A stretch of DNA of 64,000 nucleotides from a virus (taxonomy: Duplodnaviria > Caudoviricetes): IMG/VR virus record IMGVR_UViG_3300032116_000009. One strand, 5' to 3'. Shown here one piece after another: positions 1 through 64,000 of the stretch. The position numbers and the translations under genes are program-made. Numbering within the stretch: position 1 is the stretch's first letter; every line of letters begins with the position of its first letter. The notes beneath the pieces were generated by a model that saw nothing but the letters and a program-made list of their open reading frames with translations, searched no databases and was not told the origin of the DNA.

Positions 1-20
1 TTATGTTCTTATCTAAATCT

Positions 21-28
21 TATTTATA
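21..28 (-). promoter_or_regulatory. T4-type late promoter TATAAATA
   Basis: Plus-strand tatttata at 21-28 reads TATAAATA on the minus strand, directly after a terminator. Confidence 0.7.
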
Positions 29-56
29 AAAAAATAGACCCTAGTTTTTAGGGCCT
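28..56 (-). terminator. Rho-independent terminator
   Basis: Minus strand reads AGGCCCUA-AAAAC-UAGGGUCU-A-UUUUUUU, overlapping the stop of ORF 41..205. Confidence 0.7.
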
Positions 57-205
57 TTGTTAAGAACTGTTCTCAAAAACAATTGAACAAAATCTAAAAT
101 TCCATTTGCCTCAGTTCTTTTTGTTTTGGATAACCATTCAGATATAGATAAGAGCAATCCAAGAAAAATGGTAACTCCCCAATTAGTTACTAAACAAGTA
201 ATCAT
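41..205 (-). CDS. Small membrane protein (54 aa, holin-like candidate), below the ORF-track cutoff
   Basis: Hand translation MITCLVTNWGVTIFLGLLLSISEWLSKTKRTEANGILDFVQLFLRTVLNKGPKN. Its ATG overlaps the upstream TGA (ATGA). One hydrophobic segment. Confidence 0.65.
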   Translation of the reverse strand: MITCLVTNWGVTIFLGLLLSISEWLSKTKRTEANGILDFVQLFLRTVLNKGPKN

Positions 206-384
206 GCTTCAGTCTCTTCCGGTTTGAAGAGAAGAATTTTGACTGTCTGTAGAATTTGATCATCAATACTGTTATCTGTTGATTTCACATATTTTTCAAG
301 AAGAGAAATAACGAGATTTTTAACTGCTGGATGTGTAGCGATTTGTAGAAGAACTGGTTTTACTACGGCAACAACTGCTCCCAT
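202..384 (-). CDS. Small hypothetical late protein (60 aa)
   Basis: ORF track 202..429. The likely start is MGAVVAVVK at 384 (GAGG RBS), downstream of the late promoter at 410-417. Confidence 0.7.
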   Translation of the reverse strand: MGAVVAVVKPVLLQIATHPAVKNLVISLLEKYVKSTDNSIDDQILQTVKILLFKPEETEA

Positions 385-409
385 GATGACCTCTATGTAT
401 AGGCAGCCG

Positions 410-417
410 TATTTATA
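410..417 (-). promoter_or_regulatory. Late promoter TATAAATA
   Basis: Exact T4 late consensus overlapping the stop codon of ORF 413..1108. Confidence 0.75.
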
Positions 418-1108
418 ATTTTTGTTCAAAAAATTTAGGATCTATTTCTTGCAATTCATCTTTGACTTGAAAAACGACGTTAATCATTTTTCTATCATAT
501 AAAGAATTCCTTGAACTTACAAAATGCCATCCAGAAGGCGTGTGGGGAAGAATGACATTTCTATTTTGAATATATCTACACCTAACAACATCACACATCG
601 TATTATCTTTTTTTAAGTTAGTAATATGAATATTTCCTTCTGAACATGTATCATCTGGATGTTTGAAATAGACCATACTTTGAAATATCTTTTTCTGATC
701 ATCTACATGAACTTCCATTCCATTCTTACCAACAATTTCCTTATCAATGAGAAATATAAAATTGTATTGCACGTCCGAATTACTATTTGAATCCCCGTAA
801 GTGTAGTTTCCAGACTTTATTTTTTCAAAAAGTTTTGGTCTCCATTTCAAAAAAACATCTTCCATGAGATAAAATGTAGACTCAAAATATTTTTTACTAA
901 TGTGATATTCTATAAAAGTTTTCCATTGGACATTAAATTCCATATCACTCAATAAAGAAACTTGATATTGCAATGATTCATTATTGGTATATGGAATCAT
1001 ACTAGATTTAGTTGGAAATGATCTTTCCAACTGTTCATAATTATCACAGTAATCATCATAAACTAGTAGTGGACTTGGAAACTTAATATACTCAACTAGT
1101 TTTGCCAT
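413..1108 (-). CDS. 2OG-Fe(II) oxygenase family protein
   Basis: HxD (VHVDD) plus distal His (GWHFV) and Arg (DRKMIN) in a double-stranded beta-helix pattern. Confidence 0.7.
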   Translation of the reverse strand: MAKLVEYIKFPSPLLVYDDYCDNYEQLERSFPTKSSMIPYTNNESLQYQVSLLSDMEFNVQWKTFIEYHISKKYFESTFYLMEDVFLKWRPKLFEKIKSGNYTYGDSNSNSDVQYNFIFLIDKEIVGKNGMEVHVDDQKKIFQSMVYFKHPDDTCSEGNIHITNLKKDNTMCDVVRCRYIQNRNVILPHTPSGWHFVSSRNSLYDRKMINVVFQVKDELQEIDPKFFEQKL

Positions 1109-1514
1109 TACGTCGTGATTTCAATAAATCAAAATCTTTTGCTTTTGTTCCACCATCATATTCCCATGCATAACCCTCATTAATCATCTGAGTATTTAAA
1201 GAAATTTCTTCTCCATTAATAAACAGATGTCCAATAATTCTACCATATTTTTCTGTAGAATCCGGAAGTTCGGTCTTGATAATAATATCTTTAGCAAATT
1301 CCAATCTATTCTTCAACCAATCTTTTGATTGTAATCCTAGTTTCTTTTCACTCGCATCAGTGGTACGACTTTCAGGAGTATCAATCCCAGCAAGCCGAAT
1401 GCGTTTAGTGAGAGATATGTCAAAACCCAAATCAATATCAGCGTCAATAGTGTCCCCATCGACTACCTTATGGACTGAGCGAATACGGTATATGTATGGA
1501 TCTTTATTTGACAT
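1092..1514 (-). CDS. Staphylococcal nuclease (SNase/thermonuclease)-like protein
   Basis: Motifs VVDGDTID, IRLAGIDTPE and KYGRIIG are typical of the SNase fold. Confidence 0.85.
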   Translation of the reverse strand: MSNKDPYIYRIRSVHKVVDGDTIDADIDLGFDISLTKRIRLAGIDTPESRTTDASEKKLGLQSKDWLKNRLEFAKDIIIKTELPDSTEKYGRIIGHLFINGEEISLNTQMINEGYAWEYDGGTKAKDFDLLKSRRNGKTS

Positions 1515-1726
1515 TAGAAAGGAAACTTAATACTCCCAGTATTTAGTTTGGGAATTGGTAGTTTTTCGAATGCCTTAGTAACTTGTTTTTCTACAACAGC
1601 ACCAACAAACTGTTCTGGATTGTCAAGAATCTTTTGTGCCTTTTGATATGTAATATATGCTCCTACGCCAATTGCGGTACTAATACTCAGACTTGTCAGG
1701 GATAGAATTAGACTTAAATGTTTCAT
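1514..1726 (-). CDS. Small protein with N-terminal hydrophobic segment
   Basis: 70-aa ORF, TAATG-coupled to the nuclease gene; hydrophobic first 27 residues. Confidence 0.65.
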   Translation of the reverse strand: MKHLSLILSLTSLSISTAIGVGAYITYQKAQKILDNPEQFVGAVVEKQVTKAFEKLPIPKLNTGSIKFPF

Positions 1727-1832
1727 CTTTCATTTCCTCATGAGCTAACCGAAGTATATAGTAAATTACATATGCAGTAAAGATAAGTCCAGACCCAAGT
1801 ATAATCAATACACCCCAAGGAAACTCACTCAT
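1680..1832 (-). CDS. Small single-pass membrane protein (50 aa), below the ORF-track cutoff
   Basis: Hand translation MSEFPWGVLIILGSGLIFTAYVIYYILRLAHEEMKDETFKSNSIPDKSEY. ATGA overlap with the stop of ORF 1829..3103; it fills the gap and overlaps ORF 1514..1726 by 47 nt. Confidence 0.6.
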   Translation of the reverse strand: MSEFPWGVLIILGSGLIFTAYVIYYILRLAHEEMKDETFKSNSIPDKSEY

Positions 1833-3103
1833 CTCTGTTCCAACCAGTTCATAATTGCAAGTGCTGCTTTGTTAGCGTTAGGTGAGGCACATACGAGAGT
1901 GTAAATATCACTAATTGTTCCAATACCACTTCTACCAACTTGTAGTTGTGCTTTGTCATCAATGACTATCTGACTTCCACCACCACCAACAACAAATCCA
2001 CTTAAAAGAACTCTTCCACCAGTGAAAGAAGTTGCAGTTGTATCATATTGAGTAATTGCATCTGGGTTTGCGTGATCAGTAAATGCTGCACCGACTAGAG
2101 TTGGGTTCTCAACTAGTCTCCAGAAGATGTTAGTATTATCATTAGTAGATACTTGAAGTGACCTTGGAATTACAACACCACTCAACATATTTGATTTAAG
2201 ACGAATACTAAGAACTGGATAATAAGTATTCGCAACAGACATCGTAGTTCCAGTAAGAGCATTGCCCTGACTGACAAGAGTTCCAAGTTTTTCTGGTTCT
2301 CCTTCCTGAATAAGAGAATTAGAACCCTGATAAAGGTAATGAGTTCCTGCAACACCAGTTACATTTTCAATTTCACAACGAATTGGTAGGAATGGAGTAG
2401 AACACCAAACATATGGATTGGTATTTGAGTTATCAAATGTATGACTATGAATTGTTTCATTCTTCATTAACCAATTAAACTGAACAATTCCTGCACCATA
2501 CCATTCATAGTTAATTGAAATCATTTGTTGTTTTGTTGGATCTGCAACAACACCTGTATATCCATCACCACCAAACTTTTCACCATTCCAATTATCTCTG
2601 GTTACTCTAGTTTCTGTAGTAATTCCAGATGTACTACTGCGAATTACATATGAATATGTTCCACCATCGTCCTCAAAGTATGCACCGTTATAGTCATCAA
2701 ACAGTCCAAATCTTCTGCGAATTCCTACCTTTGGTTCTTCAAGACGAATAGCAAATGCAAGAGTTGCACCCCTACCAGGAATGTATCTCATTACAGTCCT
2801 AGTTTGACGAATGACTTTACTCCCTGCAGTAGATCCAACTTGCATCACTACATTACTGGATGATGCGTTGTGATATGCAGTTCCAACTCCAACTATTCTT
2901 TCATCCCATACATCACTCTCTTTTCCGTACTGGAAAGTATTAAAGAAGACTGTTTGGTACGGAGCAACTTTAAGTCTGTTGTTATTAGAAAACTGAGGTC
3001 TCCAGTCTGTCTGGTTTCCCCAGTGATCTGCAATATTAAAAACTTCAAAGAGACTTCTCTCTTGATTTAGATAGTCCTGTTCATTCTTATTCCACTGAGC
3101 CAT
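1829..3103 (-). CDS. Conserved phage hypothetical protein, beta-rich, probable virion component
   Basis: 424-aa ORF, G/S/T/V-rich with beta-strand patterns, in a late operon. Confidence 0.6.
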   Translation of the reverse strand: MAQWNKNEQDYLNQERSLFEVFNIADHWGNQTDWRPQFSNNNRLKVAPYQTVFFNTFQYGKESDVWDERIVGVGTAYHNASSSNVVMQVGSTAGSKVIRQTRTVMRYIPGRGATLAFAIRLEEPKVGIRRRFGLFDDYNGAYFEDDGGTYSYVIRSSTSGITTETRVTRDNWNGEKFGGDGYTGVVADPTKQQMISINYEWYGAGIVQFNWLMKNETIHSHTFDNSNTNPYVWCSTPFLPIRCEIENVTGVAGTHYLYQGSNSLIQEGEPEKLGTLVSQGNALTGTTMSVANTYYPVLSIRLKSNMLSGVVIPRSLQVSTNDNTNIFWRLVENPTLVGAAFTDHANPDAITQYDTTATSFTGGRVLLSGFVVGGGGSQIVIDDKAQLQVGRSGIGTISDIYTLVCASPNANKAALAIMNWLEQR

Positions 3104-3420
3104 TATTCACTCCAAGATAGTCTTTCTGGTTGATACCTCTGAGTATTCTTAATTTTTAAAGAACTTTGAGATTGTGATGGATAAATGTTATGAACGATTG
3201 CTCCAGGATACTCACTCTGAAGTTGTTCAGCGAGAGCGTTCTTATCCATCATAGAACCCTCTACTTCCAAACGATACATCTTTCCTTCCCAAACTACATC
3301 AGCAAAGAAAGACTCTCCTACTGGTTCTGATTGTGGTTCGGAACCATTGATATAAAGGTTTCCGTTGAAGTCACCAGCAATGTTAATTGCTTCCGATAAA
3401 AATTGATTGAATGATTTCAT
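3103..3420 (-). CDS. Hypothetical protein with MKSFNQFLSE-A leader (putative head-internal protein)
   Basis: 105-aa ORF with TAATG coupling; the N-terminal motif is shared with other ORFs in the window. Confidence 0.75.
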   Translation of the reverse strand: MKSFNQFLSEAINIAGDFNGNLYINGSEPQSEPVGESFFADVVWEGKMYRLEVEGSMMDKNALAEQLQSEYPGAIVHNIYPSQSQSSLKIKNTQRYQPERLSWSE

Positions 3421-5756
3421 TAGTTACAGTTCCAACGACGAAGGGCTTTGTTGATTCTTGAATCTGGATCTCGTGCAGTTTCTGCACTAGTTAGTCTCTT
3501 TTTCATACCTTCCATTCTGCGGCAAAAGGACTTACGGCGTTCAGCCCTTTTGCCCGCAGGCTTTTTTTCAGTTACTGCAGTCTGAAGTTTTGAACCTGGA
3601 TTTTCACGACGATAAGCATCTACAGCTTTCTGACTGAGACCATCGGTTTTATCTTTACGATTAACTGACTGCCAATCTTCCTTAACTCCAATCATCACAA
3701 TCGGATTTCTAACTCCAGCGGATCTCATCTTAGTTTTTGTTAGATTTACTTTAGTTGGTAAATCTCTCATATCCTTTTTTGGAGTTTCATTCTCTTTTTC
3801 GTCACATCCACAACCTTCACTCATGTTTGGATTGATTTGAATTTTATTTTTCTTTTTAGAAACATCAATTACTTTTTTTTTATCCGTTGCAGAGGAAAAA
3901 TCTTCTACTTCAAATAAAAAATCTTTTCTCCAATCATGGAGTTCTTCTTTTGTGACTTCTTTTTTATTTTGTTTGTTTAGTTCTCTTTTTGTCTTTGCAA
4001 TTTTAAATGCAGCTGCGCCCAATTGAACTCCACCTTTAACCATCTTACCAATATTACTTGCAACTTTAGTTGCAGCTGCACCTTCGGTATCTTTAGTAGA
4101 TATTTTTTGATATTCTGGTCTATCTACAGATTTTTTGGATGATTCAATTTTTTGTTCTAGTTCTCTTTTTCTATTTTTTTCTGCTTCCTTTTTCTTTTTT
4201 TCTAGAGCCTCAGCTTTTTTCTGAGCTCTCATTTTATCTTCCCTTTTAGTTCTTTCTTTTCTAGCTTCAGCTTTAGAAGCGGCCTTTTCTCTTTCAGTTT
4301 GTTGAAGAATTTTTGCAGCTTTTACTCTCGTGGCACCCCTAACTCTCTCAGCTCTTTCTACCCCAGTAACTTTTCGTTTACCTTTTTCTGGTTCTTCCTC
4401 AGTTTCTTTAGGCTTTTTTGATTTTTTATTGTCATCGTCTCCACGAATATCCGCAAGAAGATCGTCAAGTTTACCTTCACTTAATGGAGAAAATTCTAGG
4501 ATCATTCTATCAACTAAAGATAACTCTTCTTTAGTCTCCTCCTTTTTTTCAGGGAGTCCTGCATGTTTTGTCTTTGCAAAATCTCTTGCAGATTTCTTAG
4601 TCATTCCCTCTGCAGCCTTTGCAACCTCTGGAGAAGCAGGAGTTTCACCTTTCTTAGCAGCATAAACCATACCCATGAATCTCTGTTGAGCTCTACTTAG
4701 AGACTTCTCTGTAAGATATCCCTCACCCATTGCCTTCTGTTTACGAAGTTTCTTAGGATTCTTTGTCTTGTCTGCAGAGTAGTTATTATCATCCTCATTA
4801 TCAGGATCTACAGCACTACGATGTCTTGTGCGTCTTTCCTCATCATCCATGTTTGCACGACTTCTCTTTGCTTCATCTGGAGAATACTTTCTACCACTGT
4901 TGTACCATTCCTTACCTACATGACCTCTCTTCTCAGCATCAGCAGAAGCTTCTCTACGCTTATTCTTCTGACGATTTGCTTTGAAATCTTTCATGGTCAT
5001 ACCTTCTTCGATTTCAGTCTCTTCTTTTTTCACTCCTCTTCTCTCTTCATGTTCAGCTCTACGAGCCCTTTGTTGACCTCCACCTAATGCAAGGGCACCA
5101 CTTGGATTGTCATATCTTGCAAGTCTTGCTGCAGATCTCTTATGTTCTGGAAGTTTCTTATCTGCCTTACCTTCATCAACAAGGTCGCCTTCGGGTTCAT
5201 AAGATTGACGAAGTTGTTTCATTGCATCGTTAAGTGCATTGTTACGTTTTTGCATTCCATATGCAGCACCAGCAATACCTGTTCCAGGATTTTTAATCTG
5301 TTTTCCTTTATTTGCAGCATCTACTCCAGATTTCGCAGCATCTTTAGCTCTCTTAATTGCAGCACCAGCAGCAAGAGCTCCACCAAGAGCAAGTCCGCCA
5401 GCAATTAGTGGTGCAATCTCATCAATCTGTTCTACTTCTTCTTTCGCTTGAATAATCTTACTTCTTACCTTTCTGCGATTTAAAAGATATTTGTCAGTCT
5501 TATCATGATCTCCATCATTATCAATATCCTTATCTTCTTGACCAACAGCATCCAGTTGTTTCGCTTCTTCTACTTTCTTCTTCTTGTCTGCAGCAATGGC
5601 AGCTCCAACAGTAGCTCTCCTCTTCTTAAGATAACTATCAGAACTATCGGAATCACCATCATTATCCACATCGTCATCTTCATGACCAACTGGATCCAGT
5701 TTTTTAGCTGTTTTAGCTTCTGCAACAATACGTGAAAATTTTTCCCAACTAGACAT
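3420..5756 (-). CDS. Modular, highly charged late protein (putative head-internal polyprotein)
   Basis: 778-aa ORF with repeated DxDNDGD modules, a TKNPKKLRKQKAMGE module and a C-terminal SFCRRM...RWNCN module; late promoter upstream. Confidence 0.8.
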   Translation of the reverse strand: MSSWEKFSRIVAEAKTAKKLDPVGHEDDDVDNDGDSDSSDSYLKKRRATVGAAIAADKKKKVEEAKQLDAVGQEDKDIDNDGDHDKTDKYLLNRRKVRSKIIQAKEEVEQIDEIAPLIAGGLALGGALAAGAAIKRAKDAAKSGVDAANKGKQIKNPGTGIAGAAYGMQKRNNALNDAMKQLRQSYEPEGDLVDEGKADKKLPEHKRSAARLARYDNPSGALALGGGQQRARRAEHEERRGVKKEETEIEEGMTMKDFKANRQKNKRREASADAEKRGHVGKEWYNSGRKYSPDEAKRSRANMDDEERRTRHRSAVDPDNEDDNNYSADKTKNPKKLRKQKAMGEGYLTEKSLSRAQQRFMGMVYAAKKGETPASPEVAKAAEGMTKKSARDFAKTKHAGLPEKKEETKEELSLVDRMILEFSPLSEGKLDDLLADIRGDDDNKKSKKPKETEEEPEKGKRKVTGVERAERVRGATRVKAAKILQQTEREKAASKAEARKERTKREDKMRAQKKAEALEKKKKEAEKNRKRELEQKIESSKKSVDRPEYQKISTKDTEGAAATKVASNIGKMVKGGVQLGAAAFKIAKTKRELNKQNKKEVTKEELHDWRKDFLFEVEDFSSATDKKKVIDVSKKKNKIQINPNMSEGCGCDEKENETPKKDMRDLPTKVNLTKTKMRSAGVRNPIVMIGVKEDWQSVNRKDKTDGLSQKAVDAYRRENPGSKLQTAVTEKKPAGKRAERRKSFCRRMEGMKKRLTSAETARDPDSRINKALRRWNCN

Positions 5757-5781
5757 TTATCTGTAAAAAATACTGCTAGTT

Positions 5782-7044
5782 TTATTTATTCTTTTTGCCT
5801 CTACGAAACTTATCGTAAATAGATGCAATCTTAACACCGGTATAACTTTTAACTTCTTGTCCTGGAGTTAATGATTGGAGATACTCCCTATATTCATCTG
5901 TACCGATTTCATGGGGGTGTTCAGTGAGATCTTTTAACCAAGACTTGAACATAACTCCGTCTTCAGTTACACAAATGACATAGTTAGTTCCTCTACGAAT
6001 TACTTCACCTCTAAGGCCTGTATTCATATTTTCAACGATAGATCCAACTTCATAGATGTGATCAACTAGGTATGCATCTCTAAGACCCTCTTCATCAAAT
6101 TTAGGTGCAACTTCCCAAATTTCCGTCTGTTCATTAATTCCCATAGATCTACGAAGAACATTAAAAAGTTCCATCTTTTCAGTGTTACCCAGAGTATCAG
6201 GAACACCTTTCGCAAACTTTTTAAAGTCACCTTCTGCTGCAGCAAGACGAAGTTTTGAAGCAGACATTCCTGTTACATCATCAGAGTCTGGATCTCTTTC
6301 TCCTGCAGAAACTACTTCAAGTTGATCATAATTATAAAGTTCCCCATTATACTTATGACTCAAACCTTGAAACTCTCCGAGTCGGTCTTGGCCCACCATG
6401 ATGATCATATTATTATGACCTTCTTGATTTGCACCCGTCAATACATTAAAGATTGTTTTTGCTCCCTTGTCGTCAATAATACTATCTGCATAATCTGGGA
6501 ACATCTGACGCATATATGAAATCTTCATTTGTGGAGTCAAAGGATTTTTCTTAGCATCATGAGAACGAGAAGGATAAACTCTCAATTCATATCCTCTCTT
6601 ATCAGCTTCCTTTGCAGCACGATCTAAAAGTTTTTGATGACCAATTGTTGGTGGATTAAATCTACCAAACACCACAACAACTCCTGGAGTTTCTGGAACT
6701 GGTACTTCTGCAGGTTGTTCTTCTGTCGCTGGTGCAGATTGTTGTTCTGGTGAAACTTGTTGAGAATTTTGTGTCTGTTGTGGGGAGGGTTCTTGAACAA
6801 CAGACTGAGTTGCAGTCTGTTTAGATGAGATTGATTTAGTACTTGGTTGAGATGGGGAATCTTTTTGTCCTGGAATATTATCACTACCAAAGAACTTTAA
6901 TTTACCAGCCACAGTTTTTGCAACAAACTCACCATTTTTGTCATACCATCCGCCATGACCATCTCCGGTCAAACCAAGTCTCTTGGCTTCTGTAGATGCA
7001 GAAGTTTCTCTAGCTTCAGTGAGGAACTGCGTGAAATTCTTCAT
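5782..7044 (-). CDS. Cytidyltransferase-like (HIGH-superfamily nucleotidyltransferase) phage protein
   Basis: Motif VVFGRFNPPTIGHQKLL (HIGH-like), plus VGQDR and MSASKLR (KMSKS-like); N-terminal MKNFTQFLTE-A leader. Confidence 0.85.
   Translation of the reverse strand: MKNFTQFLTEARETSASTEAKRLGLTGDGHGGWYDKNGEFVAKTVAGKLKFFGSDNIPGQKDSPSQPSTKSISSKQTATQSVVQEPSPQQTQNSQQVSPEQQSAPATEEQPAEVPVPETPGVVVVFGRFNPPTIGHQKLLDRAAKEADKRGYELRVYPSRSHDAKKNPLTPQMKISYMRQMFPDYADSIIDDKGAKTIFNVLTGANQEGHNNMIIMVGQDRLGEFQGLSHKYNGELYNYDQLEVVSAGERDPDSDDVTGMSASKLRLAAAEGDFKKFAKGVPDTLGNTEKMELFNVLRRSMGINEQTEIWEVAPKFDEEGLRDAYLVDHIYEVGSIVENMNTGLRGEVIRRGTNYVICVTEDGVMFKSWLKDLTEHPHEIGTDEYREYLQSLTPGQEVKSYTGVKIASIYDKFRRGKKNK
5783..5790 (-). 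promoter_or_regulatory. Late promoter AATAAATA
   Basis: tatttatt on the plus strand, 27 nt upstream of the ATG at 5756. Confidence 0.65.
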
Positions 7045-7078
7045 TATTAATTGAGTTAGGATTCCTTAACCATAAAGG

Positions 7079-7086
7079 TATTTATT
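7079..7086 (-). promoter_or_regulatory. Late promoter AATAAATA
   Basis: tatttatt overlapping the stop of ORF 7085..8155. Confidence 0.6.
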
Positions 7087-8155
7087 ATTTTTCCTTCGGT
7101 GCATAGGCCGCAGGACCGGCTTCAACATAGAATTTTAATTCTTTAATTTGAAAATCTTCCCCACTTCCTGCAACTCTTTTTTTAAATCTTAATTGAAACA
7201 ATTCCTTGTTTAATGGCTTAATAATAAATTTTAAATTATCTCCACTTTTTTGTACATCTATTGAGGATGTTTTTTGTTGAAGTTCATTTATATAATCAAC
7301 AGTAATTTCTTTTATTTTTGTTTTGTCAATATCAACAACATTAGCTAAATCCGAACCAAAAGTCATAGATTTAAATAGTTCAAAAGCCTGATCCTTAAAA
7401 GTAGAATTCCTAGAAGCATCTTCAAGAGATTCTAATGTCTCTTTATACAATTCTTTAATAGTGTCTACTTTTAATTTCTTTTCTAAAGGGGTTCTTGCTT
7501 GTGCAAGTTGTTCTCCTAATATTTTTCTATATTTTGTTTCATTTGGAAGTGAGACTCCGAATCTTTTTACAATGTCCATCATCCCATTAAAAGGACTAAG
7601 ATTAGCCAAAGTTTTACTTCCAGACTTTAAAGAAAAACTCAATGTTCTATCAAGTTGTTTCTTACCATTCATAGTTACGGAAACTTCCAAATCTCCCTTT
7701 ATATCTCCACCAGAAGATTCTCCAGCAATACCGTCAGCATTAATAACAATATCAACAGTATCAGATTTATTATTTTTAAGATAACTATCCTTAGTTCTTT
7801 TTATCAGATCTTGATAATGTGTTTTGGTAAAAGTAATTAAATTATCTATTTTTCTATCAATATTTCCTACATCTGAACTTTTTTCATAGAGTGGTGCATA
7901 GTTGGGTCCAAATGCCATATTCGTTGATTCATATTTTAATCTAATAATCAATGTAACTTTAATTTGATCCTGAGGACGACCATCTTTAAATTCTCTTACT
8001 ACTATTTCAGATCTACCATTCTTAAAAATACCAGGATCTATTTGTCTTCTCCACCTATTAACATTCGATTTATTAATCGTACCATTTGCAAACAATTCGG
8101 CAAGACAGATGGCAAATACGCCCTCCATCACATCTCCTTCATTTAATTTTGCCAT
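7085..8155 (-). CDS. Hypothetical protein, possible PD-(D/E)xK nuclease
   Basis: 356-aa Lys-rich ORF with the pattern NEGDVMEG...KGDLEV...FSLKSG. The ORF is certain; the nuclease call is inference. Confidence 0.55.
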   Translation of the reverse strand: MAKLNEGDVMEGVFAICLAELFANGTINKSNVNRWRRQIDPGIFKNGRSEIVVREFKDGRPQDQIKVTLIIRLKYESTNMAFGPNYAPLYEKSSDVGNIDRKIDNLITFTKTHYQDLIKRTKDSYLKNNKSDTVDIVINADGIAGESSGGDIKGDLEVSVTMNGKKQLDRTLSFSLKSGSKTLANLSPFNGMMDIVKRFGVSLPNETKYRKILGEQLAQARTPLEKKLKVDTIKELYKETLESLEDASRNSTFKDQAFELFKSMTFGSDLANVVDIDKTKIKEITVDYINELQQKTSSIDVQKSGDNLKFIIKPLNKELFQLRFKKRVAGSGEDFQIKELKFYVEAGPAAYAPKEK

Positions 8156-8162
8156 AGGTACT

Positions 8163-8193
8163 AAAAAACCCTTCCAAATATTTATGGAAGGGT
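8163..8193 (-). terminator. Terminator hairpin with a late promoter (ATAAATA) in its loop
   Basis: Minus strand reads ACCCUUCCA-UAAAUAUU-UGGAAGGGU-UUUUU. Confidence 0.75.
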
Positions 8194-8198
8194 AATAA

Positions 8199-8378
8199 TT
8201 ATTTTTTACTCACTGCAGATTCCATCGCCGAATCTAAGTTAGTAATTACTTCACGAAGATTAAAGATCCTTTCTGGAATTGCATGACCATTAGTATAACC
8301 TTTTTGAGCATCAACAAGAGACATCAAAACTATTCCCGCTTCCTCAAGACTCATTTCAAGAACTACTTTAGTACTCAC
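8199..8378 (-). CDS. Small hypothetical protein (59 aa), below the ORF-track cutoff
   Basis: GTG start overlapping the mazG stop (GTGA); translates as MSTKVVLEMSLEEAGIVLMSLVDAQKGYTNGHAIPERIFNLREVITNLDSAMESAVSKK. Confidence 0.6.
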   Translation of the reverse strand: MSTKVVLEMSLEEAGIVLMSLVDAQKGYTNGHAIPERIFNLREVITNLDSAMESAVSKK

Positions 8379-8782
8379 AGATCATCCTCCGAACGATTTT
8401 CAGAATAATAAACATCAAAAGATCCCCCTGGATAACGTTTCTCAAGTTTAGTTACGTTACGAGCAACAACTTCATCAATAGTAACTTCAAGTGCCATGCA
8501 AGCTTGTGCAACATACCACATAATGTCACCAAGTTCAATAATCAAATGTTCTTTATTATCTACATTCCAGGGTTTACCTTGGAAAATCATTTTCTTAATA
8601 ATTTCCAAAAACTCACCACCTTCAGCATTGATACCAACACCAGCAGTAAGCAGTCGTTCAATATTGGCACCTTTTTCATCAAGTTCTACAAGACGATTGG
8701 AAAGGGCAAGGAAATCAGTAGATGCGTCGGAGGTTACTGCATCAACAAATTGTGTATATTTGTTAAAATCAACTTTACTCAT
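8375..8782 (-). CDS. mazG: MazG-family nucleoside triphosphate pyrophosphohydrolase
   Basis: Motif EGGEFLEIIKK...ELGDIMWYVAQAC...N..KLEKRYPGG; usual position after gp41 in cyanomyoviruses. Confidence 0.9.
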   Translation of the reverse strand: MSKVDFNKYTQFVDAVTSDASTDFLALSNRLVELDEKGANIERLLTAGVGINAEGGEFLEIIKKMIFQGKPWNVDNKEHLIIELGDIMWYVAQACMALEVTIDEVVARNVTKLEKRYPGGSFDVYYSENRSEDDL

Positions 8783-10164
8783 TAGAATTTAAATCCCTCG
8801 AATGATTTTTTAGGTCCAGTTTTCTTTTCCTCATAAGTATACTCCTCTTCTTGTCCAGAGTCAAGTATGTCAGCTTGAGCACTCTGTTCACAATCATAGA
8901 GTCGCATCTTTGCACGATCAATACCAACAACGAACCTTTTATTGATGGTAGGATCATTATAACGATTCTTCAATTGTTTCACCATAATCTGACCCAACTC
9001 TTCAAGTTCTTCAGTACCAATAAGAGCAAACATAAGGTCTGCAGTAGCAGGAAGACCGAAAGATTCGGAAGTATCAGTTAGTTCAACATCAGAAGATCCA
9101 TAACCACTTCTGGTAGTTTGTGTTGCACTCACAATAGGTAGATTGAACTCCACTGCAAGACCACGAAGTTCTTCGGCAATAGCTTTAATATAAGAATAAG
9201 AATTGACTGAAAGATTTCCCTTATACCTAGAAGAGGCACAAATATTAAGATAGTCAATAAAAATAATATCAGGTTTGAATGACTTCTTAAGAGCAAGTTC
9301 ATTCAACAATGATTTAAAGTGACCACTGTGAGCAGATGCAGTAGGATACTCTTTAATAATCAAAGTACCCTGAGTTTTCTTAGCAATATTACTAACTTTA
9401 TTCTCGAACATCTGACGAGGAAGATTAGTAATCTCTTGGATATTCACATTCAAAAGATTCGCATCAATCCTTTCCGCAATTCTCTCTTCAGCCATCTCCA
9501 TAGTAATATAGAGAACATTGCGACCTTGTAGGAGAGTAGAAGCAGCAAAGTGACACATGAATAGAGACTTACCAACACCAGTGCCTGCAAGAGCAATGTT
9601 GAGAGTTTTGTTAGGAAGACCACCCTTTGTAATACGGTTGAAGAATTCCAAATCGAAAGGAATTTTGTCTTCTTTCTGGTGGTAGAATTCATATCGTTCT
9701 TCATAATCATGAAGATAATCGTGACCTACGTTTGTATCAAAACTAACTGCAAGTGCATCGGAAAGAATAGATGGAATTGCATCTTTAGACTTCTTGGAAT
9801 CCTTACCATCAACGATCGCAATAGATTCCATCAATGCCAAATAAATGGCTTTATCACGACACCACTTTTCAGTAGTATCACACAACCAAGATGTATCTAG
9901 GAGAGATTCTTCGAGATTGAAAATATATTCAGTAACTTCTTTATACGAGTTTTCATTTAGATCAGTACGATTCTCAATCTCAACATGAAGAATTTCTTTT
10001 GTAGGAAGTTTATTATAATTAAAAATAAACTTACAGATCTCCTCAAAAACTACTCTCTCAGCGTAATCTGTAAAGTATTCAGTTCTGATGAAAGGCAAAA
10101 CCTTCCTAGAATATTCTTCATTAAATGCGAGACTCCTGAGAATAGTAGTTTCAACCCTTTCCAT
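8782..10164 (-). CDS. gp41: Replicative DNA helicase (T4 gp41)
   Basis: Walker A AGTGVGKS, plus IIKEYPT, DYLNIC and KQLKNRY. Likely start MERVE at 10164 (TAATG). Confidence 0.96.
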   Translation of the reverse strand: MERVETTILRSLAFNEEYSRKVLPFIRTEYFTDYAERVVFEEICKFIFNYNKLPTKEILHVEIENRTDLNENSYKEVTEYIFNLEESLLDTSWLCDTTEKWCRDKAIYLALMESIAIVDGKDSKKSKDAIPSILSDALAVSFDTNVGHDYLHDYEERYEFYHQKEDKIPFDLEFFNRITKGGLPNKTLNIALAGTGVGKSLFMCHFAASTLLQGRNVLYITMEMAEERIAERIDANLLNVNIQEITNLPRQMFENKVSNIAKKTQGTLIIKEYPTASAHSGHFKSLLNELALKKSFKPDIIFIDYLNICASSRYKGNLSVNSYSYIKAIAEELRGLAVEFNLPIVSATQTTRSGYGSSDVELTDTSESFGLPATADLMFALIGTEELEELGQIMVKQLKNRYNDPTINKRFVVGIDRAKMRLYDCEQSAQADILDSGQEEEYTYEEKKTGPKKSFEGFKF

Positions 10165-10703
10165 TAGTAATAGTGACAATAAGTGGACATAATATACTTG
10201 ACTCCTTTATTGACTCGCAATCCCGCATGAGGGTACTGCCAAGTAGGAGGAAACACCATAACTGATCCTTGTTTAGGAACAATCTTTTTATTGTGATGAG
10301 GAAACTCAGTTTCACCACCAGTGAAATCATCATTCAGATAATACAAGAAAGCTAGATATCTTCTTGCAGATGCGTGATCTTCAACATCAACATGAATATC
10401 AAACCTATCATGACTTCTGGAATGATATTTCTTAATACGAAACTCTTCTAGAAAGAGTCGTGGTGGATACCATCTAGTGTAATCCGAGAACTCTTTTTTG
10501 TAAAGGTTAAGTACACCCATAGTAACTTGAGATAGTTGTTTAGCACTATCTGGATGTTTTTGATTAATATTCAATTGTGTAAAATTAGGGGTTCCTTTGT
10601 TATTAACGATTTCTTTATATCCACTAAGATCAAAGAGATCAATCAAGGTCTTACATGTTTCTTGGGGTAGAACATTTTCATAGACCTTGATAAAATCATC
10701 CAT
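10164..10703 (-). CDS. 2OG-Fe(II) oxygenase (prolyl-4-hydroxylase-like)
   Basis: HVD...YLNDDFTGGETEF...PPTWQYPHAG...KY; likely start MDDFIK at 10703. Confidence 0.85.
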   Translation of the reverse strand: MDDFIKVYENVLPQETCKTLIDLFDLSGYKEIVNNKGTPNFTQLNINQKHPDSAKQLSQVTMGVLNLYKKEFSDYTRWYPPRLFLEEFRIKKYHSRSHDRFDIHVDVEDHASARRYLAFLYYLNDDFTGGETEFPHHNKKIVPKQGSVMVFPPTWQYPHAGLRVNKGVKYIMSTYCHYY

Positions 10704-11697
10704 AACAAAACTCTTTCTGAGCAATCTCATCTAAAGCCTGCATTACTTCTGGAGTAAAATATTCTTCTGGATTTGCAAGGATTTGTTTTGCGTAAATCTT
10801 TTTACCATCCATCTCGTAACGACCCGCAACATTTTTCCAGAGTCCGCCGAGTTCCCCGAGTTCCAGAAGACCATAATAACGATCAAGACCGCGCTCATCA
10901 TAAAATAGACGGATTTCAACGTCTTTGTTCTCCTTACTCAAACGAGATTTAGCAGTCTTAGCTTTGATAATGTTTCCAACGACTTCTGTTCCATCCTTCT
11001 CTTTTTTCTTTGAGAGATAAATGATAGTAGAAGCGGCGTACTTAAGACCACTACCACCACCCATCTCTTTAGTAGGAACGTAAGCACCGATGACATCATA
11101 AGTGTGATTAGTAACTAACATTGGAATATTAGCTTGTCCGAGTTTGAGAGTGATCATACGGAAAGCACCTTTGACCAGTTGAGATTTGGTCATGTCACGA
11201 ACTTGTTTATCGTTCAGTGCATCAGTAATTTCTTTCTCAGTGGAAAGCATCCCCAGAGAGTCTAACACAAACATACACGGTTTACGTTCTCCTTCAGGTT
11301 TTTTTAAGTATAGGTCTACTGCTTTGAGAGCCTTTCCACGAAATTCCTCTACGGTGACAACATTAACCACGACAAGACGTGATGTGTCGATGCCGCGTGA
11401 CTCCACGAGAGATTTAGTAATGGCAGCCTCAGTATCAAAGTAGAGACAATAACCATCGGGGTTAGTATCAAGAAAATTCTTAACCACAGCGAGAGAGAAG
11501 AAAGTTTTTCCAGTAGAAGACTCTCCAGCAATAGCAGTAATCTTATTCCCAGATACACCACCAAATATGCTACCTGAAACCAGTGCATTAAAAACGTATG
11601 AACCCGTGTCAACATAAGTTTCTGTTTCATCAATGTCTGAAGCAAGTTTGGTGTACTCGCCTCCAATTTCTTTTACGATATCTTTAAGAAAATCCAT
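10696..11697 (-). CDS. uvsX: RecA-like recombinase UvsX
   Basis: GESSTGKT, YFDTEAA, DSLGMLST and MGGGSGLKYAAS motifs. Confidence 0.96.
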   Translation of the reverse strand: MDFLKDIVKEIGGEYTKLASDIDETETYVDTGSYVFNALVSGSIFGGVSGNKITAIAGESSTGKTFFSLAVVKNFLDTNPDGYCLYFDTEAAITKSLVESRGIDTSRLVVVNVVTVEEFRGKALKAVDLYLKKPEGERKPCMFVLDSLGMLSTEKEITDALNDKQVRDMTKSQLVKGAFRMITLKLGQANIPMLVTNHTYDVIGAYVPTKEMGGGSGLKYAASTIIYLSKKKEKDGTEVVGNIIKAKTAKSRLSKENKDVEIRLFYDERGLDRYYGLLELGELGGLWKNVAGRYEMDGKKIYAKQILANPEEYFTPEVMQALDEIAQKEFCYG

Positions 11698-11861
11698 CAA
11701 GCTACCATCCCATATTCTTCACGTAGAATTTTTTTATAAGGAAGACCCTGTTCTCTGAGTTCCTTTACTAGTTTAAGTTTTTGAAACAATGCAACATCTC
11801 CACCCAGAGACATGGCTTTAATAATAGTATTCAGTTCTTCGTCATTGATAGGTAGATCCAT
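11697..11861 (-). CDS. Small hypothetical protein (54 aa), below the ORF-track cutoff
   Basis: Hand translation MDLPINDEELNTIIKAMSLGGDVALFQKLKLVKELREQGLPYKKILREEYGMVA; TGATG overlap with uvsX; GGAGG upstream. Confidence 0.7.
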   Translation of the reverse strand: MDLPINDEELNTIIKAMSLGGDVALFQKLKLVKELREQGLPYKKILREEYGMVA

Positions 11862-12023
11862 TCATTCCTCCAAATTTTTTGACTCTGTGCAGATAACCCA
11901 ATTATACTTCTTTTTTAGTTCGTTTGCAAACCAATATGCAGTGGAAGCCGTCTCAAACAGTTTCCTATTTTTAACAGGAGACAATTCTCCAGGTTCAGCC
12001 CAAACCACTACATATTTACTCAT
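11862..12023 (-). CDS. Small hypothetical protein (53 aa), below the ORF-track cutoff
   Basis: Hand translation MSKYVVVWAEPGELSPVKNRKLFETASTAYWFANELKKKYNWVICTESKNLEE; ATGA overlap with the gp43 stop. Confidence 0.65.
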   Translation of the reverse strand: MSKYVVVWAEPGELSPVKNRKLFETASTAYWFANELKKKYNWVICTESKNLEE

Positions 12024-14518
12024 GAGAAAAAACTATCCAAACTGATTGATTTTTCCACAGACCATCCAATAGAATCAAGAATAATTTTCATTGGTTCCAC
12101 GAAAGATTTATTGAACTGAGTATCATAATCGACATATTTTTCCAATCCAAGTTCTCTGGGAAAGTCTTGAATGAATCCAAGAACATTTTCTTGAATTGGA
12201 TTAGGGATCTTCAAATAAAGAAATTTAATCTTTTCTCCACTTTGAATTGCTGGATACTTTTTATCAAGTCCAGCCTTCTTAGTATAATGATTGTAAAGAA
12301 TTGCACCTCTTACATGAAATGGTACACCTTTATTATACATGTGTGTCTTTGATACCCACTTATTAATTTCAGAAACACTGCGAGGGAAAGCAATCTCTTC
12401 TGGTTGAAGTGATTTAAATTTCTTGCGAGCTTCCTCAATAAACTCAATTACATCATCTTCCCCCTTGGTCATAACGATATTGATTGCATCTTTAATCATC
12501 TTCCTACAAGGTGCAGGAGTAGATGTTTTGATGGCTTCAATACCCATCATCTTCAGTTTAGGTTCTTGATATCGAACACCTTCAGAGTCCCACACTCGAA
12601 GAATATAACGTTTTTTACCAGTCCAGATTCCACGTTCCGCGATGTTCTCGCGTTTCATGTACATCTTCTGATCATAAGCATTCAGGTAGTCGGCCAGTTC
12701 TTGGTAAGAACTTTCAATATACTTTTCAAGTTCCAAGTTACAGACCTTATCAAGGAAATTGACAACTTCATCAGTAGTTTTCTCTCTCCCTTTGAATACA
12801 GCATCAACAAAAGGACCCATATTAATATAAATGGAGTCGGTATCCATAGCAATGACATAATCAACCTCCTCAGTTTTGAGAACCTTATTCATATAAGAAT
12901 TCATCTTTTCTTCAATCCATTGGATGGCTACTTGACCAGATAGAGTAATCGCTTCCGCATTTGCAAGTTTATAGTAACGGAAGTATTCATTACCGATGGC
13001 ACCATAAGCAGAGTTAAGTGCGATCTTTTTAGCCATCTGAATATTATCACAACGAGAAATCTCTTTTTCCAATTCTTTGGTTGGAGTTTTCTCGTAGGCT
13101 TTTTTAGCCTCAATCATCTTCTTTTTGAAGATGACTCGTTCATTATACATCTTCTCCATAAGTTCAGGAAGGAACCCACGAATATCTTTACGGTACATTG
13201 CACCGTTGGCACACACAGCATAATTCTTATACATCTCAAACGTCAGTTCTTTTTTAAGAACCTTATCCACAGTCACACTGGGATGACGATTATCCAAAAG
13301 AGTTTCTGGACTGATGTTGTATTGCATAATGAGGTGTGGATACAGTGAGTTCAAGTCAAAGTTCACCACCCAATCATATGCACCAGGAACTGGTTCCTTA
13401 ACATATGCACCAGCATATTTCTCATCCTTAGTATTACGTTCCTTTTGAGGAATCACAATATTCTTTTTGAGGAGATAGTTGTAGATAATTGCATCCCAAG
13501 TACGAACTTGATAAGCAATATCATTAAAGTTTACCTTTGCGTCAAATGCACGAGTGAAACAGAGATCAATCAACTTGAGTTTATCCTCAAGTCGGTCTAC
13601 TAGTTCTACGTCAACAATGTTGTACTCTACAAATTTTTGCCAATTATTTGTATAGAAATCACGAAAAGTATCAAACTCCGAGTGGTCCAACTTATTCTGA
13701 GACAACTCCATAAAAGCAATGTGATCGAGTCGATAACTTTCCTGGTTAGGAGTTGCAGGAGACTTCTTATAAAGATCCAGATAGTCAATGATTGACACTC
13801 CAGCAATCTCGCAACTCAATTGTTTGCGACCCGAAATCTGTACTTCTTTGACCTTTACAATGTTCCATGGAGAGAATTTTTTAGCAACTTTTTCTCCCAT
13901 CAATCGTGTAATGCGACCAATCAGATATGGAATATCATAGAGCTCGCAGTTCCATCCAGTAATTACTTCAGGAGTATTGTTCTGCCACCAATCCATAAAG
14001 GTATTGATGAGAGAGTACTCATCTTTACAGTAAATGTACTTTACATTTTGTTGAGCAACTTGTGCAGGACGAGATCCAAATGTAGTAATTTGTTTAGTAT
14101 TATAGTCTTGTACTGTAACCAAAAGAAGTTCCTCGGCACAATTAAAGACATCAGGAAATCCACTTTCAGCAGCAACCTCAATGTCAATTGTTACAAGTTT
14201 GATCTTGTTGATATCAAACTTGATTTCATCTTCTGGATACTTTTCTGCGATGTATTGGTAAATGAATCTATCATTTCCAAAAACTTTGAATCCATTCACA
14301 CCTTCATACTTTTCCAAGAAGTCTTTACAATCTCGGATAGTTCCAGGACGAATAGGTTCAACATTTATACCATCAAGAGTTTTATACTTACTTTCTTTCT
14401 TTGATGGAACATAGAATGTGGGATAGAATTCTTCCCTATTTGTAAAATGTTTTCCGTTTTCATAACCTCGGACAAGGATATCATTACCTAGTTGAAAGAC
14501 ATTCGTGTAAAACTTCAT
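12020..14518 (-). CDS. gp43: Family B DNA polymerase (T4 gp43)
   Basis: Exonuclease DIEV and GWN motifs; polymerase motifs DLNSLYP, KIALNSAYG and DTDS. Confidence 0.98.
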   Translation of the reverse strand: MKFYTNVFQLGNDILVRGYENGKHFTNREEFYPTFYVPSKKESKYKTLDGINVEPIRPGTIRDCKDFLEKYEGVNGFKVFGNDRFIYQYIAEKYPEDEIKFDINKIKLVTIDIEVAAESGFPDVFNCAEELLLVTVQDYNTKQITTFGSRPAQVAQQNVKYIYCKDEYSLINTFMDWWQNNTPEVITGWNCELYDIPYLIGRITRLMGEKVAKKFSPWNIVKVKEVQISGRKQLSCEIAGVSIIDYLDLYKKSPATPNQESYRLDHIAFMELSQNKLDHSEFDTFRDFYTNNWQKFVEYNIVDVELVDRLEDKLKLIDLCFTRAFDAKVNFNDIAYQVRTWDAIIYNYLLKKNIVIPQKERNTKDEKYAGAYVKEPVPGAYDWVVNFDLNSLYPHLIMQYNISPETLLDNRHPSVTVDKVLKKELTFEMYKNYAVCANGAMYRKDIRGFLPELMEKMYNERVIFKKKMIEAKKAYEKTPTKELEKEISRCDNIQMAKKIALNSAYGAIGNEYFRYYKLANAEAITLSGQVAIQWIEEKMNSYMNKVLKTEEVDYVIAMDTDSIYINMGPFVDAVFKGREKTTDEVVNFLDKVCNLELEKYIESSYQELADYLNAYDQKMYMKRENIAERGIWTGKKRYILRVWDSEGVRYQEPKLKMMGIEAIKTSTPAPCRKMIKDAINIVMTKGEDDVIEFIEEARKKFKSLQPEEIAFPRSVSEINKWVSKTHMYNKGVPFHVRGAILYNHYTKKAGLDKKYPAIQSGEKIKFLYLKIPNPIQENVLGFIQDFPRELGLEKYVDYDTQFNKSFVEPMKIILDSIGWSVEKSISLDSFFS

Positions 14519-14769
14519 TGAATAAGAGTCAAATAATCATTAAGTAGAGGGGTTTTTGGATCAACCAGAGTTAAAATTTTATCTGAAGAGATCATTATGG
14601 AATCAGTTGAATCAGTCAACTCATATAGCCATGGCGTAAGTTTTCCATCAAAAATTTGATAGGGATTAATTAGTTTACAATCAGGTTCTCCTAGTTCGGA
14701 TACAACTGCACTTATTTTTGAAATTAAGATAGTTCCACTCACTAAAACAAGAACTTGTATATCATCCAT
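14515..14769 (-). CDS. Conserved small hypothetical protein (Sm-like fold candidate)
   Basis: Likely start MDDIQV at 14769; motif VLVSG..LI...KLINPY. Confidence 0.7.
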   Translation of the reverse strand: MDDIQVLVLVSGTILISKISAVVSELGEPDCKLINPYQIFDGKLTPWLYELTDSTDSIMISSDKILTLVDPKTPLLNDYLTLIQ

Positions 14770-15193
14770 TTTTTTCTTCCACAATTACTTCGAAATTTTC
14801 AATAAGAGTTTCTTGTTGATCTAGTTCATCAGAGTCATCGAAATCATCAAAATCATCATACTCATCAAAATCATCCTCATCCTCTACATCTCCACTCATT
14901 CTCATTAAATAAGAATTTTTAACCATCTCATGAGCTTCTACTACACAAACTACCCAAGAAGGATCGATAGCAATAGTTTTGTCTGAGGACAGAACAATCC
15001 ATGGATAAAAAGAAACTTTTTGTTCTTTTTCTACTTCACCATTACTCTCGAATAATACTTTAGGTGTAAGCAAATTGACCACATAGGGGTTTTCGAAAAC
15101 TAAAGAGACTACTTTCTCATTAGAATCAACTAGTTCTTTAATATCAGCTATTACATGTTCTCCAGATTTGAGAACAGCCAGTTTTACAGACAT
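14762..15193 (-). CDS. Conserved hypothetical protein with acidic tail (Sm-like fold candidate)
   Basis: Likely start MSVKLAVLKSGEHVIA at 15193 (GGAG RBS), downstream of a sigma70 promoter. Confidence 0.75.
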   Translation of the reverse strand: MSVKLAVLKSGEHVIADIKELVDSNEKVVSLVFENPYVVNLLTPKVLFESNGEVEKEQKVSFYPWIVLSSDKTIAIDPSWVVCVVEAHEMVKNSYLMRMSGDVEDEDDFDEYDDFDDFDDSDELDQQETLIENFEVIVEEKNG

Positions 15194-15214
15194 ACTCACT
15201 CCAAGTTTAAAGCC

Positions 15215-15243
15215 AAGATACCACAAAAAAATGGGGGTGTCAA
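15215..15243 (-). promoter_or_regulatory. Sigma70-type early promoter
   Basis: TTGACA, 17-nt spacer, TATCTT with an upstream TG; overlaps the terminator. Probably drives the gp43-uvsX-gp41 operon. Confidence 0.75.
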
Positions 15244-15267
15244 CTGGATTTTGCCAGTTAACCCCCA
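15225..15267 (-). terminator. Rho-independent terminator
   Basis: Long interrupted GC-rich inverted repeat followed by U7 on the minus strand. Confidence 0.7.
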
Positions 15268-15290
15268 GCGCCGACGATATTCAAAAATAT

Positions 15291-15479
15291 TTAGGCGCCA
15301 TCACCATCTGCGGAATTACCACTCCCACCACCGCCTGGATTCTTAGGCATAGCTTTTCCTGCAGGGACTACTTTTGATTTTCCAGTCAACGGATTGTAGA
15401 TTTTATGCCTAACGGCAGCGGGGTAGGAAATCTGTTTAATGTTTCCGACTTGTTCTAAGAACTGCTTAAAGGATTTCAT
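15291..15479 (-). CDS. Small protein with MKSFKQFLE leader
   Basis: 62-aa ORF overlapping the last 14 nt of hsp20; same leader motif as other ORFs. Confidence 0.65.
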   Translation of the reverse strand: MKSFKQFLEQVGNIKQISYPAAVRHKIYNPLTGKSKVVPAGKAMPKNPGGGGSGNSADGDGA

Positions 15480-15903
15480 ACACCTTTCGTTTCTGATGTT
15501 CAGGAATAATCCTATTTAGTTTGACATGGAGTAGACCATCTTCAAACTTTACATCAGATACCTTAACATCGTCGGATAGTGTCCAGGTTCTCGTAAAGGC
15601 CCTCTTTGCCAGACCATTGTGAAGATATTCACCTACTTCTGAAGTTTCTGCCTTCTTCGCTTCAACGAAGAGTTTATTCCATTCGGTAAAAACTTCAATA
15701 TCTTCTCGTTTGTATCCAGCAAGAGCGATCTCAATACGATACTCTGTCTCACTTTCCTTAATCACATTGTATGGTGGGTAGTTATTATAGGACTCATGTG
15801 TAGCCCCGAAGCGATTAAACCACTCATCCATTCCAATACTATACTTCTCAATATCATTTAGAAATTTGTCAATGTTAGCCGTGTTGTACTTAGCGAGTAA
15901 CAT
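15466..15903 (-). CDS. hsp20: Small heat-shock protein (Hsp20/alpha-crystallin domain)
   Basis: NYPPYNVIK, EIALAG, YLHNGLAKRAF and GLLHVKL motifs; AAGGAGG RBS. Confidence 0.95.
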   Translation of the reverse strand: MLLAKYNTANIDKFLNDIEKYSIGMDEWFNRFGATHESYNNYPPYNVIKESETEYRIEIALAGYKREDIEVFTEWNKLFVEAKKAETSEVGEYLHNGLAKRAFTRTWTLSDDVKVSDVKFEDGLLHVKLNRIIPEHQKRKVYEIL

Positions 15904-16014
15904 GATAGACCTCCTTAAGCGTCTGTTAGGTTGTATTACGGATCCGAAGACTCCGCTTTAGAGTATGGGCAGTCATATGACCTTTACCCATCATCATTAT
16001 ATATCTAAAAACAT

Positions 16015-16043
16015 AAAAAATGGTACGGAGTAAAACCGTACCA
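16015..16043 (-). terminator. Rho-independent terminator, possibly bidirectional
   Basis: UGGUACGG-UUUUACU-CCGUACCA-UUUUUU on the minus strand; T4 follows the stem on the plus strand. Confidence 0.8.
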
Positions 16044-16095
16044 TTTTGGGTATGTTCCGAACTTTGTAGAGACCGCACGAAAAGTCGCTACAGAG
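16015..16095 (-). ncRNA. Candidate ~80-nt small RNA (late promoter, hairpin, terminator)
   Basis: ATAAATA at 16097-16103, a 14-bp imperfect stem at 16060-16097, then a terminator; no ORF in the interval. Not experimentally supported. Confidence 0.35.
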
Positions 16096-16096
16096 T

Positions 16097-16103
16097 TATT
16101 TAT
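16097..16103 (-). promoter_or_regulatory. Late promoter ATAAATA
   Basis: tatttat overlapping the regA stop codon. Confidence 0.55.
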
Positions 16104-16531
16104 GATTCTGGTTTTTTCTTCTTTCCAATATTATACTTACTTTCCAAAATCCAGTCATTCTTGTCTTTATAGGACAAGACTTTGATCTGATTCAAAGGTG
16201 CTACATCAGTAACAAAATCGGGTTTAGTGATTGTAATTAAACCCCAATCAGAAAGAAGATTGATAATACGATTTCTACGTTGAACATCATTCACCGTAAG
16301 ATTTGCATGTTTACCATCAAGAGCAAACAGTTCTTTAAAGTGAACAATGTAATAACGGCCCTGTTTATGAAGAATGTGACAGGACTGATAAATTTTCTTT
16401 TCCTTGCGCGAGGCAACACCGATACGAGTGAGTGTCTCACGGACTTTCAAGAAATCGTCTGGTTCATTCAGAACCACTTCCACCATTTGATCTTGTGACC
16501 AATTGACTTCTGGTTCAACAAAGGTACTCAT
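16100..16531 (-). CDS. regA: Translational repressor RegA
   Basis: DDFLKVRETLTRIG, LYQSCHILHKQGRYYIVHFKELF-type motif; position after gp62. Confidence 0.96.
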   Translation of the reverse strand: MSTFVEPEVNWSQDQMVEVVLNEPDDFLKVRETLTRIGVASRKEKKIYQSCHILHKQGRYYIVHFKELFALDGKHANLTVNDVQRRNRIINLLSDWGLITITKPDFVTDVAPLNQIKVLSYKDKNDWILESKYNIGKKKKPES

Positions 16532-16917
16532 CTTTTGCCTCCGACATCAAGTTTAGATTTAATATAGTTAATTTGGTCTTTTGTTAGAATTTTCAATGCT
16601 TGTTGGGCCTTCTCATTACTATAGCCATAGTATGATTTGACTGCATCAAGATCTTGAATTTTCTCTTTTTTAAGCCACGGAGAAAATCTTTTCCGTTTCC
16701 TGACACTATTTAGTAAAAAATCATATTGAAGTCTAGAAGTCAGTTGATGATTGAGATTCATCTCATTTGCAAACATAACCGTATCAATGTGACCTGAAAG
16801 ACATTTATTCACAACAAATGCTGGATACTTCTTTTCCCATTGAGGATCTCCACCATCCATCAAATAATCTTTTGTGAAGTTAATGGAATTTAGATAGTCT
16901 TTTAGTTCGTAACTCAT
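16528..16917 (-). CDS. gp62: Clamp loader small subunit (T4 gp62)
   Basis: FANEMN, QYDFLLNSVRKRKRFSPW and YYGYSNEKA motifs; directly upstream of regA. Confidence 0.92.
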   Translation of the reverse strand: MSYELKDYLNSINFTKDYLMDGGDPQWEKKYPAFVVNKCLSGHIDTVMFANEMNLNHQLTSRLQYDFLLNSVRKRKRFSPWLKKEKIQDLDAVKSYYGYSNEKAQQALKILTKDQINYIKSKLDVGGKR

Positions 16918-18035
16918 CGGATAATATCAATAGATTCTGGGTTCTTATTCCAAGTCTCAAGTTCTGTGCGAAGACGACCTTCAGACTTCAGAGTTTCATA
17001 TCGATTAGAGGCCTTTTTCCTCCACCAGTTCACAAGGTGATCAAAATGAAACTTATCATAGTTTTGACCGGGACGTAGAACTTCATCTTGTCCAAGAATG
17101 ACTTCACGAGCATTCTCAAACCCGTAATCAGAAATATAAAATCTCTTCTGTTCAGTCAGATTTTTTGCATTTGCAATCGCAGTCTGGAACTCCACAACCT
17201 TTTGAGAAGGTAAGCTTTTCTTGATGATTGAGATCATCTTTTGTTGGGTCTTGAGTTTCCGACTGGATGCGTCCTCCTTCACCAGAGATTGGTTGTCGTT
17301 CCTCTGAATAAACCATTTGTTTAACTCCTGAAAGATCTCATCATGGAGCAGAGGAGTAAAATCACTTTGAGTTAGACCCTTGTACCTCATGTAGGGTTTC
17401 AAACCATCATACTGTGATGAGGCTTTTGTAGACCCATAGAGAGAAGTTGTCTCAAAAGAACAAATGTCTGATCCATACTTCTTATTTAACGTCTCACGAG
17501 CAGTATGAGAACAACAAAGAAGTGCGAGGAGTTTACCTCCGAGATAATTAAATCCAAAAGGTTGTGTAGGTACAATGATAAATCCCATGATTGCATGACG
17601 ATTAAACCTAGACAACTCGGGAGTTTGTCCAAGCCAATCATTGCGGGGTTTTGAATTAATAGTTGGAGATCCAAATCGACAGAAACCAACAATCTTCTGC
17701 GTGTTAGTTTCTTGGACAATCCACTTTAGTGATTTACCAGGAATACTATCTTCAATCGCATGAGAAGTAGTAATCTGAAGTCTTTCGTTGAAATATTCAT
17801 TTGTAAATCCACCTCTTTCTCCTGCAGGATAAACTTTGAAGTTCATATCCTGTGGGTGCATATCAAAAGCATCAAACATGTCATCCTCGGGACCAATCCC
17901 AAGAATGGATGACGGCATTTGTTCCATTCTATCCAATTTCACATTACGCAGATATTCATCGATTCTACCCATGTTGGAGAAGTAATCGATGAATTTATCC
18001 GCTGCGTAAATCGCATCATCAAGTTCTAGTTGCAT
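16914..18035 (-). CDS. DUF4338/DruA-like protein
   Basis: Motifs PGKSLKWIV..VGFCRFGSP, PFGFNYLGGKLLALL and ETTSLYG..SQYDGLK resemble DUF4338 as recalled; needs an HMM check. Confidence 0.6.
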   Translation of the reverse strand: MQLELDDAIYAADKFIDYFSNMGRIDEYLRNVKLDRMEQMPSSILGIGPEDDMFDAFDMHPQDMNFKVYPAGERGGFTNEYFNERLQITTSHAIEDSIPGKSLKWIVQETNTQKIVGFCRFGSPTINSKPRNDWLGQTPELSRFNRHAIMGFIIVPTQPFGFNYLGGKLLALLCCSHTARETLNKKYGSDICSFETTSLYGSTKASSQYDGLKPYMRYKGLTQSDFTPLLHDEIFQELNKWFIQRNDNQSLVKEDASSRKLKTQQKMISIIKKSLPSQKVVEFQTAIANAKNLTEQKRFYISDYGFENAREVILGQDEVLRPGQNYDKFHFDHLVNWWRKKASNRYETLKSEGRLRTELETWNKNPESIDIIR

Positions 18036-18036
18036 A

Positions 18037-18333
18037 TCAAATGATCAGTTTTTTTTCTTCTGGAGTTACGAGTTTACTCCCATAAACTTCATTATACTTC
18101 TTTTTAATTTGTGGATCAACTTCTGCAACATAGACAATGTGATTCTTAGCGATAATCAATTCGGGAATCGTCTTATCGATCACAGAAGCCCATGGAGCAA
18201 ATCCCACACGACCATCTGGACTAGGAAGAACAACTAAACCATTTTTCACAGTCACAAAGTTATCATCCTGAGAGACAAGTTCAGCTACAACCTCTTCTCC
18301 AGTAGCAATACGAAATAGTTTTACATCAATCAT
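18037..18333 (-). CDS. Conserved small hypothetical protein (Sm-like fold candidate)
   Basis: VKLFRIATGEEVVAE...VKN motif; 98 aa. Confidence 0.75.
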   Translation of the reverse strand: MIDVKLFRIATGEEVVAELVSQDDNFVTVKNGLVVLPSPDGRVGFAPWASVIDKTIPELIIAKNHIVYVAEVDPQIKKKYNEVYGSKLVTPEEKKLII

Positions 18334-19280
18334 TTAAAATTACACTCCACCATAATTTCAGTTAACGCCGCCAGAAGATTAATTTCTTGATCCGCAACGA
18401 AGGCAATCTGATACTGATACTTAGCAATAATGAGCACAGCAGCAGGAATAGAAGAACTTTCAAGGGCATTATAAAGAGCATCGTAAACACGACGCAAAAG
18501 TACACCAGAATCATTGTCCAAATTATTAACGACCCATTTACGTACTTCAGGGAAGTTCTTTTCTTTAAGGTTTCTAACCAGGTCATTGATATTTACATCC
18601 GAGAACTCAGCAAGGATCGCAGAATCGATTTTACCACCAGCAGAATACCTCTGACATTCGTTTAGAACCCTTCTCCAATCCGGAAAATATTTATTGATAA
18701 GTTCCGCAAGGACTTTTTGATCGTATTGAATACTTTCCAAGTCAAGGATATTCTGAATACGTTTAAAGAATGATCCTGCAAGTTGAGCTTTTTCTTTTCC
18801 TTTGATACTAAACTCAACAACTGCACATCGAGAGTGGAGAGGTTCAATGATTTTGTTTTTATAGTTACATGTGAAGATGAACCTGCAATTGTTATAAAAC
18901 GTCTCAATATTAGCCCGTAGAAGGAGTTGTACATCGTGGGTTGTGTTGTCAGCCTCATCAATGATGATGACTTTGTGTTTTGCATCACCCGCAGAAAGTG
19001 AGACGGTCGAAGCAAAGTTCTTTGCTTGGTTCCGTACCGTGTCCAAAAATCGTCCTTCGTCAGATCCATTAATGACATAATAATCTACACCCAATTCTTC
19101 GCAAAGAGCTTTTGCAACTGTAGTTTTTCCACAACCTGCAGGACCAGCAAGCATGAGGTTTGGAATTTCTTTTTTATTTAGAAACTCCAAAAATGTCTTC
19201 TTATTTGCATCAGGAAGAATACAATCTTCAATTTTACGTGGGCGATATTTTTCAACCCACAGAAACTCATCACGACTCAT
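18330..19280 (-). CDS. gp44: Clamp loader large subunit (T4 gp44)
   Basis: WVEKYRP, GPAGCGKT, DEAD and SRC motifs; likely start MSRDEF at 19280. Confidence 0.96.
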   Translation of the reverse strand: MSRDEFLWVEKYRPRKIEDCILPDANKKTFLEFLNKKEIPNLMLAGPAGCGKTTVAKALCEELGVDYYVINGSDEGRFLDTVRNQAKNFASTVSLSAGDAKHKVIIIDEADNTTHDVQLLLRANIETFYNNCRFIFTCNYKNKIIEPLHSRCAVVEFSIKGKEKAQLAGSFFKRIQNILDLESIQYDQKVLAELINKYFPDWRRVLNECQRYSAGGKIDSAILAEFSDVNINDLVRNLKEKNFPEVRKWVVNNLDNDSGVLLRRVYDALYNALESSSIPAAVLIIAKYQYQIAFVADQEINLLAALTEIMVECNFK

Positions 19281-19282
19281 AA

Positions 19283-19795
19283 TCAAATCCAATTAGGTTT
19301 ACGTTCAGGCATCCGCAGATAATTATCTGCAACCCAAGGTTTAGAAGCAATATACCTTTTATAAGCAGTAAAGGTATCAATAGTATCATCAAATTTCCAC
19401 TCTATAGGCATAGCACGAGCGAATGGAGTCACTTCTGTAATCTTGCCCTTTGGAAACAAATAATATGCGTCCACGAGGGTCTTATAACAGGAGTGAGTTT
19501 TATTATACCGCAGGCAGTATTCATCAGACAAGTTCAATCCCCACTTGATTAACCAGTAGGCATTATGGATACTCTCCATTGCCCACTTGGTGCAGGGATG
19601 ATTGCGGAATGCTCCTTTCTCGGTCTTATAGGGGGTTCCATCCGTCTTAGGGAGAGTGCCATACCCGTGTCCCCACTTCTCTGATGCCACGATAGAGAGC
19701 ATCTGACAACACTCTAAGGGCATCTTGACGATATGTTTGTCTGGGAGACAAATAGCACTCTCAGCAGGCCAAGGGGAAGTGACAAAGATGTTCAT
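19283..19795 (-). CDS. Pyrimidine-dimer DNA glycosylase (DenV)-like family protein
   Basis: MNIF..., DKHIVKMPLECCQMLS and NHPCTKWA motifs are typical of this family. Confidence 0.65.
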   Translation of the reverse strand: MNIFVTSPWPAESAICLPDKHIVKMPLECCQMLSIVASEKWGHGYGTLPKTDGTPYKTEKGAFRNHPCTKWAMESIHNAYWLIKWGLNLSDEYCLRYNKTHSCYKTLVDAYYLFPKGKITEVTPFARAMPIEWKFDDTIDTFTAYKRYIASKPWVADNYLRMPERKPNWI

Positions 19796-19812
19796 AATAT
19801 AGGTGAGTTACC

Positions 19813-20508
19813 TCACTCATCATAGGTGGAGTCGGGTTCCAATGCAATGTAGTATGTAAGATTCTTATCTTCTGACTGGAAACGAGACAGGAGTTTCTTG
19901 GAGATCACAACCTCATAAGAACCAGGAAGAATCTTAATGTTTTCAACTTTAAAGTTCAGTACAAAAGTTCCAGTAGTTTCACCAACAACCAGTGAATATT
20001 CATTAGATGTGTCATTCTTTTTGTCACGAACAACCAATTTCACAACACCAGCTTCTCCAACAACAGAAAGGTCAGGAACACCATAAACTGCTGCAGCCTT
20101 GAGAAGTTTATCTAGTTGTTGAGTATTTACTTCAAAACAGACATCTTCAGAAGGGAGTGCAATAGACTTTTCGGGTGGAGTCACAATCACTGCAGGATCA
20201 GCAAAGAAATACTTAGAACGTGCATTACCTTCACTGATAGTCACATAACTATCATTAGCAAACTTCAGTTGAGGATTCTGATAGAGGGACATTGCATTTA
20301 GGAACTGGTTAAGGTCGTAAATACCAAAGTCTTTTTCAAATTCTTCCTCTACTTCAACTTCCGCAAGAATATTTTTCATTACAGAAATAGTGCGGAGTTT
20401 ATTTCCCTTCTTAAAGAGAATAGACTGATTAATTCCAGAGAAGTTCTTGAGAAGAGAGAGGGTTTTTTCAGAGAGTTTCATAGATGTATTTTTGAGTTTC
20501 ATGATCAA
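19813..20508 (-). CDS. gp45: Sliding clamp (T4 gp45)
   Basis: MKLSEKTLSLLKNFSGINQS...FGIYDLNQFL...YYIALE; the start may be 20481. Confidence 0.95.
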   Translation of the reverse strand: MIMKLKNTSMKLSEKTLSLLKNFSGINQSILFKKGNKLRTISVMKNILAEVEVEEEFEKDFGIYDLNQFLNAMSLYQNPQLKFANDSYVTISEGNARSKYFFADPAVIVTPPEKSIALPSEDVCFEVNTQQLDKLLKAAAVYGVPDLSVVGEAGVVKLVVRDKKNDTSNEYSLVVGETTGTFVLNFKVENIKILPGSYEVVISKKLLSRFQSEDKNLTYYIALEPDSTYDE

Positions 20509-21038
20509 CGGAATTCGGAAAGGCCATTATCTTTACGAGAATAATGGCCATCAAAGTGAAGCAGGAGCATAGCATAATGAATCACTTTGAGAAGGTCACG
20601 TTTGTTGCGACCATCTTTATCACCATAACGACTTCCATACTTTAGAATATTCGCCTGACAAAATCCAGGAGCAAGACCCTTTGCTGCCATCAGATCAATC
20701 GTTTGAATATCTTGGTATTCTTCGTTGTGACTACAATAGTGACTACCATAAGTACTAGTCACATAATCCTTAATGTCTTTCAGGATTTTATCTTCATTAT
20801 ACTTCCACAAATGATTTTTGTTTTCGCTCATAGTAACAGGGGTTTTATCAAGGTTGAGTGTACCATTGTCACCAATATGCATGGTGAATTGATTGATATT
20901 AGTGTTTTCTTTTCCTGAGCCAATAAAGATTGTATCGGGAGAAGGATTTGGATTACCAGTCAAACTGATTCCATCTTCTACCCAAAAATCTTGGTTTGGG
21001 ATGGAACTTTCGTAAGTGCTTTCAAAGTTTTCAGACAT
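20505..21038 (-). CDS. Hypothetical protein with C-terminal DUF3310-like domain
   Basis: Y..HY...IQTID...FCQANILKYGSRYG.KDG...DLLKVIHY pattern; start uncertain (21038-21089). Confidence 0.6.
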   Translation of the reverse strand: MSENFESTYESSIPNQDFWVEDGISLTGNPNPSPDTIFIGSGKENTNINQFTMHIGDNGTLNLDKTPVTMSENKNHLWKYNEDKILKDIKDYVTSTYGSHYCSHNEEYQDIQTIDLMAAKGLAPGFCQANILKYGSRYGDKDGRNKRDLLKVIHYAMLLLHFDGHYSRKDNGLSEFR

Positions 21039-21058
21039 TCTAATCATAGTAAAAGAAC

Positions 21059-21087
21059 AAAAAGGGGAGGCACTTCTTACCTTCCCC
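21059..21087 (-). terminator. Rho-independent terminator
   Basis: GGGGAAGG-UAAGAAGUG-CCUCCCC-UUUUU after the AAA+ ATPase gene. Confidence 0.65.
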
Positions 21088-21094
21088 AATTATA

Positions 21095-22198
21095 TCAGGA
21101 TTGTGTTTCCTGGTCAATGGGCATCTGGAAATCAGCATCCACTTTATCATACAGTTCCAGGAAGGACTGTTTGGTTTCATCATCAAAACGGTTGACGCAC
21201 ACTTGGATTGCCTTTGCTTTGTCTTGGAAGATGCCGTATGCACGGATGATGTGAACCAGACGACGGGTGCTGATGATTTCCTCAATACCACCATCGTAGA
21301 AGGTCTTGCGGATGATGTCTGCCCAGTCCACCAGACGCTTGCAGAAGTCACGGTCTTTCACACCAAGATCCAGAGCAACGCCTTCCAGGATCTTTTGTTC
21401 AGTTGCAGGAGCAGGATAAGACTGCTCAAAGGTCACGGGGAAACGTTCAAGGAAAGCTTCATTAAGAACGTTAGTGCCAATAAATCGACCGTCATCAGAA
21501 CCCTTACCTTTGGTATTGGCGGTGGCAATCACATTGAAACCAGAAGCAGGTTTCACAAAGCGACCAATCTTTTTAAGGAACACACCCTTACCTTCCAGAA
21601 TAGATTGAAGGCACAGGATCTTGTTGGAAGCAAGATCAATCTCATCCAATAGGAGAATAGCACCACGTTCAAGTGCTTCCACCACAGGACCATTGTGCCA
21701 AACAGTAGCACCATCAACAAGACGGAACCCACCAATCAGGTCATCCTCATCCGTTTCAATCGTGATGTTGACACGAATCAGTTCACGTTTGAGTTGAGCA
21801 CACGCTTGTTCAACCGAGAACGTTTTACCGTTACCCGAAAGACCCGTAATGAACGCAGGGTAAAAGATACGGGACTGAATAATCTTTTTAATATCGTTAA
21901 AGTTACCAAACTTGACGAAGGTATCATCTTTATCAGGAATAAGGTTTTGTTCAGCGGCAGGAAGAACGGCAGGTGCTTGATAAGAACGCTCAATCTCTTC
22001 AACACGTTCTTGAGTCACTTCCAGATTCCAACGACCACGAGTAGTCTTGAAAGATTCCAGACGACGAGTTACGGTCTGGTAATTCATATTACGAGAGGCA
22101 CAGAAACCTCGAATATCCCCAGCACTAATTTCAGTACCATAGAGATTTTTGAGATCAGAAATGAGTTGTTCGTCAGTCACAGGAGATTTGCGAGGCAT
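21095..22198 (-). CDS. cobS: MoxR-type AAA+ ATPase (usually annotated CobS-like in cyanophages)
   Basis: Walker A GLSGNGKT, Walker B LLLDEID, ATANT and NEAFLERF motifs. Confidence 0.88.
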   Translation of the reverse strand: MPRKSPVTDEQLISDLKNLYGTEISAGDIRGFCASRNMNYQTVTRRLESFKTTRGRWNLEVTQERVEEIERSYQAPAVLPAAEQNLIPDKDDTFVKFGNFNDIKKIIQSRIFYPAFITGLSGNGKTFSVEQACAQLKRELIRVNITIETDEDDLIGGFRLVDGATVWHNGPVVEALERGAILLLDEIDLASNKILCLQSILEGKGVFLKKIGRFVKPASGFNVIATANTKGKGSDDGRFIGTNVLNEAFLERFPVTFEQSYPAPATEQKILEGVALDLGVKDRDFCKRLVDWADIIRKTFYDGGIEEIISTRRLVHIIRAYGIFQDKAKAIQVCVNRFDDETKQSFLELYDKVDADFQMPIDQETQS

Positions 22199-22231
22199 AA
22201 TGTGGTTGGGTGGTGTGTTTCAACTGAAGCT

Positions 22232-22291
22232 ATAATACGCGAAAACCACCCCAGAAGAAAGGGGTATTGTGCCAGTTTAAAAAGTGTCCAC
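22232..22291 (-). promoter_or_regulatory. Putative early promoter: palindromic box plus -10 TATTAT
   Basis: GTGCCAGTTTAAAAAGTGTCCAC at 22269-22291, 31 nt upstream of TATTAT; a matching element lies at 28850-28907. Confidence 0.55.
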
Positions 22292-24303
22292 TACAAGATA
22301 TTTTTTACTTTACCAAAAATGTTTCTATTCCAAAAGTCACAAATAGAAACTTCTATTTCAGGATCAACAACATACAAAGAAGCTAAACATCTTTGTTGAC
22401 AACTCTGAACTTCTGTATGTCCATATAACAAAGTGGTAGCATCGGTAGAAAAAATATTAGAAAGATTTACAAATTTTTTCCCAGGTCCAACAAAAATATT
22501 TGCAAACTTTTGAGATTCTTTATACAAATCAGCAACAACAAACTTTGTAGGAGTTTTTTTAAAGACTGACCAATACTTAATAAATGATTCGGTTCCACCA
22601 AAATGGTCCATAAGTTCTTTGATTGATAAATCAAAACTATGATCCATTACAAATCTTGAGTGATCTGTTTTCCCCAACCAAGTAAAATAATCCTTTTCGG
22701 AAAAAGATTTGATACATTCTACAATATCATTTGTCTTCCATGTATGTAAGTGTTTATACCATTGTATACTTTTAATATTAAAATCATATACAATAATTTT
22801 ACCATTTAAGTCCAATTTTTTATTTTTAAAAATATCAAACAACTTAAATCCACTTGCAGTATTTACAACTAAATTAAACTTACCTTCATTATTAATTGAC
22901 ATTGATTCACTATTAAATAACCATATTTGATCTTTTACTGATTTTGCATCATTTATCAACTTTACTTGATTCCAATTCTGACCTTCATATGGAGTTAAAG
23001 TTTTAATACTTGATTCAAACTTTTCAGTATTAAATTCTGGATAATAATAAAACTTATTAAAACGTAATTTTTCGCTCAAAGTTATTACTGGCCAATCATT
23101 TAAAAACATAGAACTCAAAAGTTTCCAACCCTGTCCAGCGTTAGATTGGTATTCTTGTTTGTTTGAATACTTAACCCACAATGGAGTATAGTCATCATGA
23201 AAGTTTTCAATACTTCTTTCAACTACAGGTAATAATTGTTCTTCAGAACACCAATCACCAAATTCCGGACATCCAACTTCTTTCCATGCAGAAACGTTGA
23301 CTATAAAAAATTGGTGGTGTAATTCCAACCACCTCCCAGGCCAAGATAATATATGTCCAGCTATACCAAAATTATTTTCATTTATAAAATCTCTAATTTC
23401 TTTATCATAATCAAAACTCTTCAAAGTACATCCAGAAGATTGAATCACACAATACTCATATTTTTTAATTAAAGCTTCATTCAATATCTCATGTATTTCA
23501 TCTCCACAAATTATATCTACATTACTTCTAGATCTGTTGAGATAAAATAAGGTTGCACCTTTGGATCTTAGGTACATCGAAAAATTATTAATCCTATTTC
23601 GTTGATTATAAACCCCGTAACATACCCGTTTCTTTCGAGTTTTAAGTTGATCAAATGCTGTTTGTATTAAATTATTATTAATAGATCCATGAACAATAAA
23701 ATGATATCTAGGTTCATCACTATTATTAAAAACAGCGTGAACATTTCCTATATCTAAAAAAAATCCTGTCCCTTGACTAAAAGGAACTTTTCCCCATTTT
23801 TCAAAGTAAAAATTACATCCATCAGGATTATTAATTGCTATGTTCAAAGGACCAAAAATTCTACCATCACCATCAGAATGTGGCATAATGTATCCACCAG
23901 GAGATAGTTTCATGATCCTTACTCGATCGTAACTACCATATCCCAATTTTTTTAAAAATTTAACGCAAGTAGGAAAATATACACAAGCTTCTGTCCAATC
24001 ATAATCTGGTTCAGTCAGTCCATATTGATCATAATTTTCAGTAGCATCTGGACGTATTCCATGTAAAGTTAAAGCAGACCAACCTTCATGAGAATAACTT
24101 AGATGTTTATCTTTCTGCCTATGACCCACAAAAAGATGATCATTATCAATGCATTCTTGATGCATTTCTTCAAAGTCATCAGAAAAATCTATTTGAAGAA
24201 AAGGCCAATCTGAGTCAAATACATTGAATTGTTTTGAAGAATTTGGGGGATACCACTGATTCTCCAATGAGTTTTCTATAAATGTTTCAATTATTTTGTT
24301 CAT
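22291..24303 (-). CDS. Multidomain protein: N-terminal Asp/Asn beta-hydroxylase-like 2OG-Fe(II) domain fused to uncharacterised (transferase-like) domains
   Basis: RVRIMKLSPGGYIMPHSD...HAVFNNSDEPRYHFIVH; about 445 further residues with Rossmann-like patterns. Confidence 0.7.
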   Translation of the reverse strand: MNKIIETFIENSLENQWYPPNSSKQFNVFDSDWPFLQIDFSDDFEEMHQECIDNDHLFVGHRQKDKHLSYSHEGWSALTLHGIRPDATENYDQYGLTEPDYDWTEACVYFPTCVKFLKKLGYGSYDRVRIMKLSPGGYIMPHSDGDGRIFGPLNIAINNPDGCNFYFEKWGKVPFSQGTGFFLDIGNVHAVFNNSDEPRYHFIVHGSINNNLIQTAFDQLKTRKKRVCYGVYNQRNRINNFSMYLRSKGATLFYLNRSRSNVDIICGDEIHEILNEALIKKYEYCVIQSSGCTLKSFDYDKEIRDFINENNFGIAGHILSWPGRWLELHHQFFIVNVSAWKEVGCPEFGDWCSEEQLLPVVERSIENFHDDYTPLWVKYSNKQEYQSNAGQGWKLLSSMFLNDWPVITLSEKLRFNKFYYYPEFNTEKFESSIKTLTPYEGQNWNQVKLINDAKSVKDQIWLFNSESMSINNEGKFNLVVNTASGFKLFDIFKNKKLDLNGKIIVYDFNIKSIQWYKHLHTWKTNDIVECIKSFSEKDYFTWLGKTDHSRFVMDHSFDLSIKELMDHFGGTESFIKYWSVFKKTPTKFVVADLYKESQKFANIFVGPGKKFVNLSNIFSTDATTLLYGHTEVQSCQQRCLASLYVVDPEIEVSICDFWNRNIFGKVKNIL

Positions 24304-25258
24304 CTATTTCAATTTCTACTACCCTTTTAATTTGAGAAAAGACTTCATTGTTCCACCTTTTTTGAACTTCAGTATTAAAATACCAATCGTCCTCAATTGG
24401 ATGAAATCTTAACAGATCATCATCAATTACAATATGTCCAAGAAAATATCTACCTAAAGCTAGAGCATTTAAATTCTCAATAGGAATTATTTCCTGAGCT
24501 TCTTGTTCTATAGTTTCATACCACTTATAGAATTGTAACTCAGTTGTTTTTTGGCAATACGTTTTATTCTGAAAACAAAGCCATACCTCAGAACTATACC
24601 TTTGTTGAACTTTTACTTGTTTATTTGTAACAACTCTAACATCATCATCATGACAAGCGTGCATGTAGTCTTTACCTAAGGTGTTATATCCGAGATAAAG
24701 ATGCCCCCACGAGAAATCAGTAGTTAAAAATAATTTATCTTTTTCTTCCAATCTCCTACCATCATATGGCGGATAAACAGACACTAAGGCACTGTATTCT
24801 GGAAAATCTTTCACAGTTGTACCCATTGCAACTTCTGTTACATGAATCCATTCATTTAAATCCAACCAAAGTCTATGAACATCTTCACCAAGATATAATT
24901 TTTTATCCGCACCATATTCTTCAAATTTTTCATGTAAACTATTCAGTTTTTCCCTATTTGCATCACTCGTTCCACTCAAAAAACTCAACATATTAGAATT
25001 ATATGCAGTATTGATATCCTTCACTATTGAGTTTATTTTTTCAGTTAATTCATTTAAATGTAAATAATTTTTATTTGATATTTTGAGATTGAGTGATGCA
25101 TTACTTCGGTTGAGATATGTTTTAACTTCATTCAACCACTTTTCCCTCAAACTATTTGGTTGCAAATAGTAAGTTAGTTGAAGTGGTTGTCCATTTTGTA
25201 ACTCAAAAATAAATTTTACATGTTTATCTTTTTCAAAAAACTCCACAATAAACCTCAA
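24287..25258 (-). CDS. Hypothetical protein
   Basis: 323-aa ORF with a TTG start, coupled to the downstream gene; AT-rich. Confidence 0.7.
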   Translation of the reverse strand: MRFIVEFFEKDKHVKFIFELQNGQPLQLTYYLQPNSLREKWLNEVKTYLNRSNASLNLKISNKNYLHLNELTEKINSIVKDINTAYNSNMLSFLSGTSDANREKLNSLHEKFEEYGADKKLYLGEDVHRLWLDLNEWIHVTEVAMGTTVKDFPEYSALVSVYPPYDGRRLEEKDKLFLTTDFSWGHLYLGYNTLGKDYMHACHDDDVRVVTNKQVKVQQRYSSEVWLCFQNKTYCQKTTELQFYKWYETIEQEAQEIIPIENLNALALGRYFLGHIVIDDDLLRFHPIEDDWYFNTEVQKRWNNEVFSQIKRVVEIEIDEQNN

Positions 25259-25279
25259 ATACTATAATAATTTATTTAA

Positions 25280-26566
25280 TCAATCTCTAGATGAATCATA
25301 TTTTTCTCTCGCTTTTGATTCTTTCTTTTCCTTTTCGGTAAATCCATGTTTCATAACTCTTTCGTTATGACGAGTAGCCTTTCTTCTCTGTTCTTCCTCT
25401 GGGGATTCTTTTTCACCCTTTACTTTTGGTTCTTGTCTTGAACCAGGAAAGTTCTTAGAGTGTTCTTTCTCAGCCTTATGTTGAAGGTTAGTAATACCTG
25501 CTTTTAGTCTGGTCTCTTTACCTTTTTTCGCAGCCATAAAGGAAGATTTTGCTTTTTCTGCACGTTCCGCACGAGCCGAATCTCCACGATCAGAACCTTC
25601 TGTATCCATCCTACGTGCTTCAATAATTTCTGCAAACCAAGATTCACTCATATTAAGAATGATTTTATCTGCAGACTCTTCATTTGAAGCATATCCTTCC
25701 TCAAGTAAATGCGAAAGAACTACTTGATAAGTGTTGTAACTTTCATCAATTTCACCCATTGCTTTTTGCTTACGGAGTTTCTTAGGATTCTTGGTTACTG
25801 TACCAGGACCTGGCTTGTGTCCACCAGCAGTGTACTCAACAGCACTATCTCTCGCATAATCTCTGCTATCTTGGTCAAGTTTACCCCTACCAGATTTACC
25901 CAACATACCAGACCATCTTGGTTTAGTAGATTTCTTACCACGATTTCCTGCATCAGGACCATTATCAATTCTCTGAGTATGCTTCTCAATTGCCTTTACT
26001 TTCTTAGTCTTCTCACCTTTCTGAGAATACTCACTTGCGGGTTTCTCACGTCTTGCGATAGCAAGTTTACCCATTGCTTGTCTTGCTTTAGGTGTCTTAC
26101 CGTAAGAACCTTCTGCTTCATAGATATCAAGCATGTCATCCCAAGTGTACTCGGATAGATCATAACCTTCTTCTACAAGAGACTCCACCCAAAGTTCAAA
26201 ATCTTCTTTAGCAAACTCACCCATTGCTTTTTGCTTACGGAGTTTCTTAGGATTCTTAGTAATTCCACCAGGACCCTCTGAAGGATAATCATGACCGCGA
26301 GGAGAACCATGTGCTGCACCTGCTCTTGCTTCCTCTCTATCAGAAGCAGTCATTCCTTTTCTTGGAGAAGTCTCAGGCCTTCTTTCTGCAGGATTAGTTC
26401 TTCTGAGCATTTTCTTGAGGAAAGGCTTTCTCTTTGCAGTCATCTTGGTTTTTGATGCTGCAGCATATGCCTTTGGAGTTTCACCATAAGAACCTTCTGC
26501 TTCATCAAGTTGTTGATTAACTTGGTTATAAGCTTCTGTCAGATTTTGCAGGTCGTTAAAGTCCAT
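25280..26566 (-). CDS. Modular basic/acidic late protein with duplicated module (putative head-internal polyprotein)
   Basis: Likely start MDFNDLQNLTE-A at 26566 after a CTAAATA promoter; two AEGSYG...TKNPKKLRKQKAMGE modules. Confidence 0.8.
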   Translation of the reverse strand: MDFNDLQNLTEAYNQVNQQLDEAEGSYGETPKAYAAASKTKMTAKRKPFLKKMLRRTNPAERRPETSPRKGMTASDREEARAGAAHGSPRGHDYPSEGPGGITKNPKKLRKQKAMGEFAKEDFELWVESLVEEGYDLSEYTWDDMLDIYEAEGSYGKTPKARQAMGKLAIARREKPASEYSQKGEKTKKVKAIEKHTQRIDNGPDAGNRGKKSTKPRWSGMLGKSGRGKLDQDSRDYARDSAVEYTAGGHKPGPGTVTKNPKKLRKQKAMGEIDESYNTYQVVLSHLLEEGYASNEESADKIILNMSESWFAEIIEARRMDTEGSDRGDSARAERAEKAKSSFMAAKKGKETRLKAGITNLQHKAEKEHSKNFPGSRQEPKVKGEKESPEEEQRRKATRHNERVMKHGFTEKEKKESKAREKYDSSRD

Positions 26567-26588
26567 TTTTTTACAAATACTTTGTAAG

Positions 26589-26595
26589 TATTTAG
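26589..26595 (-). promoter_or_regulatory. Late promoter variant CTAAATA
   Basis: tatttag directly after the terminator and 23 nt before the ATG at 26566. Confidence 0.6.
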
Positions 26596-26596
26596 T

Positions 26597-26618
26597 AAAA
26601 AAGAGGGGTTTCCCCCTC
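26597..26618 (-). terminator. Rho-independent terminator
   Basis: GAGGGG-GAAA-CCCCUC-UUUUUU overlapping the vWA gene stop. Confidence 0.85.
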
Positions 26619-28827
26619 AAGCAACAAGATCAATAAACTCACCAAGAATTTTTTTATTCATCTTCTTACTCTTTAGAGACTTTGCGAATGCAGATTTAAT
26701 TTGGGATTTTGTTGCACATTCATGAACATCAAACTCAGAATCTTGAGAAAGTGCCGAACCAGAAAGGCCAAAGTAAGAATGATAACCAGAATTTTTAATT
26801 GAAAAAGATTTATTCTTTTTCCAATCATTCATGATTTTTACATATTCTTTATTGTCTTGAGCATAACCAGAACTATATTCATAATTATCGTAATACTTAC
26901 GAATGAAAGAATTAGCTTCACGATTTTCAAGAACCCGCATACCAATAAAATTCACAGAAGGAAAACGATCACGAAGGTTCTGAAGAAGAGTGTCCGTAAA
27001 TTGATGAAATTCAAATGGTACTTTATAAGTACAGCCAGTTTTACGATCACGAATGAAAGTAGGGTGACTATTAAGAGAGTTCAATCCAATATAAGGTTCT
27101 CCACCATCAACAGAACGATTTTTAAACTCTTTGTGAAACTTCATATAACAAGCTTCACCATCGGTTAAAACTACACATTGAACTTTCTGGAGTTTATTTT
27201 CCTTTTGAAACTTAGGCAAAATTTGATGCATTGCAATCAAAGCTTCATTCAAAGGAGTTCCAGAAAGAAGTAGTCTAGTCGGAGTATTATACATTGGAGC
27301 ATCATTATAAGAATACTTAAATTCTTTAGCAATGCGATAAATGTTAATCATTTGTTCTTCCAGAACACGATTATTTACTTTACTAGTAAAAAGATTCATC
27401 ATGGAAAATGTTTCATCTACACAGATGAGTCCAGATTTCTTTTGATAGTGTGGTTCCATCCTCATAAAGTTTCCCTTTTCGTCATATGTACTACGACGCC
27501 ACTCATTAGTAAATGCATAAACTTCGAAGGGAATAGAAACCTTCTTACAGAACCAAATCAAATTATAAAGTTGTTTGATTGTATCCTGCATCACATTTGA
27601 CATTGAGCCAGACCAGTCCAGGACAAACACTAGGCCATGATTTTTTCCGTTTGCAAGAGTGGTTACCTTACGGAACAAATCTTCATTATACTTATAAGTA
27701 TGAAGTTTAGAACAATCTAGAACACCAGTACGAGCAGTAGTGGAACGAGCGTATGAATCTGCAGCTTTCCGACATTCAAACTCTTTCACCAAGTAGTTAA
27801 CTTCTTTCTGAGCAGAACGTTTGAACTCTCGAAAATCTTTATCAATTTTTCCAAACAAAAATTCCTTAGCATTAGATTGACTCTTACTAAGAGATTCTAC
27901 TGATTTGTTCCACCAATCATTAATTTCATCATGAACTTCAGAATTAGATGCAATGACAGTTTCTAGATTAAGTTTGGGAAGTTCCACATAAACATTTTCA
28001 TACGAAGAGCTGTTGACAAGATCTCGAATAGATTCTTCCAAATTATCTGCAGTATGGACTTTAGGATCAGAAGTCTCTCCACCCTGATTTGAAGTTCCCT
28101 TAGAAGGTTGATCAATATCATCCCCCGATTCACCATCAGAAGGAGTCTGGCCACCTTCACCAGAGGTTTCAAGTGTATTCTGATCCGAATATTCTTCTTG
28201 GGGTTCTGAGGAAGGTTCTGAACTGTTTCCAGAATTTTGTTCCACTGTATCAATAGAATCAATCTTCATTTGTTGATCCTGTTCTTTCTTGCAGTACTCA
28301 TAAAGTTTTACCGCAGCTTGAATCGCTTCATCAAAAGTTTCTGCATCACCAATCATAGTGATGATTTCTTGTTCTTCCTGATTAAACTGTATATCAATGT
28401 AGTTACCAATCTTAAAGTAAAGATTGGCACGATCTGCAAGATTAAACTTAGAAATATCTTCTTCCTTTACTTGGAAAAAATCATCCTCGTGAAGTTCACG
28501 ATAACCCGCATAAAAACACTTATTGAGACCCGCATACCTACGTTTCATCAACTTTTCAATACGAGCATCTTCCGTAACATTCACAAATTGTTGTGGGATG
28601 GAAAACTTTTCACTCCAGTCCTCGTTAGGAGTATAAAGTGCATGACCCACTTCATGACCAACAAGCATATCGTAGACAACGTTAGAAGCCTTCTCCCACA
28701 TCGGGAGAATCAGGACACGAGTATCCACATTGAAAGACGCAGTGGGAACGTGTTTGTGTTCCACCACCAGATCTTCAGTAGCGAGGAGACGGGCAAGATG
28801 ACCTTTGACTTCGTGATTAACAGACAT
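26617..28827 (-). CDS. vWA-domain protein with N-terminal HExxH metallopeptidase-like region (CobT-like partner of MoxR ATPase)
   Basis: GHEVGHALYT, NVTEDARIE, MIDAS DWSGSM, SGTPLNEA and LTDGE motifs; likely start MSVNHE at 28827. Confidence 0.88.
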   Translation of the reverse strand: MSVNHEVKGHLARLLATEDLVVEHKHVPTASFNVDTRVLILPMWEKASNVVYDMLVGHEVGHALYTPNEDWSEKFSIPQQFVNVTEDARIEKLMKRRYAGLNKCFYAGYRELHEDDFFQVKEEDISKFNLADRANLYFKIGNYIDIQFNQEEQEIITMIGDAETFDEAIQAAVKLYEYCKKEQDQQMKIDSIDTVEQNSGNSSEPSSEPQEEYSDQNTLETSGEGGQTPSDGESGDDIDQPSKGTSNQGGETSDPKVHTADNLEESIRDLVNSSSYENVYVELPKLNLETVIASNSEVHDEINDWWNKSVESLSKSQSNAKEFLFGKIDKDFREFKRSAQKEVNYLVKEFECRKAADSYARSTTARTGVLDCSKLHTYKYNEDLFRKVTTLANGKNHGLVFVLDWSGSMSNVMQDTIKQLYNLIWFCKKVSIPFEVYAFTNEWRRSTYDEKGNFMRMEPHYQKKSGLICVDETFSMMNLFTSKVNNRVLEEQMINIYRIAKEFKYSYNDAPMYNTPTRLLLSGTPLNEALIAMHQILPKFQKENKLQKVQCVVLTDGEACYMKFHKEFKNRSVDGGEPYIGLNSLNSHPTFIRDRKTGCTYKVPFEFHQFTDTLLQNLRDRFPSVNFIGMRVLENREANSFIRKYYDNYEYSSGYAQDNKEYVKIMNDWKKNKSFSIKNSGYHSYFGLSGSALSQDSEFDVHECATKSQIKSAFAKSLKSKKMNKKILGEFIDLVA

Positions 28828-28849
28828 GAACTTTGTTTCGTATGTGGCT

Positions 28850-28907
28850 ATATTACATGAAAAAAGGGGTCTGATTAGACCCCTTGTGACACTTTTTAAA
28901 CTGTCAC
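28850..28907 (-). promoter_or_regulatory. Putative early promoter: palindromic box plus extended -10 TG-TAATAT
   Basis: GTGACACTTTTTAAACTGTCAC at 28886-28907, 30 nt upstream of TAATAT. Confidence 0.55.
28860..28884 (-). terminator. Rho-independent terminator after gp46
   Basis: AGGGGUCU-AAUC-AGACCCCU-UUUUU. Confidence 0.8.
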
Positions 28908-30619
28908 ACCATTTTACTAAATCCTTTAATTTTATCAAATTTTATCACTTTTTCAAACTTATCCATAAGATCATCCGTCTTATGTGAAATCACAAATACA
29001 TGAGCATCCTGAATGACATAACGAATAATATTTGTGAAGAAATCTGTTCCTGCTCCGTCTAAAGAACTATCAAAAATTTCATCTAGGATGAGAAGATTTG
29101 TACTGGCCGAATTTCTAAGTTTGGCAATGTCTCTCCAAGTAAATAAGAGAGAAAGGTCAATACGCATCTTCTCACCTTCACTAAATGACTCATAACTAAA
29201 ATCTTCATGAACTGGTGACTTAATAACCTCCTTAAACTCTTCATCCAGTGTAAAGTTGATGTAGAAGTCCATCATCTGTAGATACTTGTTTATCTGCTGA
29301 TTCATAAGAGGCAGATACTTTTTGATGATTTTAGACTTCACTCCACCATCTTTCATCAATGAATGAGCAAAATCGTAGTAACTAATCTGTTCCTTTTCGT
29401 TAGATCTATCTTTTTCTATTTTGTCTAGATCTTTTATTAAGTTTTCAAGGGTTTTACGCTCAGTATTTCTGTTTTGAATTTGTTCGGTAATTTCTTGAAT
29501 TTCATGTCCAAGATTTCTGATCTGTTTGTTAAGCCCAGTAATCTTAACATTGTTTGTGGTAATGTCATTGTTGAGTTTACTAATCTCCGTAGAATAAGAT
29601 AAAAATTGTTGGTCTTTCTCTTGTTCTACATTGATGGCATCCTCCAACTCTCGGTATCCATCATTGAGTTCTTTGGATTTCTCCTCGATATCGACAATCT
29701 TATTTAAGCGAAATTCATTCTCTATACTTTGGGTACAAGTAGGACAAACCGTATTTTCCTGAAAAAACTTATGTTCAGAGACAAGAGTTTGAATCTTTTG
29801 TTCTAGTTTTGCCTTGATAGAATTAAGTTTCTTTAGAGTTGAATTTGTACTAGTAAGTTCTTCCAACTTTGGTTGAAGTTCTTTTTCAATCATCATTGAA
29901 ATTCCTTCATTATCAGTATTCAATTCATCAATTTCATTCTCAATAAATTTAATACTATCTTTTTTCTTTTGGATTCTTTCTTTACCACTTTCATCAAGAT
30001 TCTTAATAAAGTTCTCTTGCATTTCAATCTTATCTTCAATCATGTCTTTCTTGATTGAATATTCACGAATGAGTTCATTTGTTTTACGCATTCGTTCTTT
30101 TAAGATATTGTTCATTGTAGAAAAAATCTTAATGTCTAAAAGATCTTCTACAATTTCCCTACGATGGGAAGAAGTTAATTGCATAAAAGGGACGAATGTA
30201 GCCGAACCTAAGATGACTGTTTGGGTGAAAGATTTATAATTAAGTTTTAAAATATTTTCTTCTAACTTTTTCTGCTGATCTTGAGCTGCAGAGTCTTGAT
30301 TTTGTATTGTCCCGTCAATCCAAATTTCAAAAATATTTGGTTTGATACCTCTCACAACTTTATAATTTTTATTACCAATATCAAATTCAATTTCTACAAG
30401 ACAGTCCTTCTCATTCACAGAATTAATAAGTTGTGGTTTATTAATTTTTCTGAATGGTTTATTATACAAAACAAAAGTAAGAGCATCAAGAATTGTACTC
30501 TTACCGGAACCATTAGTTCCTACAATTAAGTTTGTCTTAGCGTCTTGAAAATTTACTTCGGTAAATTGATTTCCAGTAGAAAGAAAGTTACGCCAACGAA
30601 TCGTTTTGAAAAGTATCAT
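28904..30619 (-). CDS. gp46: Recombination endonuclease SMC/Rad50-like subunit (T4 gp46)
   Basis: GTNGSGKS, coiled coil with CPTC hook, FSEGEKMRID, LILDEIFD and VISH motifs. Confidence 0.97.
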   Translation of the reverse strand: MILFKTIRWRNFLSTGNQFTEVNFQDAKTNLIVGTNGSGKSTILDALTFVLYNKPFRKINKPQLINSVNEKDCLVEIEFDIGNKNYKVVRGIKPNIFEIWIDGTIQNQDSAAQDQQKKLEENILKLNYKSFTQTVILGSATFVPFMQLTSSHRREIVEDLLDIKIFSTMNNILKERMRKTNELIREYSIKKDMIEDKIEMQENFIKNLDESGKERIQKKKDSIKFIENEIDELNTDNEGISMMIEKELQPKLEELTSTNSTLKKLNSIKAKLEQKIQTLVSEHKFFQENTVCPTCTQSIENEFRLNKIVDIEEKSKELNDGYRELEDAINVEQEKDQQFLSYSTEISKLNNDITTNNVKITGLNKQIRNLGHEIQEITEQIQNRNTERKTLENLIKDLDKIEKDRSNEKEQISYYDFAHSLMKDGGVKSKIIKKYLPLMNQQINKYLQMMDFYINFTLDEEFKEVIKSPVHEDFSYESFSEGEKMRIDLSLLFTWRDIAKLRNSASTNLLILDEIFDSSLDGAGTDFFTNIIRYVIQDAHVFVISHKTDDLMDKFEKVIKFDKIKGFSKMV

Positions 30620-30872
30620 ATTTTCGGGGAGGAATCACAAAATCATCAGGAGTTATAATTGCATACTTATAATTATACTGGTGGCAAGTCTTTATTGCAA
30701 GTTCTGGATCAACTTCAACAACTTCCATCTCAGGATAATCTTCAGCTTCTAAAAGACCGGCAAATCTTTCAGCGTCATCTTCATCTTGGAAAAAATATAA
30801 TGTCTTATCGCCATGAGTATCCGAAACAGCATATGCACCGTCTTCTTCTCCATATGGCGTGATCATGTACAT
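30588..30872 (-). CDS. Conserved hypothetical protein between gp47 and gp46
   Basis: Likely start MYMIT at 30872; the position is usual for cyanomyoviruses. Confidence 0.75.
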   Translation of the reverse strand: MYMITPYGEEDGAYAVSDTHGDKTLYFFQDEDDAERFAGLLEAEDYPEMEVVEVDPELAIKTCHQYNYKYAIITPDDFVIPPRKYDTFQNDSLA

Positions 30873-30874
30873 AC

Positions 30875-31921
30875 TTATTCTATTTCGCAAGCTTCTTGAT
30901 AGACCTCTCGCAAAAGAGTTTTGACTTTTTCCTTATCCAAGTCAAAATCAGAGTCTTCTACATATTTATTTAAAATGGTAATAGTATCTTCTATTTTTTC
31001 TTGATCGAAGTCAACATTATCATCATTGACTTCAAAGTTTTCAACAATCTTAATATCAACTACACCAGTCTTATAGATCTTATCCACAAACTTTTCAAAT
31101 AAAAGTTGATCGGATTTTTTGCGAACAATAATTTTAACAATCTTATCTTTATAAGGAGTTGTATTGAAAAGTTTGGGATTATGATCCTCATAATAAATTC
31201 TTTCAAACATATTATAAGGATTTTGAACAAACTCTAATTGAAAAGTTTCAGTATCAAAGAAATTGAATCCTCGTTTATCATCAACATCATTCCAATAAAG
31301 TTGATAGGCATTACCCAAATAAAAAATCTTACCGTTATTAGAACGAGTGTGGTAATGTCCAGAACAAACGATTCTAAACTTATCAAATACACTAATATCC
31401 ATTCCATGTTGTTGAATATTTCCAGGATAAACACTGAATCCATTCAACTCAAGATGACCAAAAGCAGCTTTTGCAGTTGTATCTGAAAGTTTATCTAAAG
31501 TTTCTTGTTGATTCTCTGGAGAAATCCAGGGAATCATAAAGGTTTTAAACCCATCAATTTCATACTCACCGGGACTAGAAATTGGAACAATATTGTCATA
31601 CTCTCTTAACAGGGACTCAATAGAGTTGACTTCATTTGTATTTTTGTAGTACGCATCATGATTACCTACAATCTGATATACGGTTATACCTAGATCTCGG
31701 AATCTATCATATACATTTTCTTTTGCCCAGTTCAAACACCAAAAATCAATTGATTTACGGCTATCAAATGCATCACCAAGATGAATGCAATGTTTGATTT
31801 TTCTCTTTTCTAATTCTGGAAAAAAGATGTCTTCATAAAACTTTTTAAAATAATCATGAAAGGTTTTACTACCTTTTCTAGCCCCATAATGGGTATCTGT
31901 CACACAAGCAATTAATGTCAT
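30875..31921 (-). CDS. gp47: Recombination endonuclease Mre11-like subunit (T4 gp47)
   Basis: Metallophosphoesterase motifs TDTHYG, HLGDAFD, VGNHD, GHLE and SGHYH. Confidence 0.97.
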   Translation of the reverse strand: MTLIACVTDTHYGARKGSKTFHDYFKKFYEDIFFPELEKRKIKHCIHLGDAFDSRKSIDFWCLNWAKENVYDRFRDLGITVYQIVGNHDAYYKNTNEVNSIESLLREYDNIVPISSPGEYEIDGFKTFMIPWISPENQQETLDKLSDTTAKAAFGHLELNGFSVYPGNIQQHGMDISVFDKFRIVCSGHYHTRSNNGKIFYLGNAYQLYWNDVDDKRGFNFFDTETFQLEFVQNPYNMFERIYYEDHNPKLFNTTPYKDKIVKIIVRKKSDQLLFEKFVDKIYKTGVVDIKIVENFEVNDDNVDFDQEKIEDTITILNKYVEDSDFDLDKEKVKTLLREVYQEACEIE

Positions 31922-32397
31922 TGATACATCTTTGTTTGAATTGCATCTTTAATACTATTATACTCTGCAGAATTGAATCCGTCATCATCTACTGTAAATA
32001 CTTCATCATATCCAGATCTTTCGATGATTTTGGAACGAATCTCCATTTGTTTCTTTTCTTTTTGAATTCTCCTTAGAAAAGCATAATGAATAATTTGAGT
32101 AAAATATGCAAATGGGTTTGAAGATTTCTCTGGGTTGAAATTATGGATGTACTGAACACAGTTCTCAATACCATCACAAATCATATCCTCACGGAACATA
32201 TAGTTCACAAAATTTGGTTTATACGATAAGTGAGTTGCAATCTTTAGAAAACATTCCCCGAGATAATTTGTAATACGTGGTTTTGGTTCACCATTTTCTG
32301 CGGCTACTTTAACCTTTCTTTTGTATTCACATATTGCTTCAAGAAATTCTTTGTTATTTACGTAATGTTCTGATCTTTTTCTTTTTGGTGCCTGCAT
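31918..32397 (-). CDS. gp55: Late-transcription sigma factor (T4 gp55)
   Basis: HYVNNKEFL, KIATHLSYKPNFVNY, DGIENC and NPFAYFTQI motifs. Confidence 0.96.
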   Translation of the reverse strand: MQAPKRKRSEHYVNNKEFLEAICEYKRKVKVAAENGEPKPRITNYLGECFLKIATHLSYKPNFVNYMFREDMICDGIENCVQYIHNFNPEKSSNPFAYFTQIIHYAFLRRIQKEKKQMEIRSKIIERSGYDEVFTVDDDGFNSAEYNSIKDAIQTKMYQ

Positions 32398-32429
32398 TTC
32401 ATGAGTCCCTGTTTATATTAAGTGTTCTT

Positions 32430-32458
32430 ATTATAACAGAATGTTCGGCTATTGACAA
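32430..32458 (-). promoter_or_regulatory. Sigma70-type early promoter for gp55-gp47-gp46
   Basis: TTGTCA, 17 nt, TATAAT with extended -10 TG. Confidence 0.75.
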
Positions 32459-32481
32459 TACCCTAGAATATCCGGTACAAT
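32452..32481 (+). promoter_or_regulatory. Antisense sigma70-type promoter candidate
   Basis: TTGACA (32452-57), 18 nt, TACAAT (32476-81); no plus-strand gene follows. Confidence 0.45.
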
Positions 32482-32502
32482 AACTCTGTGGGGTTTCAAA
32501 GA

Positions 32503-32910
32503 TCAGCTATCTTTAATATCTTGGCTCCTATAGAGTTTTTCAAGTCTCTTTCTCGTTTCTGAAACCGAAGCTAGATATCCCATTTCTGGAGTAAGAGGAT
32601 TTTTTGAGTTTTTACTGTCCTTTTGTCTCAAGAATTTGTGATACATTTCAATTGTTTCTTCATCACGAACTTCACTAAGAGTAAGAACTCTATCCATATC
32701 GAGTAAGAAAGTATCATCATCAGCAAACTTAAGCCATGGATCTATTTTGTATCCTTGCATACCAAGCTGTTTCATAACAACAACTTCTATTACAACAGGA
32801 TTGTTCAATATTAACATTGTTCTACCTTCTTCTTCAGATGGGCAAACAATAGAGAATATCTCCTCCCCTGATACTAATTTAATAACTGCATAGAAATCTT
32901 CTTCCATCAT
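32503..32910 (-). CDS. Conserved hypothetical protein downstream of uvsW (Sm-like fold candidate)
   Basis: FYAVIKLVSGEEIFS...LNNPV...PW motif. Confidence 0.8.
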   Translation of the reverse strand: MMEEDFYAVIKLVSGEEIFSIVCPSEEEGRTMLILNNPVVIEVVVMKQLGMQGYKIDPWLKFADDDTFLLDMDRVLTLSEVRDEETIEMYHKFLRQKDSKNSKNPLTPEMGYLASVSETRKRLEKLYRSQDIKDS

Positions 32911-34370
32911 TCTTTTAAGTTTACCTGTACAAACTCGTAGTTAAAATGTTCTTCATTATAAATTTTGACTCTTTCTATCAGATGATTTAGTGTGTAATTT
33001 TTTCTTGAGTTTTTAGTGCAGTCATCAGCAATATCATAAAGTACAGCCTGAGTTTTATTATCACCTTTCCTTAAAACTCTTCCGATTGATTGGAGATTAC
33101 GGATTCTAGACTTCGAAGGTGAAGCAAAAATAACGTTATGTAGATTCTTAATGTTAATTCCTGTACTAAACGTACCATACGAAGCCACAATGATTGCATT
33201 CTGTTCTCTTTCCGTAATCTCTCTGACTAACTCTCTTTCTTCTGCATCTACTCCACCATGAACATAAAAAACCTTACGTCCATCCTTGACCGAATTATTT
33301 ATTGATTCATATAAAGGTTGACCATGAGATTCAACTCTAGAAAAAAGTACAAGAGTATTGCCTTTTAAATCTAAAGCTAGATTTTTAATAAAGTTATTTC
33401 TTTTTGGATGACCGATGATGAATTGAACTTCATCCTCAAAAGTTTGGAATTCTTGTGGATTATGTTTAAGAATAATAATTTTGATTTGAAGTTTGGAAAG
33501 ATGTCCCTTGTCAATTAACTCTTTAGTTTGAGTTACTTTATATGATGGACCAAATAGGCCTTCCAATACCCATTTATGCGTTTGAGTTCCATCAAGTGTA
33601 CCCGTAAAACCGAACCTGTACTTGGTATTATCCATTTTAGTCATAATTCCCACCAGAGATTTTGATTTAAACTGGTGAGCCTCATCTCCAATAACAACAT
33701 CAAATGAGTCGTAGAAGGTCCTAGGAAGTTTATAAATTGATTGCCAGGTGGTTATGACCACAGGGTATTCATTCGTCTTCTCACGACCACTGTAGATGCG
33801 GTGGCAGTAGTCTTCTGCGTTCCATCCATAATCCTGGAAGTCTTTGAACATCTGTTCAACCAGAGACGTTGTGGGGACAACTAGAAGAATCTTTTGATCT
33901 CTTTCTGCAAAGTATCTAACGATCGAATAGATCATCAATGACTTACCCGAAGCAGTTGGAGAAATTAAAAGTTTACGATTATATCTAAGTGCATCATAAA
34001 CTGCATCTACTTGATAGTCTCTGGGTTTATGCTTAGATATTCTAGTCATATAATCTCTTACACCTTCATAAGAAATCATTTCATTTTCTTCTAAAGGAGT
34101 TCCGTAAAATTTATTGTTTTTAAATTCTACTTTGTAGTCCCACTTCTTAGCCCAAGAAACAACTTTATCAAGAAGACCGACATATATTTCCCCAGTATGG
34201 GTTGAAAAAAGACGAATCTTTCCATCCCAATACTTACTTCTATACTGGGGCATAAACTTAGCCCCTGGTACATCAAAAGTAAAATGTTCCGAAAGTTCCT
34301 GATAGATATGTGGTTCCGCTTCTATTTTCAGGAATACTTCGTTCTTTTTCGCAATTACAATATCAGTCAT
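32907..34370 (-). CDS. uvsW: SF2 DNA helicase UvsW
   Basis: PTASGKS, GDEAH, GFTGT and QSIGRVLR motifs; likely start MTDIV at 34370. Confidence 0.96.
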   Translation of the reverse strand: MTDIVIAKKNEVFLKIEAEPHIYQELSEHFTFDVPGAKFMPQYRSKYWDGKIRLFSTHTGEIYVGLLDKVVSWAKKWDYKVEFKNNKFYGTPLEENEMISYEGVRDYMTRISKHKPRDYQVDAVYDALRYNRKLLISPTASGKSLMIYSIVRYFAERDQKILLVVPTTSLVEQMFKDFQDYGWNAEDYCHRIYSGREKTNEYPVVITTWQSIYKLPRTFYDSFDVVIGDEAHQFKSKSLVGIMTKMDNTKYRFGFTGTLDGTQTHKWVLEGLFGPSYKVTQTKELIDKGHLSKLQIKIIILKHNPQEFQTFEDEVQFIIGHPKRNNFIKNLALDLKGNTLVLFSRVESHGQPLYESINNSVKDGRKVFYVHGGVDAEERELVREITEREQNAIIVASYGTFSTGINIKNLHNVIFASPSKSRIRNLQSIGRVLRKGDNKTQAVLYDIADDCTKNSRKNYTLNHLIERVKIYNEEHFNYEFVQVNLKE

Positions 34371-34791
34371 ATCCTCTAATAAATTTCTGCCACTCAATTG
34401 CATTTTTGAGCTGATATGTTCTATTTAATATAGTTTTAAGAATGCTTTCCAGATAGTTGAGCATCATTTGATAATACTCAATCTTTGTCTGACACTTGAG
34501 TAAGTCTTCGTCAGCATCCATGTACTTATCCAAATCTGGTTTAAGTACCTTATGATCAAAGGGTTTTTCTACATAAACTTCTGGTTCAGCTTTACCAGTG
34601 TAGTATTGCCACTTTTCTTTTTTTAAGATCTTGTATTTGTTCTCTTGAGCTTTTTTAAGAGTCAAGATATTATTAAAAATTTTATAATATTTTGCATGAA
34701 GACTTGGAATCTTTACCGATTCTGTGTGGAGGTTGTCTTCATCAATTTTAGAATCTTCTTCCCAAAGTGTTTGTATTTCATCCAGGTTCAT
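34363..34791 (-). CDS. uvsY: Recombination mediator UvsY
   Basis: WEEDSKID...LHAKYY...WQYYTGKA...IKNAIEW-type motifs; located between gp3 and uvsW. Confidence 0.92.
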   Translation of the reverse strand: MNLDEIQTLWEEDSKIDEDNLHTESVKIPSLHAKYYKIFNNILTLKKAQENKYKILKKEKWQYYTGKAEPEVYVEKPFDHKVLKPDLDKYMDADEDLLKCQTKIEYYQMMLNYLESILKTILNRTYQLKNAIEWQKFIRGYD

Positions 34792-35317
34792 AAGGCAAAA
34801 TCTTATAAAGAACATACTTAAAGGTTACTGTCGCCACTGCATATTGCACATCGGCTTGAGTTGCATCAAAGTCAATTTCTGATAAGGAAGTCGGAAACAT
34901 TCCTTGAAATTTTACTAGAGTTGATGGTTGGAAATTACTATTGTAGACAATCAAAGTTCCATCTGATGTATTTGGATCTTGGCCTGGATTAGTGGGATCA
35001 CTATTTTTCCATTCCGTGTATTCATAAACACTTTCTGGATACCCAAGTCCTCTCATCCAATTTTGAACTGTATTATAATTTTCTAGATTTTCATCAATAT
35101 TAAATGTTAATCTAAAATCATCAAAAATAAGTTTATCTCCAGGAATGGGGATATCTTTTAGATAAGTTGGTTGGATGGCAACTCCAAGATTTAATCCTGG
35201 AATATTTGCTGATTTTGAAAAGAAATCAACTTTAGGAGTCCTTACAAGGTTAAATTTAAACCCTAATGGACTAAGAAAATTTCTATTTGCAATTTGTCTA
35301 TCAAAAGCACCAGACAT
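34778..35317 (-). CDS. gp3: Tail completion/tube terminator protein (T4 gp3)
   Basis: NFLSPLGFKF, PGDKL, DENLENY and FPTSLS motifs; follows gp23. Confidence 0.9.
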   Translation of the reverse strand: MSGAFDRQIANRNFLSPLGFKFNLVRTPKVDFFSKSANIPGLNLGVAIQPTYLKDIPIPGDKLIFDDFRLTFNIDENLENYNTVQNWMRGLGYPESVYEYTEWKNSDPTNPGQDPNTSDGTLIVYNSNFQPSTLVKFQGMFPTSLSEIDFDATQADVQYAVATVTFKYVLYKILPYEPG

Positions 35318-35329
35318 TGTTTTTATTTT

Positions 35330-35337
35330 TATTTATT
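35330..35337 (-). promoter_or_regulatory. Late promoter AATAAATA
   Basis: Lies between the gp23 terminator and gp3. Confidence 0.65.
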
Positions 35338-35343
35338 TCCAAT

Positions 35344-35365
35344 AAAAAAGGGTCCTTTCGGACCC
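35344..35365 (-). terminator. Terminator after gp23
   Basis: GGGUCC-GAAA-GGACCC-UUUUUU. Confidence 0.88.
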
Positions 35366-35391
35366 CTGAATCTGAAGAGTTGTGAAATGAA

Positions 35392-36786
35392 TCACATGAG
35401 GTTGGAAACCTTGACTCTTCTGTAGTAACGGTTTGCATTGAGGCGGAGTCTTCCGAGTCCCTGATCGGTTCCTTCTGCAAATGGGTTGGCAACAATACCA
35501 TAACGGGTCTTGAAGCCAATTTTTGGTTGGAAGGTGTCCTGACCGACGGCACGAACCATCTGGAGAGGAACATATGGGCAGTAGAAGATACCAGCATCAT
35601 ATGCGCTAGAACCCTTATAACCTACAACGTAGTACTGATCAGCAGCAACGTTAGCAGCATATGGGTCAATGTATACACGATACTTACCTTGGAGAACACC
35701 AGCGAAGGTGTTACCAGTGTCATCAACGTTAAGGTTAGCGTTGAGTGCAGGGGTGTAATCAAGTACACCGGCCATGGTTAGTGCGGAAGCAACGTCTGCA
35801 GAACAGATGATGGTGTTGCCCTTTCCTCTACGAGTTCTTTGTGCGATTGCGTTAGCATCACGCTCGATTTGGAAGAGTAGACCCTTGAACTTCTCAACGG
35901 ACCAACGACCATTAGAGTCAACGTCAAGGTCGAATACACCAGCAGTAGCGGTGTTAACAGCAGCACCTTGCTCAGCAACCTTATAGATGGTTCTGATAAC
36001 TTCTCTGTTGATTTCTGCGAGGATCTCAGTGGAGAGAATGTTAGCAAGTTCTGCTTCTGCATTTAGACCATGAATTGCCTTGAGGTCTTGAGCGAGTTCT
36101 AGTGAATACTCAGCCTTGAGGGCGCGTGACTTAGCAGTTACGGTTACCTTCTCGATGCTGAATGCCATCTGGTTGAAGGCATTAGCAGCAGCATCTCCAA
36201 GAGCTTCTGATTCACCAGTCGCCATACCCTGACCAACGTTGTATGGAGATGGGTTGGTTGTTGCGGTTCCAACTGGATTGAGAACGTTAGGATTGGTTCC
36301 ATCCTGGTTGGTTGTACCGAAACCAACTAGACCATCGGAGAATCCGCTGGAAAGGTTGCGGCTGTTGTTCTGACCAGAGAAGGTGGTATCTACTTCATCG
36401 AAGAAGGTCTCAGTACCAGACTGGTTATCGTAGCGGGAACGCATTGCGAAGATGAGTCCAGTAGGACCACTCATTGGTTGAACGCCACAGATGTCATAAG
36501 CGATGAGGTTAGGCATCGAACGACGAATGAGGCTGATTAGAACTGGATCGAAACCAGCAACTGGACCACCAGCAGTAGCACCACCACTAAATCCACCGGT
36601 ACCGGCAGAGTTAACTGGGGAAGCTTCGCCGAGGAACTCAGCAGACTCACGGAGTTCTCTCTCTTGGTTCTCGAGCATTTGTGCAGTTACTGCACGTCTG
36701 TGGGAATCTTTGATTTCTCCTAGACCGTCGAAGTCTAGAACTGGAGCCCACTTCTCCATTAACATTTGTGAATTAATTCCGTCCAT
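35392..36786 (-). CDS. gp23: Major capsid protein (T4 gp23)
   Basis: DPVLISLIRR, GVQPMSGPTGLIFAMR, KSRALKAEY and FYCPYVPL motifs; probable maturation site FLGE-A at residues 51-55. Confidence 0.98.
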   Translation of the reverse strand: MDGINSQMLMEKWAPVLDFDGLGEIKDSHRRAVTAQMLENQERELRESAEFLGEASPVNSAGTGGFSGGATAGGPVAGFDPVLISLIRRSMPNLIAYDICGVQPMSGPTGLIFAMRSRYDNQSGTETFFDEVDTTFSGQNNSRNLSSGFSDGLVGFGTTNQDGTNPNVLNPVGTATTNPSPYNVGQGMATGESEALGDAAANAFNQMAFSIEKVTVTAKSRALKAEYSLELAQDLKAIHGLNAEAELANILSTEILAEINREVIRTIYKVAEQGAAVNTATAGVFDLDVDSNGRWSVEKFKGLLFQIERDANAIAQRTRRGKGNTIICSADVASALTMAGVLDYTPALNANLNVDDTGNTFAGVLQGKYRVYIDPYAANVAADQYYVVGYKGSSAYDAGIFYCPYVPLQMVRAVGQDTFQPKIGFKTRYGIVANPFAEGTDQGLGRLRLNANRYYRRVKVSNLM

Positions 36787-36846
36787 TTGTTTTTAATACC
36801 TCTGTTAAAAGTGTTGTTGAACTGCGGTTTGAGTATTATCTAAAAA

Positions 36847-38022
36847 TCACTTTTTAGCAACGTTGGAAAGCGCACGCAAATAAGCGTCCATAGAAGGTGA
36901 ATGAGTCACCTCTTGGAAATTCGCTTCTTCTGATAGATTTTCCGTCTCGTTTGCTGGAATACCAGCATTTCTTGGGAAATAAGACTCCCTAAGAGTTACC
37001 AGTTTCTGGTAATAGTCATCTTCACTCTCAAACTCAACACTTTCTACGAGGCTTGCAAGCTTATCCTTTTGGGAAAGAGCGAGACCCTCGGAAACCTGAT
37101 TGAAAATGCTGTCAGCAGCAGATTCTGCAAGTTTCTTGTTAAGAGCAATATTTCTTTGAATTTGCTCGTTGAGTTTTGTCTCCATTTCATCAAGTTTTTC
37201 TACCATGCTCTCTAGAACATCATATTTCTCTTCAGGCATTGATACATAATGTGCTTCAAAAAGTCCCTTCATACCATTGATGAAGGACTCGGTGATCTCA
37301 GTTTTGAGACCACTTTCAACTGCGAGAGCATTTTCTTCTAACCATTCGGATGCAACATACTCTAGGTATGAATCAACACGCTCGGTTAGTTCTAGTTTAA
37401 TTTCTTCAACCTCTTCTGCAAGAGCAGTAGCATAGTGCTCTTCCATTACTGATTGAATTTCTTTTGTTTTGGCGTGAAGGGCAGCTTCAAATACAAGCTT
37501 TGCCTTTTCTTTAAACTCTTCGGAGAGTTCTTCTTCGCCAGATAGGAGAGCATTTACATCCTCTTCAATGATAGAATCTACATCTTCTTCTACCACTTCT
37601 TCAGCACCCTCTTCAGATTCTTCTGTTGCTTCTGTTTCTTCTTCAGTCGCTTCAGTTTCTTCTTCTTCAACTAGATCCTCATCTTCTTCTACTTCTTCCT
37701 TCATTCCACCACCTTGACCTGGTGTTGAAACAGGAGTTGCAGAAGTTTGAGGAGCTTCAGCTGCAGCAGCTTTAGCATTGACAACATCTTTAACTTGCTT
37801 CAGGGTTGCACCTGGAGTTTTTAAAGTATTTGAGTTGTCATCTGGACGACTGTTTTCTGGGGTTGGACCGCCAAGATCTTCCCAAGCACCAGTTTGTCCA
37901 GGAGTTGCAACAGGGGTTGCACTCTTGTGTGGTGCTTCTGCTGCAGCTGCATTAGCGTTTACAGCAGTTTTGGATTGTGAAGTGCCGGTTTCCATTTCTT
38001 GTAAATTCTTACCACGGGACAT
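36847..38022 (-). CDS. gp22: Prohead core scaffold protein (T4 gp22)
   Basis: Acidic coiled coil; LSEEFKEKA..FEAA and YLEYVASEW motifs; between gp21 and gp23. Confidence 0.93.
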   Translation of the reverse strand: MSRGKNLQEMETGTSQSKTAVNANAAAAEAPHKSATPVATPGQTGAWEDLGGPTPENSRPDDNSNTLKTPGATLKQVKDVVNAKAAAAEAPQTSATPVSTPGQGGGMKEEVEEDEDLVEEEETEATEEETEATEESEEGAEEVVEEDVDSIIEEDVNALLSGEEELSEEFKEKAKLVFEAALHAKTKEIQSVMEEHYATALAEEVEEIKLELTERVDSYLEYVASEWLEENALAVESGLKTEITESFINGMKGLFEAHYVSMPEEKYDVLESMVEKLDEMETKLNEQIQRNIALNKKLAESAADSIFNQVSEGLALSQKDKLASLVESVEFESEDDYYQKLVTLRESYFPRNAGIPANETENLSEEANFQEVTHSPSMDAYLRALSNVAKK

Positions 38023-38053
38023 TTGTACTCTCCGATTACCTTTGTATAATCTG

Positions 38054-38065
38054 TATTTATTTATA
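38054..38065 (-). promoter_or_regulatory. Overlapping late promoters TATAAATAAATA
   Basis: Upstream of gp22-gp23. Confidence 0.75.
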
Positions 38066-38067
38066 AT

Positions 38068-38718
38068 TTATAGATTTGATAAAAACTCATTAAACAGATT
38101 TAACTTCTGTTCATCAAGTCTTCTTTGATCAACAAGAGTATTAATTCTCTTTTGAGTTTTTGAAACGAGTTGTTCACGAAGGATTCCACCTTCCCAAACC
38201 CACTCTTTTCCTTCCATGATTCCAGAAACAAAAGCATCTGGAGCAGAAGGATCAGCGACGATATCAGCTGCAGTAGCAAGCATAAAATCTTCACCAACTA
38301 CTTTGTGACCTTCACTAGTTGTTTGGAGTGAACCAACACCACGAGAAGAAACGCCAAGCATTACACCTTCATCAAGAAGTGAGGATGCAATTTTTCCCAT
38401 TGGAGTATTCAAAATTTGTGCTTTACCGATAAAATTATTTCCCTCTTGAGTGAGAGAAGTGATTTTATGTGAAACACGATCAAGGTTTACAGTAGGACCA
38501 TCGGGGTGTCCGAGTTCTCCTAAAGCGCGACCTTTAGATACAAACTGTTCATTATAACGATCAACCTCACGAGAGAGAACAGTGATGGGATACATTCTCC
38601 CATTACGGTTTTTAATTTCTCCTTGGAGAAATACTCCTTCAATATAAAGTTTTTTATTATCACCTTTTCCTTCAGTGATAATTTTTACATTCGTTACTTC
38701 TTCGGTAATTAGTTTCAT
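38068..38718 (-). CDS. gp21: Prohead protease (T4 gp21)
   Basis: NRNGRMYP, LGELGHP, GVSSRG and DPSAPDA motifs. Confidence 0.97.
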   Translation of the reverse strand: MKLITEEVTNVKIITEGKGDNKKLYIEGVFLQGEIKNRNGRMYPITVLSREVDRYNEQFVSKGRALGELGHPDGPTVNLDRVSHKITSLTQEGNNFIGKAQILNTPMGKIASSLLDEGVMLGVSSRGVGSLQTTSEGHKVVGEDFMLATAADIVADPSAPDAFVSGIMEGKEWVWEGGILREQLVSKTQKRINTLVDQRRLDEQKLNLFNEFLSNL

Positions 38719-38723
38719 GGTTC

Positions 38724-38993
38724 TTAGTTGGTAAGTCCTACTTTGGCAGCTTTCACAGACGCAGAAGATGCAAAAATTACATCCGTTGCAGCTTTTTGAA
38801 GAAATTCAACATCACCTGTAGCCATTGTGAATGAATTGGTTGTTGCAGCTCCAACAGCAGTTGAAATACTTACCGTAGCTGCAGCACCAGAACCATTGTA
38901 TAATCTTACGCAAGTTGCTTCACTAATACTGGAAGCAGCGCCTGCAGTTGTTGGCATTGCAACTTCTGTTGCAATTATTTTTGTTCTTTGCAT
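38724..38993 (-). CDS. Conserved small protein in the head module
   Basis: 89-aa Ala/Thr-rich ORF with its own late promoter (39019-39026), upstream of gp21. Confidence 0.75.
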   Translation of the reverse strand: MQRTKIIATEVAMPTTAGAASSISEATCVRLYNGSGAAATVSISTAVGAATTNSFTMATGDVEFLQKAATDVIFASSASVKAAKVGLTN

Positions 38994-39018
38994 CGTTATA
39001 ATAAAGTCCTATAATAGT

Positions 39019-39026
39019 TATTTATT
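39019..39026 (-). promoter_or_regulatory. Late promoter AATAAATA
   Basis: tatttatt on the plus strand. Confidence 0.65.
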
Positions 39027-39219
39027 ATTCTGCATCTTCCTCTGCAACTTCATCATCACTTTCTTCCACATTTTCTTCATTTCCGAAAACTGATGCAGCA
39101 ACCGCAGGTCTAATAATATCAATATTTTCTGCTGATTTTTGCATTAAAATCTCTTTAATTCTGTCGCTGATATCTGATGGGGATTGGTCAGCAACAATCA
39201 TGTCAATTAAATCATCCAT
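39025..39219 (-). CDS. Small acidic prohead core protein (gp67-like by position)
   Basis: 64 aa with an acidic C-terminus, directly after the portal gene. Confidence 0.65.
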   Translation of the reverse strand: MDDLIDMIVADQSPSDISDRIKEILMQKSAENIDIIRPAVAASVFGNEENVEESDDEVAEEDAE

Positions 39220-39246
39220 TTGTTTTAATTCAATGTTTATTTAAGG

Positions 39247-39254
39247 TATTTATT
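39247..39254 (-). promoter_or_regulatory. Late promoter AATAAATA
   Basis: Overlaps the gp20 stop codon. Confidence 0.6.
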
Positions 39255-40956
39255 AGATCCTACCACCCTTAGGCATAGTGGCTTTAGGAGCTTCTTCTGT
39301 TGGTTGCATCTCAACAGAAGCAGTTGAAGCTTCTGGTGAAACTGGAACTTCGCCCATAGATCCTTGATCAATAGGTGGTTGTTCCCCAACAGGAAGTCCA
39401 GTTGTAGGATCTACATCGGGTGGAATAATTCCTTTTTCTTTCTCTTTTACTATTTGTTCATCAATTTCTACAATTTCAGAATCAGTTTGTTTGAGAATAA
39501 CTCTTCTGACATAATCTACAGAAAAATATTTCCCAACGTATGGTTCAGCAACTGCAAGAACATTGAGTCTGTTTTGAATCAATTCTGCTTCTTTTAGTTC
39601 TGCAAAGTGATTGTCATAAACATAATCGAATTGAATGTGATCGGAAAGAATTTTCCAGTCTTCTGGAGTTACAATATTTTTGAGGATAAGTTGAGTCTTT
39701 AACATATCCATGAATAGTTGAGAAAATCTCTTTCTCATTCTTCCGACGAACTTAGTAAATTTAATTTCGTCTCTTAAAATCTCTGAAGATCTGCCTAGGT
39801 TGAATCCACCTGTTCCACCCAAACGAGACTCTGGAACACCAAGAGCTCTATAAAGTTTCTTCTGGAAATATTCAATATCAGCAAGTTCTCCAAGGTTTTG
39901 CCCACCTGGAAGAGTAGAGATTTCAGTTCCTCTACCACCTTCACGGCGAGGGAGCCAGAAATCTTCTAGCATTGCCATCATTCTTTTATCATCACGAATT
40001 TCTCCAGTATTGGCGTCATAAACTAACTTATTGCGATAGCGAGTCATGACATCACGGAGATATTGTTCCGCTTTAATTTTTGGTAGATTGCCAACATCAA
40101 TATAAAAGATACGACGTTCTGGAGCACGAGACAATCTGTATATAACAAGAGAGTCTTCAATCATTCTTAATTGATTGAGAGCTTTGATTGCTTTGTGTAG
40201 GTATGAAAGAACAACTTGTTTATTCCTATCTACAAGACCGGAATGTACATATGTGATTGAATCTTTAGAAATTCTTGCAGCGCCACCTACACCACTCTTA
40301 AAAGTACTTGTTCTTTGACCACCCCTAGTATTTGGATCATATTCATAAAATTCTTCCACTTCGGGAGTGCTCATACTAACGTTCCCTGATTTACCATCAG
40401 TAACCATAAAAGATGGATTCAAAACATGTTTTCCATCTCTTTTAATTTTTCTTACAAGTTTAATTTTTGTAGGATCAATATATCTTACTTCTTTAATTCC
40501 TTCTTGTGGTTTTTCTAAATCTATAACTTTATGATAATAAATTCTACCGTCTACGTACCAATTTCTTAGAATCTCATGACATCTTTTATCAAAATCTAAA
40601 ATTTCTTTAATATAGATAAACTCATCTCTAATAATTTTTTTGAGTTTATCTGAAGCGGGTACATTCGATAAGTCTATTTGTACTGGAGAATCATTTTGAT
40701 CAGATACTATTGCTTCATTTATAACGTCTTCTATAGCTCCATCCACCTCTGGATGTAAAGCCATTTCACGATATCTTTTAATTAAATCATATTCTGATTT
40801 ATAAACTCCTTCAATGTCAACATATTGTCCATAAAATCCACTAGACACATAAAAGTCCGAAGAATCTTCTTGATTCTCCGGAACAGGAGAGACGATAGAC
40901 TTTTTAGATCTATCGTCCTCCGAATCTTGGATTTTAAAACCAAATAATTTAGGCAT
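39253..40956 (-). CDS. gp20: Portal protein (T4 gp20)
   Basis: WYVDGR, RAPERRIFYIDVGN and EDFWLPRREGGRGTEI motifs. Confidence 0.98.
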   Translation of the reverse strand: MPKLFGFKIQDSEDDRSKKSIVSPVPENQEDSSDFYVSSGFYGQYVDIEGVYKSEYDLIKRYREMALHPEVDGAIEDVINEAIVSDQNDSPVQIDLSNVPASDKLKKIIRDEFIYIKEILDFDKRCHEILRNWYVDGRIYYHKVIDLEKPQEGIKEVRYIDPTKIKLVRKIKRDGKHVLNPSFMVTDGKSGNVSMSTPEVEEFYEYDPNTRGGQRTSTFKSGVGGAARISKDSITYVHSGLVDRNKQVVLSYLHKAIKALNQLRMIEDSLVIYRLSRAPERRIFYIDVGNLPKIKAEQYLRDVMTRYRNKLVYDANTGEIRDDKRMMAMLEDFWLPRREGGRGTEISTLPGGQNLGELADIEYFQKKLYRALGVPESRLGGTGGFNLGRSSEILRDEIKFTKFVGRMRKRFSQLFMDMLKTQLILKNIVTPEDWKILSDHIQFDYVYDNHFAELKEAELIQNRLNVLAVAEPYVGKYFSVDYVRRVILKQTDSEIVEIDEQIVKEKEKGIIPPDVDPTTGLPVGEQPPIDQGSMGEVPVSPEASTASVEMQPTEEAPKATMPKGGRI

Positions 40957-40981
40957 TATTCAAGGGTGAACTAGTTTCTAC

Positions 40982-40989
40982 TATTTATT
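40982..40989 (-). promoter_or_regulatory. Late promoter AATAAATA
   Basis: Upstream of gp20. Confidence 0.65.
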
Positions 40990-41659
40990 AGAGTTCCGCA
41001 GTTGGGGTCTCAGTAGTAGATAATTGTGAAGCTCCACCATTATCGAGAGCATCCCACCACTGAACTTGTAAATCTACAGTAAATTCTTCGATTGTATCAG
41101 CAGAATCATAGGAAAGGTCAATCGCACTTACTGAAGTTGGGAATATTCCGTAGAACTTATAAGCCTTTAGAACAGGTAATGTCGTTCCAATTGTAATTGC
41201 AGGATCAGCAACGTTTCCAGTAGCATTTTGGATAGAAGCTCTTCCAAACTGCTTTACTATAGCATCTCTTTGATACTGTGCTGGATTAATTAAACCAGAG
41301 TTATCATCATGTTTGTTGATTGCATTCATCCACTTTTCAAATGTTGTTCTTAATTTAAAATCAACATCGTTAATTATTGTAATAGTCCACACATCAAAGG
41401 TTCTATCTCCAGCTATCTTTAAATTTCTTCCTCTAAAAGGAACTTCAATTACTCCAACATTTGAAGCTGGCAAGTTAGCTGCCTTGATCATAAATCTAGA
41501 TAACTCTGAGATAGTAGTGTCATTACCAGTAGCGAATGTGGGAAAACCAAGTTCTACTTCAAATAGATTTGGTCTAGCACCACCACCAATTAGTTTTGAT
41601 TTAAAATCTTCTAGAGTTCTTTGTTGAAAGGTTGATGTATTTGAAAATTGTGCAGCCAT
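40988..41659 (-). CDS. gp19: Tail tube protein (T4 gp19)
   Basis: GGARPNLFEV, FRGRNLKIAGDRTF and IEEFTV motifs. Confidence 0.96.
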   Translation of the reverse strand: MAAQFSNTSTFQQRTLEDFKSKLIGGGARPNLFEVELGFPTFATGNDTTISELSRFMIKAANLPASNVGVIEVPFRGRNLKIAGDRTFDVWTITIINDVDFKLRTTFEKWMNAINKHDDNSGLINPAQYQRDAIVKQFGRASIQNATGNVADPAITIGTTLPVLKAYKFYGIFPTSVSAIDLSYDSADTIEEFTVDLQVQWWDALDNGGASQLSTTETPTAEL

Positions 41660-41700
41660 TGTTTTTACCTCGGTAGGGATTGATGTTTTATCTTAAAGAA

Positions 41701-44109
41701 TTAAACGGTTCCGACAATCTCTTCGAAGCTAACTCCAGTTCTGTTAGCAACAAAAGTTAGACCAACAAAGTTAATTGATCGTGCTGGTTTTACAAAAATA
41801 TCAGCCCTAAATTGATTTGAATCAATAATATCTGGAGTATTATTGGATTCATCACAAATAACTAAGAAGTCTGTTATACCTCTCTTTGCCCTTACATCAC
41901 GGAGATATGGTTCAACAATATTCAAGAAGTTTGATCTTGTTACAGCATCATTGAATTCGAATAGTTGGGCTCTTGCAGCTCTTTCAATGGTCTCTTCGAT
42001 GGTTAGGAATAGACGACGAACATTTATTCTATCAAAAGCTGATGAATAAGAAAGTCCTGTTTTATCACCAAAAAGAATAATTCCGGATCCAGGAGAGAAA
42101 ATAACTGGATTAATTCTCTTAGGATAAAGAAGATCCCTTTGACCTTGACTTGGATTGTATGCAAGTTTAACCGCATTGTTGATAGTTCCTCTTGCAGCTC
42201 CTGCTGGGGAGAACCATGGATAATTATTAATAGATGTTCTTGCCATGAGTCCAGCAATATCTCCATTCAATGGGATATATCTAAACTGATTATTAAATCT
42301 ATCGAACATGTATTTGAATCCAGAATCAAATACTGCATAAGAACTTGAAGATACTGAATCGTAGAAATTAATTATGTTCGATGTTTGGGTATCACTATTG
42401 GTTACATTTACAACACCACTTCTGTGTGGGGATATGGTTACTACACAATCTTTTCTTGATTCTGCAATGGAAATAAGTTTATTTGCTTTTGCTTGAGAAT
42501 CAAAGATTGTTTCTCCACCACTTGGACCACCGAGAATAAAGTTTATATTATATTCTGCTGGGTTTGATAGTATATCATAAGAACTTAGGATATTTGCCAG
42601 ACTCACAGAATATCCATTACCAGCTCCATAGTTGTGGCCATTTTGTAATGAATAAGTTTTTGCACCAGAAAGTCCAAAAGTAGTTGAATTTGCTTCCTGA
42701 CCCCAAGCGATTGACCCTCCACTGGATAATACATAACCATCCAGGGATGTGAATGAAGGAGAAAGTAAAGCATCTACTTCGCCAGCGTAAATATATTCTG
42801 AATTATTTTGAATATATGTCTTATAGTAAATATTTTCACTTGGAGTAATTTTGGCGTCTGTAGCTTTTGACAGATTGGTAAATTTCTCTAGAATGTTACC
42901 AGATATTCCAGAAACGGATCCACTATCATCGACTACAACTACGTGTACCTCATCATTTTTTCCATTTCTTGAGTCGGTATACTGAGATGTTCCTGGTCTA
43001 GGAGCAATGTTTTTCCAAAATACAGTAGAATTAGTTAATCCTAAAGTCTGTTGATCATACCAATCGACTACTGAATTAAGATCACTATTAGGAAGTAACC
43101 CCTCACCTCTACTTAAAGTTCCATCTATAGAATTTCTGACATAGGTTACAACTAAAGTTGTAGCTGCAAGCGCAACAGGAGAAACTGTATCTACGATGAT
43201 TTGACCAGTTGCTAGTCCAACCACTCTTGCTTTAAATGTACTATTCAGTGATTGAATTAAATCACCAACTTCAACATTATTTGATATTGAAGCGGTAGTT
43301 GCTACTACAGTAGATCCGATTCCGATTGTAGCTGCATTAGAAATTCTAAACTTCTCTAGGGAAGTAGCAGTTCCTACATTATTAAAGACTTGATAGTAAA
43401 TACTTCCCTCACCTTCTGGTTGTTGAAATATTTTATTGAGTCCATTTGTTTGATATGAAACGGAAGTACTTAATCCGGTAGTTGAATCATGTCTACTTAC
43501 AATTTTTACATCCACACTACCAACATTAACTTTTGTAATAATTCCCTTGATGTATCCATTGAAAGTTTCTACAGTTCCTGAAGAAGTTACATATGAAGTG
43601 CTGACTCCGCAAGTCATAGCATAACCTACAGCTAAACCAAAAGTACCAATAGAAACTCTTTGGTCTGCAGCACTATCAATTACACAAACTTTCAATCCAT
43701 TAGCCCAAGATCCTGCTTCTTTAGAAGCAAAAAACCATCCGGTTGAACTTGTATAATTATTTTGATAATCTTCTTGTGATTTTATTTTTAGAGTTACGGC
43801 ACTTCCACCAACACCTGCATGTGCGTTGATTAATTCATCATCATCTGATCTAATAACTCTTAATGTTCCTCCATAAGAGAGATATGAGGATGCAGTTAAC
43901 CAATATTCATACTGACCATCAGTATTAGATGGTTTGCCGAATGTGTTTAAAAGATCCTGTTCGGTCTCTACTAGAACTGGTTGTCCAATAGGTCCTCTAA
44001 GAAATGGGCCGGCGATTGCTGCAACTTGATCATTTACTGCATCGATTCTGCCTACAGTAAGATCAACTTCTCTGACCTTTACGCCTGGTGATACTAAGTT
44101 TAGCGACAT
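41701..44109 (-). CDS. gp18: Tail sheath protein (T4 gp18)
   Basis: LVSPGVKVRE, WFSPAG, AFDRINVRRLF and KPARSINF motifs. Confidence 0.97.
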   Translation of the reverse strand: MSLNLVSPGVKVREVDLTVGRIDAVNDQVAAIAGPFLRGPIGQPVLVETEQDLLNTFGKPSNTDGQYEYWLTASSYLSYGGTLRVIRSDDDELINAHAGVGGSAVTLKIKSQEDYQNNYTSSTGWFFASKEAGSWANGLKVCVIDSAADQRVSIGTFGLAVGYAMTCGVSTSYVTSSGTVETFNGYIKGIITKVNVGSVDVKIVSRHDSTTGLSTSVSYQTNGLNKIFQQPEGEGSIYYQVFNNVGTATSLEKFRISNAATIGIGSTVVATTASISNNVEVGDLIQSLNSTFKARVVGLATGQIIVDTVSPVALAATTLVVTYVRNSIDGTLSRGEGLLPNSDLNSVVDWYDQQTLGLTNSTVFWKNIAPRPGTSQYTDSRNGKNDEVHVVVVDDSGSVSGISGNILEKFTNLSKATDAKITPSENIYYKTYIQNNSEYIYAGEVDALLSPSFTSLDGYVLSSGGSIAWGQEANSTTFGLSGAKTYSLQNGHNYGAGNGYSVSLANILSSYDILSNPAEYNINFILGGPSGGETIFDSQAKANKLISIAESRKDCVVTISPHRSGVVNVTNSDTQTSNIINFYDSVSSSSYAVFDSGFKYMFDRFNNQFRYIPLNGDIAGLMARTSINNYPWFSPAGAARGTINNAVKLAYNPSQGQRDLLYPKRINPVIFSPGSGIILFGDKTGLSYSSAFDRINVRRLFLTIEETIERAARAQLFEFNDAVTRSNFLNIVEPYLRDVRAKRGITDFLVICDESNNTPDIIDSNQFRADIFVKPARSINFVGLTFVANRTGVSFEEIVGTV

Positions 44110-44146
44110 GTCTTTCCCTCTAAAGAAGTTTCAACTTGACTACAAA

Positions 44147-44154
44147 TATTTATT
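44147..44154 (-). promoter_or_regulatory. Late promoter AATAAATA
   Basis: Upstream of gp18, which has a GAGG RBS. Confidence 0.7.
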
Positions 44155-44196
44155 ATTTGCTAACTTTATATTGGGGAAACAGTACATGAACAAAAA

Positions 44197-44427
44197 TTAC
44201 CAGTCAGGATATTCCCATTTATCAAAAACTCTATTAGTCATTCTACTGGAGACTATTCTTTGAATAGTGCAATTTTTACACTCATATGAATATGCTGATG
44301 CTATGCCACCTCTACCTTTTCTCGTAAGATAAAAACCATCAATAAGATCTTTTACTTTTCCACACTTTCTACATTTTCTCTCAGTAAGAAATAAATGTTC
44401 TAATTCAAATTGATCATCAAAATCCAT
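44197..44427 (-). CDS. Small CxxC...CxxC zinc-finger protein
   Basis: RKCRKC...YECKNC; located between gp17 and gp18. Confidence 0.75.
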   Translation of the reverse strand: MDFDDQFELEHLFLTERKCRKCGKVKDLIDGFYLTRKGRGGIASAYSYECKNCTIQRIVSSRMTNRVFDKWEYPDW

Positions 44428-46076
44428 TATCTATAATCCCACATATATTGCATGTCTCCATATTCATCAACATGCCAACGATCGCCATCTTCATCAACAA
44501 AGCTTTCTCCACTATCTAACCCATCAGAAATGAATCCGAAAGGGGCCATATCTTGTTCAATTTGATTTTTTTGTTCTTCATAAATCCTTTTACGAACATC
44601 ATTGTCCGTCATTTCTTTGAAGTATGGTTGCATGATTAACCATGCAAAAATAACTAGACACATTGCAAGATCATCATTACAACCATCTTCAGCCTCAAAA
44701 GAATTAGCTTTCTGAATGAAAGTTGTGAGTTCACTGATCACTTCATAGTCTTTAATGACTAATTTATCTTCTTCTATTAAAGTCTTAAGATTCATGCATC
44801 CAATCTTTTTGACATTTTTGGACATCTTCACGCCCATTTGAGATTTCTTACCAGAAAACCCTTGACCCACTAATTGACCAGCACGACCCCTCATCGTACA
44901 CATAAGGACGTTATCATATTCCAAATCCATATGAAGAATCTGTCCAACTTGTTCACCAACGTCATTAACTTCAACTAAAACATATGCTTTATTGTAAGCG
45001 ACTGCAAGATCTTTGATAATACTCGGAAATAACATTGGTTTAATCTGGTTATTTCTGTATTTTGCTACAAGTCTATATGGAAAACTTGTTGTATCACAAA
45101 TTGTAAATGCTGAATAATCTTTCTCTACGCCCCTAGCAACATCAACCGTTAAAACATAATTATGATCCTTTTGAGGTTCTTCATAAATGTCAAGGCCTGC
45201 ATTTCTTTTTATGGGATCATCGTAAACTAAAGATCTGAGTTTTGCTGCAGATATGAGAGTATCGACAGATCCTAAAAATTCGCACTCAAACTCAACTTTA
45301 AATTGTTGTTCTGACGTGTTTGCAATAGTTTGTGCTTTCCACTTATCGTCTCTTCCTGGAACTTCGGACCAATGAACATCTGTGGGAACGTATTCATTTT
45401 TACCGCGTTCGGCATCATGCCACATACGGTAAAAATGATTCATACCTTTTGGGGTAGAAACAATTAGGACTTTTGTGCTTTGTCCAGACGATATAGTAGG
45501 ATAAACAGAGGCAAAGAATTCATCAGCAATGTGATTCGGGATGAAAGCGAATTCGTCCAAAAAGATGATATTATACGATCCGCCTCGGACAGCAGATGCA
45601 GAAGTAGATGCGGCGATAATTTTTGAGCCATTCTCCAGTTCTAGAGATCGTTTGTTCCATGATACGATACCTTGTTGCATCCATTTTGGCAGTTTTTCAT
45701 ATGCAAATTGTAATCTACTAAGTAGATCTTGTGCTGTGGATGCCTTGTTGGCTAGAATAGCTATGTTAACATTATCATTAAACACTGCATAATGTAACAA
45801 ATATGAAACACAAGTTGTAGATTTACCTGTCTGACGAGGCATTCTACAAATGTTAAATCTATTTTCGTGAAAGTTTGTAATTAACTTCTCTTGGAATGGA
45901 TACATCCTAAAAGGTATTTCACCATAGTCTAGTGAAACAATCTTGATATAATTTTTAGCAAAATACACAGGATCGTTCTTGCACTTTACAAACTCAAGAA
46001 CTTGTTCCTGTGTAAATTCTACGGCTACATTAGCCTTTTTAAGGTTGGGATTACCAAGATATACCTGATCACTCAT
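44427..46076 (-). CDS. gp17: Terminase large subunit (T4 gp17)
   Basis: PRQTGKST, LDEFAF, STPKG, DVARG and DDLAMC motifs. Confidence 0.98.
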   Translation of the reverse strand: MSDQVYLGNPNLKKANVAVEFTQEQVLEFVKCKNDPVYFAKNYIKIVSLDYGEIPFRMYPFQEKLITNFHENRFNICRMPRQTGKSTTCVSYLLHYAVFNDNVNIAILANKASTAQDLLSRLQFAYEKLPKWMQQGIVSWNKRSLELENGSKIIAASTSASAVRGGSYNIIFLDEFAFIPNHIADEFFASVYPTISSGQSTKVLIVSTPKGMNHFYRMWHDAERGKNEYVPTDVHWSEVPGRDDKWKAQTIANTSEQQFKVEFECEFLGSVDTLISAAKLRSLVYDDPIKRNAGLDIYEEPQKDHNYVLTVDVARGVEKDYSAFTICDTTSFPYRLVAKYRNNQIKPMLFPSIIKDLAVAYNKAYVLVEVNDVGEQVGQILHMDLEYDNVLMCTMRGRAGQLVGQGFSGKKSQMGVKMSKNVKKIGCMNLKTLIEEDKLVIKDYEVISELTTFIQKANSFEAEDGCNDDLAMCLVIFAWLIMQPYFKEMTDNDVRKRIYEEQKNQIEQDMAPFGFISDGLDSGESFVDEDGDRWHVDEYGDMQYMWDYR

Positions 46077-46085
46077 AAGACAAAA

Positions 46086-46262
46086 TTACAATTTCGCTAA
46101 ACTTGCTACGACTTCTTGTTGTTTGAGATATAGTTTAAAATAAGCTTTGGCAAATTCTATTGCTTCATCTCTATCTAACTTATCTATAACCCTCGATTGT
46201 TGTTCATAAATTAACATCTTATTAATATCTTCAAGTACTATTTCAGAGGGATTTACGTTCAT
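46086..46262 (-). CDS. NblA-like phycobilisome degradation adaptor candidate (58 aa), below the ORF-track cutoff
   Basis: Hand translation MNVNPSEIVLEDINKMLIYEQQSRVIDKLDRDEAIEFAKAYFKLYLKQQEVVASLAKL. The ORF fills the gap exactly; its size and two-helix pattern fit NblA as recalled. Confidence 0.55.
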   Translation of the reverse strand: MNVNPSEIVLEDINKMLIYEQQSRVIDKLDRDEAIEFAKAYFKLYLKQQEVVASLAKL

Positions 46263-46263
46263 T

Positions 46264-48189
46264 TCAATTACCTTGAATAACTACAATTGGTTTTGTTGGG
46301 TCGGTAGGACTTGGATACCACTGCATTATAACTGCGCCTGGATAAAACTTTTCAATTTCCTTTTTCACTTCATCTTTTGATGGCCTCTTCATACTTGAGA
46401 AGAAAAGTTGAAGATTTGTCATTGGTCTACCTCTCCATGAAAAAAGTATAGTATAAACATTACCACTAGATTGTATCCGTTGATAATCTTCGTTTGTCAA
46501 TTGTCCTGGTTGAATAACAGAGTCTGCAAGAGGAAGAGAGGGGCCACTTAGTTTTCTAAGTGCGGCTTCTTTCTCTCCTTTGTTAGTAGTTCCAGTTGCA
46601 AGATTGCGAATTTTTGCTTGTCTTTGTGCATGTCTGTGTCCAGAACCGATTTCAAAACTCACATTTTCATTTGCTGGGTGAACTTTTGCAATACTATATG
46701 GTTTTTCTGGAGCTAATGAAGAAGGTAGTGAGAACATTTTCCAATAACCTTCGCCGTATTTGCATTCGGAAGATGTTTCATTTTTTTGGCACTTTGGGCA
46801 ATATCTTACTCCATTCATTTCTTCTGGAATAAATTCTTCTTTTTTGGTTTTATTGCCCCAGTTTGCAGCACCAACTTTACGACACTTAACTAACGCACCA
46901 GATGCATATGCAGAAGGCCAAACCTTATAACGAGATTTTACCTTTGAATAACATGCGTCCTTTTCTTCACCTAATTTTGCAGCCCTTCTTTTTGCTTTAC
47001 TTCCTTTTCCTCTATCTCTGTTTTTACCTAAAGTGTCTGCCCAATAATCTTTATTCTTTCTATTCATTTCACCACCAACAGATCTTTCTTCTGGAGGGGC
47101 ACTTCTTCCACCACGACTTCTCATAGAATCAAATCTTTTATCCAATTCCTCAGTGGCAACCATCTTAGCCTTACCCTTTCTATCTGGGTTTGGATCTTCC
47201 TGGTTCTTACGACGGAATGCTCTCTCCTCTTCTTTATCGGAGAGTTCTGCTTTCATTTTGCTGGAACCACACTTTGGTTTTGTGGTTTGTCCTGGTTGTT
47301 TTGCACAGGGTTTCCCTGCGTATTTACCACCCAGTTGAACCCAACCAGGGGTGCCATCAGAAGCGCGACTCTTAGTAAACCAGTCACGCAAAGAACTATC
47401 ACCACTCTTGTTGGCTTCATCAATGGAATTCTCCTTCACACAATTAGGAACTATCTTCTTTCCTTTCTTTTTCATTCCGAGTTGTTTGTAACCATCCCAA
47501 CATTTTTCGTTCACAGGCTCAGTAAAACTTTTGAATTTATAATCAGACCCTTTAACAATATCAATAATAGTTGCAAAAAGATTTCCGTCTGCATCTAGAA
47601 TCTCTAGATGTTCATTCATTCTTTTTTTACGACCTTGGCAGTGAGCTTTCTGGGAAAATCCTTTTGGATTATCACAATCAATTGACTTTTTATATTTTTC
47701 CGACCAATCTTCCTTTACCTTCTCCATTTTTCTAAGTTTGGAGTAGTAATTTGGAATTTCGTCTAAATGTTGCAATGCAATATCCATTGCTTGATCATTA
47801 TCTGTAGTATGTTCCTTTTCAACTTTCATCCCCATCTCAAGTTGTTTTTCGATAACTGATGGAGATACTTTATGCTTTTTTGCGATTTCTTCTATGGATT
47901 TGTGTCCTTTGAACCCTTCTTTAACATCAGATTTTCTTTCTGTATCATCTTCTCCATGAGTAAGATGATCAGCTACTGTATCAAGATACTCTGCAGCTTT
48001 AGTGATTTTGGATTGTACCCACGCTTCTAGATCTCCTTCACCTTTGAGTTTGGTCATCAATCTTGTAATTGCTGCCTGTGCAGTCTTAAGTTCTCCACGA
48101 GCCATTGAGAACTCAAAGTCTTCTCCAAGAGGTGCAATTGTTTGGAGGTCCGAGAGAATAGACCACTCTTTAAAGGTAAGTTTTTCCAT
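46264..48189 (-). CDS. Modular late protein of short Cys-pair/basic modules (putative head-internal polyprotein; includes a DUF5661-like EHT..IALQHLDE module)
   Basis: Likely start MEKLTFKEW at 48189; about 11 discrete modules, each beginning after xxE. Confidence 0.8.
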   Translation of the reverse strand: MEKLTFKEWSILSDLQTIAPLGEDFEFSMARGELKTAQAAITRLMTKLKGEGDLEAWVQSKITKAAEYLDTVADHLTHGEDDTERKSDVKEGFKGHKSIEEIAKKHKVSPSVIEKQLEMGMKVEKEHTTDNDQAMDIALQHLDEIPNYYSKLRKMEKVKEDWSEKYKKSIDCDNPKGFSQKAHCQGRKKRMNEHLEILDADGNLFATIIDIVKGSDYKFKSFTEPVNEKCWDGYKQLGMKKKGKKIVPNCVKENSIDEANKSGDSSLRDWFTKSRASDGTPGWVQLGGKYAGKPCAKQPGQTTKPKCGSSKMKAELSDKEEERAFRRKNQEDPNPDRKGKAKMVATEELDKRFDSMRSRGGRSAPPEERSVGGEMNRKNKDYWADTLGKNRDRGKGSKAKRRAAKLGEEKDACYSKVKSRYKVWPSAYASGALVKCRKVGAANWGNKTKKEEFIPEEMNGVRYCPKCQKNETSSECKYGEGYWKMFSLPSSLAPEKPYSIAKVHPANENVSFEIGSGHRHAQRQAKIRNLATGTTNKGEKEAALRKLSGPSLPLADSVIQPGQLTNEDYQRIQSSGNVYTILFSWRGRPMTNLQLFFSSMKRPSKDEVKKEIEKFYPGAVIMQWYPSPTDPTKPIVVIQGN

Positions 48190-48190
48190 A

Positions 48191-48613
48191 TTACTTTTGA
48201 TTAGATAAGTTTTTCTTTCCAAGTGAAATCACTTGATCTTTTGTCATACCAGTTGCTTTCATCTTTGCTGCACCACCACCAGCAGCAAAATCATCCATTG
48301 GTTTTTTGACTGGTGTAGACTGCTGTTGAGAAGGTCTGTTTATTTTGTTAGAAAAATCTTGTTGTGCCTTTGCTGCTTTTGCCTTTTGTCCCGCATAAAG
48401 AACATCACTCACACTACTTCCTTTTTTTAGTGCTGCTTGTCCACCACCTGCTTTAAGGGCTGCATATCCACCTCTGTCAGAAAATTGCTTTGATCCAATC
48501 TGATTTGAAGCATAGGCATTTCTTTGAGCACTTGTAGTGAAACGACTATTTGGATTCATTGCCATTTCACTAATAGAATAAGCCTCGGCACAAAAATTTC
48601 GGAATGTCTTCAT
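48191..48613 (-). CDS. Gly/Ala/Lys-rich protein with MKTFRNFCAE-A leader
   Basis: 140-aa ORF downstream of a CTAAATA late promoter. Confidence 0.75.
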   Translation of the reverse strand: MKTFRNFCAEAYSISEMAMNPNSRFTTSAQRNAYASNQIGSKQFSDRGGYAALKAGGGQAALKKGSSVSDVLYAGQKAKAAKAQQDFSNKINRPSQQQSTPVKKPMDDFAAGGGAAKMKATGMTKDQVISLGKKNLSNQK

Positions 48614-48636
48614 TTCTTTACTTAGTGGTCTATCTA

Positions 48637-49068
48637 TTATTTAGATGTATCTTGATTCATGGAACTCTTCAAGAACTTTTGAAGTTCTGCAGTAGAACCA
48701 AAGAATACTGCATTGTTAGTAACACTTGTCGGTGTTGCTCCTTTTTCTTCCTTATTAATATCTTTCATTTTCTTTTGAAGATCTAAAAGTTTATCTGTAA
48801 CATCTCCAACATTCTTGATTAATTGTCCAGCAACTTCATATGCTCTAGGTGAATCTGATTCTTGGGCTAGTTCTAGAATTCCATTAATCGCTTCTTGACC
48901 CTTCTCGATAATTGAGTAAAGTTGACCCCTAGAATATTCATAATCCTTTTGTAATTGATCAAGATTTTCTGTAGGTTTTTGAATATCAGTTACTTCTGTT
49001 TTAACTATTTCGGATTTAATCGTTGTTGGTTCTATATCTAAAGCTTTGTCAATATCATCAAAGTTCAT
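48637..49068 (-). CDS. gp16: Terminase small subunit (T4 gp16)
   Basis: DYEYSRGQL...PRAYEVAGQL...GSTAELQK motifs. Confidence 0.93.
   Translation of the reverse strand: MNFDDIDKALDIEPTTIKSEIVKTEVTDIQKPTENLDQLQKDYEYSRGQLYSIIEKGQEAINGILELAQESDSPRAYEVAGQLIKNVGDVTDKLLDLQKKMKDINKEEKGATPTSVTNNAVFFGSTAELQKFLKSSMNQDTSK
48638..48644 (-). promoter_or_regulatory. Late promoter variant CTAAATA
   Basis: Overlaps the gp16 stop codon. Confidence 0.55.
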
Positions 49069-50117
49069 ACATCAGTTCCTTTAGTAGTACTATAAACTTT
49101 ACCATCACCATAATCATAACGATATTCACTAAATCCAAAATCATCGTCAAGATCAATTAAATCATCATCTACACTATTAATAACATTGACTGCAGTTCCA
49201 GAAGCATGTGAAGAAGCTATCGTACCATCTTGACTTCTATTAACCGTTAATGTATTTCCACTTATCTTACGAATGTACATAGATTCGTCATCAATTTGAA
49301 TATATGATTTTTCAACTAAAGACGTAGCATCAGAAACTGTAAATTCTGTAATATCTGTAGAAACATCCTCTGAAATTACCGTTATTTCATCATTGTTATA
49401 ATCTCTAAGAGCCCTAGGTTCTACTACATATCTTAATTGTCTTGATGAATTGTTTCTATTGGTATTGGAATAGTAATCTACTTGAACTTGTTTAATTAGA
49501 GCATCATTACCATTTCCAGTAGGGCCAAATAGATATGTTTTAGCTGTGAAGTCAAGAGTATAAATTAAAATTCTTCTTGTTGTAAAATCTCCTTCATATT
49601 GATCATCTATTCCAATTCTTTCCAAAATCATTGGAATATCTCTTTTTTCACCAATACTTGAGGCTAAATCTACTGTTAGATTTAAGTGTGGTTGGAAATA
49701 GGGCAATATTTGTTCTACTATTTGTAAAGCATCTTCATTCAATTTAGCCATTATTGAAAGTCTAATGTTTACATTATATGGAACTGGCAAAAAAGATTTT
49801 GTTATTTCATTATTATTATCAGAATCCAATGCTTTAAATGTCTGCATTGTAGATGACTTTCTGGATGGATCATAAGAGATACCAGTCATCTCAAATGACA
49901 TTCTCGGTAGAGTTATAGCAACTCTTCTTTTTAAATCTGGTACTTGTTCAATTCTAGCTAAAAATTTCTGTATGGGTCCATAAGCTATAGGGACCGTAAT
50001 GATACTAAAATCATCTCCAGCACTATCTTTATGTTTAATTTTTATATCATTAAATAACGTACCAAAAGCTACTATGGTCTTTCTCAATATTTCGTGATAA
50101 AAATAATTTGATATCAT
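49065..50117 (-). CDS. gp15: Tail sheath stabiliser/terminator (T4 gp15) with an extra C-proximal domain
   Basis: FGTLFN, VPIAYGP, LPRMSFE and QILPYFQP motifs. Confidence 0.93.
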   Translation of the reverse strand: MISNYFYHEILRKTIVAFGTLFNDIKIKHKDSAGDDFSIITVPIAYGPIQKFLARIEQVPDLKRRVAITLPRMSFEMTGISYDPSRKSSTMQTFKALDSDNNNEITKSFLPVPYNVNIRLSIMAKLNEDALQIVEQILPYFQPHLNLTVDLASSIGEKRDIPMILERIGIDDQYEGDFTTRRILIYTLDFTAKTYLFGPTGNGNDALIKQVQVDYYSNTNRNNSSRQLRYVVEPRALRDYNNDEITVISEDVSTDITEFTVSDATSLVEKSYIQIDDESMYIRKISGNTLTVNRSQDGTIASSHASGTAVNVINSVDDDLIDLDDDFGFSEYRYDYGDGKVYSTTKGTDV

Positions 50118-50140
50118 TATAATTTATTGGGAGTAATAAT

Positions 50141-50147
50141 TATTTAG
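50141..50147 (-). promoter_or_regulatory. Late promoter variant CTAAATA
   Basis: Overlaps the gp14 stop codon. Confidence 0.55.
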
Positions 50148-51574
50148 TATTCACCAAAAGGATTTCTTTGACTGAAATCTACAATTGCATCAGCGGCATT
50201 TTCAATCTGAATGTTTTCTGCATAAGCATCCAAAAACTCATTAGTTTGTACAGTGGATATTTTGTAACTCGCGGCAACTCCAACAATAGCTTCTCCTCTT
50301 GCAAAAGTACCGTCAACGATCGCTACTTTGAGTATTCTATTTGTAGAATCCCAACTCTTAACATATCCGGTCGTTCCTGTTCTCGTTCCAGTTACAACCT
50401 CATTATAATCATAATCACCAAATGTAGTTGCAGTTGGATCTGTAAAAGATATTGTTGGAGTAAATGTATAACCAGCACCAGCATTCGAATATCTTACTGA
50501 TACAACGACTCCATTAGAGTTAACAACTGCTTCAGCCTGTGCATTATTAATGTTTGATGATATTCCCGAACCAGATGGAATAAAGATTTTCTGTATCGTA
50601 ACTTGTGGAGTAGTTGTATAACCAACACCACCAGAAGAAATACCAATAATTCCTAGAACTCCACTATTGATGACAGCTGTTGCGATTCCACCAGAACCTC
50701 CACCACCAGAAATACTTACTGTTGGTGGTTCAGTATATCCAAATCCGGGATTTGTGATTAAAATTCTGTCAATGGCTAATCTCTGATTAGAAGATCTACT
50801 TGTCATTATAGCAACAGCAGTAGCAGTCAATCCTCCAGTAGGTGCTGTAGATATTGAAACAATTGGAGCAGAATTATATCCATATCCATCATTGATTAAA
50901 TCAATATACTGTACAGACTTGGAATTTGGATTTGTAGTTGCAAATCCTACAGTAGCTGTTGCAACAGTTGCTCCAGTACCAACCATTTGAATAGTATAAA
51001 TGTTTCCAAGATCTTTGATAGATTCATTGACTTCGATTCCAGTTGGATCGACCTCTGGTACATCAATAATTTCATCCTCATATTCAAATCTCTCACATCT
51101 TAATTCATATACATAAAGGTTGTTTAATTGATAGAAAGGTTTTTTATGTTCTACATATTTGATTTCAAATAGAGACTCATCTAAAGGAAACCAGATTAAA
51201 TCACCTTCTTGTGGTCTATATGCTATCTTTCTTTCAGTTTCTGGCCATAATTTAAGTAAAGGGGATATAAAATCGTCATATCTTTCTTTTGAAATTATTA
51301 AATTTATTTCATCGCTACTTCTAACACCAAATTTACTGAGAATATCTCCATTCCCACTAAATCCCTCATAATTCATTAAATAAGCTTCTATACGAAAACT
51401 ATCATCAAACTTGGATGCAGTAACTTCTTTGATGACAGTATTTTCACCAACTATTTTTCTGGGCATGTATAGAACATCTTGTCCATACATTTTAAGTTGT
51501 TCATTAATTAAATCTTGAATGAGTCTTTGCTCACTCGGAGATCCTTGGAGGAAATAAGAATTTAATGGTGACAT
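50144..51574 (-). CDS. gp14: Neck protein (T4 gp14) with inserted Gly/Thr-rich repeats
   Basis: YGQDVLYMPR, EGDLIWFP, FYQL...YELRCE and NPFGE motifs. Confidence 0.92.
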   Translation of the reverse strand: MSPLNSYFLQGSPSEQRLIQDLINEQLKMYGQDVLYMPRKIVGENTVIKEVTASKFDDSFRIEAYLMNYEGFSGNGDILSKFGVRSSDEINLIISKERYDDFISPLLKLWPETERKIAYRPQEGDLIWFPLDESLFEIKYVEHKKPFYQLNNLYVYELRCERFEYEDEIIDVPEVDPTGIEVNESIKDLGNIYTIQMVGTGATVATATVGFATTNPNSKSVQYIDLINDGYGYNSAPIVSISTAPTGGLTATAVAIMTSRSSNQRLAIDRILITNPGFGYTEPPTVSISGGGGSGGIATAVINSGVLGIIGISSGGVGYTTTPQVTIQKIFIPSGSGISSNINNAQAEAVVNSNGVVVSVRYSNAGAGYTFTPTISFTDPTATTFGDYDYNEVVTGTRTGTTGYVKSWDSTNRILKVAIVDGTFARGEAIVGVAASYKISTVQTNEFLDAYAENIQIENAADAIVDFSQRNPFGEY

Positions 51575-51575
51575 A

Positions 51576-52406
51576 TTATCCTATGAGATCGAGTGGTGGT
51601 AGTTCGTACTCGTCTTTTAATTGTTGTTCTAGTTTTTCAACCTCGGCTACACCATCATCATAAATTTGTCTTCCATTTAGTTGAACTCCACCGGGAAGTA
51701 AAACTCCATTAAATTTGATCATGTTTTGTCCCCACTGTTTTTTAATTAAAGCAGTAAGGTATTTCTTTAACCACCAATCATTGTAAAGTTTTGGAGCATC
51801 TGAAGGATCAACGATTCTATAACAATCAATAATTACATACTCATTCTCACCAACTTGTTGCCAATCTATGTCTAAGTATAACTTATGATTCTTTTTGTTA
51901 AAACGAATTTGAGCATGAGGATTTAATAAGTAATCTAGATCTTCAAGATATCTTTTAACCATAGCATAGTTAAGTAGATCTAATGCACCATAATAATAAA
52001 CATCATTTAAAAATAACTGATATTTAATATTAAAAAGACCGTCCGAAACTGTACTAGAGTTTATCTTAAGAATACTATTAACACCAATAATTGAATCTGG
52101 AAGGGGTAGATAGTTTACTCCTTCAACATAAGAAAGAGATGTCAAACCAGCTCCAACAACAGTTGGAGATGTAGTAGCAGAACCTATAGGTCCAGGTTGA
52201 GCCAATGTTGATTTGGTTGCAGGAGTGAGTTTGTGTTTTAAAAACACACGATCAATACCATCATAATGACGTTCATGATAATATTGAATTGCATCATCAA
52301 TTAGATTATCAATTTGATCATCATCTACATTTATCTCTAAAACTGGCTTTCCTAGTTGTTTGAGGCAATAATCTTTCAACTCCGCTCTACTAGATGGTTG
52401 CGCCAT
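51576..52406 (-). CDS. gp13: Neck protein (T4 gp13)
   Basis: YCLKQLG.PVLEINV, QWGQNMIKF and LPGGVQLNG motifs. Confidence 0.95.
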   Translation of the reverse strand: MAQPSSRAELKDYCLKQLGKPVLEINVDDDQIDNLIDDAIQYYHERHYDGIDRVFLKHKLTPATKSTLAQPGPIGSATTSPTVVGAGLTSLSYVEGVNYLPLPDSIIGVNSILKINSSTVSDGLFNIKYQLFLNDVYYYGALDLLNYAMVKRYLEDLDYLLNPHAQIRFNKKNHKLYLDIDWQQVGENEYVIIDCYRIVDPSDAPKLYNDWWLKKYLTALIKKQWGQNMIKFNGVLLPGGVQLNGRQIYDDGVAEVEKLEQQLKDEYELPPLDLIG

Positions 52407-52440
52407 AAAAAAATACCCCTAGTTTCCTAGAGGTATTTAT
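52407..52440 (-). terminator. Terminator with an overlapping late promoter (ATAAATA at 52434-52440)
   Basis: UACCUCUAG-GAAA-CUAGGGGUA-UUUUUUU followed directly by the gp13 ATG. Confidence 0.8.
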
Positions 52441-52450
52441 GTTTTTTTAT

Positions 52451-55400
52451 TTATTTTTTAAGTTCATTAATTTGATTTTTCAGGTCTTCTATTTGTGATT
52501 GTTGTTCTTTAATTGCCTCGATTAGAACTGCTACCATGTTTCCATAAGCAACAGACTTAGTTCCATCTTCAGTTTCAAATACTAATTCAGGGATTACTTC
52601 TTCAACTTCTTGAGCGACAACACCAATTTGATGTTCGCCATTCATATCAATACGATCATATTCAACTCCACGCAACTTCAATACTTTTTCTAGAGCCTTT
52701 TCAATTGTATTGATGTTTGTCTTTAATTTAATATCAGATTGTGCAGTTACTGTGCCTGGGAAAGTAGTATTACCGGAACCATCAAGGAGAGTTGCAGTTC
52801 TGGTTAGAGTTGAAAATACGCCAGTATATTGTCTAACGTAAATTGGTTCGGTTCCATCATCTGCAGTTGCAATTTCAACATAACCAGCGTTAGAAGCAGT
52901 GCCTCCGATTAAAATGCGGAACTGGTCGTTGTCCGCCATGTTACCACGAACAAGTTCAGTGGTATTTGTTCCAGTTACAGTATTGGTTAAATTACCAGTT
53001 ACATTACCAGTAACGTTTCCAGTCACATTACCACTTACATTACCAGTCAATGCACCAACAAATCCTCCAGTTGAAGTTGTTACTCCAGTAACTCTAATGC
53101 CAGTGGAATTAACAATTACATTAGTACCAATAGTAGCAGAAGTAGCAGTTAATGCGTTAACCGTAACACTTGGGGTTCCAGTTAATCCAGTAGCATTACC
53201 ATTGATACTACCGTTAAATGTTCCAGAGAATGTTGCGGTAATTATTCCTGCGTTAAAGTTACCAAAAGCATCACGAGCTACAATGGTGCTTGCTGTATTT
53301 GCTGCAGTTGCGTTTGATGTAACAGTAAATGTAGCTGCTCCAGAGTTATTATAAGTGGTGGAACCAGAAATACCAGTTCCAGATGTATTCATAGTTAATG
53401 TATTCGCAAGAGGTCTCTGCCATGTACCAGAGTCATTCCACAATTCTAGATTACTTGCAACGTTCCAAGAACCAGTTGCATTATTAGATGCATACCATCT
53501 TGCGCCACTTCCAGGTTGGAGTAAGAACAATTGGTTATTATTGTTACCAGCTGGAGCACTATGTACCCAAGATCCATCAGTATAGTAAATATTAGAACTT
53601 AAGAAGACTATTCCATCCCAAGTAAGAACACCAAATGATGACTGGGAAGGTTTCTTGATGATCAATTGAGAGTCATTATCACCAGTTGTTCCGTTAACAA
53701 CTAGTCCACCACCACCAATCGCTGTTCCAGTACCACCAACAATTGTTGTACCCGTAATAGTATTTCCATTAATATTACCAGAAGCATCACGTCTTACAAT
53801 AGTATTTCCTGTATTTGTGGTTGCAGAACTAAATCCATTGAGTAAAGCAGCATTTAAGTTAGTTACCTCTGTAGTTGAAGAAACTGTAAATGGAGCAGTT
53901 CCTGTTGCAACTGTTGAAATTAATCTTGTAGCAGAAATTGTTGAAGCGGCAGTTAAAGCTCCTGCAGCAGTTAGAGTTAATATTTCTGAGAATGATGTTT
54001 GGCTATTTACTTTATACCATCTATGAGTTCCTCCAGAATAATAAGAAACCGTATCACTATGAATTCCAAATCCACCAGCCCAAGTACTGCCATCATTATA
54101 AAGGGTAATTTTATTTGGACCACGAGCAGCATCATTAAAGGAATTATCAAATACTAATCTCTTATAAGTTCCAAATGCAGTGGTATTAGAAGAAGCACCA
54201 CCATCATTGATGGTAACATTGTTACTGAATGTTCCAGCGCCGCCACTAAATGTTGTTGCACTAATTGTACCAGCGCTAAAGTTACCAGAAGCATCACGAG
54301 AAACTATCGCACCTGCAGTATTTGCAGAAGTTGCATTAGATGTAACTGTGAATGTAACAGCACCAGAACCATTATAAGTTGTAGAACCGGAAAGACCAGT
54401 TCCAGATGTATTCAAGGTTAATGTATTTAAATTTGATCCAAGTGAAACACCAGAAATGGTTGAGTTTGCTAGATTTGCATTTGTAATTCCAGCAGAACCA
54501 CTTAAGTTTGCATTAGTCAGACCAGAAATAGTATTAGATCCTGCAGCGATTGTTTTGTTAGTTAATGTATCAGTTGAAGATACAGTTACAACATTAACGC
54601 CTTCAACGGCAATTCTACCTGCAGAAGCTCTAGTAATTGTAGTGTCAGTTAGATTTCCAAGTTCAATCGAAGTAATAATTCCCGATGTAGCTGTTATTGT
54701 ATTAACAGTGATACTTGGTGTTCCACTTAAGCCTGTTGCATTTCCAGTGACGTTGCCAGTTAGTGGTCCTACGAATGAAGTTGCAGTTACTACGCCAGTT
54801 ACGTTAATACCTGTAGAATTGAGAACTACATTTGTACCCACTACACCTGAAGTTGCAGTTAAAGCATTGATAGTGATACTTGGTGTTCCACTTAAGCCTG
54901 TTGCATTTCCAGTAACATTTCCTGTCAATGGACCTACAAAAGAAGTTGCAGTTATTATACCAGTTACATTGATACCAGTGGAATTAAGAACTACGTTTGT
55001 GCCTACTACAGCTGAAGTAGCAGTTAGAGCATTGATGGTGATACTCGGAGTTCCTGAGAGACCTCCTGCTGTACCACTCACATTACCTGTTACATTGCCA
55101 GTAACATTACCAGTTAATGGACCTACAAATGAAGTTGCAGTTACAATTCCTGCAGCAAATCCACCAAGAACGTTACGAAGTACAATTCTACTTGCAGTAT
55201 TTGCACTATCAGTAGAGTAACCTTCCAATAGTGATGCATTAAGATTAGTTACCTGTGTGGTAGAAGTGACAGTAAATGGAGCTGTACCTGTTGATACATT
55301 GGAAATAAATCTTGTAGCGGTAACAATACCTGGGAACGTAGTATTACCGGAACCATCAAGAAGAGTTGCAGTTCTCTGTAAGGATGTAAAAGTACCACTG

Positions 55401-58400
55401 TACTGTCTTACATAAATTGGTTCTGTTCCATCGTCTGCAGTTGCAATTTCAACATAACCAGCGTTAGAAGTTGTTCCACCAATAAGGATGCGGAAGAAAT
55501 CATTATCAGCCATGTTACCACGAACTAGTTCTGTGGTAGCAGTTCCTGTAACAGTATTACTGATATTACCTGTTAGGTTGCCTGTAACATTACCAGTTAA
55601 ATTGCCAGTTACATTACCGGTTAGAGGTCCAACGAAAGAAGTAGCCGTAACAATACCTGCACTAAATCCACCCCAAGCATCTCTAGAAACAATAGTACTT
55701 ACCGTATTAGTTGTTGAAGAGTTGAGTCCATCAAGTAAATCTGCATCTAGTCCAGATCCAGAACCATCATTACCTTGATGCCATAACTTGTTCCAAGCTG
55801 TTGTTCCACTACCATTTGTTGAACGATAGTAAATATCATTACTATTATAAAAACTTCCAGCAAACTGCATTGCATAGTAATTCGCTGTATTACTATGTGT
55901 AGAACTGAGAAGGTGATACCAAGTATTTGTTGTTTGTGGCCAACCTTCTGCAGTTGTAGCAGTGTCAGTCTGCCAGAAACCACTCTTAGTTCTTGTAGTA
56001 ATATCGTCCTTGGTTTTAGCTTCAGCTTCAAATGAACTTGAGAATAATTGTGTTCCTGACCAAGTATTTGATCCGTCTAAAAGTGGAATTGTATTTCCAG
56101 ATGTTCCAGTGTTCTTCCCATCAAGTAAATCTGCATTCAAATTAGTTACTAATGTAGTAGAAGAAACTGTGAATGGTGCAGTTCCTGTAGCCTGAGTTGA
56201 TGTGAATCTTGTTGCTTGTATTGCTCCAGTAAATGTACCTGTTCCAGCAACACTAACTGTTACAACATCTGTTCCTCCAGAATTTCTAAGAATCCAATTC
56301 GTTGTATACTGATTATAAAGAGAACCGTTGAAGTATTGAATCTTCGCAGCTTTATTGCCCGTCCAATTTGAACTATTTGCAAAAGAAATATCTTTATCAA
56401 TTAGAACAGTGAATCCAGCACCCACTACTCCTGCAAATTCTGGACTTCCAGTTAAAGTATAAGAACTTCCATTTCCAAGTAAAGTAAATCCAAGTGAAGG
56501 AGCTGCAGTAAGATTAGTTCCACCTCTTGTTACTGGTAGAGTTCCAGTACTATTGAGAATATCAAGATAATATGCACTGTTCTGACCACCTAGAGTGGCA
56601 GCATCCACATCTCCAGTCACAGAATTCTTAATACTTATAGCACCATCTGTACCAACTGTAAATGTAGAAGACTTGAATCTAGATACACCAAGAGTTGAAT
56701 ATTCATCTGAAGAAGTTTGAGCTCTATTCAGAGTTATGTTGATATTTCCATAGTAAGTATTAACTCCAACTCCACCTGGGGCTAGTTCGGAACTAGTAGC
56801 AGTTACACCAATTGGTTGAGTTGTTCCAATTCCAACTGAAGTAATTACTTTCTGATATGAAGAATCACCTCTCAAGAATGTCTGGTCATTAGCAGTTCCA
56901 CTTCCAAGTCTAGATGGTGATAATGTACCAGTAATAATGTTGGACGCATCTAAACTTCCTACAGAAAGTAGTGACCAATTATTGGTATCTGAAGATGAAG
57001 TGTTAACAGTTCTAGAATACTCAACATTTTGCTCTGTAAGAGTCATAATTCCTACAGCACTATTAATGGTGCCTCCTGCCAAACTTACAGTGTTTAGAAG
57101 TAGACCATTAATAGAAGCTAAAGCCGCAGCTCTAGTTTCATGGAATGTAAATGAGTTTGTAGTTACTGATCCAGCAAAGTAGAAACTACCAGTAGTAATT
57201 CCGGTTGGAGTATTACCAGTGACTTTTACTGCTTCACCCTGACTCAATCCATGGTTTTTAAATGTTATCTGATCAGTTAAAGTATTGACCCCAACACGAC
57301 TCAATGAATGAGTTAAAGTACCACTACTTGTCAGATCTTTAATAGTTACAAGTGCATAGGTTGAATAAAGTTGAACAGATGTTAAACCTACAGTCTTAAT
57401 ATAATATGTTGTAGTGTCCAGTAGTGGACCTATTGGAGTTCCACCACCACTACGGTAAATTACTGGATCTCCATCAACAAAACTATGACCAGATCCAACA
57501 ACAATTCTATCATTTGCAAAGTCAACACTACCGCCAACGCTAATATCCGTAGGGGTGAAGGTTACAGTATATCCTATTCCAATATTAGTTGAAATAGCAA
57601 CTGCATTTCTATCAGAAACGAAGTCTGAAAGTGCAGAACTTCCTGGGAATTTCTGTCCATTAGAAAGGGCAAGATAGAGCCTTGTTTCTACAGTAGCTAT
57701 GTTAACAGTAAAGTTAGATCCACCAGTTCTTCCACCAATTGGAGTGGGATTATTAAGAGTTAATACGTCACCTACAGCAAATTTGTATCCACCAGTATTA
57801 ATTGCAACATTAGTAACTGTTCCACTAACACCAACTGTAATCGTAGCAGTAATTCCGGTTCCAATACCAGTAGAAGTATCAAGACGAACACCCGTATAGA
57901 TTCCTGGATTATTGTATCCAGAACCACCAACTAAAGAATTCAATGTTAAAGGTACGCCTCTGACAAGACCAGTAGTTCCATAACCTACATTTGGGAAAGA
58001 TAATGTAGTTGTACCTAAACCAACTCCAATTCTTGGTGGAGCAGTTACAACACCAATTGCACCACCACCAGAAGTTACACTAACTACTTCATCCCCATTC
58101 AGGAAATTGTAGACAGTTGAATTGTTTAGAACCAAATATTGACCTACAGTATCAGTAATTAGAACGAATGAATCTGTTGGCTCAACTACAGTATCTCCGG
58201 ATACTAAGCTAGTAGCAGGAATATAGTTAACTAACTGAGTTCTTCCACCATCTACTGAAGACTTATAGTAATTGACAGTTTTTGGTGGAATTAGATCAGC
58301 ATTAATTTGACCGATTGAATTGAGTTGAACAACAGCGTTAGGAATAGCGTTTGTAGAAACTGATTTATCAATAAAATCTCCAAGTCTATTATTCAAGAAT

Positions 58401-61400
58401 GATCTAGTTGAAAGTTGTGTAGGAACTCTAGAGTGCTTAGGTCCACCAATTTCATTATCACCAAGATCCGTATCCGTAGAGAACTCTTCAATTACGTTAC
58501 CACCAGACAGCGATAATCTAATAGAATCAAGAGTACCAATAGTAACAGTATTATTGAAGATAATGTTACCAGTTCTGTTATAGGCAACAATCGAATCACC
58601 AATCTTAAAGTCTCCAAGTTCATTGGTACCGGATGAATAAACTCTACCACCAAGTTCAGAAACTTGTTCAGATCTTGGATCGGTTTGACCTCCATTTTGT
58701 GGGAGAGCATTATAATCTATACCAGAACCAGAGAATTCCCAAGTGTGTGATGAAGAGTTTACAATAGATGGTCTGTGGAAGTGTAGTTTATACACTTCAG
58801 GTAAAGTTCCAATATTCTGAACGAGTGTTCCAGCTATTGTAGAATCTGTCTTAAATTCAACAGTCCAATAAGTAGTTAATCCGACAACAGCACTTACCCC
58901 GATAGAAATCGGAGATGGACTGTGATCATTAATGTTTAATACTGTTGTTCCATTAGTAACTGAGAAATTCCTTCTAACTCCAGAAGAAAGTTCTAATGCG
59001 ACAATAAGTTCTCTAGTAGTGTTGTTATACGTTACCGCAAATCCAGTTGCAGTTCCTCCAACTACAGTTTGACTGATTAATCTACCAGAAACAAACGATG
59101 CTGTAGAACCCACTCCAGCAAGGGTTAGTTTTTGATATGAATTATGTGAATCAATAATTTCTTTTACGAAGAAGTCTTGAGTTGACTTTGTAATAGTATG
59201 AATACCAGTACTTAGTGAAGTCAAGTCAACGATGGTATTCAATGACTCATCTTCAGCTAACTTGAAATTATCAGCATCAATATAAACAACATAGTATTGG
59301 TTGTCGTTAACCAGTCCACCAACAATTCTATTTGGAATTACTTGTTCGTCTCCATTGTAAATAACTGGATCAGCATTATTAAATCCGTGAGTTGTAATTG
59401 TAATAGTATTCTCAGTTAGACCAACTCCAGTAGCTCCATTAAATTCTTTTACTGTTACTGCTGGTTTGAACTGTGAAGTTCTATCAACTCCATTTCCATC
59501 GAAGAATCTGAGAATATAGTTTTCAACATCAGATCTACCATATCCAACTGCCTTGAGTGTTTGTAATCCACCAGAAGTGCCAGTCGCGGCAACTCTACCA
59601 CGATCAAAAATGAACGAATTTCTACTATATCCAGTAGATCTTAAAGCATATAAACCGAAGTTAGTTGCAGAGTTTGTAATGGATAGGTATCCACCAGACT
59701 GCGCTAGGGATCCATATCTACAGAAAATTTGGAAACAAGAAACAACCTGTGAATATCCATCGTTAATAACACGCCAACCGATACCACCGAAGGAAACCAT
59801 CGTAAATGCTGCGGCAACCATGGACTTACCTTGTTCTGGTTGAATAGCATCTGGACCAACTTCTACCTCTTCAGAAATAAGAGGTACGTTTGGTGTTAGT
59901 ACTTTATTTCCATCAACCAACATTCCATTACCACCTAAGAATGATAGAATGGAACAGTTCTGAATATATGGAGATCTAGTAATAGTTGGTTTGTCTAATT
60001 TAGTAGCATAACCGGCTCTGGAAGTTAGATTATCCGAAGGATCATCAAAAGCTACAGCGTAATCAAATGTATTTTGGGGAACACCTGCGAGATCAATCGC
60101 ATCCTTCATAGCAAAACCAGTGAGATAGATTCCATTTCTTACACGGAATAAATCTTTACCAGCATTTGCAGGTCTAATTATAGTATTTCTTAGGTTATCG
60201 CCAACGATTGCAACATCATCATAAAGAATGATTGGGTTATCTTCTACATAGTTTCCAGCCTCAACGATAATACAAACAGGTTGTGACTGTGTTCCTGGTG
60301 CAACCAATGCTGGGGCTGCAGTTGTGCCAAGACCAACAATAGTTGTAATGATGCCAACATAGTTAACTAATGCAGATCTGACATCCGCACAATCGGTTAA
60401 ACCTAAGTTTGTAGTTGCAATTCCAACAATACTTCCACTAATGACTGCAGTTGTAAGAATTCCAACAAGGTTATCAATATTAGATCTTATGTTCGCACAA
60501 ACATTTACATCTTTGTTTGTGGATCCAACACTAACATCATTTTGGATACTTAAATCCTGGTAATTTAACCAATTTGTTACAGCTCTCTTTGCATAAGTAC
60601 CTAAACTCTGGAATGCGTAAGCTGAGATTACTTCTTCACCCAACAATCCATCTGTTCTTGCTGCACCAGCACCATCGAAGTACTTTTTAGTTGCATAAAG
60701 AATATGTTGGTTAGTTCCGTAAGAGATATCTTGAGCAACAGCATCGACAATGTATCCAAGATCTCTTGCACATTTACGTCCACCAACAACATTAGTGGTT
60801 CCAATTCCTACAAAATCACTTACATTATAGGTAGAGTTGACCAAGAAATATCCATAATTTGTTGTTGCACCAATTCCAGCAGTACTACCAGAACCAACAG
60901 CTGTTGTAACAATTCCAGTCAACGTATCAATAGTTGATCTTACATTAGAACAAGAATTAGGATCAGTGTTAAATCCAGTTACTGGATCTGCAGTAATAGT
61001 AAGATCTCTAGAATTAAGCTGATTGGTAACAGCTTTCTTCATGTAATCTCTAGCACTCTCAAACACATAATTAGATTCTGCGGTTTCTCCGGCTAAACCA
61101 TCCGCAAGAAGATTACCTACATTACTGAAATAGAATCCAGTAAATGCACGAGCATAATTATTACCACCTGTAAACACATCAGTAGAAACGGCATCAATAA
61201 AGAATCCGGTATCTCTAGCACACTTCCAGATACCCTCTGTCATTCCATATCCAATGACGTTGAGATCAAAATCACCGTAATTTACTGCAGGGAGTCCACT
61301 AGTATTTCCAACTCCTATTGCTGCAGTTACGATTCCAACGAGAGAAACAATGGTATTTTGTACATCTGTACATGCAGTTGTACTGGAAACACCTACGTTA

Positions 61401-64000
61401 CCTCCACCTCCGTTATATGTTTCTGGTCCACTAGAAACATTCAAATTCTTATTTGTGAGAAGATTTGTAATAGCTCTTCTCATCTGAGTTCCAGCTTGTT
61501 GGAATCCGTAAATTGTTTGTTGTTCTTCTCCAGCTAAACTGGTAGTTCCTACACCAACAAAATAGAATCCTGTGAAAGCTCTTGCATAATTATTACCACC
61601 AGTAAAGACATCAGTAGAGACTGCATCAACAAAGTATCCCAAGTCTCTCTGACACTTAGCTGAAGAAACTCCAGAAGACCAAAGTGTTGGGTATTGAACG
61701 GATATTGCAGTTAAAGCGGTAGCAACAATCTCACTCTTATTAATTTGGATTAATCTATAAGCATCATAATATCTGGAATCTTCTGTAGTTGATGTGACTC
61801 CAGGGCCTGGAACATAGAATCCTGTTGGGAATCCAATAGCAATAGATGCGATTGATTTATCTACGATTTCTTGTTTGTTAATCTGGATTAACTTATAAGA
61901 ATCATAATATCTGGATCTTTCATTAGTTTCTTGTTCACCTGGGAAGTAGAATCCAGTTGTAGCAGCAAGAGCTACAGATGCAAGAGACTTATCAATAATT
62001 TCTTGACGGTTGCCAATGATCAGATTTCTAGCATCTTTAGATCTATGGAAGTAGTTTGTATTTGTATTCTCTGGATCATCAATAATTGTAAAATCAAAAG
62101 TTTGAGATACTGCAGTCTGATAAAGGGTTGGTGGCGACTGGTTATTAATAATATATTGACCAAGGAATTTAATATACTCATATGCAAAAATAGCCTCTTC
62201 TTCTTCACCTGCAACATATGAAGTAGCACCAGACCAATACGCTAATCCAGCTTCTCTAGACTTGGAATTTCCACCAAATCTAATATCATAAGCTAATGCA
62301 TCTACAAGATATCCAATATCTCTTTTACAAATTACTGGATCATAATCCATCAAACGAGTTGAAATATCCTCATAGTTGAATTCAAGATAAGCTACTACTT
62401 CTTCTTTAATGAATTCTTTGTTGGATTCAATTAAATTACCAGCATCAAGGTATCTTTGACCAGGAATGATAAAGCTATCAAAAGATGCTAATTGTGATGC
62501 CCTCTTAATGGTTTTAACTGGAAGAGTTTTACCATCATTTGCGTCATCACCATTAACTGAAGAAACATAATATCTGTTTTCATACAATCCAGTACCAGTT
62601 GCAAATCCCAGAGTTCCATCTGCATTTAAACCAAGTAATTGTCCATTCTGACCTAATGTTGGTGGTAAAACCAAATCATAATTGGTTGCAATTCCAAGTT
62701 GTGATGTCTTAAATGTAACGTTATTTCTAAGAGAAGTAAATGTATTAATTCCAGAAACTTGAACATTCGTAAATACACCGACGTTACCGGTAATACTGTT
62801 AACACCGCTTACATTATTATTGTTTCCATTTATTGTTACTGAAGACGATCCAATTGTTAAAATTCCAGTAATTCTTGCATTACCAGTTACAACTAAACTT
62901 GTATTACCAGTACCAATTCTAACATTACCAAGTGTAGAAATACCACTTACATTGATGTTTGTTGCACTTAAGTGAGTAACGAATCCAAGAGTTGCATTTA
63001 AATTATCTACGTTACCATTAACAATATTAACATTTTGTCCTATTAGTGAACTTGCGTTTGCACTGGTTATAATACCAGAATTAATATATGCAGTATTAAT
63101 ATTAAATGCAGTCGCTACCGCTGTTGTAATTCCAAGATAAGTCGCAATTCCACTATTTACATTTAAAGTATTGACAGTAGCAGTTGTTATATTTGCATTT
63201 GTTATAATACCTGCATTGATTTTTGCTTCATTAGTTACACTACTAGTAATTCCAAGATAAGTTGCAATACCGGCGTTAAGATAAAGCAGGTTAGCAGAAC
63301 CAGAAGTAATTCCTACATTTGTAATAATACCTGTATTAACATAAGAGGTTCCTGAATAAGAAACTCTTACATCCAAATAAGTTGCAACTCCAGTGTTTAC
63401 ATTTAATCTATCAATAGTTGCGGTAGTTATTCCAGCAGAGGTAATTACACCAACATTGATGTTTGCTCTATCAGTTAAACTAGTTGTAACACCGAGATAA
63501 GTTGCAAACCCAATGTTTATATTTGCTGATCCAATATATGCAGTGTTTATATGAGCAGTTGTTACAATACCAGTATTAATATTAGCTTGATTTGTATATG
63601 AAGTGGTAACATTCGCATTTGTTATTGTTGCCGCAGTAATTACACCAACATTAATATTAGCACGATTTGTATAAGATGTAGAAATACTAGAATTTGTTAC
63701 TACTTCTGAATCTATTATAGCCGAAGTAATAATTCCAGTATTAATATTAGCCACATTACTATATGATGTGGTGATGTTGGCATTAGTTATTATTGCCGCA
63801 GTAATCACACCAACATTAATATTGGCTTGATTTGTATAAGATGTTGAAATTCCTGCATTTTGAATTGTTGCATATTCGATAGATGCATTAGTAATGATGC
63901 CACTATTAATATTAGCAGTATTAGTATAAGAATTCGTGGCATTTATATTAGTAACCGTAGCCGCAGTTATGAATCCTACGTTAATATTAGCTACATTAGT
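52451..64000 (-). CDS. Giant tail fibre/receptor-binding protein with C-terminal intramolecular chaperone (peptidase S74-like) domain; 5' end lies outside the window
   Basis: The frame is open from the stop at 52451 to the window edge (64 extra codons checked by hand; >=3849 aa). C-terminus SDIKLKTNI..ALEKVLKLRGVEY..GVVAQEVE plus coiled coil; T/G/N-rich repeats. Confidence 0.9.
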   Translation of the reverse strand, partial: TNVANINVGFITAATVTNINATNSYTNTANINSGIITNASIEYATIQNAGISTSYTNQANINVGVITAAIITNANITTSYSNVANINTGIITSAIIDSEVVTNSSISTSYTNRANINVGVITAATITNANVTTSYTNQANINTGIVTTAHINTAYIGSANINIGFATYLGVTTSLTDRANINVGVITSAGITTATIDRLNVNTGVATYLDVRVSYSGTSYVNTGIITNVGITSGSANLLYLNAGIATYLGITSSVTNEAKINAGIITNANITTATVNTLNVNSGIATYLGITTAVATAFNINTAYINSGIITSANASSLIGQNVNIVNGNVDNLNATLGFVTHLSATNINVSGISTLGNVRIGTGNTSLVVTGNARITGILTIGSSSVTINGNNNNVSGVNSITGNVGVFTNVQVSGINTFTSLRNNVTFKTSQLGIATNYDLVLPPTLGQNGQLLGLNADGTLGFATGTGLYENRYYVSSVNGDDANDGKTLPVKTIKRASQLASFDSFIIPGQRYLDAGNLIESNKEFIKEEVVAYLEFNYEDISTRLMDYDPVICKRDIGYLVDALAYDIRFGGNSKSREAGLAYWSGATSYVAGEEEEAIFAYEYIKFLGQYIINNQSPPTLYQTAVSQTFDFTIIDDPENTNTNYFHRSKDARNLIIGNRQEIIDKSLASVALAATTGFYFPGEQETNERSRYYDSYKLIQINKQEIVDKSIASIAIGFPTGFYVPGPGVTSTTEDSRYYDAYRLIQINKSEIVATALTAISVQYPTLWSSGVSSAKCQRDLGYFVDAVSTDVFTGGNNYARAFTGFYFVGVGTTSLAGEEQQTIYGFQQAGTQMRRAITNLLTNKNLNVSSGPETYNGGGGNVGVSSTTACTDVQNTIVSLVGIVTAAIGVGNTSGLPAVNYGDFDLNVIGYGMTEGIWKCARDTGFFIDAVSTDVFTGGNNYARAFTGFYFSNVGNLLADGLAGETAESNYVFESARDYMKKAVTNQLNSRDLTITADPVTGFNTDPNSCSNVRSTIDTLTGIVTTAVGSGSTAGIGATTNYGYFLVNSTYNVSDFVGIGTTNVVGGRKCARDLGYIVDAVAQDISYGTNQHILYATKKYFDGAGAARTDGLLGEEVISAYAFQSLGTYAKRAVTNWLNYQDLSIQNDVSVGSTNKDVNVCANIRSNIDNLVGILTTAVISGSIVGIATTNLGLTDCADVRSALVNYVGIITTIVGLGTTAAPALVAPGTQSQPVCIIVEAGNYVEDNPIILYDDVAIVGDNLRNTIIRPANAGKDLFRVRNGIYLTGFAMKDAIDLAGVPQNTFDYAVAFDDPSDNLTSRAGYATKLDKPTITRSPYIQNCSILSFLGGNGMLVDGNKVLTPNVPLISEEVEVGPDAIQPEQGKSMVAAAFTMVSFGGIGWRVINDGYSQVVSCFQIFCRYGSLAQSGGYLSITNSATNFGLYALRSTGYSRNSFIFDRGRVAATGTSGGLQTLKAVGYGRSDVENYILRFFDGNGVDRTSQFKPAVTVKEFNGATGVGLTENTITITTHGFNNADPVIYNGDEQVIPNRIVGGLVNDNQYYVVYIDADNFKLAEDESLNTIVDLTSLSTGIHTITKSTQDFFVKEIIDSHNSYQKLTLAGVGSTASFVSGRLISQTVVGGTATGFAVTYNNTTRELIVALELSSGVRRNFSVTNGTTVLNINDHSPSPISIGVSAVVGLTTYWTVEFKTDSTIAGTLVQNIGTLPEVYKLHFHRPSIVNSSSHTWEFSGSGIDYNALPQNGGQTDPRSEQVSELGGRVYSSGTNELGDFKIGDSIVAYNRTGNIIFNNTVTIGTLDSIRLSLSGGNVIEEFSTDTDLGDNEIGGPKHSRVPTQLSTRSFLNNRLGDFIDKSVSTNAIPNAVVQLNSIGQINADLIPPKTVNYYKSSVDGGRTQLVNYIPATSLVSGDTVVEPTDSFVLITDTVGQYLVLNNSTVYNFLNGDEVVSVTSGGGAIGVVTAPPRIGVGLGTTTLSFPNVGYGTTGLVRGVPLTLNSLVGGSGYNNPGIYTGVRLDTSTGIGTGITATITVGVSGTVTNVAINTGGYKFAVGDVLTLNNPTPIGGRTGGSNFTVNIATVETRLYLALSNGQKFPGSSALSDFVSDRNAVAISTNIGIGYTVTFTPTDISVGGSVDFANDRIVVGSGHSFVDGDPVIYRSGGGTPIGPLLDTTTYYIKTVGLTSVQLYSTYALVTIKDLTSSGTLTHSLSRVGVNTLTDQITFKNHGLSQGEAVKVTGNTPTGITTGSFYFAGSVTTNSFTFHETRAAALASINGLLLNTVSLAGGTINSAVGIMTLTEQNVEYSRTVNTSSSDTNNWSLLSVGSLDASNIITGTLSPSRLGSGTANDQTFLRGDSSYQKVITSVGIGTTQPIGVTATSSELAPGGVGVNTYYGNINITLNRAQTSSDEYSTLGVSRFKSSTFTVGTDGAISIKNSVTGDVDAATLGGQNSAYYLDILNSTGTLPVTRGGTNLTAAPSLGFTLLGNGSSYTLTGSPEFAGVVGAGFTVLIDKDISFANSSNWTGNKAAKIQYFNGSLYNQYTTNWILRNSGGTDVVTVSVAGTGTFTGAIQATRFTSTQATGTAPFTVSSTTLVTNLNADLLDGKNTGTSGNTIPLLDGSNTWSGTQLFSSSFEAEAKTKDDITTRTKSGFWQTDTATTAEGWPQTTNTWYHLLSSTHSNTANYYAMQFAGSFYNSNDIYYRSTNGSGTTAWNKLWHQGNDGSGSGLDADLLDGLNSSTTNTVSTIVSRDAWGGFSAGIVTATSFVGPLTGNVTGNLTGNVTGNLTGNISNTVTGTATTELVRGNMADNDFFRILIGGTTSNAGYVEIATADDGTEPIYVRQYSGTFTSLQRTATLLDGSGNTTFPGIVTATRFISNVSTGTAPFTVTSTTQVTNLNASLLEGYSTDSANTASRIVLRNVLGGFAAGIVTATSFVGPLTGNVTGNVTGNVSGTAGGLSGTPSITINALTATSAVVGTNVVLNSTGINVTGIITATSFVGPLTGNVTGNATGLSGTPSITINALTATSGVVGTNVVLNSTGINVTGVVTATSFVGPLTGNVTGNATGLSGTPSITVNTITATSGIITSIELGNLTDTTITRASAGRIAVEGVNVVTVSSTDTLTNKTIAAGSNTISGLTNANLSGSAGITNANLANSTISGVSLGSNLNTLTLNTSGTGLSGSTTYNGSGAVTFTVTSNATSANTAGAIVSRDASGNFSAGTISATTFSGGAGTFSNNVTINDGGASSNTTAFGTYKRLVFDNSFNDAARGPNKITLYNDGSTWAGGFGIHSDTVSYYSGGTHRWYKVNSQTSFSEILTLTAAGALTAASTISATRLISTVATGTAPFTVSSTTEVTNLNAALLNGFSSATTNTGNTIVRRDASGNINGNTITGTTIVGGTGTAIGGGGLVVNGTTGDNDSQLIIKKPSQSSFGVLTWDGIVFLSSNIYYTDGSWVHSAPAGNNNNQLFLLQPGSGARWYASNNATGSWNVASNLELWNDSGTWQRPLANTLTMNTSGTGISGSTTYNNSGAATFTVTSNATAANTASTIVARDAFGNFNAGIITATFSGTFNGSINGNATGLTGTPSVTVNALTATSATIGTNVIVNSTGIRVTGVTTSTGGFVGALTGNVSGNVTGNVTGNVTGNLTNTVTGTNTTELVRGNMADNDQFRILIGGTASNAGYVEIATADDGTEPIYVRQYTGVFSTLTRTATLLDGSGNTTFPGTVTAQSDIKLKTNINTIEKALEKVLKLRGVEYDRIDMNGEHQIGVVAQEVEEVIPELVFETEDGTKSVAYGNMVAVLIEAIKEQQSQIEDLKNQINELKK
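52759..55536. repeat. Dispersed ~200-nt direct repeat in the tail fibre gene (copies near 52759-52962 and 55330-55536)
   Basis: Both copies encode TELVRGNMADND.FRILIGGT.SNAGYVEIATADDGTEPIYVRQY...ATLLDGSGNTTFPG; offset 2574 nt. Confidence 0.85.
54690..55150. repeat. Tandem 165-nt (55-aa) repeats, about three copies
   Basis: A 41-nt identical stretch (gtgatacttggtgttccacttaagcctgttgcatttccagt) occurs at 54708 and 54873; the third copy is diverged. Confidence 0.85.
63000..64000. repeat. Degenerate ~25-aa beta-repeat region (NINxGxITxAxI...)
   Basis: Recurring ANINxGII/VTxA motifs in the translation. Confidence 0.7.

Follow-up and report, generated by a model that had tools for sequence, protein, structure and literature searches.

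T4-type capsid-targeting leaders on predicted late genes of a T4-like cyanomyovirus and their probable role in head loading

The window analysed here, a 64,000-nucleotide stretch of IMGVR_UViG_3300032116_000009, derives from a T4-like cyanomyovirus. A genuine T4-type capsid targeting sequence (CTS) is probably encoded by four of its predicted late genes, and related leaders by two others; these leaders would serve to load the gene products into the head much as in T4. A preliminary description had proposed one shared leader on seven genes, about 10 residues long, ending in Glu and usually followed by Ala. On re-checking sequence and coordinates, all seven quoted N-termini read exactly as given, and Ala follows Glu in five, but the 62-aa gene has Glu9-Gln, not Glu10-Ala. 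A single leader is found on a strict class of four genes; two more have related forms, and the seventh start is at chance level. The idea of a capsid-targeting leader on diverse late proteins has gained support beyond what could be seen at the outset, although the seven genes split into three leader classes and one match at chance level.

Leaders and their genes in the window

The strict class comprises the genes at 3103-3420, 5782-7044, 15291-15479 and 48191-48613 (Table 1), all starting MK-x-F-x-x-F-(L/C)-x-E. A search with ^MK.[FY]..F[LIVCM].?E returns these four starts and 0 of 604 internal Met positions of window ORFs, which is far beyond chance. The four fit the description of the T4-type CTS as an N-terminal peptide of 10-19 residues with a start of the M-K-(T/S)-(Y/F)-x-(E/Q)-F type, while the T4-type M-K start is absent from 25280-26566, 3420-5756 and 46264-48189, which start differently. 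Beyond residue 14, the strict four have no similarity to one another. Within this class, the leader sits on unrelated cargo, as the preliminary description expected; the large proteins are module mosaics, and not all of the seven cargos are unrelated.

Table 1. Leader-bearing genes, head-processing genes and late-promoter-like motifs in the window. Hyphens in leaders follow the terminal Glu.
Feature	Coordinates	Strand	Sequence detail
105-aa gene, phrog_1742	3103..3420	(-)	leader MKSFNQFLSE-A, encoded 3391-3420
778-aa hypervariable modular protein, DUF3008 + DUF6321	3420..5756	(-)	longer-spaced leader variant (plausible) MSSWEKFSRIVAE-A, encoded 5718-5756
420-aa cytidylyltransferase/NMNAT-like enzyme, PF01467	5782..7044	(-)	leader MKNFTQFLTE-A, encoded 7015-7044
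62-aa basic protein	15291..15479	(-)	leader variant MKSFKQFLE-Q, encoded 15453-15479
428-aa basic modular protein	25280..26566	(-)	second leader class MDFNDLQNLTE-AY, encoded 26534-26566
641-aa modular protein, DUF5661	46264..48189	(-)	start MEKLTFKE-W, unsupported as leader
140-aa basic protein, mature pI about 10	48191..48613	(-)	leader MKTFRNFCAE-A, encoded 48584-48613
gp23-type major capsid protein, phrog_138	35392..36786	(-)	FLGE-A, residues 51-55, 36622-36636
gp22-type scaffolding core protein, phrog_237	36847..38022	(-)	starts MSRGKNLQE
gp21-type prohead protease, PF03420, phrog_207	38068..38718	(-)	C-terminal tail LFNEFLSNL, 38071-38097
Late-promoter-like motif	5783..5790	(-)	AATAAATA, 26 nt before 778-aa gene
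Late-promoter-like motif	7079..7086	(-)	AATAAATA, 34 nt before cytidylyltransferase-like gene
Late-promoter-like motif	15513..15520	(-)	ACTAAATA, 33 nt before 62-aa gene
Late-promoter-like motif	26589..26596	(-)	ACTAAATA, 22 nt before 428-aa gene
Late-promoter-like motif	48638..48645	(-)	TCTAAATA, 24 nt before 140-aa gene

The CTS of T4 IPII/IPIII is MKTYQEFIAE (PMC8442874), in which residues 4 and 7 are important for targeting, and 8 and 10 for processing (PMC9026906). It is exactly these key positions that the window leaders retain. At the DNA level, the pattern ATGAARNNNTWYNNNNNNTTYNNNNNNGAR picks out the strict four of the window; in T4 it finds ipII, ipIII and gene 61.1 and nothing else, and in controls it has 0 matches. 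Judged by its sequence, the strict-class leader is the T4 IPII/IPIII CTS itself. In a third T4 internal protein, IPI (MKTFKEF...ITE), the cut site is at residue 19, so leaders can differ in their distance to the cut.

A leader ending in Glu is not diagnostic by itself, because the bare [hydrophobic]-x-E motif occurs within the first 16 residues at the rate expected by chance (25 of the 62 genes), and UvsX, gp41 and further non-virion proteins have it too. When Ala is added, [hydrophobic]-x-E-A is present in the first 17 residues of 6/62 genes vs 1.35 expected, and five of these six were on the original list. The gp21 motif, which at the sequence level is aliphatic-x-Glu followed by a small residue, is seen as LSE-A, LTE-A and CAE-A in the strict class, LTE-A in the 428-aa protein and VAE-A in the 778-aa protein; the 62-aa gene departs from it (FLE-Q).

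The strict-class genes differ widely in product and setting. We identify the 5782-7044 product as a cytidylyltransferase-like/NMNAT-like nucleotidyltransferase from its PF01467 score (28.2 bits, cut-off 21) and its (H/T)xGH and S-x-S/T-x-x-R-like motifs (FGRFNPPTIGH at 126-136, with TIGH at residues 133-136, and SASKLR near 261). It also matches phrog_395 (1.3e-93), and a search for a sequence match in the PDB returned none. In an AF2 model of the 105-aa protein, residues 4-10 form a short helix, followed by a disordered linker and a small folded domain. The 140-aa gene is flanked by the small-terminase gene and by the 641-aa gene.

Outside the strict class, the 428-aa protein belongs to a second leader class with the consensus MD..(D/E)L..L.E-AY, and the 778-aa protein plausibly carries a longer-spaced leader of the form W..F....V.E-A. 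We rejected MEKLTFKE-W of the 641-aa protein as a leader, since it is a chance-level match that is not conserved among homologues. Modules homologous to this protein are found behind canonical leaders in other phages, and its orthologues are virion proteins.

On the coding strand of the window there are 26 copies of the late-promoter-like motif (NATAAATA/CTAAATA), against 0 on the opposite strand. The starts at 48613, 26566, 15479, 7044 and 5756 each have a copy 22-34 nt upstream, and the one in front of the 62-aa gene is the sole copy within the replication gene cluster. Tight coupling to the upstream gene is seen for the two genes that start at 3420 and 48189: the start codon of the 105-aa gene overlaps the upstream stop (TAATG), and the 641-aa gene starts one base past the stop codon of the 140-aa gene. 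The motif at 5783..5790 probably also serves the coupled 105-aa gene. Judging by motif positions, placement behind late promoters, initially claimed for most of the genes, extends to all seven, either directly or through such coupling.

Conservation and spread of the leaders

Among 120 close homologues of the enzyme, the leader never varies at positions 1, 2, 7, 10 and 11 and has F or L at position 4, while positions 3, 5, 6 and 9 are variable; the leader is retained down to ~50% identity. Synonymous codons vary at each fixed position, with both AGT and TCN used for Ser, and CTN as well as TTR for Leu, which indicates that selection acts on the peptide.

In IMG/VR, 124/125 pattern matches stand at the start of an ORF, and in 120/124 the match is at the ORF's first ATG. 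In this small sample, the cargo behind the leaders falls into at least 39 clusters without detectable mutual similarity, on T4-like contigs. Other T4-like genes are present at 84/120 leader loci vs 1/55 control loci, and 58% of the leader genes have a late-promoter motif within 60 nt, against a background of 0.018 per 60 nt. At unconstrained positions, the IMG/VR leaders prefer T3, Q/E6 and I8, as in T4. Two of the leader classes are exchangeable: on homologous cargo of other phages, MD..(D/E)L..L.E-AY stands in for MK.F..F, and the cargo domain of the 140-aa family occurs behind either MKTFKDFCAE-AY or MDAQELRNLQE-AY.

Head processing, virion occurrence and competing readings

The window encodes the gp21/gp22/gp23 set of head proteins (Table 1). 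As reported in the preliminary description, the capsid protein reads F51-L52-G53-E54-A55 and the gp22-type protein has NLQE; FLGE-A aligns with the T4 gp23 cleavage site FLTE-A. The gp21-type tail repeats the F-x-x-F-L core of the leaders without the Glu, and it is conserved among orthologues. Across the 62 window proteins, [FYW]..F[LIMVC] occurs in the last 15 residues of gp21 only and in the first 12 residues of only the four CTS genes. That gp21 ends in this core suggests that the enzyme and the cargo share one docking site on the core.

In published virion proteomes of relatives, several leader-bearing proteins are present. These include S-SM1 T4-GC190, an orthologue of the enzyme starting MKKFSAFLNE-A (25 peptide counts), and, in S-SCSM1, both the NMNAT (MKSFLQFLKE-A) and ORF89, which has a class-2 leader (MDSKTFNSLSE-AY). 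The leader was looked for in virion-detected relatives of the large modular proteins and was absent from S-SM1 GC119 and GC1454 and from S-SCSM1 ORF29 and ORF92, so it is not the sole route into the particle.

We favour, as the likely explanation, loading of the head by analogy with T4 IPI-III. Cargo proteins would be made late in infection, and their amphipathic N-terminal peptide, with aromatics at positions 4 and 7, would dock them on the gp22 core as the gp23 shell assembles. The gp21-type protease would then cut after the Glu of (L/I/V/C)-x-E, the same type of site as FLGE-A in gp23, and the freed cargo would remain in the head with the DNA. For each cargo, we infer docking, cleavage, retention and delivery into the host.

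An unlikely variant of this scheme accepts that the leader targets the core but holds that some bearers are assembly-phase parts, degraded or expelled at maturation and neither retained nor injected. It would apply especially to the small acidic phrog_1742 protein, whose gene always occupies a fixed slot between virion-protein genes and whose S-SCSM1 orthologue (MKTFKQFMSE) is unflagged in the published virion proteome while both neighbours are flagged; in T4, the majority of scaffold proteins undergo degradation and exit the head (PMC8442874). However, shotgun proteomics easily overlooks small proteins. The 105-aa protein lacks an obvious internal L-x-E-A ladder and contains a domain that is confidently modelled as folded, and enzyme cargo with the same leader is present in mature virions of several phages.

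This last point, applied to orthologous enzyme cargo, also bears on the still less probable reading that the shared N-terminus has nothing to do with the capsid, being a translation-initiation or mRNA element, a degradation tag or a host-factor-binding peptide whose likeness to the T4 CTS is convergent. The leader codons are rich in A/T, a usual trait of regions that initiate efficiently, but the synonymous variation at every fixed codon counters an RNA element, and the motif is confined to T4-like contigs, is tied to late-promoter motifs, and resembles gp23 in the form of its cut site and the gp21 tail in its core. That the similarity is a gene-duplication remnant or chance among short N-termini, with no function of its own, is hardly credible. 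Only the loosest criterion, hydrophobic-x-Glu near the start, falls at chance level, where UvsX matches too. The 641-aa gene has a start of this kind, and for 46264-48189 this reading stands. For the strict class, it is refuted by the 0/604 internal Met matches, the lack of anything in common past residue 14 and the 39 unrelated IMG/VR clusters; leader conservation is, moreover, position-specific and agrees with the T4 mutational data.

T4-like head loading, if it holds, matters for several reasons. An NMNAT/cytidylyltransferase-like enzyme has been found in purified cyanophage particles, in reports that left deliberate carriage undecided (PMC3037559, PMC9602691), and a T4-type leader on such an enzyme is a concrete, testable loading mechanism for its recurrence there. 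The leader further offers a simple way to predict, from sequence, which unannotated genes of abundant ocean and lake phages have head-packaged products. Some of these products may be injected, and such proteins would be likely to act in early host takeover or in counter-defence. The recurrence of the leader core on the protease tail, together with the swapping of two classes on one cargo, gives handles on what the CTS binds, a question open in T4 too. A broader generalization, which we consider possible but on balance doubtful, is that F-x-x-F-(L/I) is a general prohead-core docking peptide of the T4 superfamily, C-terminal in the protease and N-terminal in cargo, with at least two interchangeable leader classes. 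It would mark a large, fast-evolving set of head-packaged, injected proteins across marine and freshwater T4-like phages, including an NMNAT-like enzyme present in the cell before phage gene expression; such a pre-arrived enzyme could, for example, counter NAD-depleting defences.

Comparison with known systems

In the giant phages phiKZ and SPN3US, a prohead protease related to gp21 cuts N-terminal propeptides of ejection and head proteins after Glu in a short x-E motif (PMC5694885), and these propeptides are thought to aid incorporation into the prohead (PMC5694885). Unlike the window leaders, they are mostly >100 residues, use an A/S-x-E motif and share no MK.F..F sequence.

The T4 IPII/IPIII/IPI CTS is described by Mullaney and Black 1996, as cited in PMC9026906 and PMC8442874. 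The N-terminal place and approximate length are alike, as are the key residues M1, K2, aromatic 4, F7, aliphatic 8, E10 and A11, the unrelated cargo behind the leader, the late-promoter motifs, the gp21/gp22/gp23 system and the (L/I)-x-E cut-site motif of the capsid protein. Differences are that the window phage belongs to Kyanoviridae rather than Straboviridae, that position 4 is Phe in the window leaders but Tyr in MKTYQEFIAE, and that a second, exchangeable leader class exists. Moreover, T4 internal proteins are small and basic, whereas the strict four of the window include a nucleotidyltransferase-fold enzyme of 420 aa and two acidic products, namely this enzyme and the 105-aa protein. T4 gene 61.1 (MKTFKEFIKE...) resembles the 62-aa gene in being small, bearing the same leader and lying inside the replication gene cluster, although its mature part is unlike those of the window genes.

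The variable internal proteins of T2 and T6 (Repoila et al., as summarized in PMC9026906) come from close T4 relatives on enterobacteria, whereas the leaders described here are from cyanophages and a broad range of environmental T4-like contigs. In both cases, a conserved leader is joined to fast-changing, phage-specific cargo.

Leader sequences and late-promoter motifs

The capsid targeting sequence (CTS), a short N-terminal leader that gp21 removes, is a textbook feature of T4. We found that the pattern ^MK.[FY]..F[LIVCM].?E matches the starts of four window genes, encoding the 105-aa phrog_1742 protein, the 420-aa cytidylyltransferase/NMNAT-like enzyme, and the 62-aa and 140-aa proteins, and 0 of 604 internal Met positions. 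The CTS of T4 internal proteins IPII and IPIII is MKTYQEFIAE (PMC8442874), in which targeting depends most on residues 4 and 7 and processing on residues 8 and 10 (PMC9026906). MKSFNQFLSE/A, MKNFTQFLTE/A, and MKTFRNFCAE/A, where the slash marks the putative gp21 cut after Glu, keep M1, K2, an aromatic residue 4, F7, an aliphatic residue or Cys at 8, E10, and A11. When the DNA pattern for the window leaders was applied to the whole T4 genome, it matched ipII, ipIII, and gene 61.1 only, with no match for the reversed control. Since T4 IPI starts with MKTFKEF and has its ITE/A site at residue 19, the distance from leader to cut is not fixed.

All window genes are on the minus strand (G+C content ~36%), and the nearest relatives of the phage are Kyanoviridae and many metagenomic contigs. 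T4-type genes were identified by PHROG and Pfam searches, and the window also encodes neck proteins and a replication cluster. As the preliminary description had reported, the capsid protein displays FLGE/A at residues 51-55 and NLQE is present in gp22. We found the capsid site at the place corresponding to FLTE/A (62-66) in T4 gp23, just upstream of the conserved mature N terminus, and gp22 starts with MSRGKNLQE.

Coordinates of the features discussed (L-numbers label stretches from related phages or IMG/VR)
Feature	Sequence	Coordinates	Strand	Basis
105-aa protein	window	3103-3420	-	phrog_1742
778-aa protein	window	3420-5756	-	
420-aa NMNAT-like enzyme	window	5782-7044	-	
62-aa protein	window	15291-15479	-	
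428-aa protein	window	25280-26566	-	
641-aa protein	window	46264-48189	-	
140-aa protein	window	48191-48613	-	
gp23-type major capsid protein	window	35392-36786	-	PHROG/Pfam
gp22-type scaffold	window	36847-38022	-	PHROG/Pfam
gp21-type prohead protease	window	38068-38718	-	PHROG/Pfam (PF03420)
Portal	window	39253-40956	-	PHROG/Pfam
Sheath	window	41701-44109	-	PHROG/Pfam
Large terminase	window	44427-46076	-	PHROG/Pfam
Small terminase	window	48637-49068	-	PHROG/Pfam
Virion structural protein	window	1829-3103	-	phrog_1645, E = 9e-180
51-codon ORF	window	8199-8354		
UvsX	window	10696-11697	-	
gp61.1	T4 (NC_000866)	18966-19130		
Capsid-N-terminus-like small protein SSM1_197	S-SM1	152805-153353		
Capsid-N-terminus-like small protein ORF97	S-SCSM1 (L110)	1031-1216		
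Capsid-N-terminus-like small protein	L056	4727-4933		
Capsid-N-terminus-like small protein	L080	11152-11328		
ORF93, 69 aa	S-SCSM1 (L110)	2502-2711		
82-aa protein	Sf-FS3 (L117)	1881-2129		

Counted together, the published late-promoter motif of cyanomyoviruses, NATAAATA (PMC2984593), and CTAAATA have 26 matches on the coding strand of the window and none on the other, and lie 12-41 nt upstream of 19 window genes, mostly structural. Most leader genes had been described as sitting behind late promoters, which holds for the 140-aa, 428-aa, 62-aa, enzyme, and 778-aa genes; the 105-aa and 641-aa genes adjoin an upstream gene instead, the former overlapping the stop of the 778-aa gene. Nothing suggests that the 140-aa and 641-aa genes are fused by readthrough: the stop codon and one base separate the two ORFs, which are in different frames. 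The motif of the 62-aa gene is the only one within the replication cluster. Among the listed leader genes from IMG/VR, 58% have the motif within 60 nt (background, 0.018 per 60 nt). Usable transcript timing for the enzyme gene was not found in the literature searched.

Conservation, variants, and chance matches

In 120 close homologues of the enzyme, positions 1, 2, 7, 10, and 11 are invariant, position 4 is F or L, and positions 3, 5, 6, and 9 vary. The leader is kept down to ~50% identity, and in the related phages S-SM1 (MKKFSAFLNE/A) and S-SCSM1 (MKSFLQFLKE/A), and the phrog_1742 family carries it in S-RIM8 (MKSYNEFISE) and Sf-FS3 (MRSFKQFMSE). When IMG/VR was scanned for exact matches to the leader pattern, at least 120 stretches were returned; the reversed control yielded 55 in the whole collection. 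Among the matches listed, 1) 124 of 125 open an ORF, at the first in-frame ATG in 120 of the 124, 2) the downstream proteins form at least 39 clusters with no BLASTP similarity between them, and 3) the free pattern positions favor T3, Q/E6, and I8, as T4 does. Other homologues of the window's T4-like genes were found at 84 of 120 listed leader loci vs. 1 of 55 control loci. Synonymous codons vary at every fixed leader position in the listed matches, and therefore selection acts on the peptide. The genome-wide count, taken from a complete close relative of 248,835 bp, is four leader genes, all on the coding strand. Close T-even relatives of T4 likewise bear CTS-like leaders on variable internal proteins (PMC9026906). 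Because further basic proteins with the leader occur in related genomes (L106, 185 aa, at 221697 of relative G001; L103, 84 aa; L098, 51 aa), such as MKTFKQFLHE/ATLNKMIRNTRERD, the genome of the window phage may contain more leader genes outside the window.

The preliminary description listed seven leaders, all of which read as quoted, although we retain only four as strict members, with two variants and one chance match. [Hydrophobic]-x-E-A occurs within the first 17 residues in 6 of 62 window genes vs. 1.35 expected, and five of these six had been listed. A bare hydrophobic-x-Glu is found at 25 of 62 gene starts, which is the chance rate, and was rejected as a leader rule. The seventh member, MEKLTFKE-W of the 641-aa protein, is unsupported for this reason, and its homologues in S-SM1, S-RIM8, and S-SCSM1 have different starts. 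We also rejected M..[FYWL]..[FLIMW]...E as a class definition because it matches UvsX (MDFLKDIVKE). Loose leader patterns fit the UvsX start, MDFLKDIVKEIGGEY, which all relatives conserve; any motif-based leader screen has to discard this false positive. The 51-codon ORF starting with MSLEEAG fits hydrophobic-x-E-A and has neither late-promoter motif nor leader core; it probably matches by chance or is no real gene.

The variants concern the 428-aa and 778-aa proteins. For the 140-aa protein, 41 homologues were found in metagenomes and none by tblastn in cultured phages. Alignment of these homologues revealed one cargo domain behind either MKTFKDFCAE/AY or MDAQELRNLQE/AY; at the sequence level, the two leader classes are interchangeable on this cargo. 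The second class, MD..(D/E)L..L.E/AY..VY, is the start of the 428-aa protein, opens the otherwise diverse products of many further late-promoter genes, and is carried by S-SCSM1 ORF89, an annotated virion protein. The 778-aa protein starts with MSSWEKFSRIVAE/A, its relatives retain W4, F7, and V/L-x-E/A, and one of them (MTYWEKYIFE/A) has canonical spacing. With less confidence, we read this start as a longer-spaced leader variant. A CTS-like F-x-x-F-L-E lies at the C rather than the N terminus of S-SCSM1 ORF93, a DUF3008-like virion protein ending in KKKRTFKEFLEYIE.

Putative cargo proteins and virions of relatives

In the enzyme, the leader precedes a small conserved domain, followed by a linker rich in Ser, Pro, and Gln and then a nucleotidyltransferase domain (PF01467) with FGRFNPPTIGH and SASKLR motifs; a PDB sequence search found no match. 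In a second architecture, seen in six IMG/VR loci (L126, L143, L150, L210, L212, and L228), the leader MK.FN.F.TE/AKDKG runs straight into the nucleotidyltransferase motif FTFGRFNPPTTGH, and the N-domain and linker are missing. The enzyme and the 105-aa protein are acidic. An AF2 model of the latter shows a short helix (residues 4-10), disorder (11-35), and then a small beta-beta-alpha-beta domain (pLDDT 85-91). Foldseek of this model (m46b7b942da8b) against PDB gave nothing significant, the best hit being the host RNA polymerase inhibitor T7 Gp2 (E = 0.12 over 47 aligned columns); this likeness of the modeled domain is a weak lead only. The folded domain (44-90) shows weak similarity (29% over 51 aa) to the C-terminal module (585-635) of the 641-aa protein; an 82-aa Sf-FS3 protein with leader MKSFQKFLGE, whose gene is flanked by those for the small and large terminases, is 39% identical to this module. 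The 778-, 641-, and 428-aa proteins are basic mosaics of common modules (DUF3008, DUF6321, and DUF5661) that in other phages directly follow canonical leaders. One of several shuffled modules is an identical 15-residue stretch (residues 103-117 of the 428-aa and 331-345 of the 778-aa protein).

Virion proteomes of relatives contain homologues of several of these proteins. In S-SM1, the cytidylyltransferase-like gene cluster T4-GC190 had 25 peptide counts (PMC3037559, Table S8), and GC1454 and GC1455, which adjoin it, and GC119 were also detected (PMC3037559). Table S8 proteins were mapped to genes via the T4-GC notes of the S-SM1 record. GC119 is a homologue of the 641-aa protein and of the C terminus of the 778-aa protein. 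S-SCSM1 virions contain the NMNAT-like orthologue, and such proteins occur in several cyanophage virion proteomes, for which the authors propose no mechanism (PMC9602691). Against our reading, however, SSCSM1_30, the phrog_1742 orthologue, carries no virion-protein flag although both neighbors do, and several virion-detected modular proteins have no leader. The gene after the 105-aa gene belongs to phrog_1645. S-RIM8 and Sf-FS3 keep the order modular protein, phrog_1742, phrog_1645, although the block lies elsewhere in their genomes.

T4 gp61.1, MKTFKEFIKE/DMVAGDSGGNPE, resembles the capsid protein's mature N terminus (window gp23, SAGTGGFSGGATAGGPVAGFDPVL). So do small proteins that cyanophages encode close to the primase gene, e.g., MKSFRQFMNE/DAPVNNVGGGQIAG and MTMMSAGTGGFSSS...GYDPVL; of these proteins, those of S-SM1 (GC426, 17 counts) and S-SCSM1 (ORF97) were detected in virions.

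Protease tail and comparison with T4

The window gp21 homologue ends in LNLFNEFLSNL, without the Glu that closes the leaders. Among 62 window proteins, [FYW]..F[LIMVC] occurs in the last 15 residues of this protein only and in the first 12 residues of the four CTS genes only (~0.75 matches expected per terminus). The tail is kept in orthologues at 56-77% identity (FNDFLSNL, WGDFLSNL, FQKFLSML, and FQHFLSKL), and that of S-SM1 is FEAFLKSL. According to an idea raised in a T4 review, gp21 propeptides could guide the protease to the core as the CTS guides cargo (PMC9026906). The window tail fits this idea and suggests that protease and cargo may have one docking site in common.

Taken together, identity with the T4 CTS, modularity, promoters, and the virions of relatives support the earlier proposal of a T4-type CTS on late proteins, although not for all seven. 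Capsid targeting is the best explanation of the leaders and probably the correct one, with cleavage, cargo retention, and injection being putative. No paper linking a CTS to cyanophages or to a virion NMNAT-like enzyme was found in the searchable literature, subscription journals lying outside the search. Like the basic T4 IPII and IPIII, the 62-aa and 140-aa proteins are basic (mature pI ~10). What goes beyond the known T4 CTS is a second exchangeable leader class, a copy of the leader core in the protease tail, and an enzyme as cargo.

Follow-up and report, generated by a model that had tools for sequence, protein, structure and literature searches.

A 58-residue NblA-like protein encoded beside the terminase gene of a T4-like cyanophage belongs to a published clade of putative myovirus NblAs

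Described viral NblA proteins and the relatives of this locus

NblA is a small adaptor that tags the light-harvesting antenna of cyanobacteria for proteolysis, and viral NblA proteins are known from several groups of cyanophages. Those of clades other than the myovirus family considered here degrade phycobilisomes and speed infection (PMC12695635; bioRxiv 10.1101/494369), and deletion of nblA from the T7-like phage S-TIP37 lengthens infection and spares the phycobilisome (PMC12695635). Viral NblA shortens the infection cycle of T7-like cyanophages and depresses oceanic light harvesting (PMC12695635). Of two viral NblAs assayed in an S. elongatus knockout, one complemented and the other did not (bioRxiv 10.1101/494369). 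Nadel et al. predicted an unannotated nblA in eleven marine cyanophages, and reported that marine viral NblAs, including functional ones, score poorly against the Pfam model (bioRxiv 10.1101/494369). According to the S-SCSM1 paper, those eleven predictions included one cyanomyovirus, S-TIM5; the same paper called S-SCSM1 ORF237 an NblA by HHpred (95.5%) and listed seven myovirus homologues (S-B43, S-B05, S-SM2, Bellamy, S-SKS1, SynMITS9220M01 and the freshwater S-SRM01) that matched T. vulcanus NblA at 96.4-97.3% (PMC9602691, Tables S2, S4).

We analysed a 64,000-nucleotide stretch of viral DNA (IMG/VR record IMGVR_UViG_3300032116_000009; hereafter the window), in which a gene of 58 codons lies directly upstream of TerL. 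This gene is a member of the known, published clade of putative myovirus NblA-like genes, homologues of which have been flagged in print since 2019-2022. The novelty implied by the preliminary description of this DNA was overstated, since homologues already stand as putative NblAs (PMC9602691; bioRxiv 10.1101/494369; GenBank PQ898602). The family includes S-TIM5 AEZ65625, S-SCSM1 ORF237, S-SRM01 QPX48163, gene 118 of S-SCSM2R, and genes of S-B05, S-B43, Bellamy, S-SM2, S-SKS1 and SynMITS9220M01. A tblastn search with the 58-residue protein matched exactly the genes named in PMC9602691; the homologues of cultured phages are 37-52% identical to it, measure 54-59 aa and keep the conserved core. 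That of S-SRM01 (QPX48163.1), whose gene was confirmed by coordinates, is 50% identical. As in the window, the NblA-annotated gene of S-SCSM2R sits between a modular protein and TerL, whereas most isolates carry it near neck genes or among early small genes. Our additions are modest: a freshwater origin, a measure of how large the clade is in metagenomes, two conserved positions for it in late modules, and a Pfam-positive bridge sequence.

Comparison with better-known NblAs reveals both likeness and distance. Cyanobacterial NblA (PF04485; structures 1OJH, 2Q8V and 3CS5) resembles the 58-residue protein in size, in its helix-loop-helix form, in the predicted dimer and in a remote but significant profile similarity; the phage protein nevertheless falls below the Pfam and NCBIfam thresholds, and its LSLEQQF signature is altered. 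Its gene is phage-encoded and stands among late virion genes, whereas cyanobacterial NblA is induced by nutrient stress. The S-TIP37-type NblA is likewise a viral member of the NblA family, carried by phages of marine and freshwater picocyanobacteria, for which a benefit from antenna proteolysis is plausible, but it comes from another phage family and another NblA clade. In T7-like phages nblA follows an exonuclease gene in a DNA-metabolism cluster, whereas in the window it belongs to a cluster for packaging and structure; profile-profile searches give T7-like NblAs good scores against Pfam NblA (PMC12695635), whereas the present family needs a bridge sequence. The Microcystis and Planktothrix phages Ma-LMM01, MaMV-DC and PaV-LD share with the window a phage-borne NblA and a freshwater origin, but theirs are recent host-derived copies, easily detected by Pfam, with weak similarity to this family (hhalign P 4e-4 to 3e-3). 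Functional proof of a viral NblA exists only for clades other than the myovirus family, and the function discussed here, argued by analogy, is putative.

The gene and its surroundings

The gene and its immediate neighbours are as follows.

44427..46076, minus strand: TerL of the T4 gp17 type, downstream neighbour (Terminase_6N, E 4.5e-23; Terminase_6C, E 2.5e-13; phrog_2)
46086..46262, minus strand: NblA-like gene of 58 aa, ATG at 46260-46262 and TAA at 46086-46088 (open reading frame and translation)
46264..48222, minus strand: 652-aa modular protein (DUF5661, phrog_727), upstream neighbour in the same orientation as the 58-aa ORF
46270..46274, minus strand: AAGGT, a Shine-Dalgarno-like motif about 8 nt before the ATG, within the 3′ end of the 652-aa gene (sequence reading)

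The preliminary description had reported an unlisted ORF filling the gap before TerL, and the arrangement bears this out: a single nucleotide separates the TGA of the 652-aa gene (46264-46266) from the ATG of the 58-aa ORF, and 9 nt lie between its TAA and the TerL ATG (46076). The amino acid string quoted there is present in the translation. The 1-nt spacing suggests that translation of the 58-aa ORF is coupled to that of the 652-aa gene. On the minus strand the cluster runs through a 350-aa ORF, TerS (phrog_445), a 140-aa ORF, the 652-aa gene, the 58-aa ORF and TerL, followed on the same strand by a 76-aa endonuclease-VII-like gene and, at the place of the tail sheath gene, an 802-aa ORF.

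A terminator scan of the minus strand gave no terminator-like site in the cluster, including the junction between the 652-aa gene and the 58-aa ORF. Sigma-70 promoter-like sites in the cluster did not exceed shuffled expectation, and no copy of the T4 late promoter TATAAATA occurs near the 58-aa gene; the 6-mer TAAATA motifs upstream of neighbouring genes are too weak to count. A single RNA-library contig of 169 nt, which may derive from DNA carry-over, spans TerL and the 3′ half of the 58-aa ORF (45997-46165), and no RNA-library contig covers the 5′ half (46166-46262).

Three other features of the region were recorded. Within the 652-aa gene, contigs of two metatranscriptome runs (about 90% identical to the window) omit exactly 183 bases (61 codons, in frame) at 46966-47150, a pattern suggesting that one module of this gene is present in some related strains and missing from others. 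The 76-aa gene (44197-44427, minus strand) encodes an endonuclease-VII-like zinc ribbon (phrog_4723, E 6.5e-36) whose relatives are annotated PacI or endonuclease VII, and its start overlaps the last base of the TerL stop codon. At 52451-63808 (minus strand) a single ORF of 3,785 codons, presumably a giant fibre or structural protein, runs past the window end if read open-ended.

Conservation of the gene

At 58 codons the ORF is short and below the usual annotation cut-offs, as would be expected of a chance reading frame in an intergenic gap. Its conservation speaks otherwise. The protein matches phrog_27081, a family of unknown function, at E 1.8e-11; a word-indexed search returned relatives in 68 protein clusters (identity 53-97%), and at least 474 relatives were confirmed in IMG/VR. 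A filter-free search with the family HMM among 1.84e9 proteins retrieved 169 representatives (50% identity clustering) at E<=1e-3. The identical 58-aa protein is encoded on 50 contigs, the longest of 226 kb. Pairwise comparison with 8 relatives of 73-92% nucleotide identity gave dN/dS of 0.014-0.19 at dS up to 1.7, the signature of a gene under purifying selection. Judged by these substitution patterns, by the hundreds of conserved relatives in two syntenic contexts and by a confident structure model (pLDDT 88), the ORF is a real gene; a chance origin, which the conservation pattern already refutes, retains a negligible probability.

Sequence homology to NblA

Direct scans did not connect the protein with NblA. 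A search with PF04485 (NblA; IPR007574), whose gathering cut-off of 25 bits is an operational threshold and not a biological definition, had been proposed as a check on the preliminary description; it returned no match to the 58-residue protein even at E<=10, and NCBIfam NF045916 gave no match either. When PF04485 was run against 25 relatives, only three matched, all below threshold (best E 0.033). No PF04485 match was obtained for the annotated homologues of S-SCSM2R, S-SCSM1 and S-TIM61, nor in a six-frame search of those three genomes. The family profile missed NblA among PDB sequences, its sole return being a chance match to a capsid domain (E 0.58).

A link was provided by P0275, a 61-aa protein found by the family HMM at E 4.2e-5 among 1.84e9 proteins. 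It scores 34.9 bits on PF04485 (cut-off 25) across model positions 1-48 of 50, and its best match among PDB sequences is the NblA 1OJH. The 58-residue protein is 40% identical to it over 45 residues without gaps, and the two have in common K-[LM]-D-R-D-x-x-I-E-F-A and K-L-Y-L-x-Q-Q. In sequence terms, P0275 is a Pfam-positive bridge that makes the homology explicit.

Profile-profile comparison was performed against ten Pfam-positive NblAs, namely P0275, P0297 and eight of the Ma-LMM01 clade. The family alignment matched this set in hhalign with a probability of 95.4% (E 1.8e-8, 44 ungapped columns), and the score of 43.8 compares with 10.2 for the reversed alignment and at most 15.6 for 30 column shuffles. 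With the bridge sequences left out, the match to the Ma-LMM01 clade alone is weak (P 4e-4 to 3e-3), but the register is unchanged and the score of 19.6 exceeds that of every shuffle. An HMM of the ten NblAs placed the 58-aa ORF first of 690 stop-to-stop ORFs in the window at E 7.8e-7, the next best reaching 0.07. Searches seeded with Ma-LMM01 NblA returned only relatives of at least 74% identity, and those seeded with P0275 only 2 proteins; with yields so narrow, no broad cyanobacterial NblA profile could be built.

The 58-residue protein is thus very probably an NblA homologue. The preliminary description named a lack of profile or structural similarity among the grounds for refuting this idea; direct scans alone would have given that impression, whereas the sensitive tests agree with NblA.

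As a separate observation, a 71-aa ORF at 39028-39240 (minus strand; phrog_14164, E 5.8e-27, unknown function) is the second-best match of both NblA HMMs in the window, at non-significant E-values of 0.07 and 0.39.

Predicted fold, dimer and conserved residues

The predicted structural elements and the principal motif map to the window as follows.

46182..46235, minus strand: predicted helix 1, residues 10-27 (AlphaFold2), corresponding to the N-terminal helix of NblA and superposed on 1OJH, 2Q8V and 3CS5
46092..46172, minus strand: predicted helix 2, residues 31-57 (AlphaFold2), its N-terminal half on the predicted dimer axis
46113..46136, minus strand: K-L-Y-L-K-Q-Q-E, residues 43-50, the most conserved motif of the family (alignments)

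AlphaFold2 modelled the 58-residue protein as a helix-loop-helix with pLDDT 88.1. Foldseek against the PDB gave nothing significant (best E 7), and an exhaustive VIA-align search was therefore needed. Among 48,161 PDB chains the NblAs of PCC 7120 (1OJH_A; Z 6.3, 50 of 52 residues), T. vulcanus (2Q8V_A; Z 5.9, rmsd 2.2) and S. elongatus (3CS5_A; Z 5.3, rmsd 0.9) ranked first, third and fifth, with 46-50 residues aligned in the three superpositions. Z values of 5-6 are modest, since short helical hairpins reach them by geometry alone; the weight of the search comes from the presence of all three solved NblA structures in the top five rather than from absolute Z. The nearest neighbours in the ESM Atlas are viral clusters of the family itself; after them, the first full-length Pfam-bearing neighbour by shape is a cyanobacterial 'putative NblA' cluster (TM 0.73/0.79, rmsd 1.4). 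Ranking by language-model features again gave a cyanobacterial NblA cluster as the first such neighbour (0.79), which we treat as a lead only. As modelled, the 58-residue protein has an NblA-like fold.

A symmetric homodimer was predicted with a score of 0.56 against 0.00 for the best control, passing a mark that 20 of 30 solved homodimers and 1 of 23 single chains reach. Contacts agreed between runs by at least 94%, and the partner pLDDT was at least 78. Helix 2 contacts itself across the predicted axis at residues 31, 34, 38 and 41, and helix 1 of each chain lies against helix 2 of its partner, so that the predicted interface includes both helices of both chains as a four-helix bundle. The NblA dimer has been described as a four-helix bundle (PMC7966870). 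Because solved NblA dimers exist, the outcome of the dimer prediction may partly reflect likeness to them. The original guess, drawn from size, a two-helix pattern and a remembered motif, gains support from the hhalign probability of 95.4%, the bridge P0275, the NblA structures as top matches and this predicted homodimer.

Among 141 distinct relatives L10, K39, L44, Q48 and E50 are invariant, and I8, Y19, I26, Y41, L46 and Q49 nearly so; most of these residues fall in the predicted dimer interface. The N-terminal L-S-L-E-Q-Q-F of canonical NblA is replaced in the phage family by L-E-x-I-N-K-M-[LF]. Residues L51 and K53 of Anabaena NblA, near its C-terminus, were reportedly found by Bienert et al. 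in 2006 to be needed for phycobilisome binding. In a gap-free superposition on 1OJH (model 9-58 on chain 5-54) these chain residues correspond to L55 and K57 of the 58-residue protein, a correspondence that is a lead only. At position 55, 140 of 141 relatives have L, F or I; at position 57, K is found in 71 of 130, mainly in the TerL-adjacent clade.

Hosts, habitats and placement among relatives

The flanking genes are of the T4-like cyanomyovirus type. Among cultured genomes, that of Synechococcus phage S-SCSM2R comes nearest, with 79% nucleotide identity across TerL, so the window does not represent a known isolate. Near-identical DNA occurs in sequencing runs of many studies, most of them labelled freshwater metagenome and several fungus metagenome, and the closest relatives of the protein (89-97% identity) come from freshwater metagenomes.

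A homologue is present in about 16 cultured phages; Synechococcus was the isolation host of every one, Prochlorococcus of none, and all 23 phage records with a tblastn match list Synechococcus hosts, never Prochlorococcus. Judged by isolates, the family occurs only in phages whose hosts bear phycobilisomes, which is consistent with a phycobilisome-related role and fits the kind of host that the preliminary description had expected. Gene-carrying phage contigs, among them those of the closest copies and of cluster member P0320, have been binned into MAGs labelled Acetobacteraceae, Pirellulaceae, Crocinitomicaceae, Methanobacteriota and Nanopelagicaceae; these placements in lake MAGs are likely mis-binned cyanophage DNA.

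Across 86 loci two arrangements predominate. TerL lies directly downstream, as in the window, in 21 of them, which hold the closer relatives (54-95% identity). In about 61 the gene is flanked on one side by that of a 66-aa virion structural protein (phrog_473) and on the other by a tail-fibre-assembly-like gene; here the phrog_473 gene follows a giant fibre-like protein, and neck genes lie a few genes further. The remaining 3 loci (S-TIM5 type and S-SCSM1) have it elsewhere, outside such modules. Most T4-like carriers therefore have the gene within late virion modules, at one or the other of two sites, a statement about placement and not about timing; the late placement noted at the outset is real and recurs in relatives.

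Proposed function and alternatives

We consider it fairly probable, by analogy with characterised NblAs, that the 58-residue protein is a divergent NblA of T4-like Synechococcus cyanomyoviruses and would act as an adaptor for phycobilisome-directed proteolysis. Each chain would form a helix-loop-helix, and two chains the predicted four-helix-bundle dimer. During infection this dimer may bind host phycobiliproteins and the ClpC chaperone, upon which the Clp protease could dismantle the phycobilisome, freeing amino acids and lowering light harvesting, with bleaching as the expected outcome. Set tightly among genes for late virion proteins and packaging, with no terminator, the gene is probably expressed late, when the demand for capsid protein would peak.

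It counts against such a role that a metabolic gene would not usually hold a constant place among virion genes, and that T4-like cyanophages often carry genes that sustain photosynthesis and do not dismantle it; so does the failure of one of the two assayed viral NblAs to complement. The placement, in 21 loci beside TerL and in about 61 near neck genes, would also suit a small helper of virion assembly or structure whose helical hairpin resembles NblA by convergence only; such hairpins are common and Z values of 5-6 modest. The sequence-level links are nevertheless significant and survive the controls, and the S-TIM5-type phages and S-SCSM1 carry the gene outside such modules, which leaves this explanation very unlikely.

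A different possibility accepts descent from NblA but not the function: the protein may have ceased to be an adaptor for phycobilisome degradation, serving instead as a ClpC adaptor retargeted to other host proteins or as a heterodimer with host NblA paralogues that modulates or blocks antenna degradation. The family is very divergent from canonical NblA, with its N-terminal L-S-L-E-Q-Q-F replaced and its most conserved motif, KLYLKQQE, specific to the phage family. Viral NblA also directs the degradation of non-phycobilisome proteins, and Prochlorococcus, which lacks phycobilisomes, has NblA, as do its phages (PMC12695635). NblAs are known to form heterodimers, and for a viral NblA that did not complement, dependence on a partner from the host has been proposed (bioRxiv 10.1101/494369). 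Against this stand the confidently predicted homodimer (0.56 versus 0.00) and the limitation of isolates to phages of phycobilisome-bearing Synechococcus, which a phycobilisome target fits better than a general one. On balance a changed target or partner appears unlikely.

Returning to an NblA-derived role, the protein may have become fixed in late modules, in two independent arrangements, for reasons of timing. It could then act as a late-expressed switch that stops the phage's early support for photosynthesis and breaks down the antenna, or else further ClpC substrates, to supply capsid synthesis, or as a heterodimer partner that seizes the host bleaching programme; we offer this as a speculation that is itself quite unlikely.

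T4-like cyanomyoviruses are the other dominant cyanophage group beside the T7-like phages, and this divergent clade of NblAs is common among them, with at least 474 relatives in IMG/VR and 169 representatives after clustering at 50% identity. Its range includes freshwater lakes, and it goes undetected in standard annotation with Pfam. An active clade would mean that myoviruses and fresh waters ought to be counted when antenna loss caused by viruses is estimated.

Loci of further relatives

The gene for P0275 lies at 5001-5186 of a 137-kb JGI contig, where its neighbours are numerous small ORFs along with genes for a sigma factor, an HNH endonuclease and a pilin-like protein. This contig looks like a large uncultured phage, with an NblA intermediate between the canonical and myovirus types. 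The contigs of P0269, P0276 and P0304 are short or podovirus-like (about 42 kb) and are not host genomes. P0304, for which cultured phages gave no match, is a 59-aa relative in the same 50% cluster as P0228 (family profile E 6.7e-8) and ends in a C-terminal K-G-W-L-P. Its gene, at 4001-4180 on podovirus-sized ENA contigs of about 42 kb, runs against the direction of the surrounding DNA polymerase A and primase-helicase genes.

Follow-up and report, generated by a model that had tools for sequence, protein, structure and literature searches.

A modular protein from the terminase interval of a T4-like cyanomyovirus is probably a capsid-targeted polyprotein with head-protease motifs at its module junctions

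The window (the whole stretch of DNA analysed, 64,000 nucleotides) carries an open reading frame (ORF) of 641 amino acids plus stop at positions 46264-48189, minus strand, flanked by the small and large terminase genes (gp16, gp17) of a T4-like cyanomyovirus. It sits within a minus-strand run of virion genes, and its ATG begins 1 nt past the stop of an upstream 140-aa ORF. More than 30 homologues open with M[DE]KLTFKEW, which confirms the ATG at 48189 as the true start codon. Concerning promoters, the T4 late-promoter motif TATAAATA was not found near the gene, and the window holds three copies against 5.2 expected. An earlier description made from the DNA letters (here called the sequence-only reading) had presented the product as a string of small cysteine-containing modules, each following an xxE site. 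The ORF so described is real, and all eleven listed tripeptides are present (residues 23, 91, 160, 193, 228, 258, 347, 408, 456, 508 and 567). The gene, its modules (M0 to M11) and the neighbouring features are the following.

46264..48189, minus strand: whole gene, modular virion protein of the T4-GC119 / phrog_727 family
48121..48189, minus strand: M0 (aa 1-23), capsid-targeting-like leader MEKLTFKEW..., ending in L-G-E at residue 23
47917..48120, minus strand: M1 (aa 24-91), acidic helical hairpin, pI 4.9, terminal V-K-E
47710..47916, minus strand: M2 (aa 92-160), DUF5661 helical domain, terminal V-K-E, pLDDT 85-90
47611..47709, minus strand: M3 (aa 161-193), basic Cys-pair module C172/C184, terminal M-N-E
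47506..47610, minus strand: M4 (aa 194-228), small acidic beta module, terminal V-N-E
47416..47505, minus strand: M5 (aa 229-258), CWxGY...PNC beta-hairpin with Cys pair C230/C250, then V-K-E and the spacer NSIDE
47149..47415, minus strand: M6 (aa 259-347), basic core module NKSGDSSLRDWF..., C295 and C307
46966..47148, minus strand: M7 (aa 348-408), low-complexity, highly basic linker, pI 10.5, terminal L-G-E
46822..46965, minus strand: M8 (aa 409-456), near-invariant basic Cys-pair module DACY...SAYASGALVKCRK, C413/C436
46666..46821, minus strand: M9 (aa 457-508), CxxC-x8-C knuckle module, pLDDT about 89
46489..46665, minus strand: M10 (aa 509-567), basic helical module
46267..46488, minus strand: M11 (aa 568-641), C-terminal alpha/beta domain, pLDDT 87-90
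48191..48613, minus strand: 140-aa ORF upstream of the gene, T4-type leader MKTFRNFCAE
38068..38718, minus strand: gp21 prohead protease (phrog_207, E = 4.5e-82), the presumed processing enzyme
1829-3103, strand n/a: 424-aa virion structural protein (phrog_1645)
3103-3420, strand n/a: 105-aa ORF, leader-bearing stand-alone M11-like domain

The protein matches the phrog_727 profile over residues 254-470 (E = 1e-82), M6 being the core of that family. T4-GC119, a 'structural protein' in marine cyanomyoviruses (Sullivan et al. 2010), Syn9 gp114 and phrog_727 belong to the same family, with the same position after gp16 and with modules M5, M6 and M8 in common; the S-SM1 T4-GC119 gene is 91% identical to M8. 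The syntenic slot after gp16 is found in S-SCSM2R, S-RIM8, Syn9 and S-SM1. The gene family is highly variable and is housed in the known hyperplastic region (PMC3037559). Among 1.8 billion proteins it comprises 9378 representative clusters at E <= 1e-3, with matches in 377 cultured phage records, yet this very abundant family is labelled merely as hypothetical or structural protein. Our literature search found no account of its modularity, leader or junction motif nor of internal-protein processing in cyanophages, and DUF5661 and DUF6321 went unmentioned there. That some modules are known as DUFs, as had been stated, holds for M2: DUF5661 (PF18905) covers residues 100-157 with 52.9 bits against a gathering cut-off of 27 and was the only Pfam family above cut-off in the whole protein. 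Module by module, the one further match was DUF5872 (PF19197) to M8, below threshold (18.1 bits, with the cut-off at 27.5; E = 0.004).

The protein strings together about a dozen small mini-domains that shuffle freely, and it has no global fold. The string-of-beads description is borne out by 161 module architectures in 382 homologues, with permuted orders such as M6-M8-M5, M6-M1-M11 and M2-M6-M8-M11. M11 is the last module in nearly all architectures, M3 is found in only some homologues and M7 (pLDDT < 40) in few. A fold as one unit had been named as evidence against processing; AlphaFold gives the full protein a pTM of 0.27, with confident islands (among them the M1 helices 25-47 and 56-76) separated by disordered linkers. 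The low-confidence segments 14-23, 77-92, 188-195, 208-228, 256-268, 331-458 and 502-518 match the proposed junctions. Single modules also exist as free small ORFs in other phages, located by tblastn: CRP-7 gp64 and Cr30 gp177, M8 on its own being a 47-aa ORF in Roseobacter phage CRP-7. In a search for shorter homologues, most of the 120 matches listed were proteins of several modules or fragments some 140-350 aa long. Most mini-domains are basic (pI 9.4-10.5). We confirm that five modules carry two or three close cysteines. All 11 cysteines of the protein (172/184, 230/250, 295/307, 413/436, 464/467/476) lie in these five, each with a partner at most 25 residues away (P = 0.003 under random placement). 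Where a module is present its cysteines are invariant; those of M9 are kept in 120 of 120 homologues.

The signal of the hydrophobic-x-Glu motif lies in its position across homologues, not in its count in a single sequence. Within this protein alone [LIVM]xE occurs 12 times against 9.3 +/- 2.7 in shuffled sequences, hence without enrichment, and [LI]xE is likewise unenriched. Homology-block ends (phmmer) cluster at query positions 22/23, 88/89, 156-163, 193/194, 224, 254, 349, 407, 452-456, 510 and 565. Of the 1235 distinct block boundaries across the family, 543 have the end of an [LIVM]xE no more than +/-4 residues away (44%, where 15% would be expected). The nominal p of 1e-130 overstates this result because the sequences are related and the boundaries not fully independent, a weakness of which the [LIVM]xD, [LIVM]xK and [LIVM]xQ controls, flat at the same boundaries, are free. 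Statistics of Glu at position -1 across homologues had been proposed as a check. At 742 junctions whose upstream context differs from that of the query, P1 is Glu in 59% (background 8%), P3 is Leu, Ile, Val or Met in 50% (background 16%) and the two coincide in 47%; P2, P4 and P5 are hydrophilic and variable. V-x-E precedes M3 in 33 of 33 contexts, and upstream of M5, where the motif is [LIV]-x-E-K, 150 distinct contexts show LIV at P3 in 95 and Glu at P1 in 107. Modules inserted in homologues and missing from the query start right behind VKE or INE, directly after the VKE of M1 among other places, and end in MRE, MKE, ILE, IKE or LNE.

Seven or eight sites of the protein are canonical (23, 91, 160, 193, 228, 253/258, 408, 455-457). 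ATE347, ANE508 and TNE567 are weaker, with Ala or Thr at P3, and residue 567 starts a predicted helix, which counts against cutting there. T4 gp21 cuts after L/I-x-E, with a P3 preference for Leu or Ile (PMC9026906); the commonest P3 residue at the family junctions is Val.

The capsid-targeting sequence (CTS) of T4 is MKTYQEFIAE (10.1101/2021.01.19.427310). A T4-type 10-residue leader, M[KR][TSNKE][FY]xx[FWY][LIVMC]xE, opens 67 of the 382 homologues, and the pattern occurs at one of 4485 internal methionines. What follows this leader is M6, M3, M2 or another module, joined at the very residue where internal junctions occur; M6, for example, is preceded either by it (27 cases) or by an internal hydrophobic-x-E junction. 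The protein studied here has a 23-residue variant, MEKLTFKEWSIL...LGE, against the canonical 10 residues, with Asp where the T4 cleavage Glu would align. Its terminal L-G-E (residues 21-23) is a gp21 motif, P3 being Leu or Ile in 109 and P1 Glu in 112 of 112 aligned homologues. More than 30 homologues share the variant, and there is also a bridging form, MKTFKEWSIL...; the S-SM1 homologue has a different N-terminus.

The window encodes the presumed processing enzyme. Over the catalytic core, its gp21 shares 44% identity with that of T4 and keeps the GEL(N/G)HP and GVSSRG motifs. In T4 gp23, FLTE|A ends a 65-residue propeptide (PMC5694885); the window gp23 has FLGE|A close to that position, so that LGE, the predicted gp23 maturation site, is the tripeptide that also ends the leader of our protein. 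Four further ORFs of the window carry the canonical 10-residue leader. The 140-aa ORF is probably a second head-cargo protein, and the 105-aa ORF is homologous to M11 (pairwise E = 1e-5). A link to a 778-aa protein and a 428-aa protein had been suggested. The first link is supported, the 778-aa protein being another chain of modules. What the pair has in common is PHROG families rather than close sequence; BLASTP between them found no significant similarity (best a 25-residue stretch from VKEDW, E = 0.22). The '428-aa' partner most likely corresponds to the 424-aa virion structural protein or to a 420-aa leader-bearing, cytidylyltransferase-like protein.

Homologues have been detected in virions of phages other than the one studied here. 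T4-GC119 was found in purified S-SM1 virions with 13 peptide counts (PMC3037559 Table S8) and ORF160 in purified S-CREM2 virions with 7 unique peptides (PMC10665884). In Syn9 virions gp114 went undetected.

A cutting motif of the head protease before each mini-domain makes it probable that the capsid takes up the protein and that small peptides, most of them basic, are cut from it. We favour, with a probability of roughly 0.6, a capsid-targeted polyprotein that gp21 would cut into peptides of 3-10 kDa. The processed-polyprotein model of the sequence-only reading is supported in part, by modularity, gp21-motif junctions, a CTS-type leader, a gp21 in the window and homologues in virions; the cuts and the fragments are predictions. 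Against it count Val as the commonest P3 residue, the 23-residue leader with its Asp, the divergent N-terminus of the S-SM1 homologue and the negative result for gp114 in Syn9 virions. The protein would be the precursor of head-internal cargo. Its 23-residue leader, a variant of the T4 CTS, may steer it into the prohead scaffolding core, where activated gp21 would cut after the Glu of hydrophobic-x-Glu in the disordered linkers, taking off the leader and splitting about ten mini-domains, five of which a conserved Cys pair or triplet would hold closed. Fragments might remain with the packaged DNA like T4 internal proteins and probably enter the host with it. Such a cassette design would allow modules to be gained, lost and reordered while targeting and processing machinery stay untouched.

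It is unlikely, in our judgement, that the protein instead stays intact, or is only trimmed at its N-terminus, as one flexible multi-domain chain in or on the capsid. The hydrophobic-x-Glu junctions would then be a by-product of Glu/Lys-rich linkers with a hydrophobic capping residue. The linkers are indeed Glu-rich overall (an xxE of any kind is found close to 82% of boundaries, with 48% expected) and the motif is short; several junctions are non-canonical, and T4 internal proteins are cut just once. Reports of fragments are likewise lacking for every family member; the proteomes published so far, bottom-up and tryptic, give no fragment sizes. A by-product fits poorly, however, with a P3 that is specifically hydrophobic next to hydrophilic, variable P2, P4 and P5, with Asp, Lys and Gln unenriched at P1, with the same module residue following either an internal junction or the terminal Glu of a leader, and with single modules living as free small ORFs elsewhere.

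Cleavage could also serve assembly, as in the prohead-core proteins gp22, gp67 and gp68 of T4, which likewise have many L/I-x-E sites cut by gp21 inside the prohead (PMC9026906) and whose numerous fragments exit the capsid (PMC9026906; PMC5694885). Most pieces of our protein would then leave before packaging. The window gp22 is similarly dense in [LIVM]xE, M1 is an acidic, scaffold-like helical hairpin, and the failure to detect gp114 in Syn9 virions agrees with such a role. We nevertheless regard it as improbable. The T4 core proteins are conserved assembly factors with mostly expelled fragments, whereas peptides of this family persist in mature S-SM1 and S-CREM2 virions and its modules are folded, Cys-stabilised, basic and conserved as free proteins elsewhere. 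Moreover, a highly variable gene in the hyperplastic region (PMC3037559) is atypical of an essential scaffold. A cytoplasmic multi-domain host-takeover protein, its motifs being chance or unrelated, is hardly credible: annotation reaches the DUF level only and the proteomes come from other phages, but homologues occur in the virions of two phages, T4-type leaders occur across the family and the gene lies inside the late structural block, in the gp16-gp17 interval.

The capsid-targeted polyprotein we favour has its closest parallel in the internal proteins IPI, IPII, IPIII and Alt of T4. In common are an MKT[YF]xx[FW][ILV]xE-type leader that ends in a gp21 site, short and N-terminal and present here in some homologues and in other ORFs of the window, a genome-encoded gp21 homologue, basic and non-conserved cargo, a hyperplastic location and virion association of homologues. 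In contrast to these single proteins with one cut, about ten further junction sites are present here, from which many mini-domains of 3-10 kDa are expected, and the leader of our protein has 23 residues; Pfam and PHROG scans of the protein matched no IP or Alt family. The system would be a new variation on the T4 internal-protein system. The inner-body and ejection proteins of phiKZ and SPN3US are also head-internal and receive several x-x-Glu cuts from a gp21-related protease, and their propeptides act as targeting signals (PMC5694885; PMC9026906). Unlike the chain described here, they are large proteins with long propeptides and an S/A/G-x-E motif, not shuffled chains of micro-domains. Polyvalent proteins resemble our protein in being multi-domain phage products of combinatorial shuffling; their genes neighbour packaging genes, and delivery along with the DNA has been proposed for them (PMC5512222). 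Their hallmark is a set of enzymatic and antirestriction domains (ART, MuF, DarB-like and others; Iyer et al. 2017), and Pfam scans of the whole protein and of single modules found no conflict domain of this type; cyanophages are not mentioned in that paper (PMC5512222).

More tentatively, and with considerable doubt, the head protease of T4-like cyanophages may serve as a release device for a combinatorial library of injected micro-proteins. A CTS-led, Glu-punctuated cassette might accept any small module, be it a zinc- or disulfide-closed basic peptide, a DUF5661 domain or even a leader-bearing cytidylyltransferase. Every module would then be present in the head in many copies and reach the host together with the DNA, as a ready-made host-takeover or anti-defence effector; an arms race against the defences of picocyanobacteria would have left its record in the at least 161 architectures. 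Should the polyprotein reading be right, marine cyanophage capsids would hold a diverse small-peptide load, and phages and hosts in the ocean would interact at a level so far undescribed. What T4-like phages carry in their heads might then be predictable from genomes alone by an MKTF-type leader together with hydrophobic-x-Glu junctions, and compact natural targeting and release tags would be at hand for loading proteins into capsids.

Two leads concern single modules. The match of M8 to DUF5872 appeared in the Atlas with a score of only 0.82. Searching structures, Foldseek with the full model gave no PDB match at E <= 0.001, and a wide search with VIA-align reached Z <= 5.6 only. Below the noise level quoted for helical models, and so a lead only, the DUF5661 domain aligned with chain E of several bacterial RNA polymerase structures (7ye1_E, 7f0r_E and others), a chain which we take to be the omega subunit.

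The window belongs to a T4-like cyanomyovirus, whose closest cultured relative, Synechococcus phage S-SCSM2R, shows ~78% nucleotide identity with 43% of the stretch covered. The 641-aa ORF studied here lies in the gp16-gp17 interval, a known hyperplastic region in cyanomyoviruses (PMC3037559). Its neighbours and the head genes are:

49065-50117 (-): gp15
48637-49068 (-): gp16, small terminase
48191-48613 (-): 140-aa ORF between gp16 and the 641-aa ORF; leader MKTFRNFCAE, a near-copy of the T4 capsid targeting sequence (CTS), and second candidate site ISE16
46264-48189 (-): the 641-aa ORF
46086-46262 (-): 58-aa ORF between the 641-aa ORF and gp17; matches phrog_27081
44427-46076 (-): gp17, large terminase
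after gp17 and before gp18 (-): endonuclease VII-like ORF
after the endonuclease VII-like ORF (-): gp18, tail sheath
~35.4-41.0 kb: portal, gp21 protease, gp22 scaffold and gp23 capsid protein

The earliest start codon in the open frame of the 641-aa protein is a TTG at 48222. The N-terminus M[DE]KLTFKEW, found in over 30 homologues, nevertheless fixes ATG 48189 as the start, 1 nt past the stop of the upstream ORF. The protein is Lys-rich (13.4% K) and contains 11 Cys. Its sole Pfam match is DUF5661 (residues 100-157); PHROGs assigns phrog_727 to residues 254-470 (E = 1e-82) and several further families of unknown function to one segment each. In S-SCSM2R, the small ORF right after the homologue carries the annotation NblA.

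The protein belongs to a very large family, with over 8000 candidate clusters (90% identity) per length class searched, 9378 representatives at 50% identity (E <= 1e-3) and matches in 377 phage records, nearly all of Synechococcus or Prochlorococcus myoviruses. Large indels among 120 close homologues (MAFFT) fall at residues 89-95, 163, 185-196, 226, 257, 347-408 and 453. Local-alignment ends in 267 proteins (phmmer) cluster at 22/23, 88/89, 156-163, 193/194, 224, 254, 349, 407, 452-456, 510 and 565. The sequence-only reading had described a string of Cys-pair modules, each starting after an xxE tripeptide; all tripeptides it listed are present and its module boundaries coincide with these clusters. 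For the joint of M8 and M9 it gave IPE456; the consensus of the family, [LIM]-[QK]-E at 455-457, ends one residue further on. Its Cys grouping holds: 172/184, 230/250, 295/307 and 413/436 are pairs, and 464/467/476 form a CxxC-x8-C triplet. When Cys were placed at random, only 0.3% of trials left each of them with another Cys no more than 25 residues away, and every Cys is invariant in homologues wherever its module occurs.

Profiles of twelve successive segments, from the leader M0 (residues 1-23) over M2 (DUF5661) to the C-terminal domain M11, resolved 382 proteins into 161 distinct architectures. M0-M1 tend to come first and M11 last, and M6-M8 is the most frequent pair; permuted orders include M6-M8-M5, M6-M5-M8, M6-M1-M11, M3-M6-M8-M5 and M2-M6-M8-M11. 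Folding as one unit, named at the outset as a refuting case, is not what AlphaFold2 predicts from a 100-sequence alignment (pTM 0.27, mean pLDDT 61.5). Confident islands at M1, M2 (85-90), M5, M6, M9 (~89) and M11 (87-90) are separated in the model by low-confidence linkers (pLDDT <50 at 14-23, 77-92, 188-195, 208-228, 256-268, 331-458, 502-518 and 548-556). Structure searches with this model gave no usable fold assignment. Single modules also live outside such chains: M8 forms an ORF of its own, 47 aa long, in Roseobacter phage CRP-7; DUF5661 stands alone as a 70-aa ORF starting MKDFKSFL in T4-like Caulobacter phage Cr30 (gp177, L009:1962-2174; L numbers denote loci taken from other phage genomes) and is found inside a DUF2213 protein in Vibrio phage VPs20 (gp14, L008:2892-4160; Chaseviridae). 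The position of the latter gene between terminase and DUF2184 genes suggests a role in head morphogenesis.

Five lines of evidence bear on the junctions as protease sites, and the leaders are the most telling. The T4 CTS, MKTYQEFIAE, is removed by gp21 (10.1101/2021.01.19.427310; PMC9026906), which cleaves after L/I-x-E (PMC9026906). It is matched by a 10-residue leader, M[KR][TSNKE][FY]xx[FWY][LIVMC]xE, which starts 67 of the 382 family members, whereas only one of 4485 internal Met opens such a pattern. Behind the leader Glu follows residue 1 of M6, M3, M2 or another module, as in MKTFSQFVIE followed by ANKSGDSSLRDWF, parallel to an internal ...IDE followed by ANKSGDSSLRDWF. Leader Glu and internal junction thus precede the same residue, so that the module start is identical behind another module and behind a leader of the type that is cleaved at this point in T4. 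The leader of the 641-aa protein, MEKLTFKEWSILSDLQTIAPLGE, is a 23-residue variant, bridged to the canonical form by a homologue starting MKTFKEWSILANMETINLLE. It ends in L-G-E; among 112 aligned sequences, P3 is Leu or Ile in 109 and P1 is Glu throughout (P1 is the Glu before the proposed cut, P3 lies two residues earlier). The window's gp23 has FLGE|A near the position of FLTE|A, the end of the 65-residue propeptide of T4 gp23. The annotated starts of gp114 in Syn9 (L003:1377-2708) and S-RIM8 (L002:2800-4575) seem to lie too far upstream; read from an internal Met, the proteins start with the CTS-like leader MPPTYNEIF[NG]E, followed directly by the NKSGDSSLRDWF module.

Within the 641-aa protein alone, [LIVM]xE is not more frequent than by chance (12 vs 9.3 +/- 2.7); a single sequence therefore cannot support processing and homologues are needed. 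In these, inserted modules missing from the 641-aa protein start directly behind VKE or INE, and their last three residues are MRE, MKE, AKE, ILE, IKE or LNE, hence each cassette carries its own terminal hydrophobic-x-Glu. In the residues that precede anchor motifs inside modules, P3 and P1 are conserved, while P2 and P4-P10 vary. P3 is [LIV] in 95/150 and P1 Glu in 107/150 distinct contexts before the CWxGY module; P3 is Val in 25/33 and P1 Glu in 33/33 before W[ST]xKYK; P3 is Leu or Ile in 50/64 and P1 Glu in 56/64 before DFEF. An [LIVM]xE end lies within 4 residues of 44% of 1235 distinct alignment-block boundaries, with 15% expected from the same proteins; sequence kinship inflates the nominal p-value of this test, and the controls, which have equal kinship, are flat ([LIVM]xD 10% vs 9%, [LIVM]xK 16% vs 19%, [LIVM]xQ 3% vs 4% expected). 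At 742 distinct junctions with an upstream neighbour unlike that in the 641-aa protein, P1 is Glu in 59% (background 8.1%), P3 is LIVM in 50% (background 16.4%) and both coincide in 47%. Weak points are that Val is the most frequent P3 at family junctions, whereas T4 favours Leu/Ile; that ATE347, ANE508 and TNE567 are non-canonical, residue 567 being the start of a predicted helix; and that family linkers are Glu-rich overall. We give a probability of roughly 60% that the chain would be cut by gp21 at its hydrophobic-x-Glu junctions.

Such a system would resemble in its working the internal proteins of T4, with their CTS and gp21 cleavage, as well as the core or inner-body proteins that are cut at several sites in T4, phiKZ and SPN3US. 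It would differ from these in that the precursor is one chain of shuffled micro-domains with a release site per domain, a design for which no description was found in the searched literature. Published annotation of the family reads 'hypothetical' or 'structural protein'.

The family T4-GC119 (Syn9 gp114 and S-SM1 SSM1_115) occupies the same place after gp16 and has M5, M6 and M8 in common with the 641-aa protein. Purified particles of S-SM1 yielded 13 peptide counts for it; in Syn9 it was not detected (PMC3037559 Table S8). In S-CREM2 virions, 7 unique peptides (13.1% coverage; PMC10665884) identified ORF160, an M6-M5-M8 protein whose junctions read LSE, VHE, LEE and ISE, and the S-SCSM1 homologue bears the BFVD label 'Virion protein', a database label only. 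Detection of homologues in virions means only that some part stays in the particle; released fragments may be retained, as the T4 internal proteins (IPs) are, or may exit as pieces of gp22 do. We are confident that the 641-aa protein is a modular, leader-bearing, head-associated protein. The computed pI is 9.4-10.5 for M3, M5, M6, M7, M8, M10 and M11; by analogy, such basic modules would fit DNA association as for T4 IPs, and effector roles are compatible with them too.

Over the catalytic core, the gp21 encoded in the window shares 44% identity with that of T4. Besides the 140-aa ORF, which has no PHROG or Pfam family match, leaders of this type or close to it begin the following ORFs:

3103-3420 (-): 105-aa ORF, phrog_1742; leader MKSFNQFLSE
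3420-5756 (-): 778-aa ORF, second modular chain; leader MSSWEKFSRIVAE
5782-7044 (-): 420-aa ORF, cytidylyltransferase-like, phrog_395; leader MKNFTQFLTE
15291-15479 (-): 62-aa ORF without family match; leader-like MKSFKQFLEQ, Gln in place of the cleavage Glu

The 105-aa ORF consists of one module behind a leader; its body is homologous to M11 (pairwise E = 1e-5). Members of phrog_395 were found in virions (S-SM1 T4-GC190, 25 counts; S-CREM2 ORF154), and the 420-aa protein is probably an enzyme packaged via the same type of leader. The 778-aa ORF shows two acidic DxDxDGD-type repeats, a weak DUF3008 match and a C-terminal DUF6321 module behind VKE; it has PHROG families in common with the 641-aa protein, close sequence similarity being absent. 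The gp22 scaffold (36847-38022, -) has about 30 [LIVM]xE sites in 391 aa, mostly in its acidic helical half, a very high density of the kind one would anticipate in a protein that gp21 breaks down. A 446-aa ORF (25280-26620, -) contains two cassettes that start with AEGSYG after LDE or IYE and end in KNPKKLRKQKAMGE, a 14-residue stretch that recurs in the 778-aa ORF.
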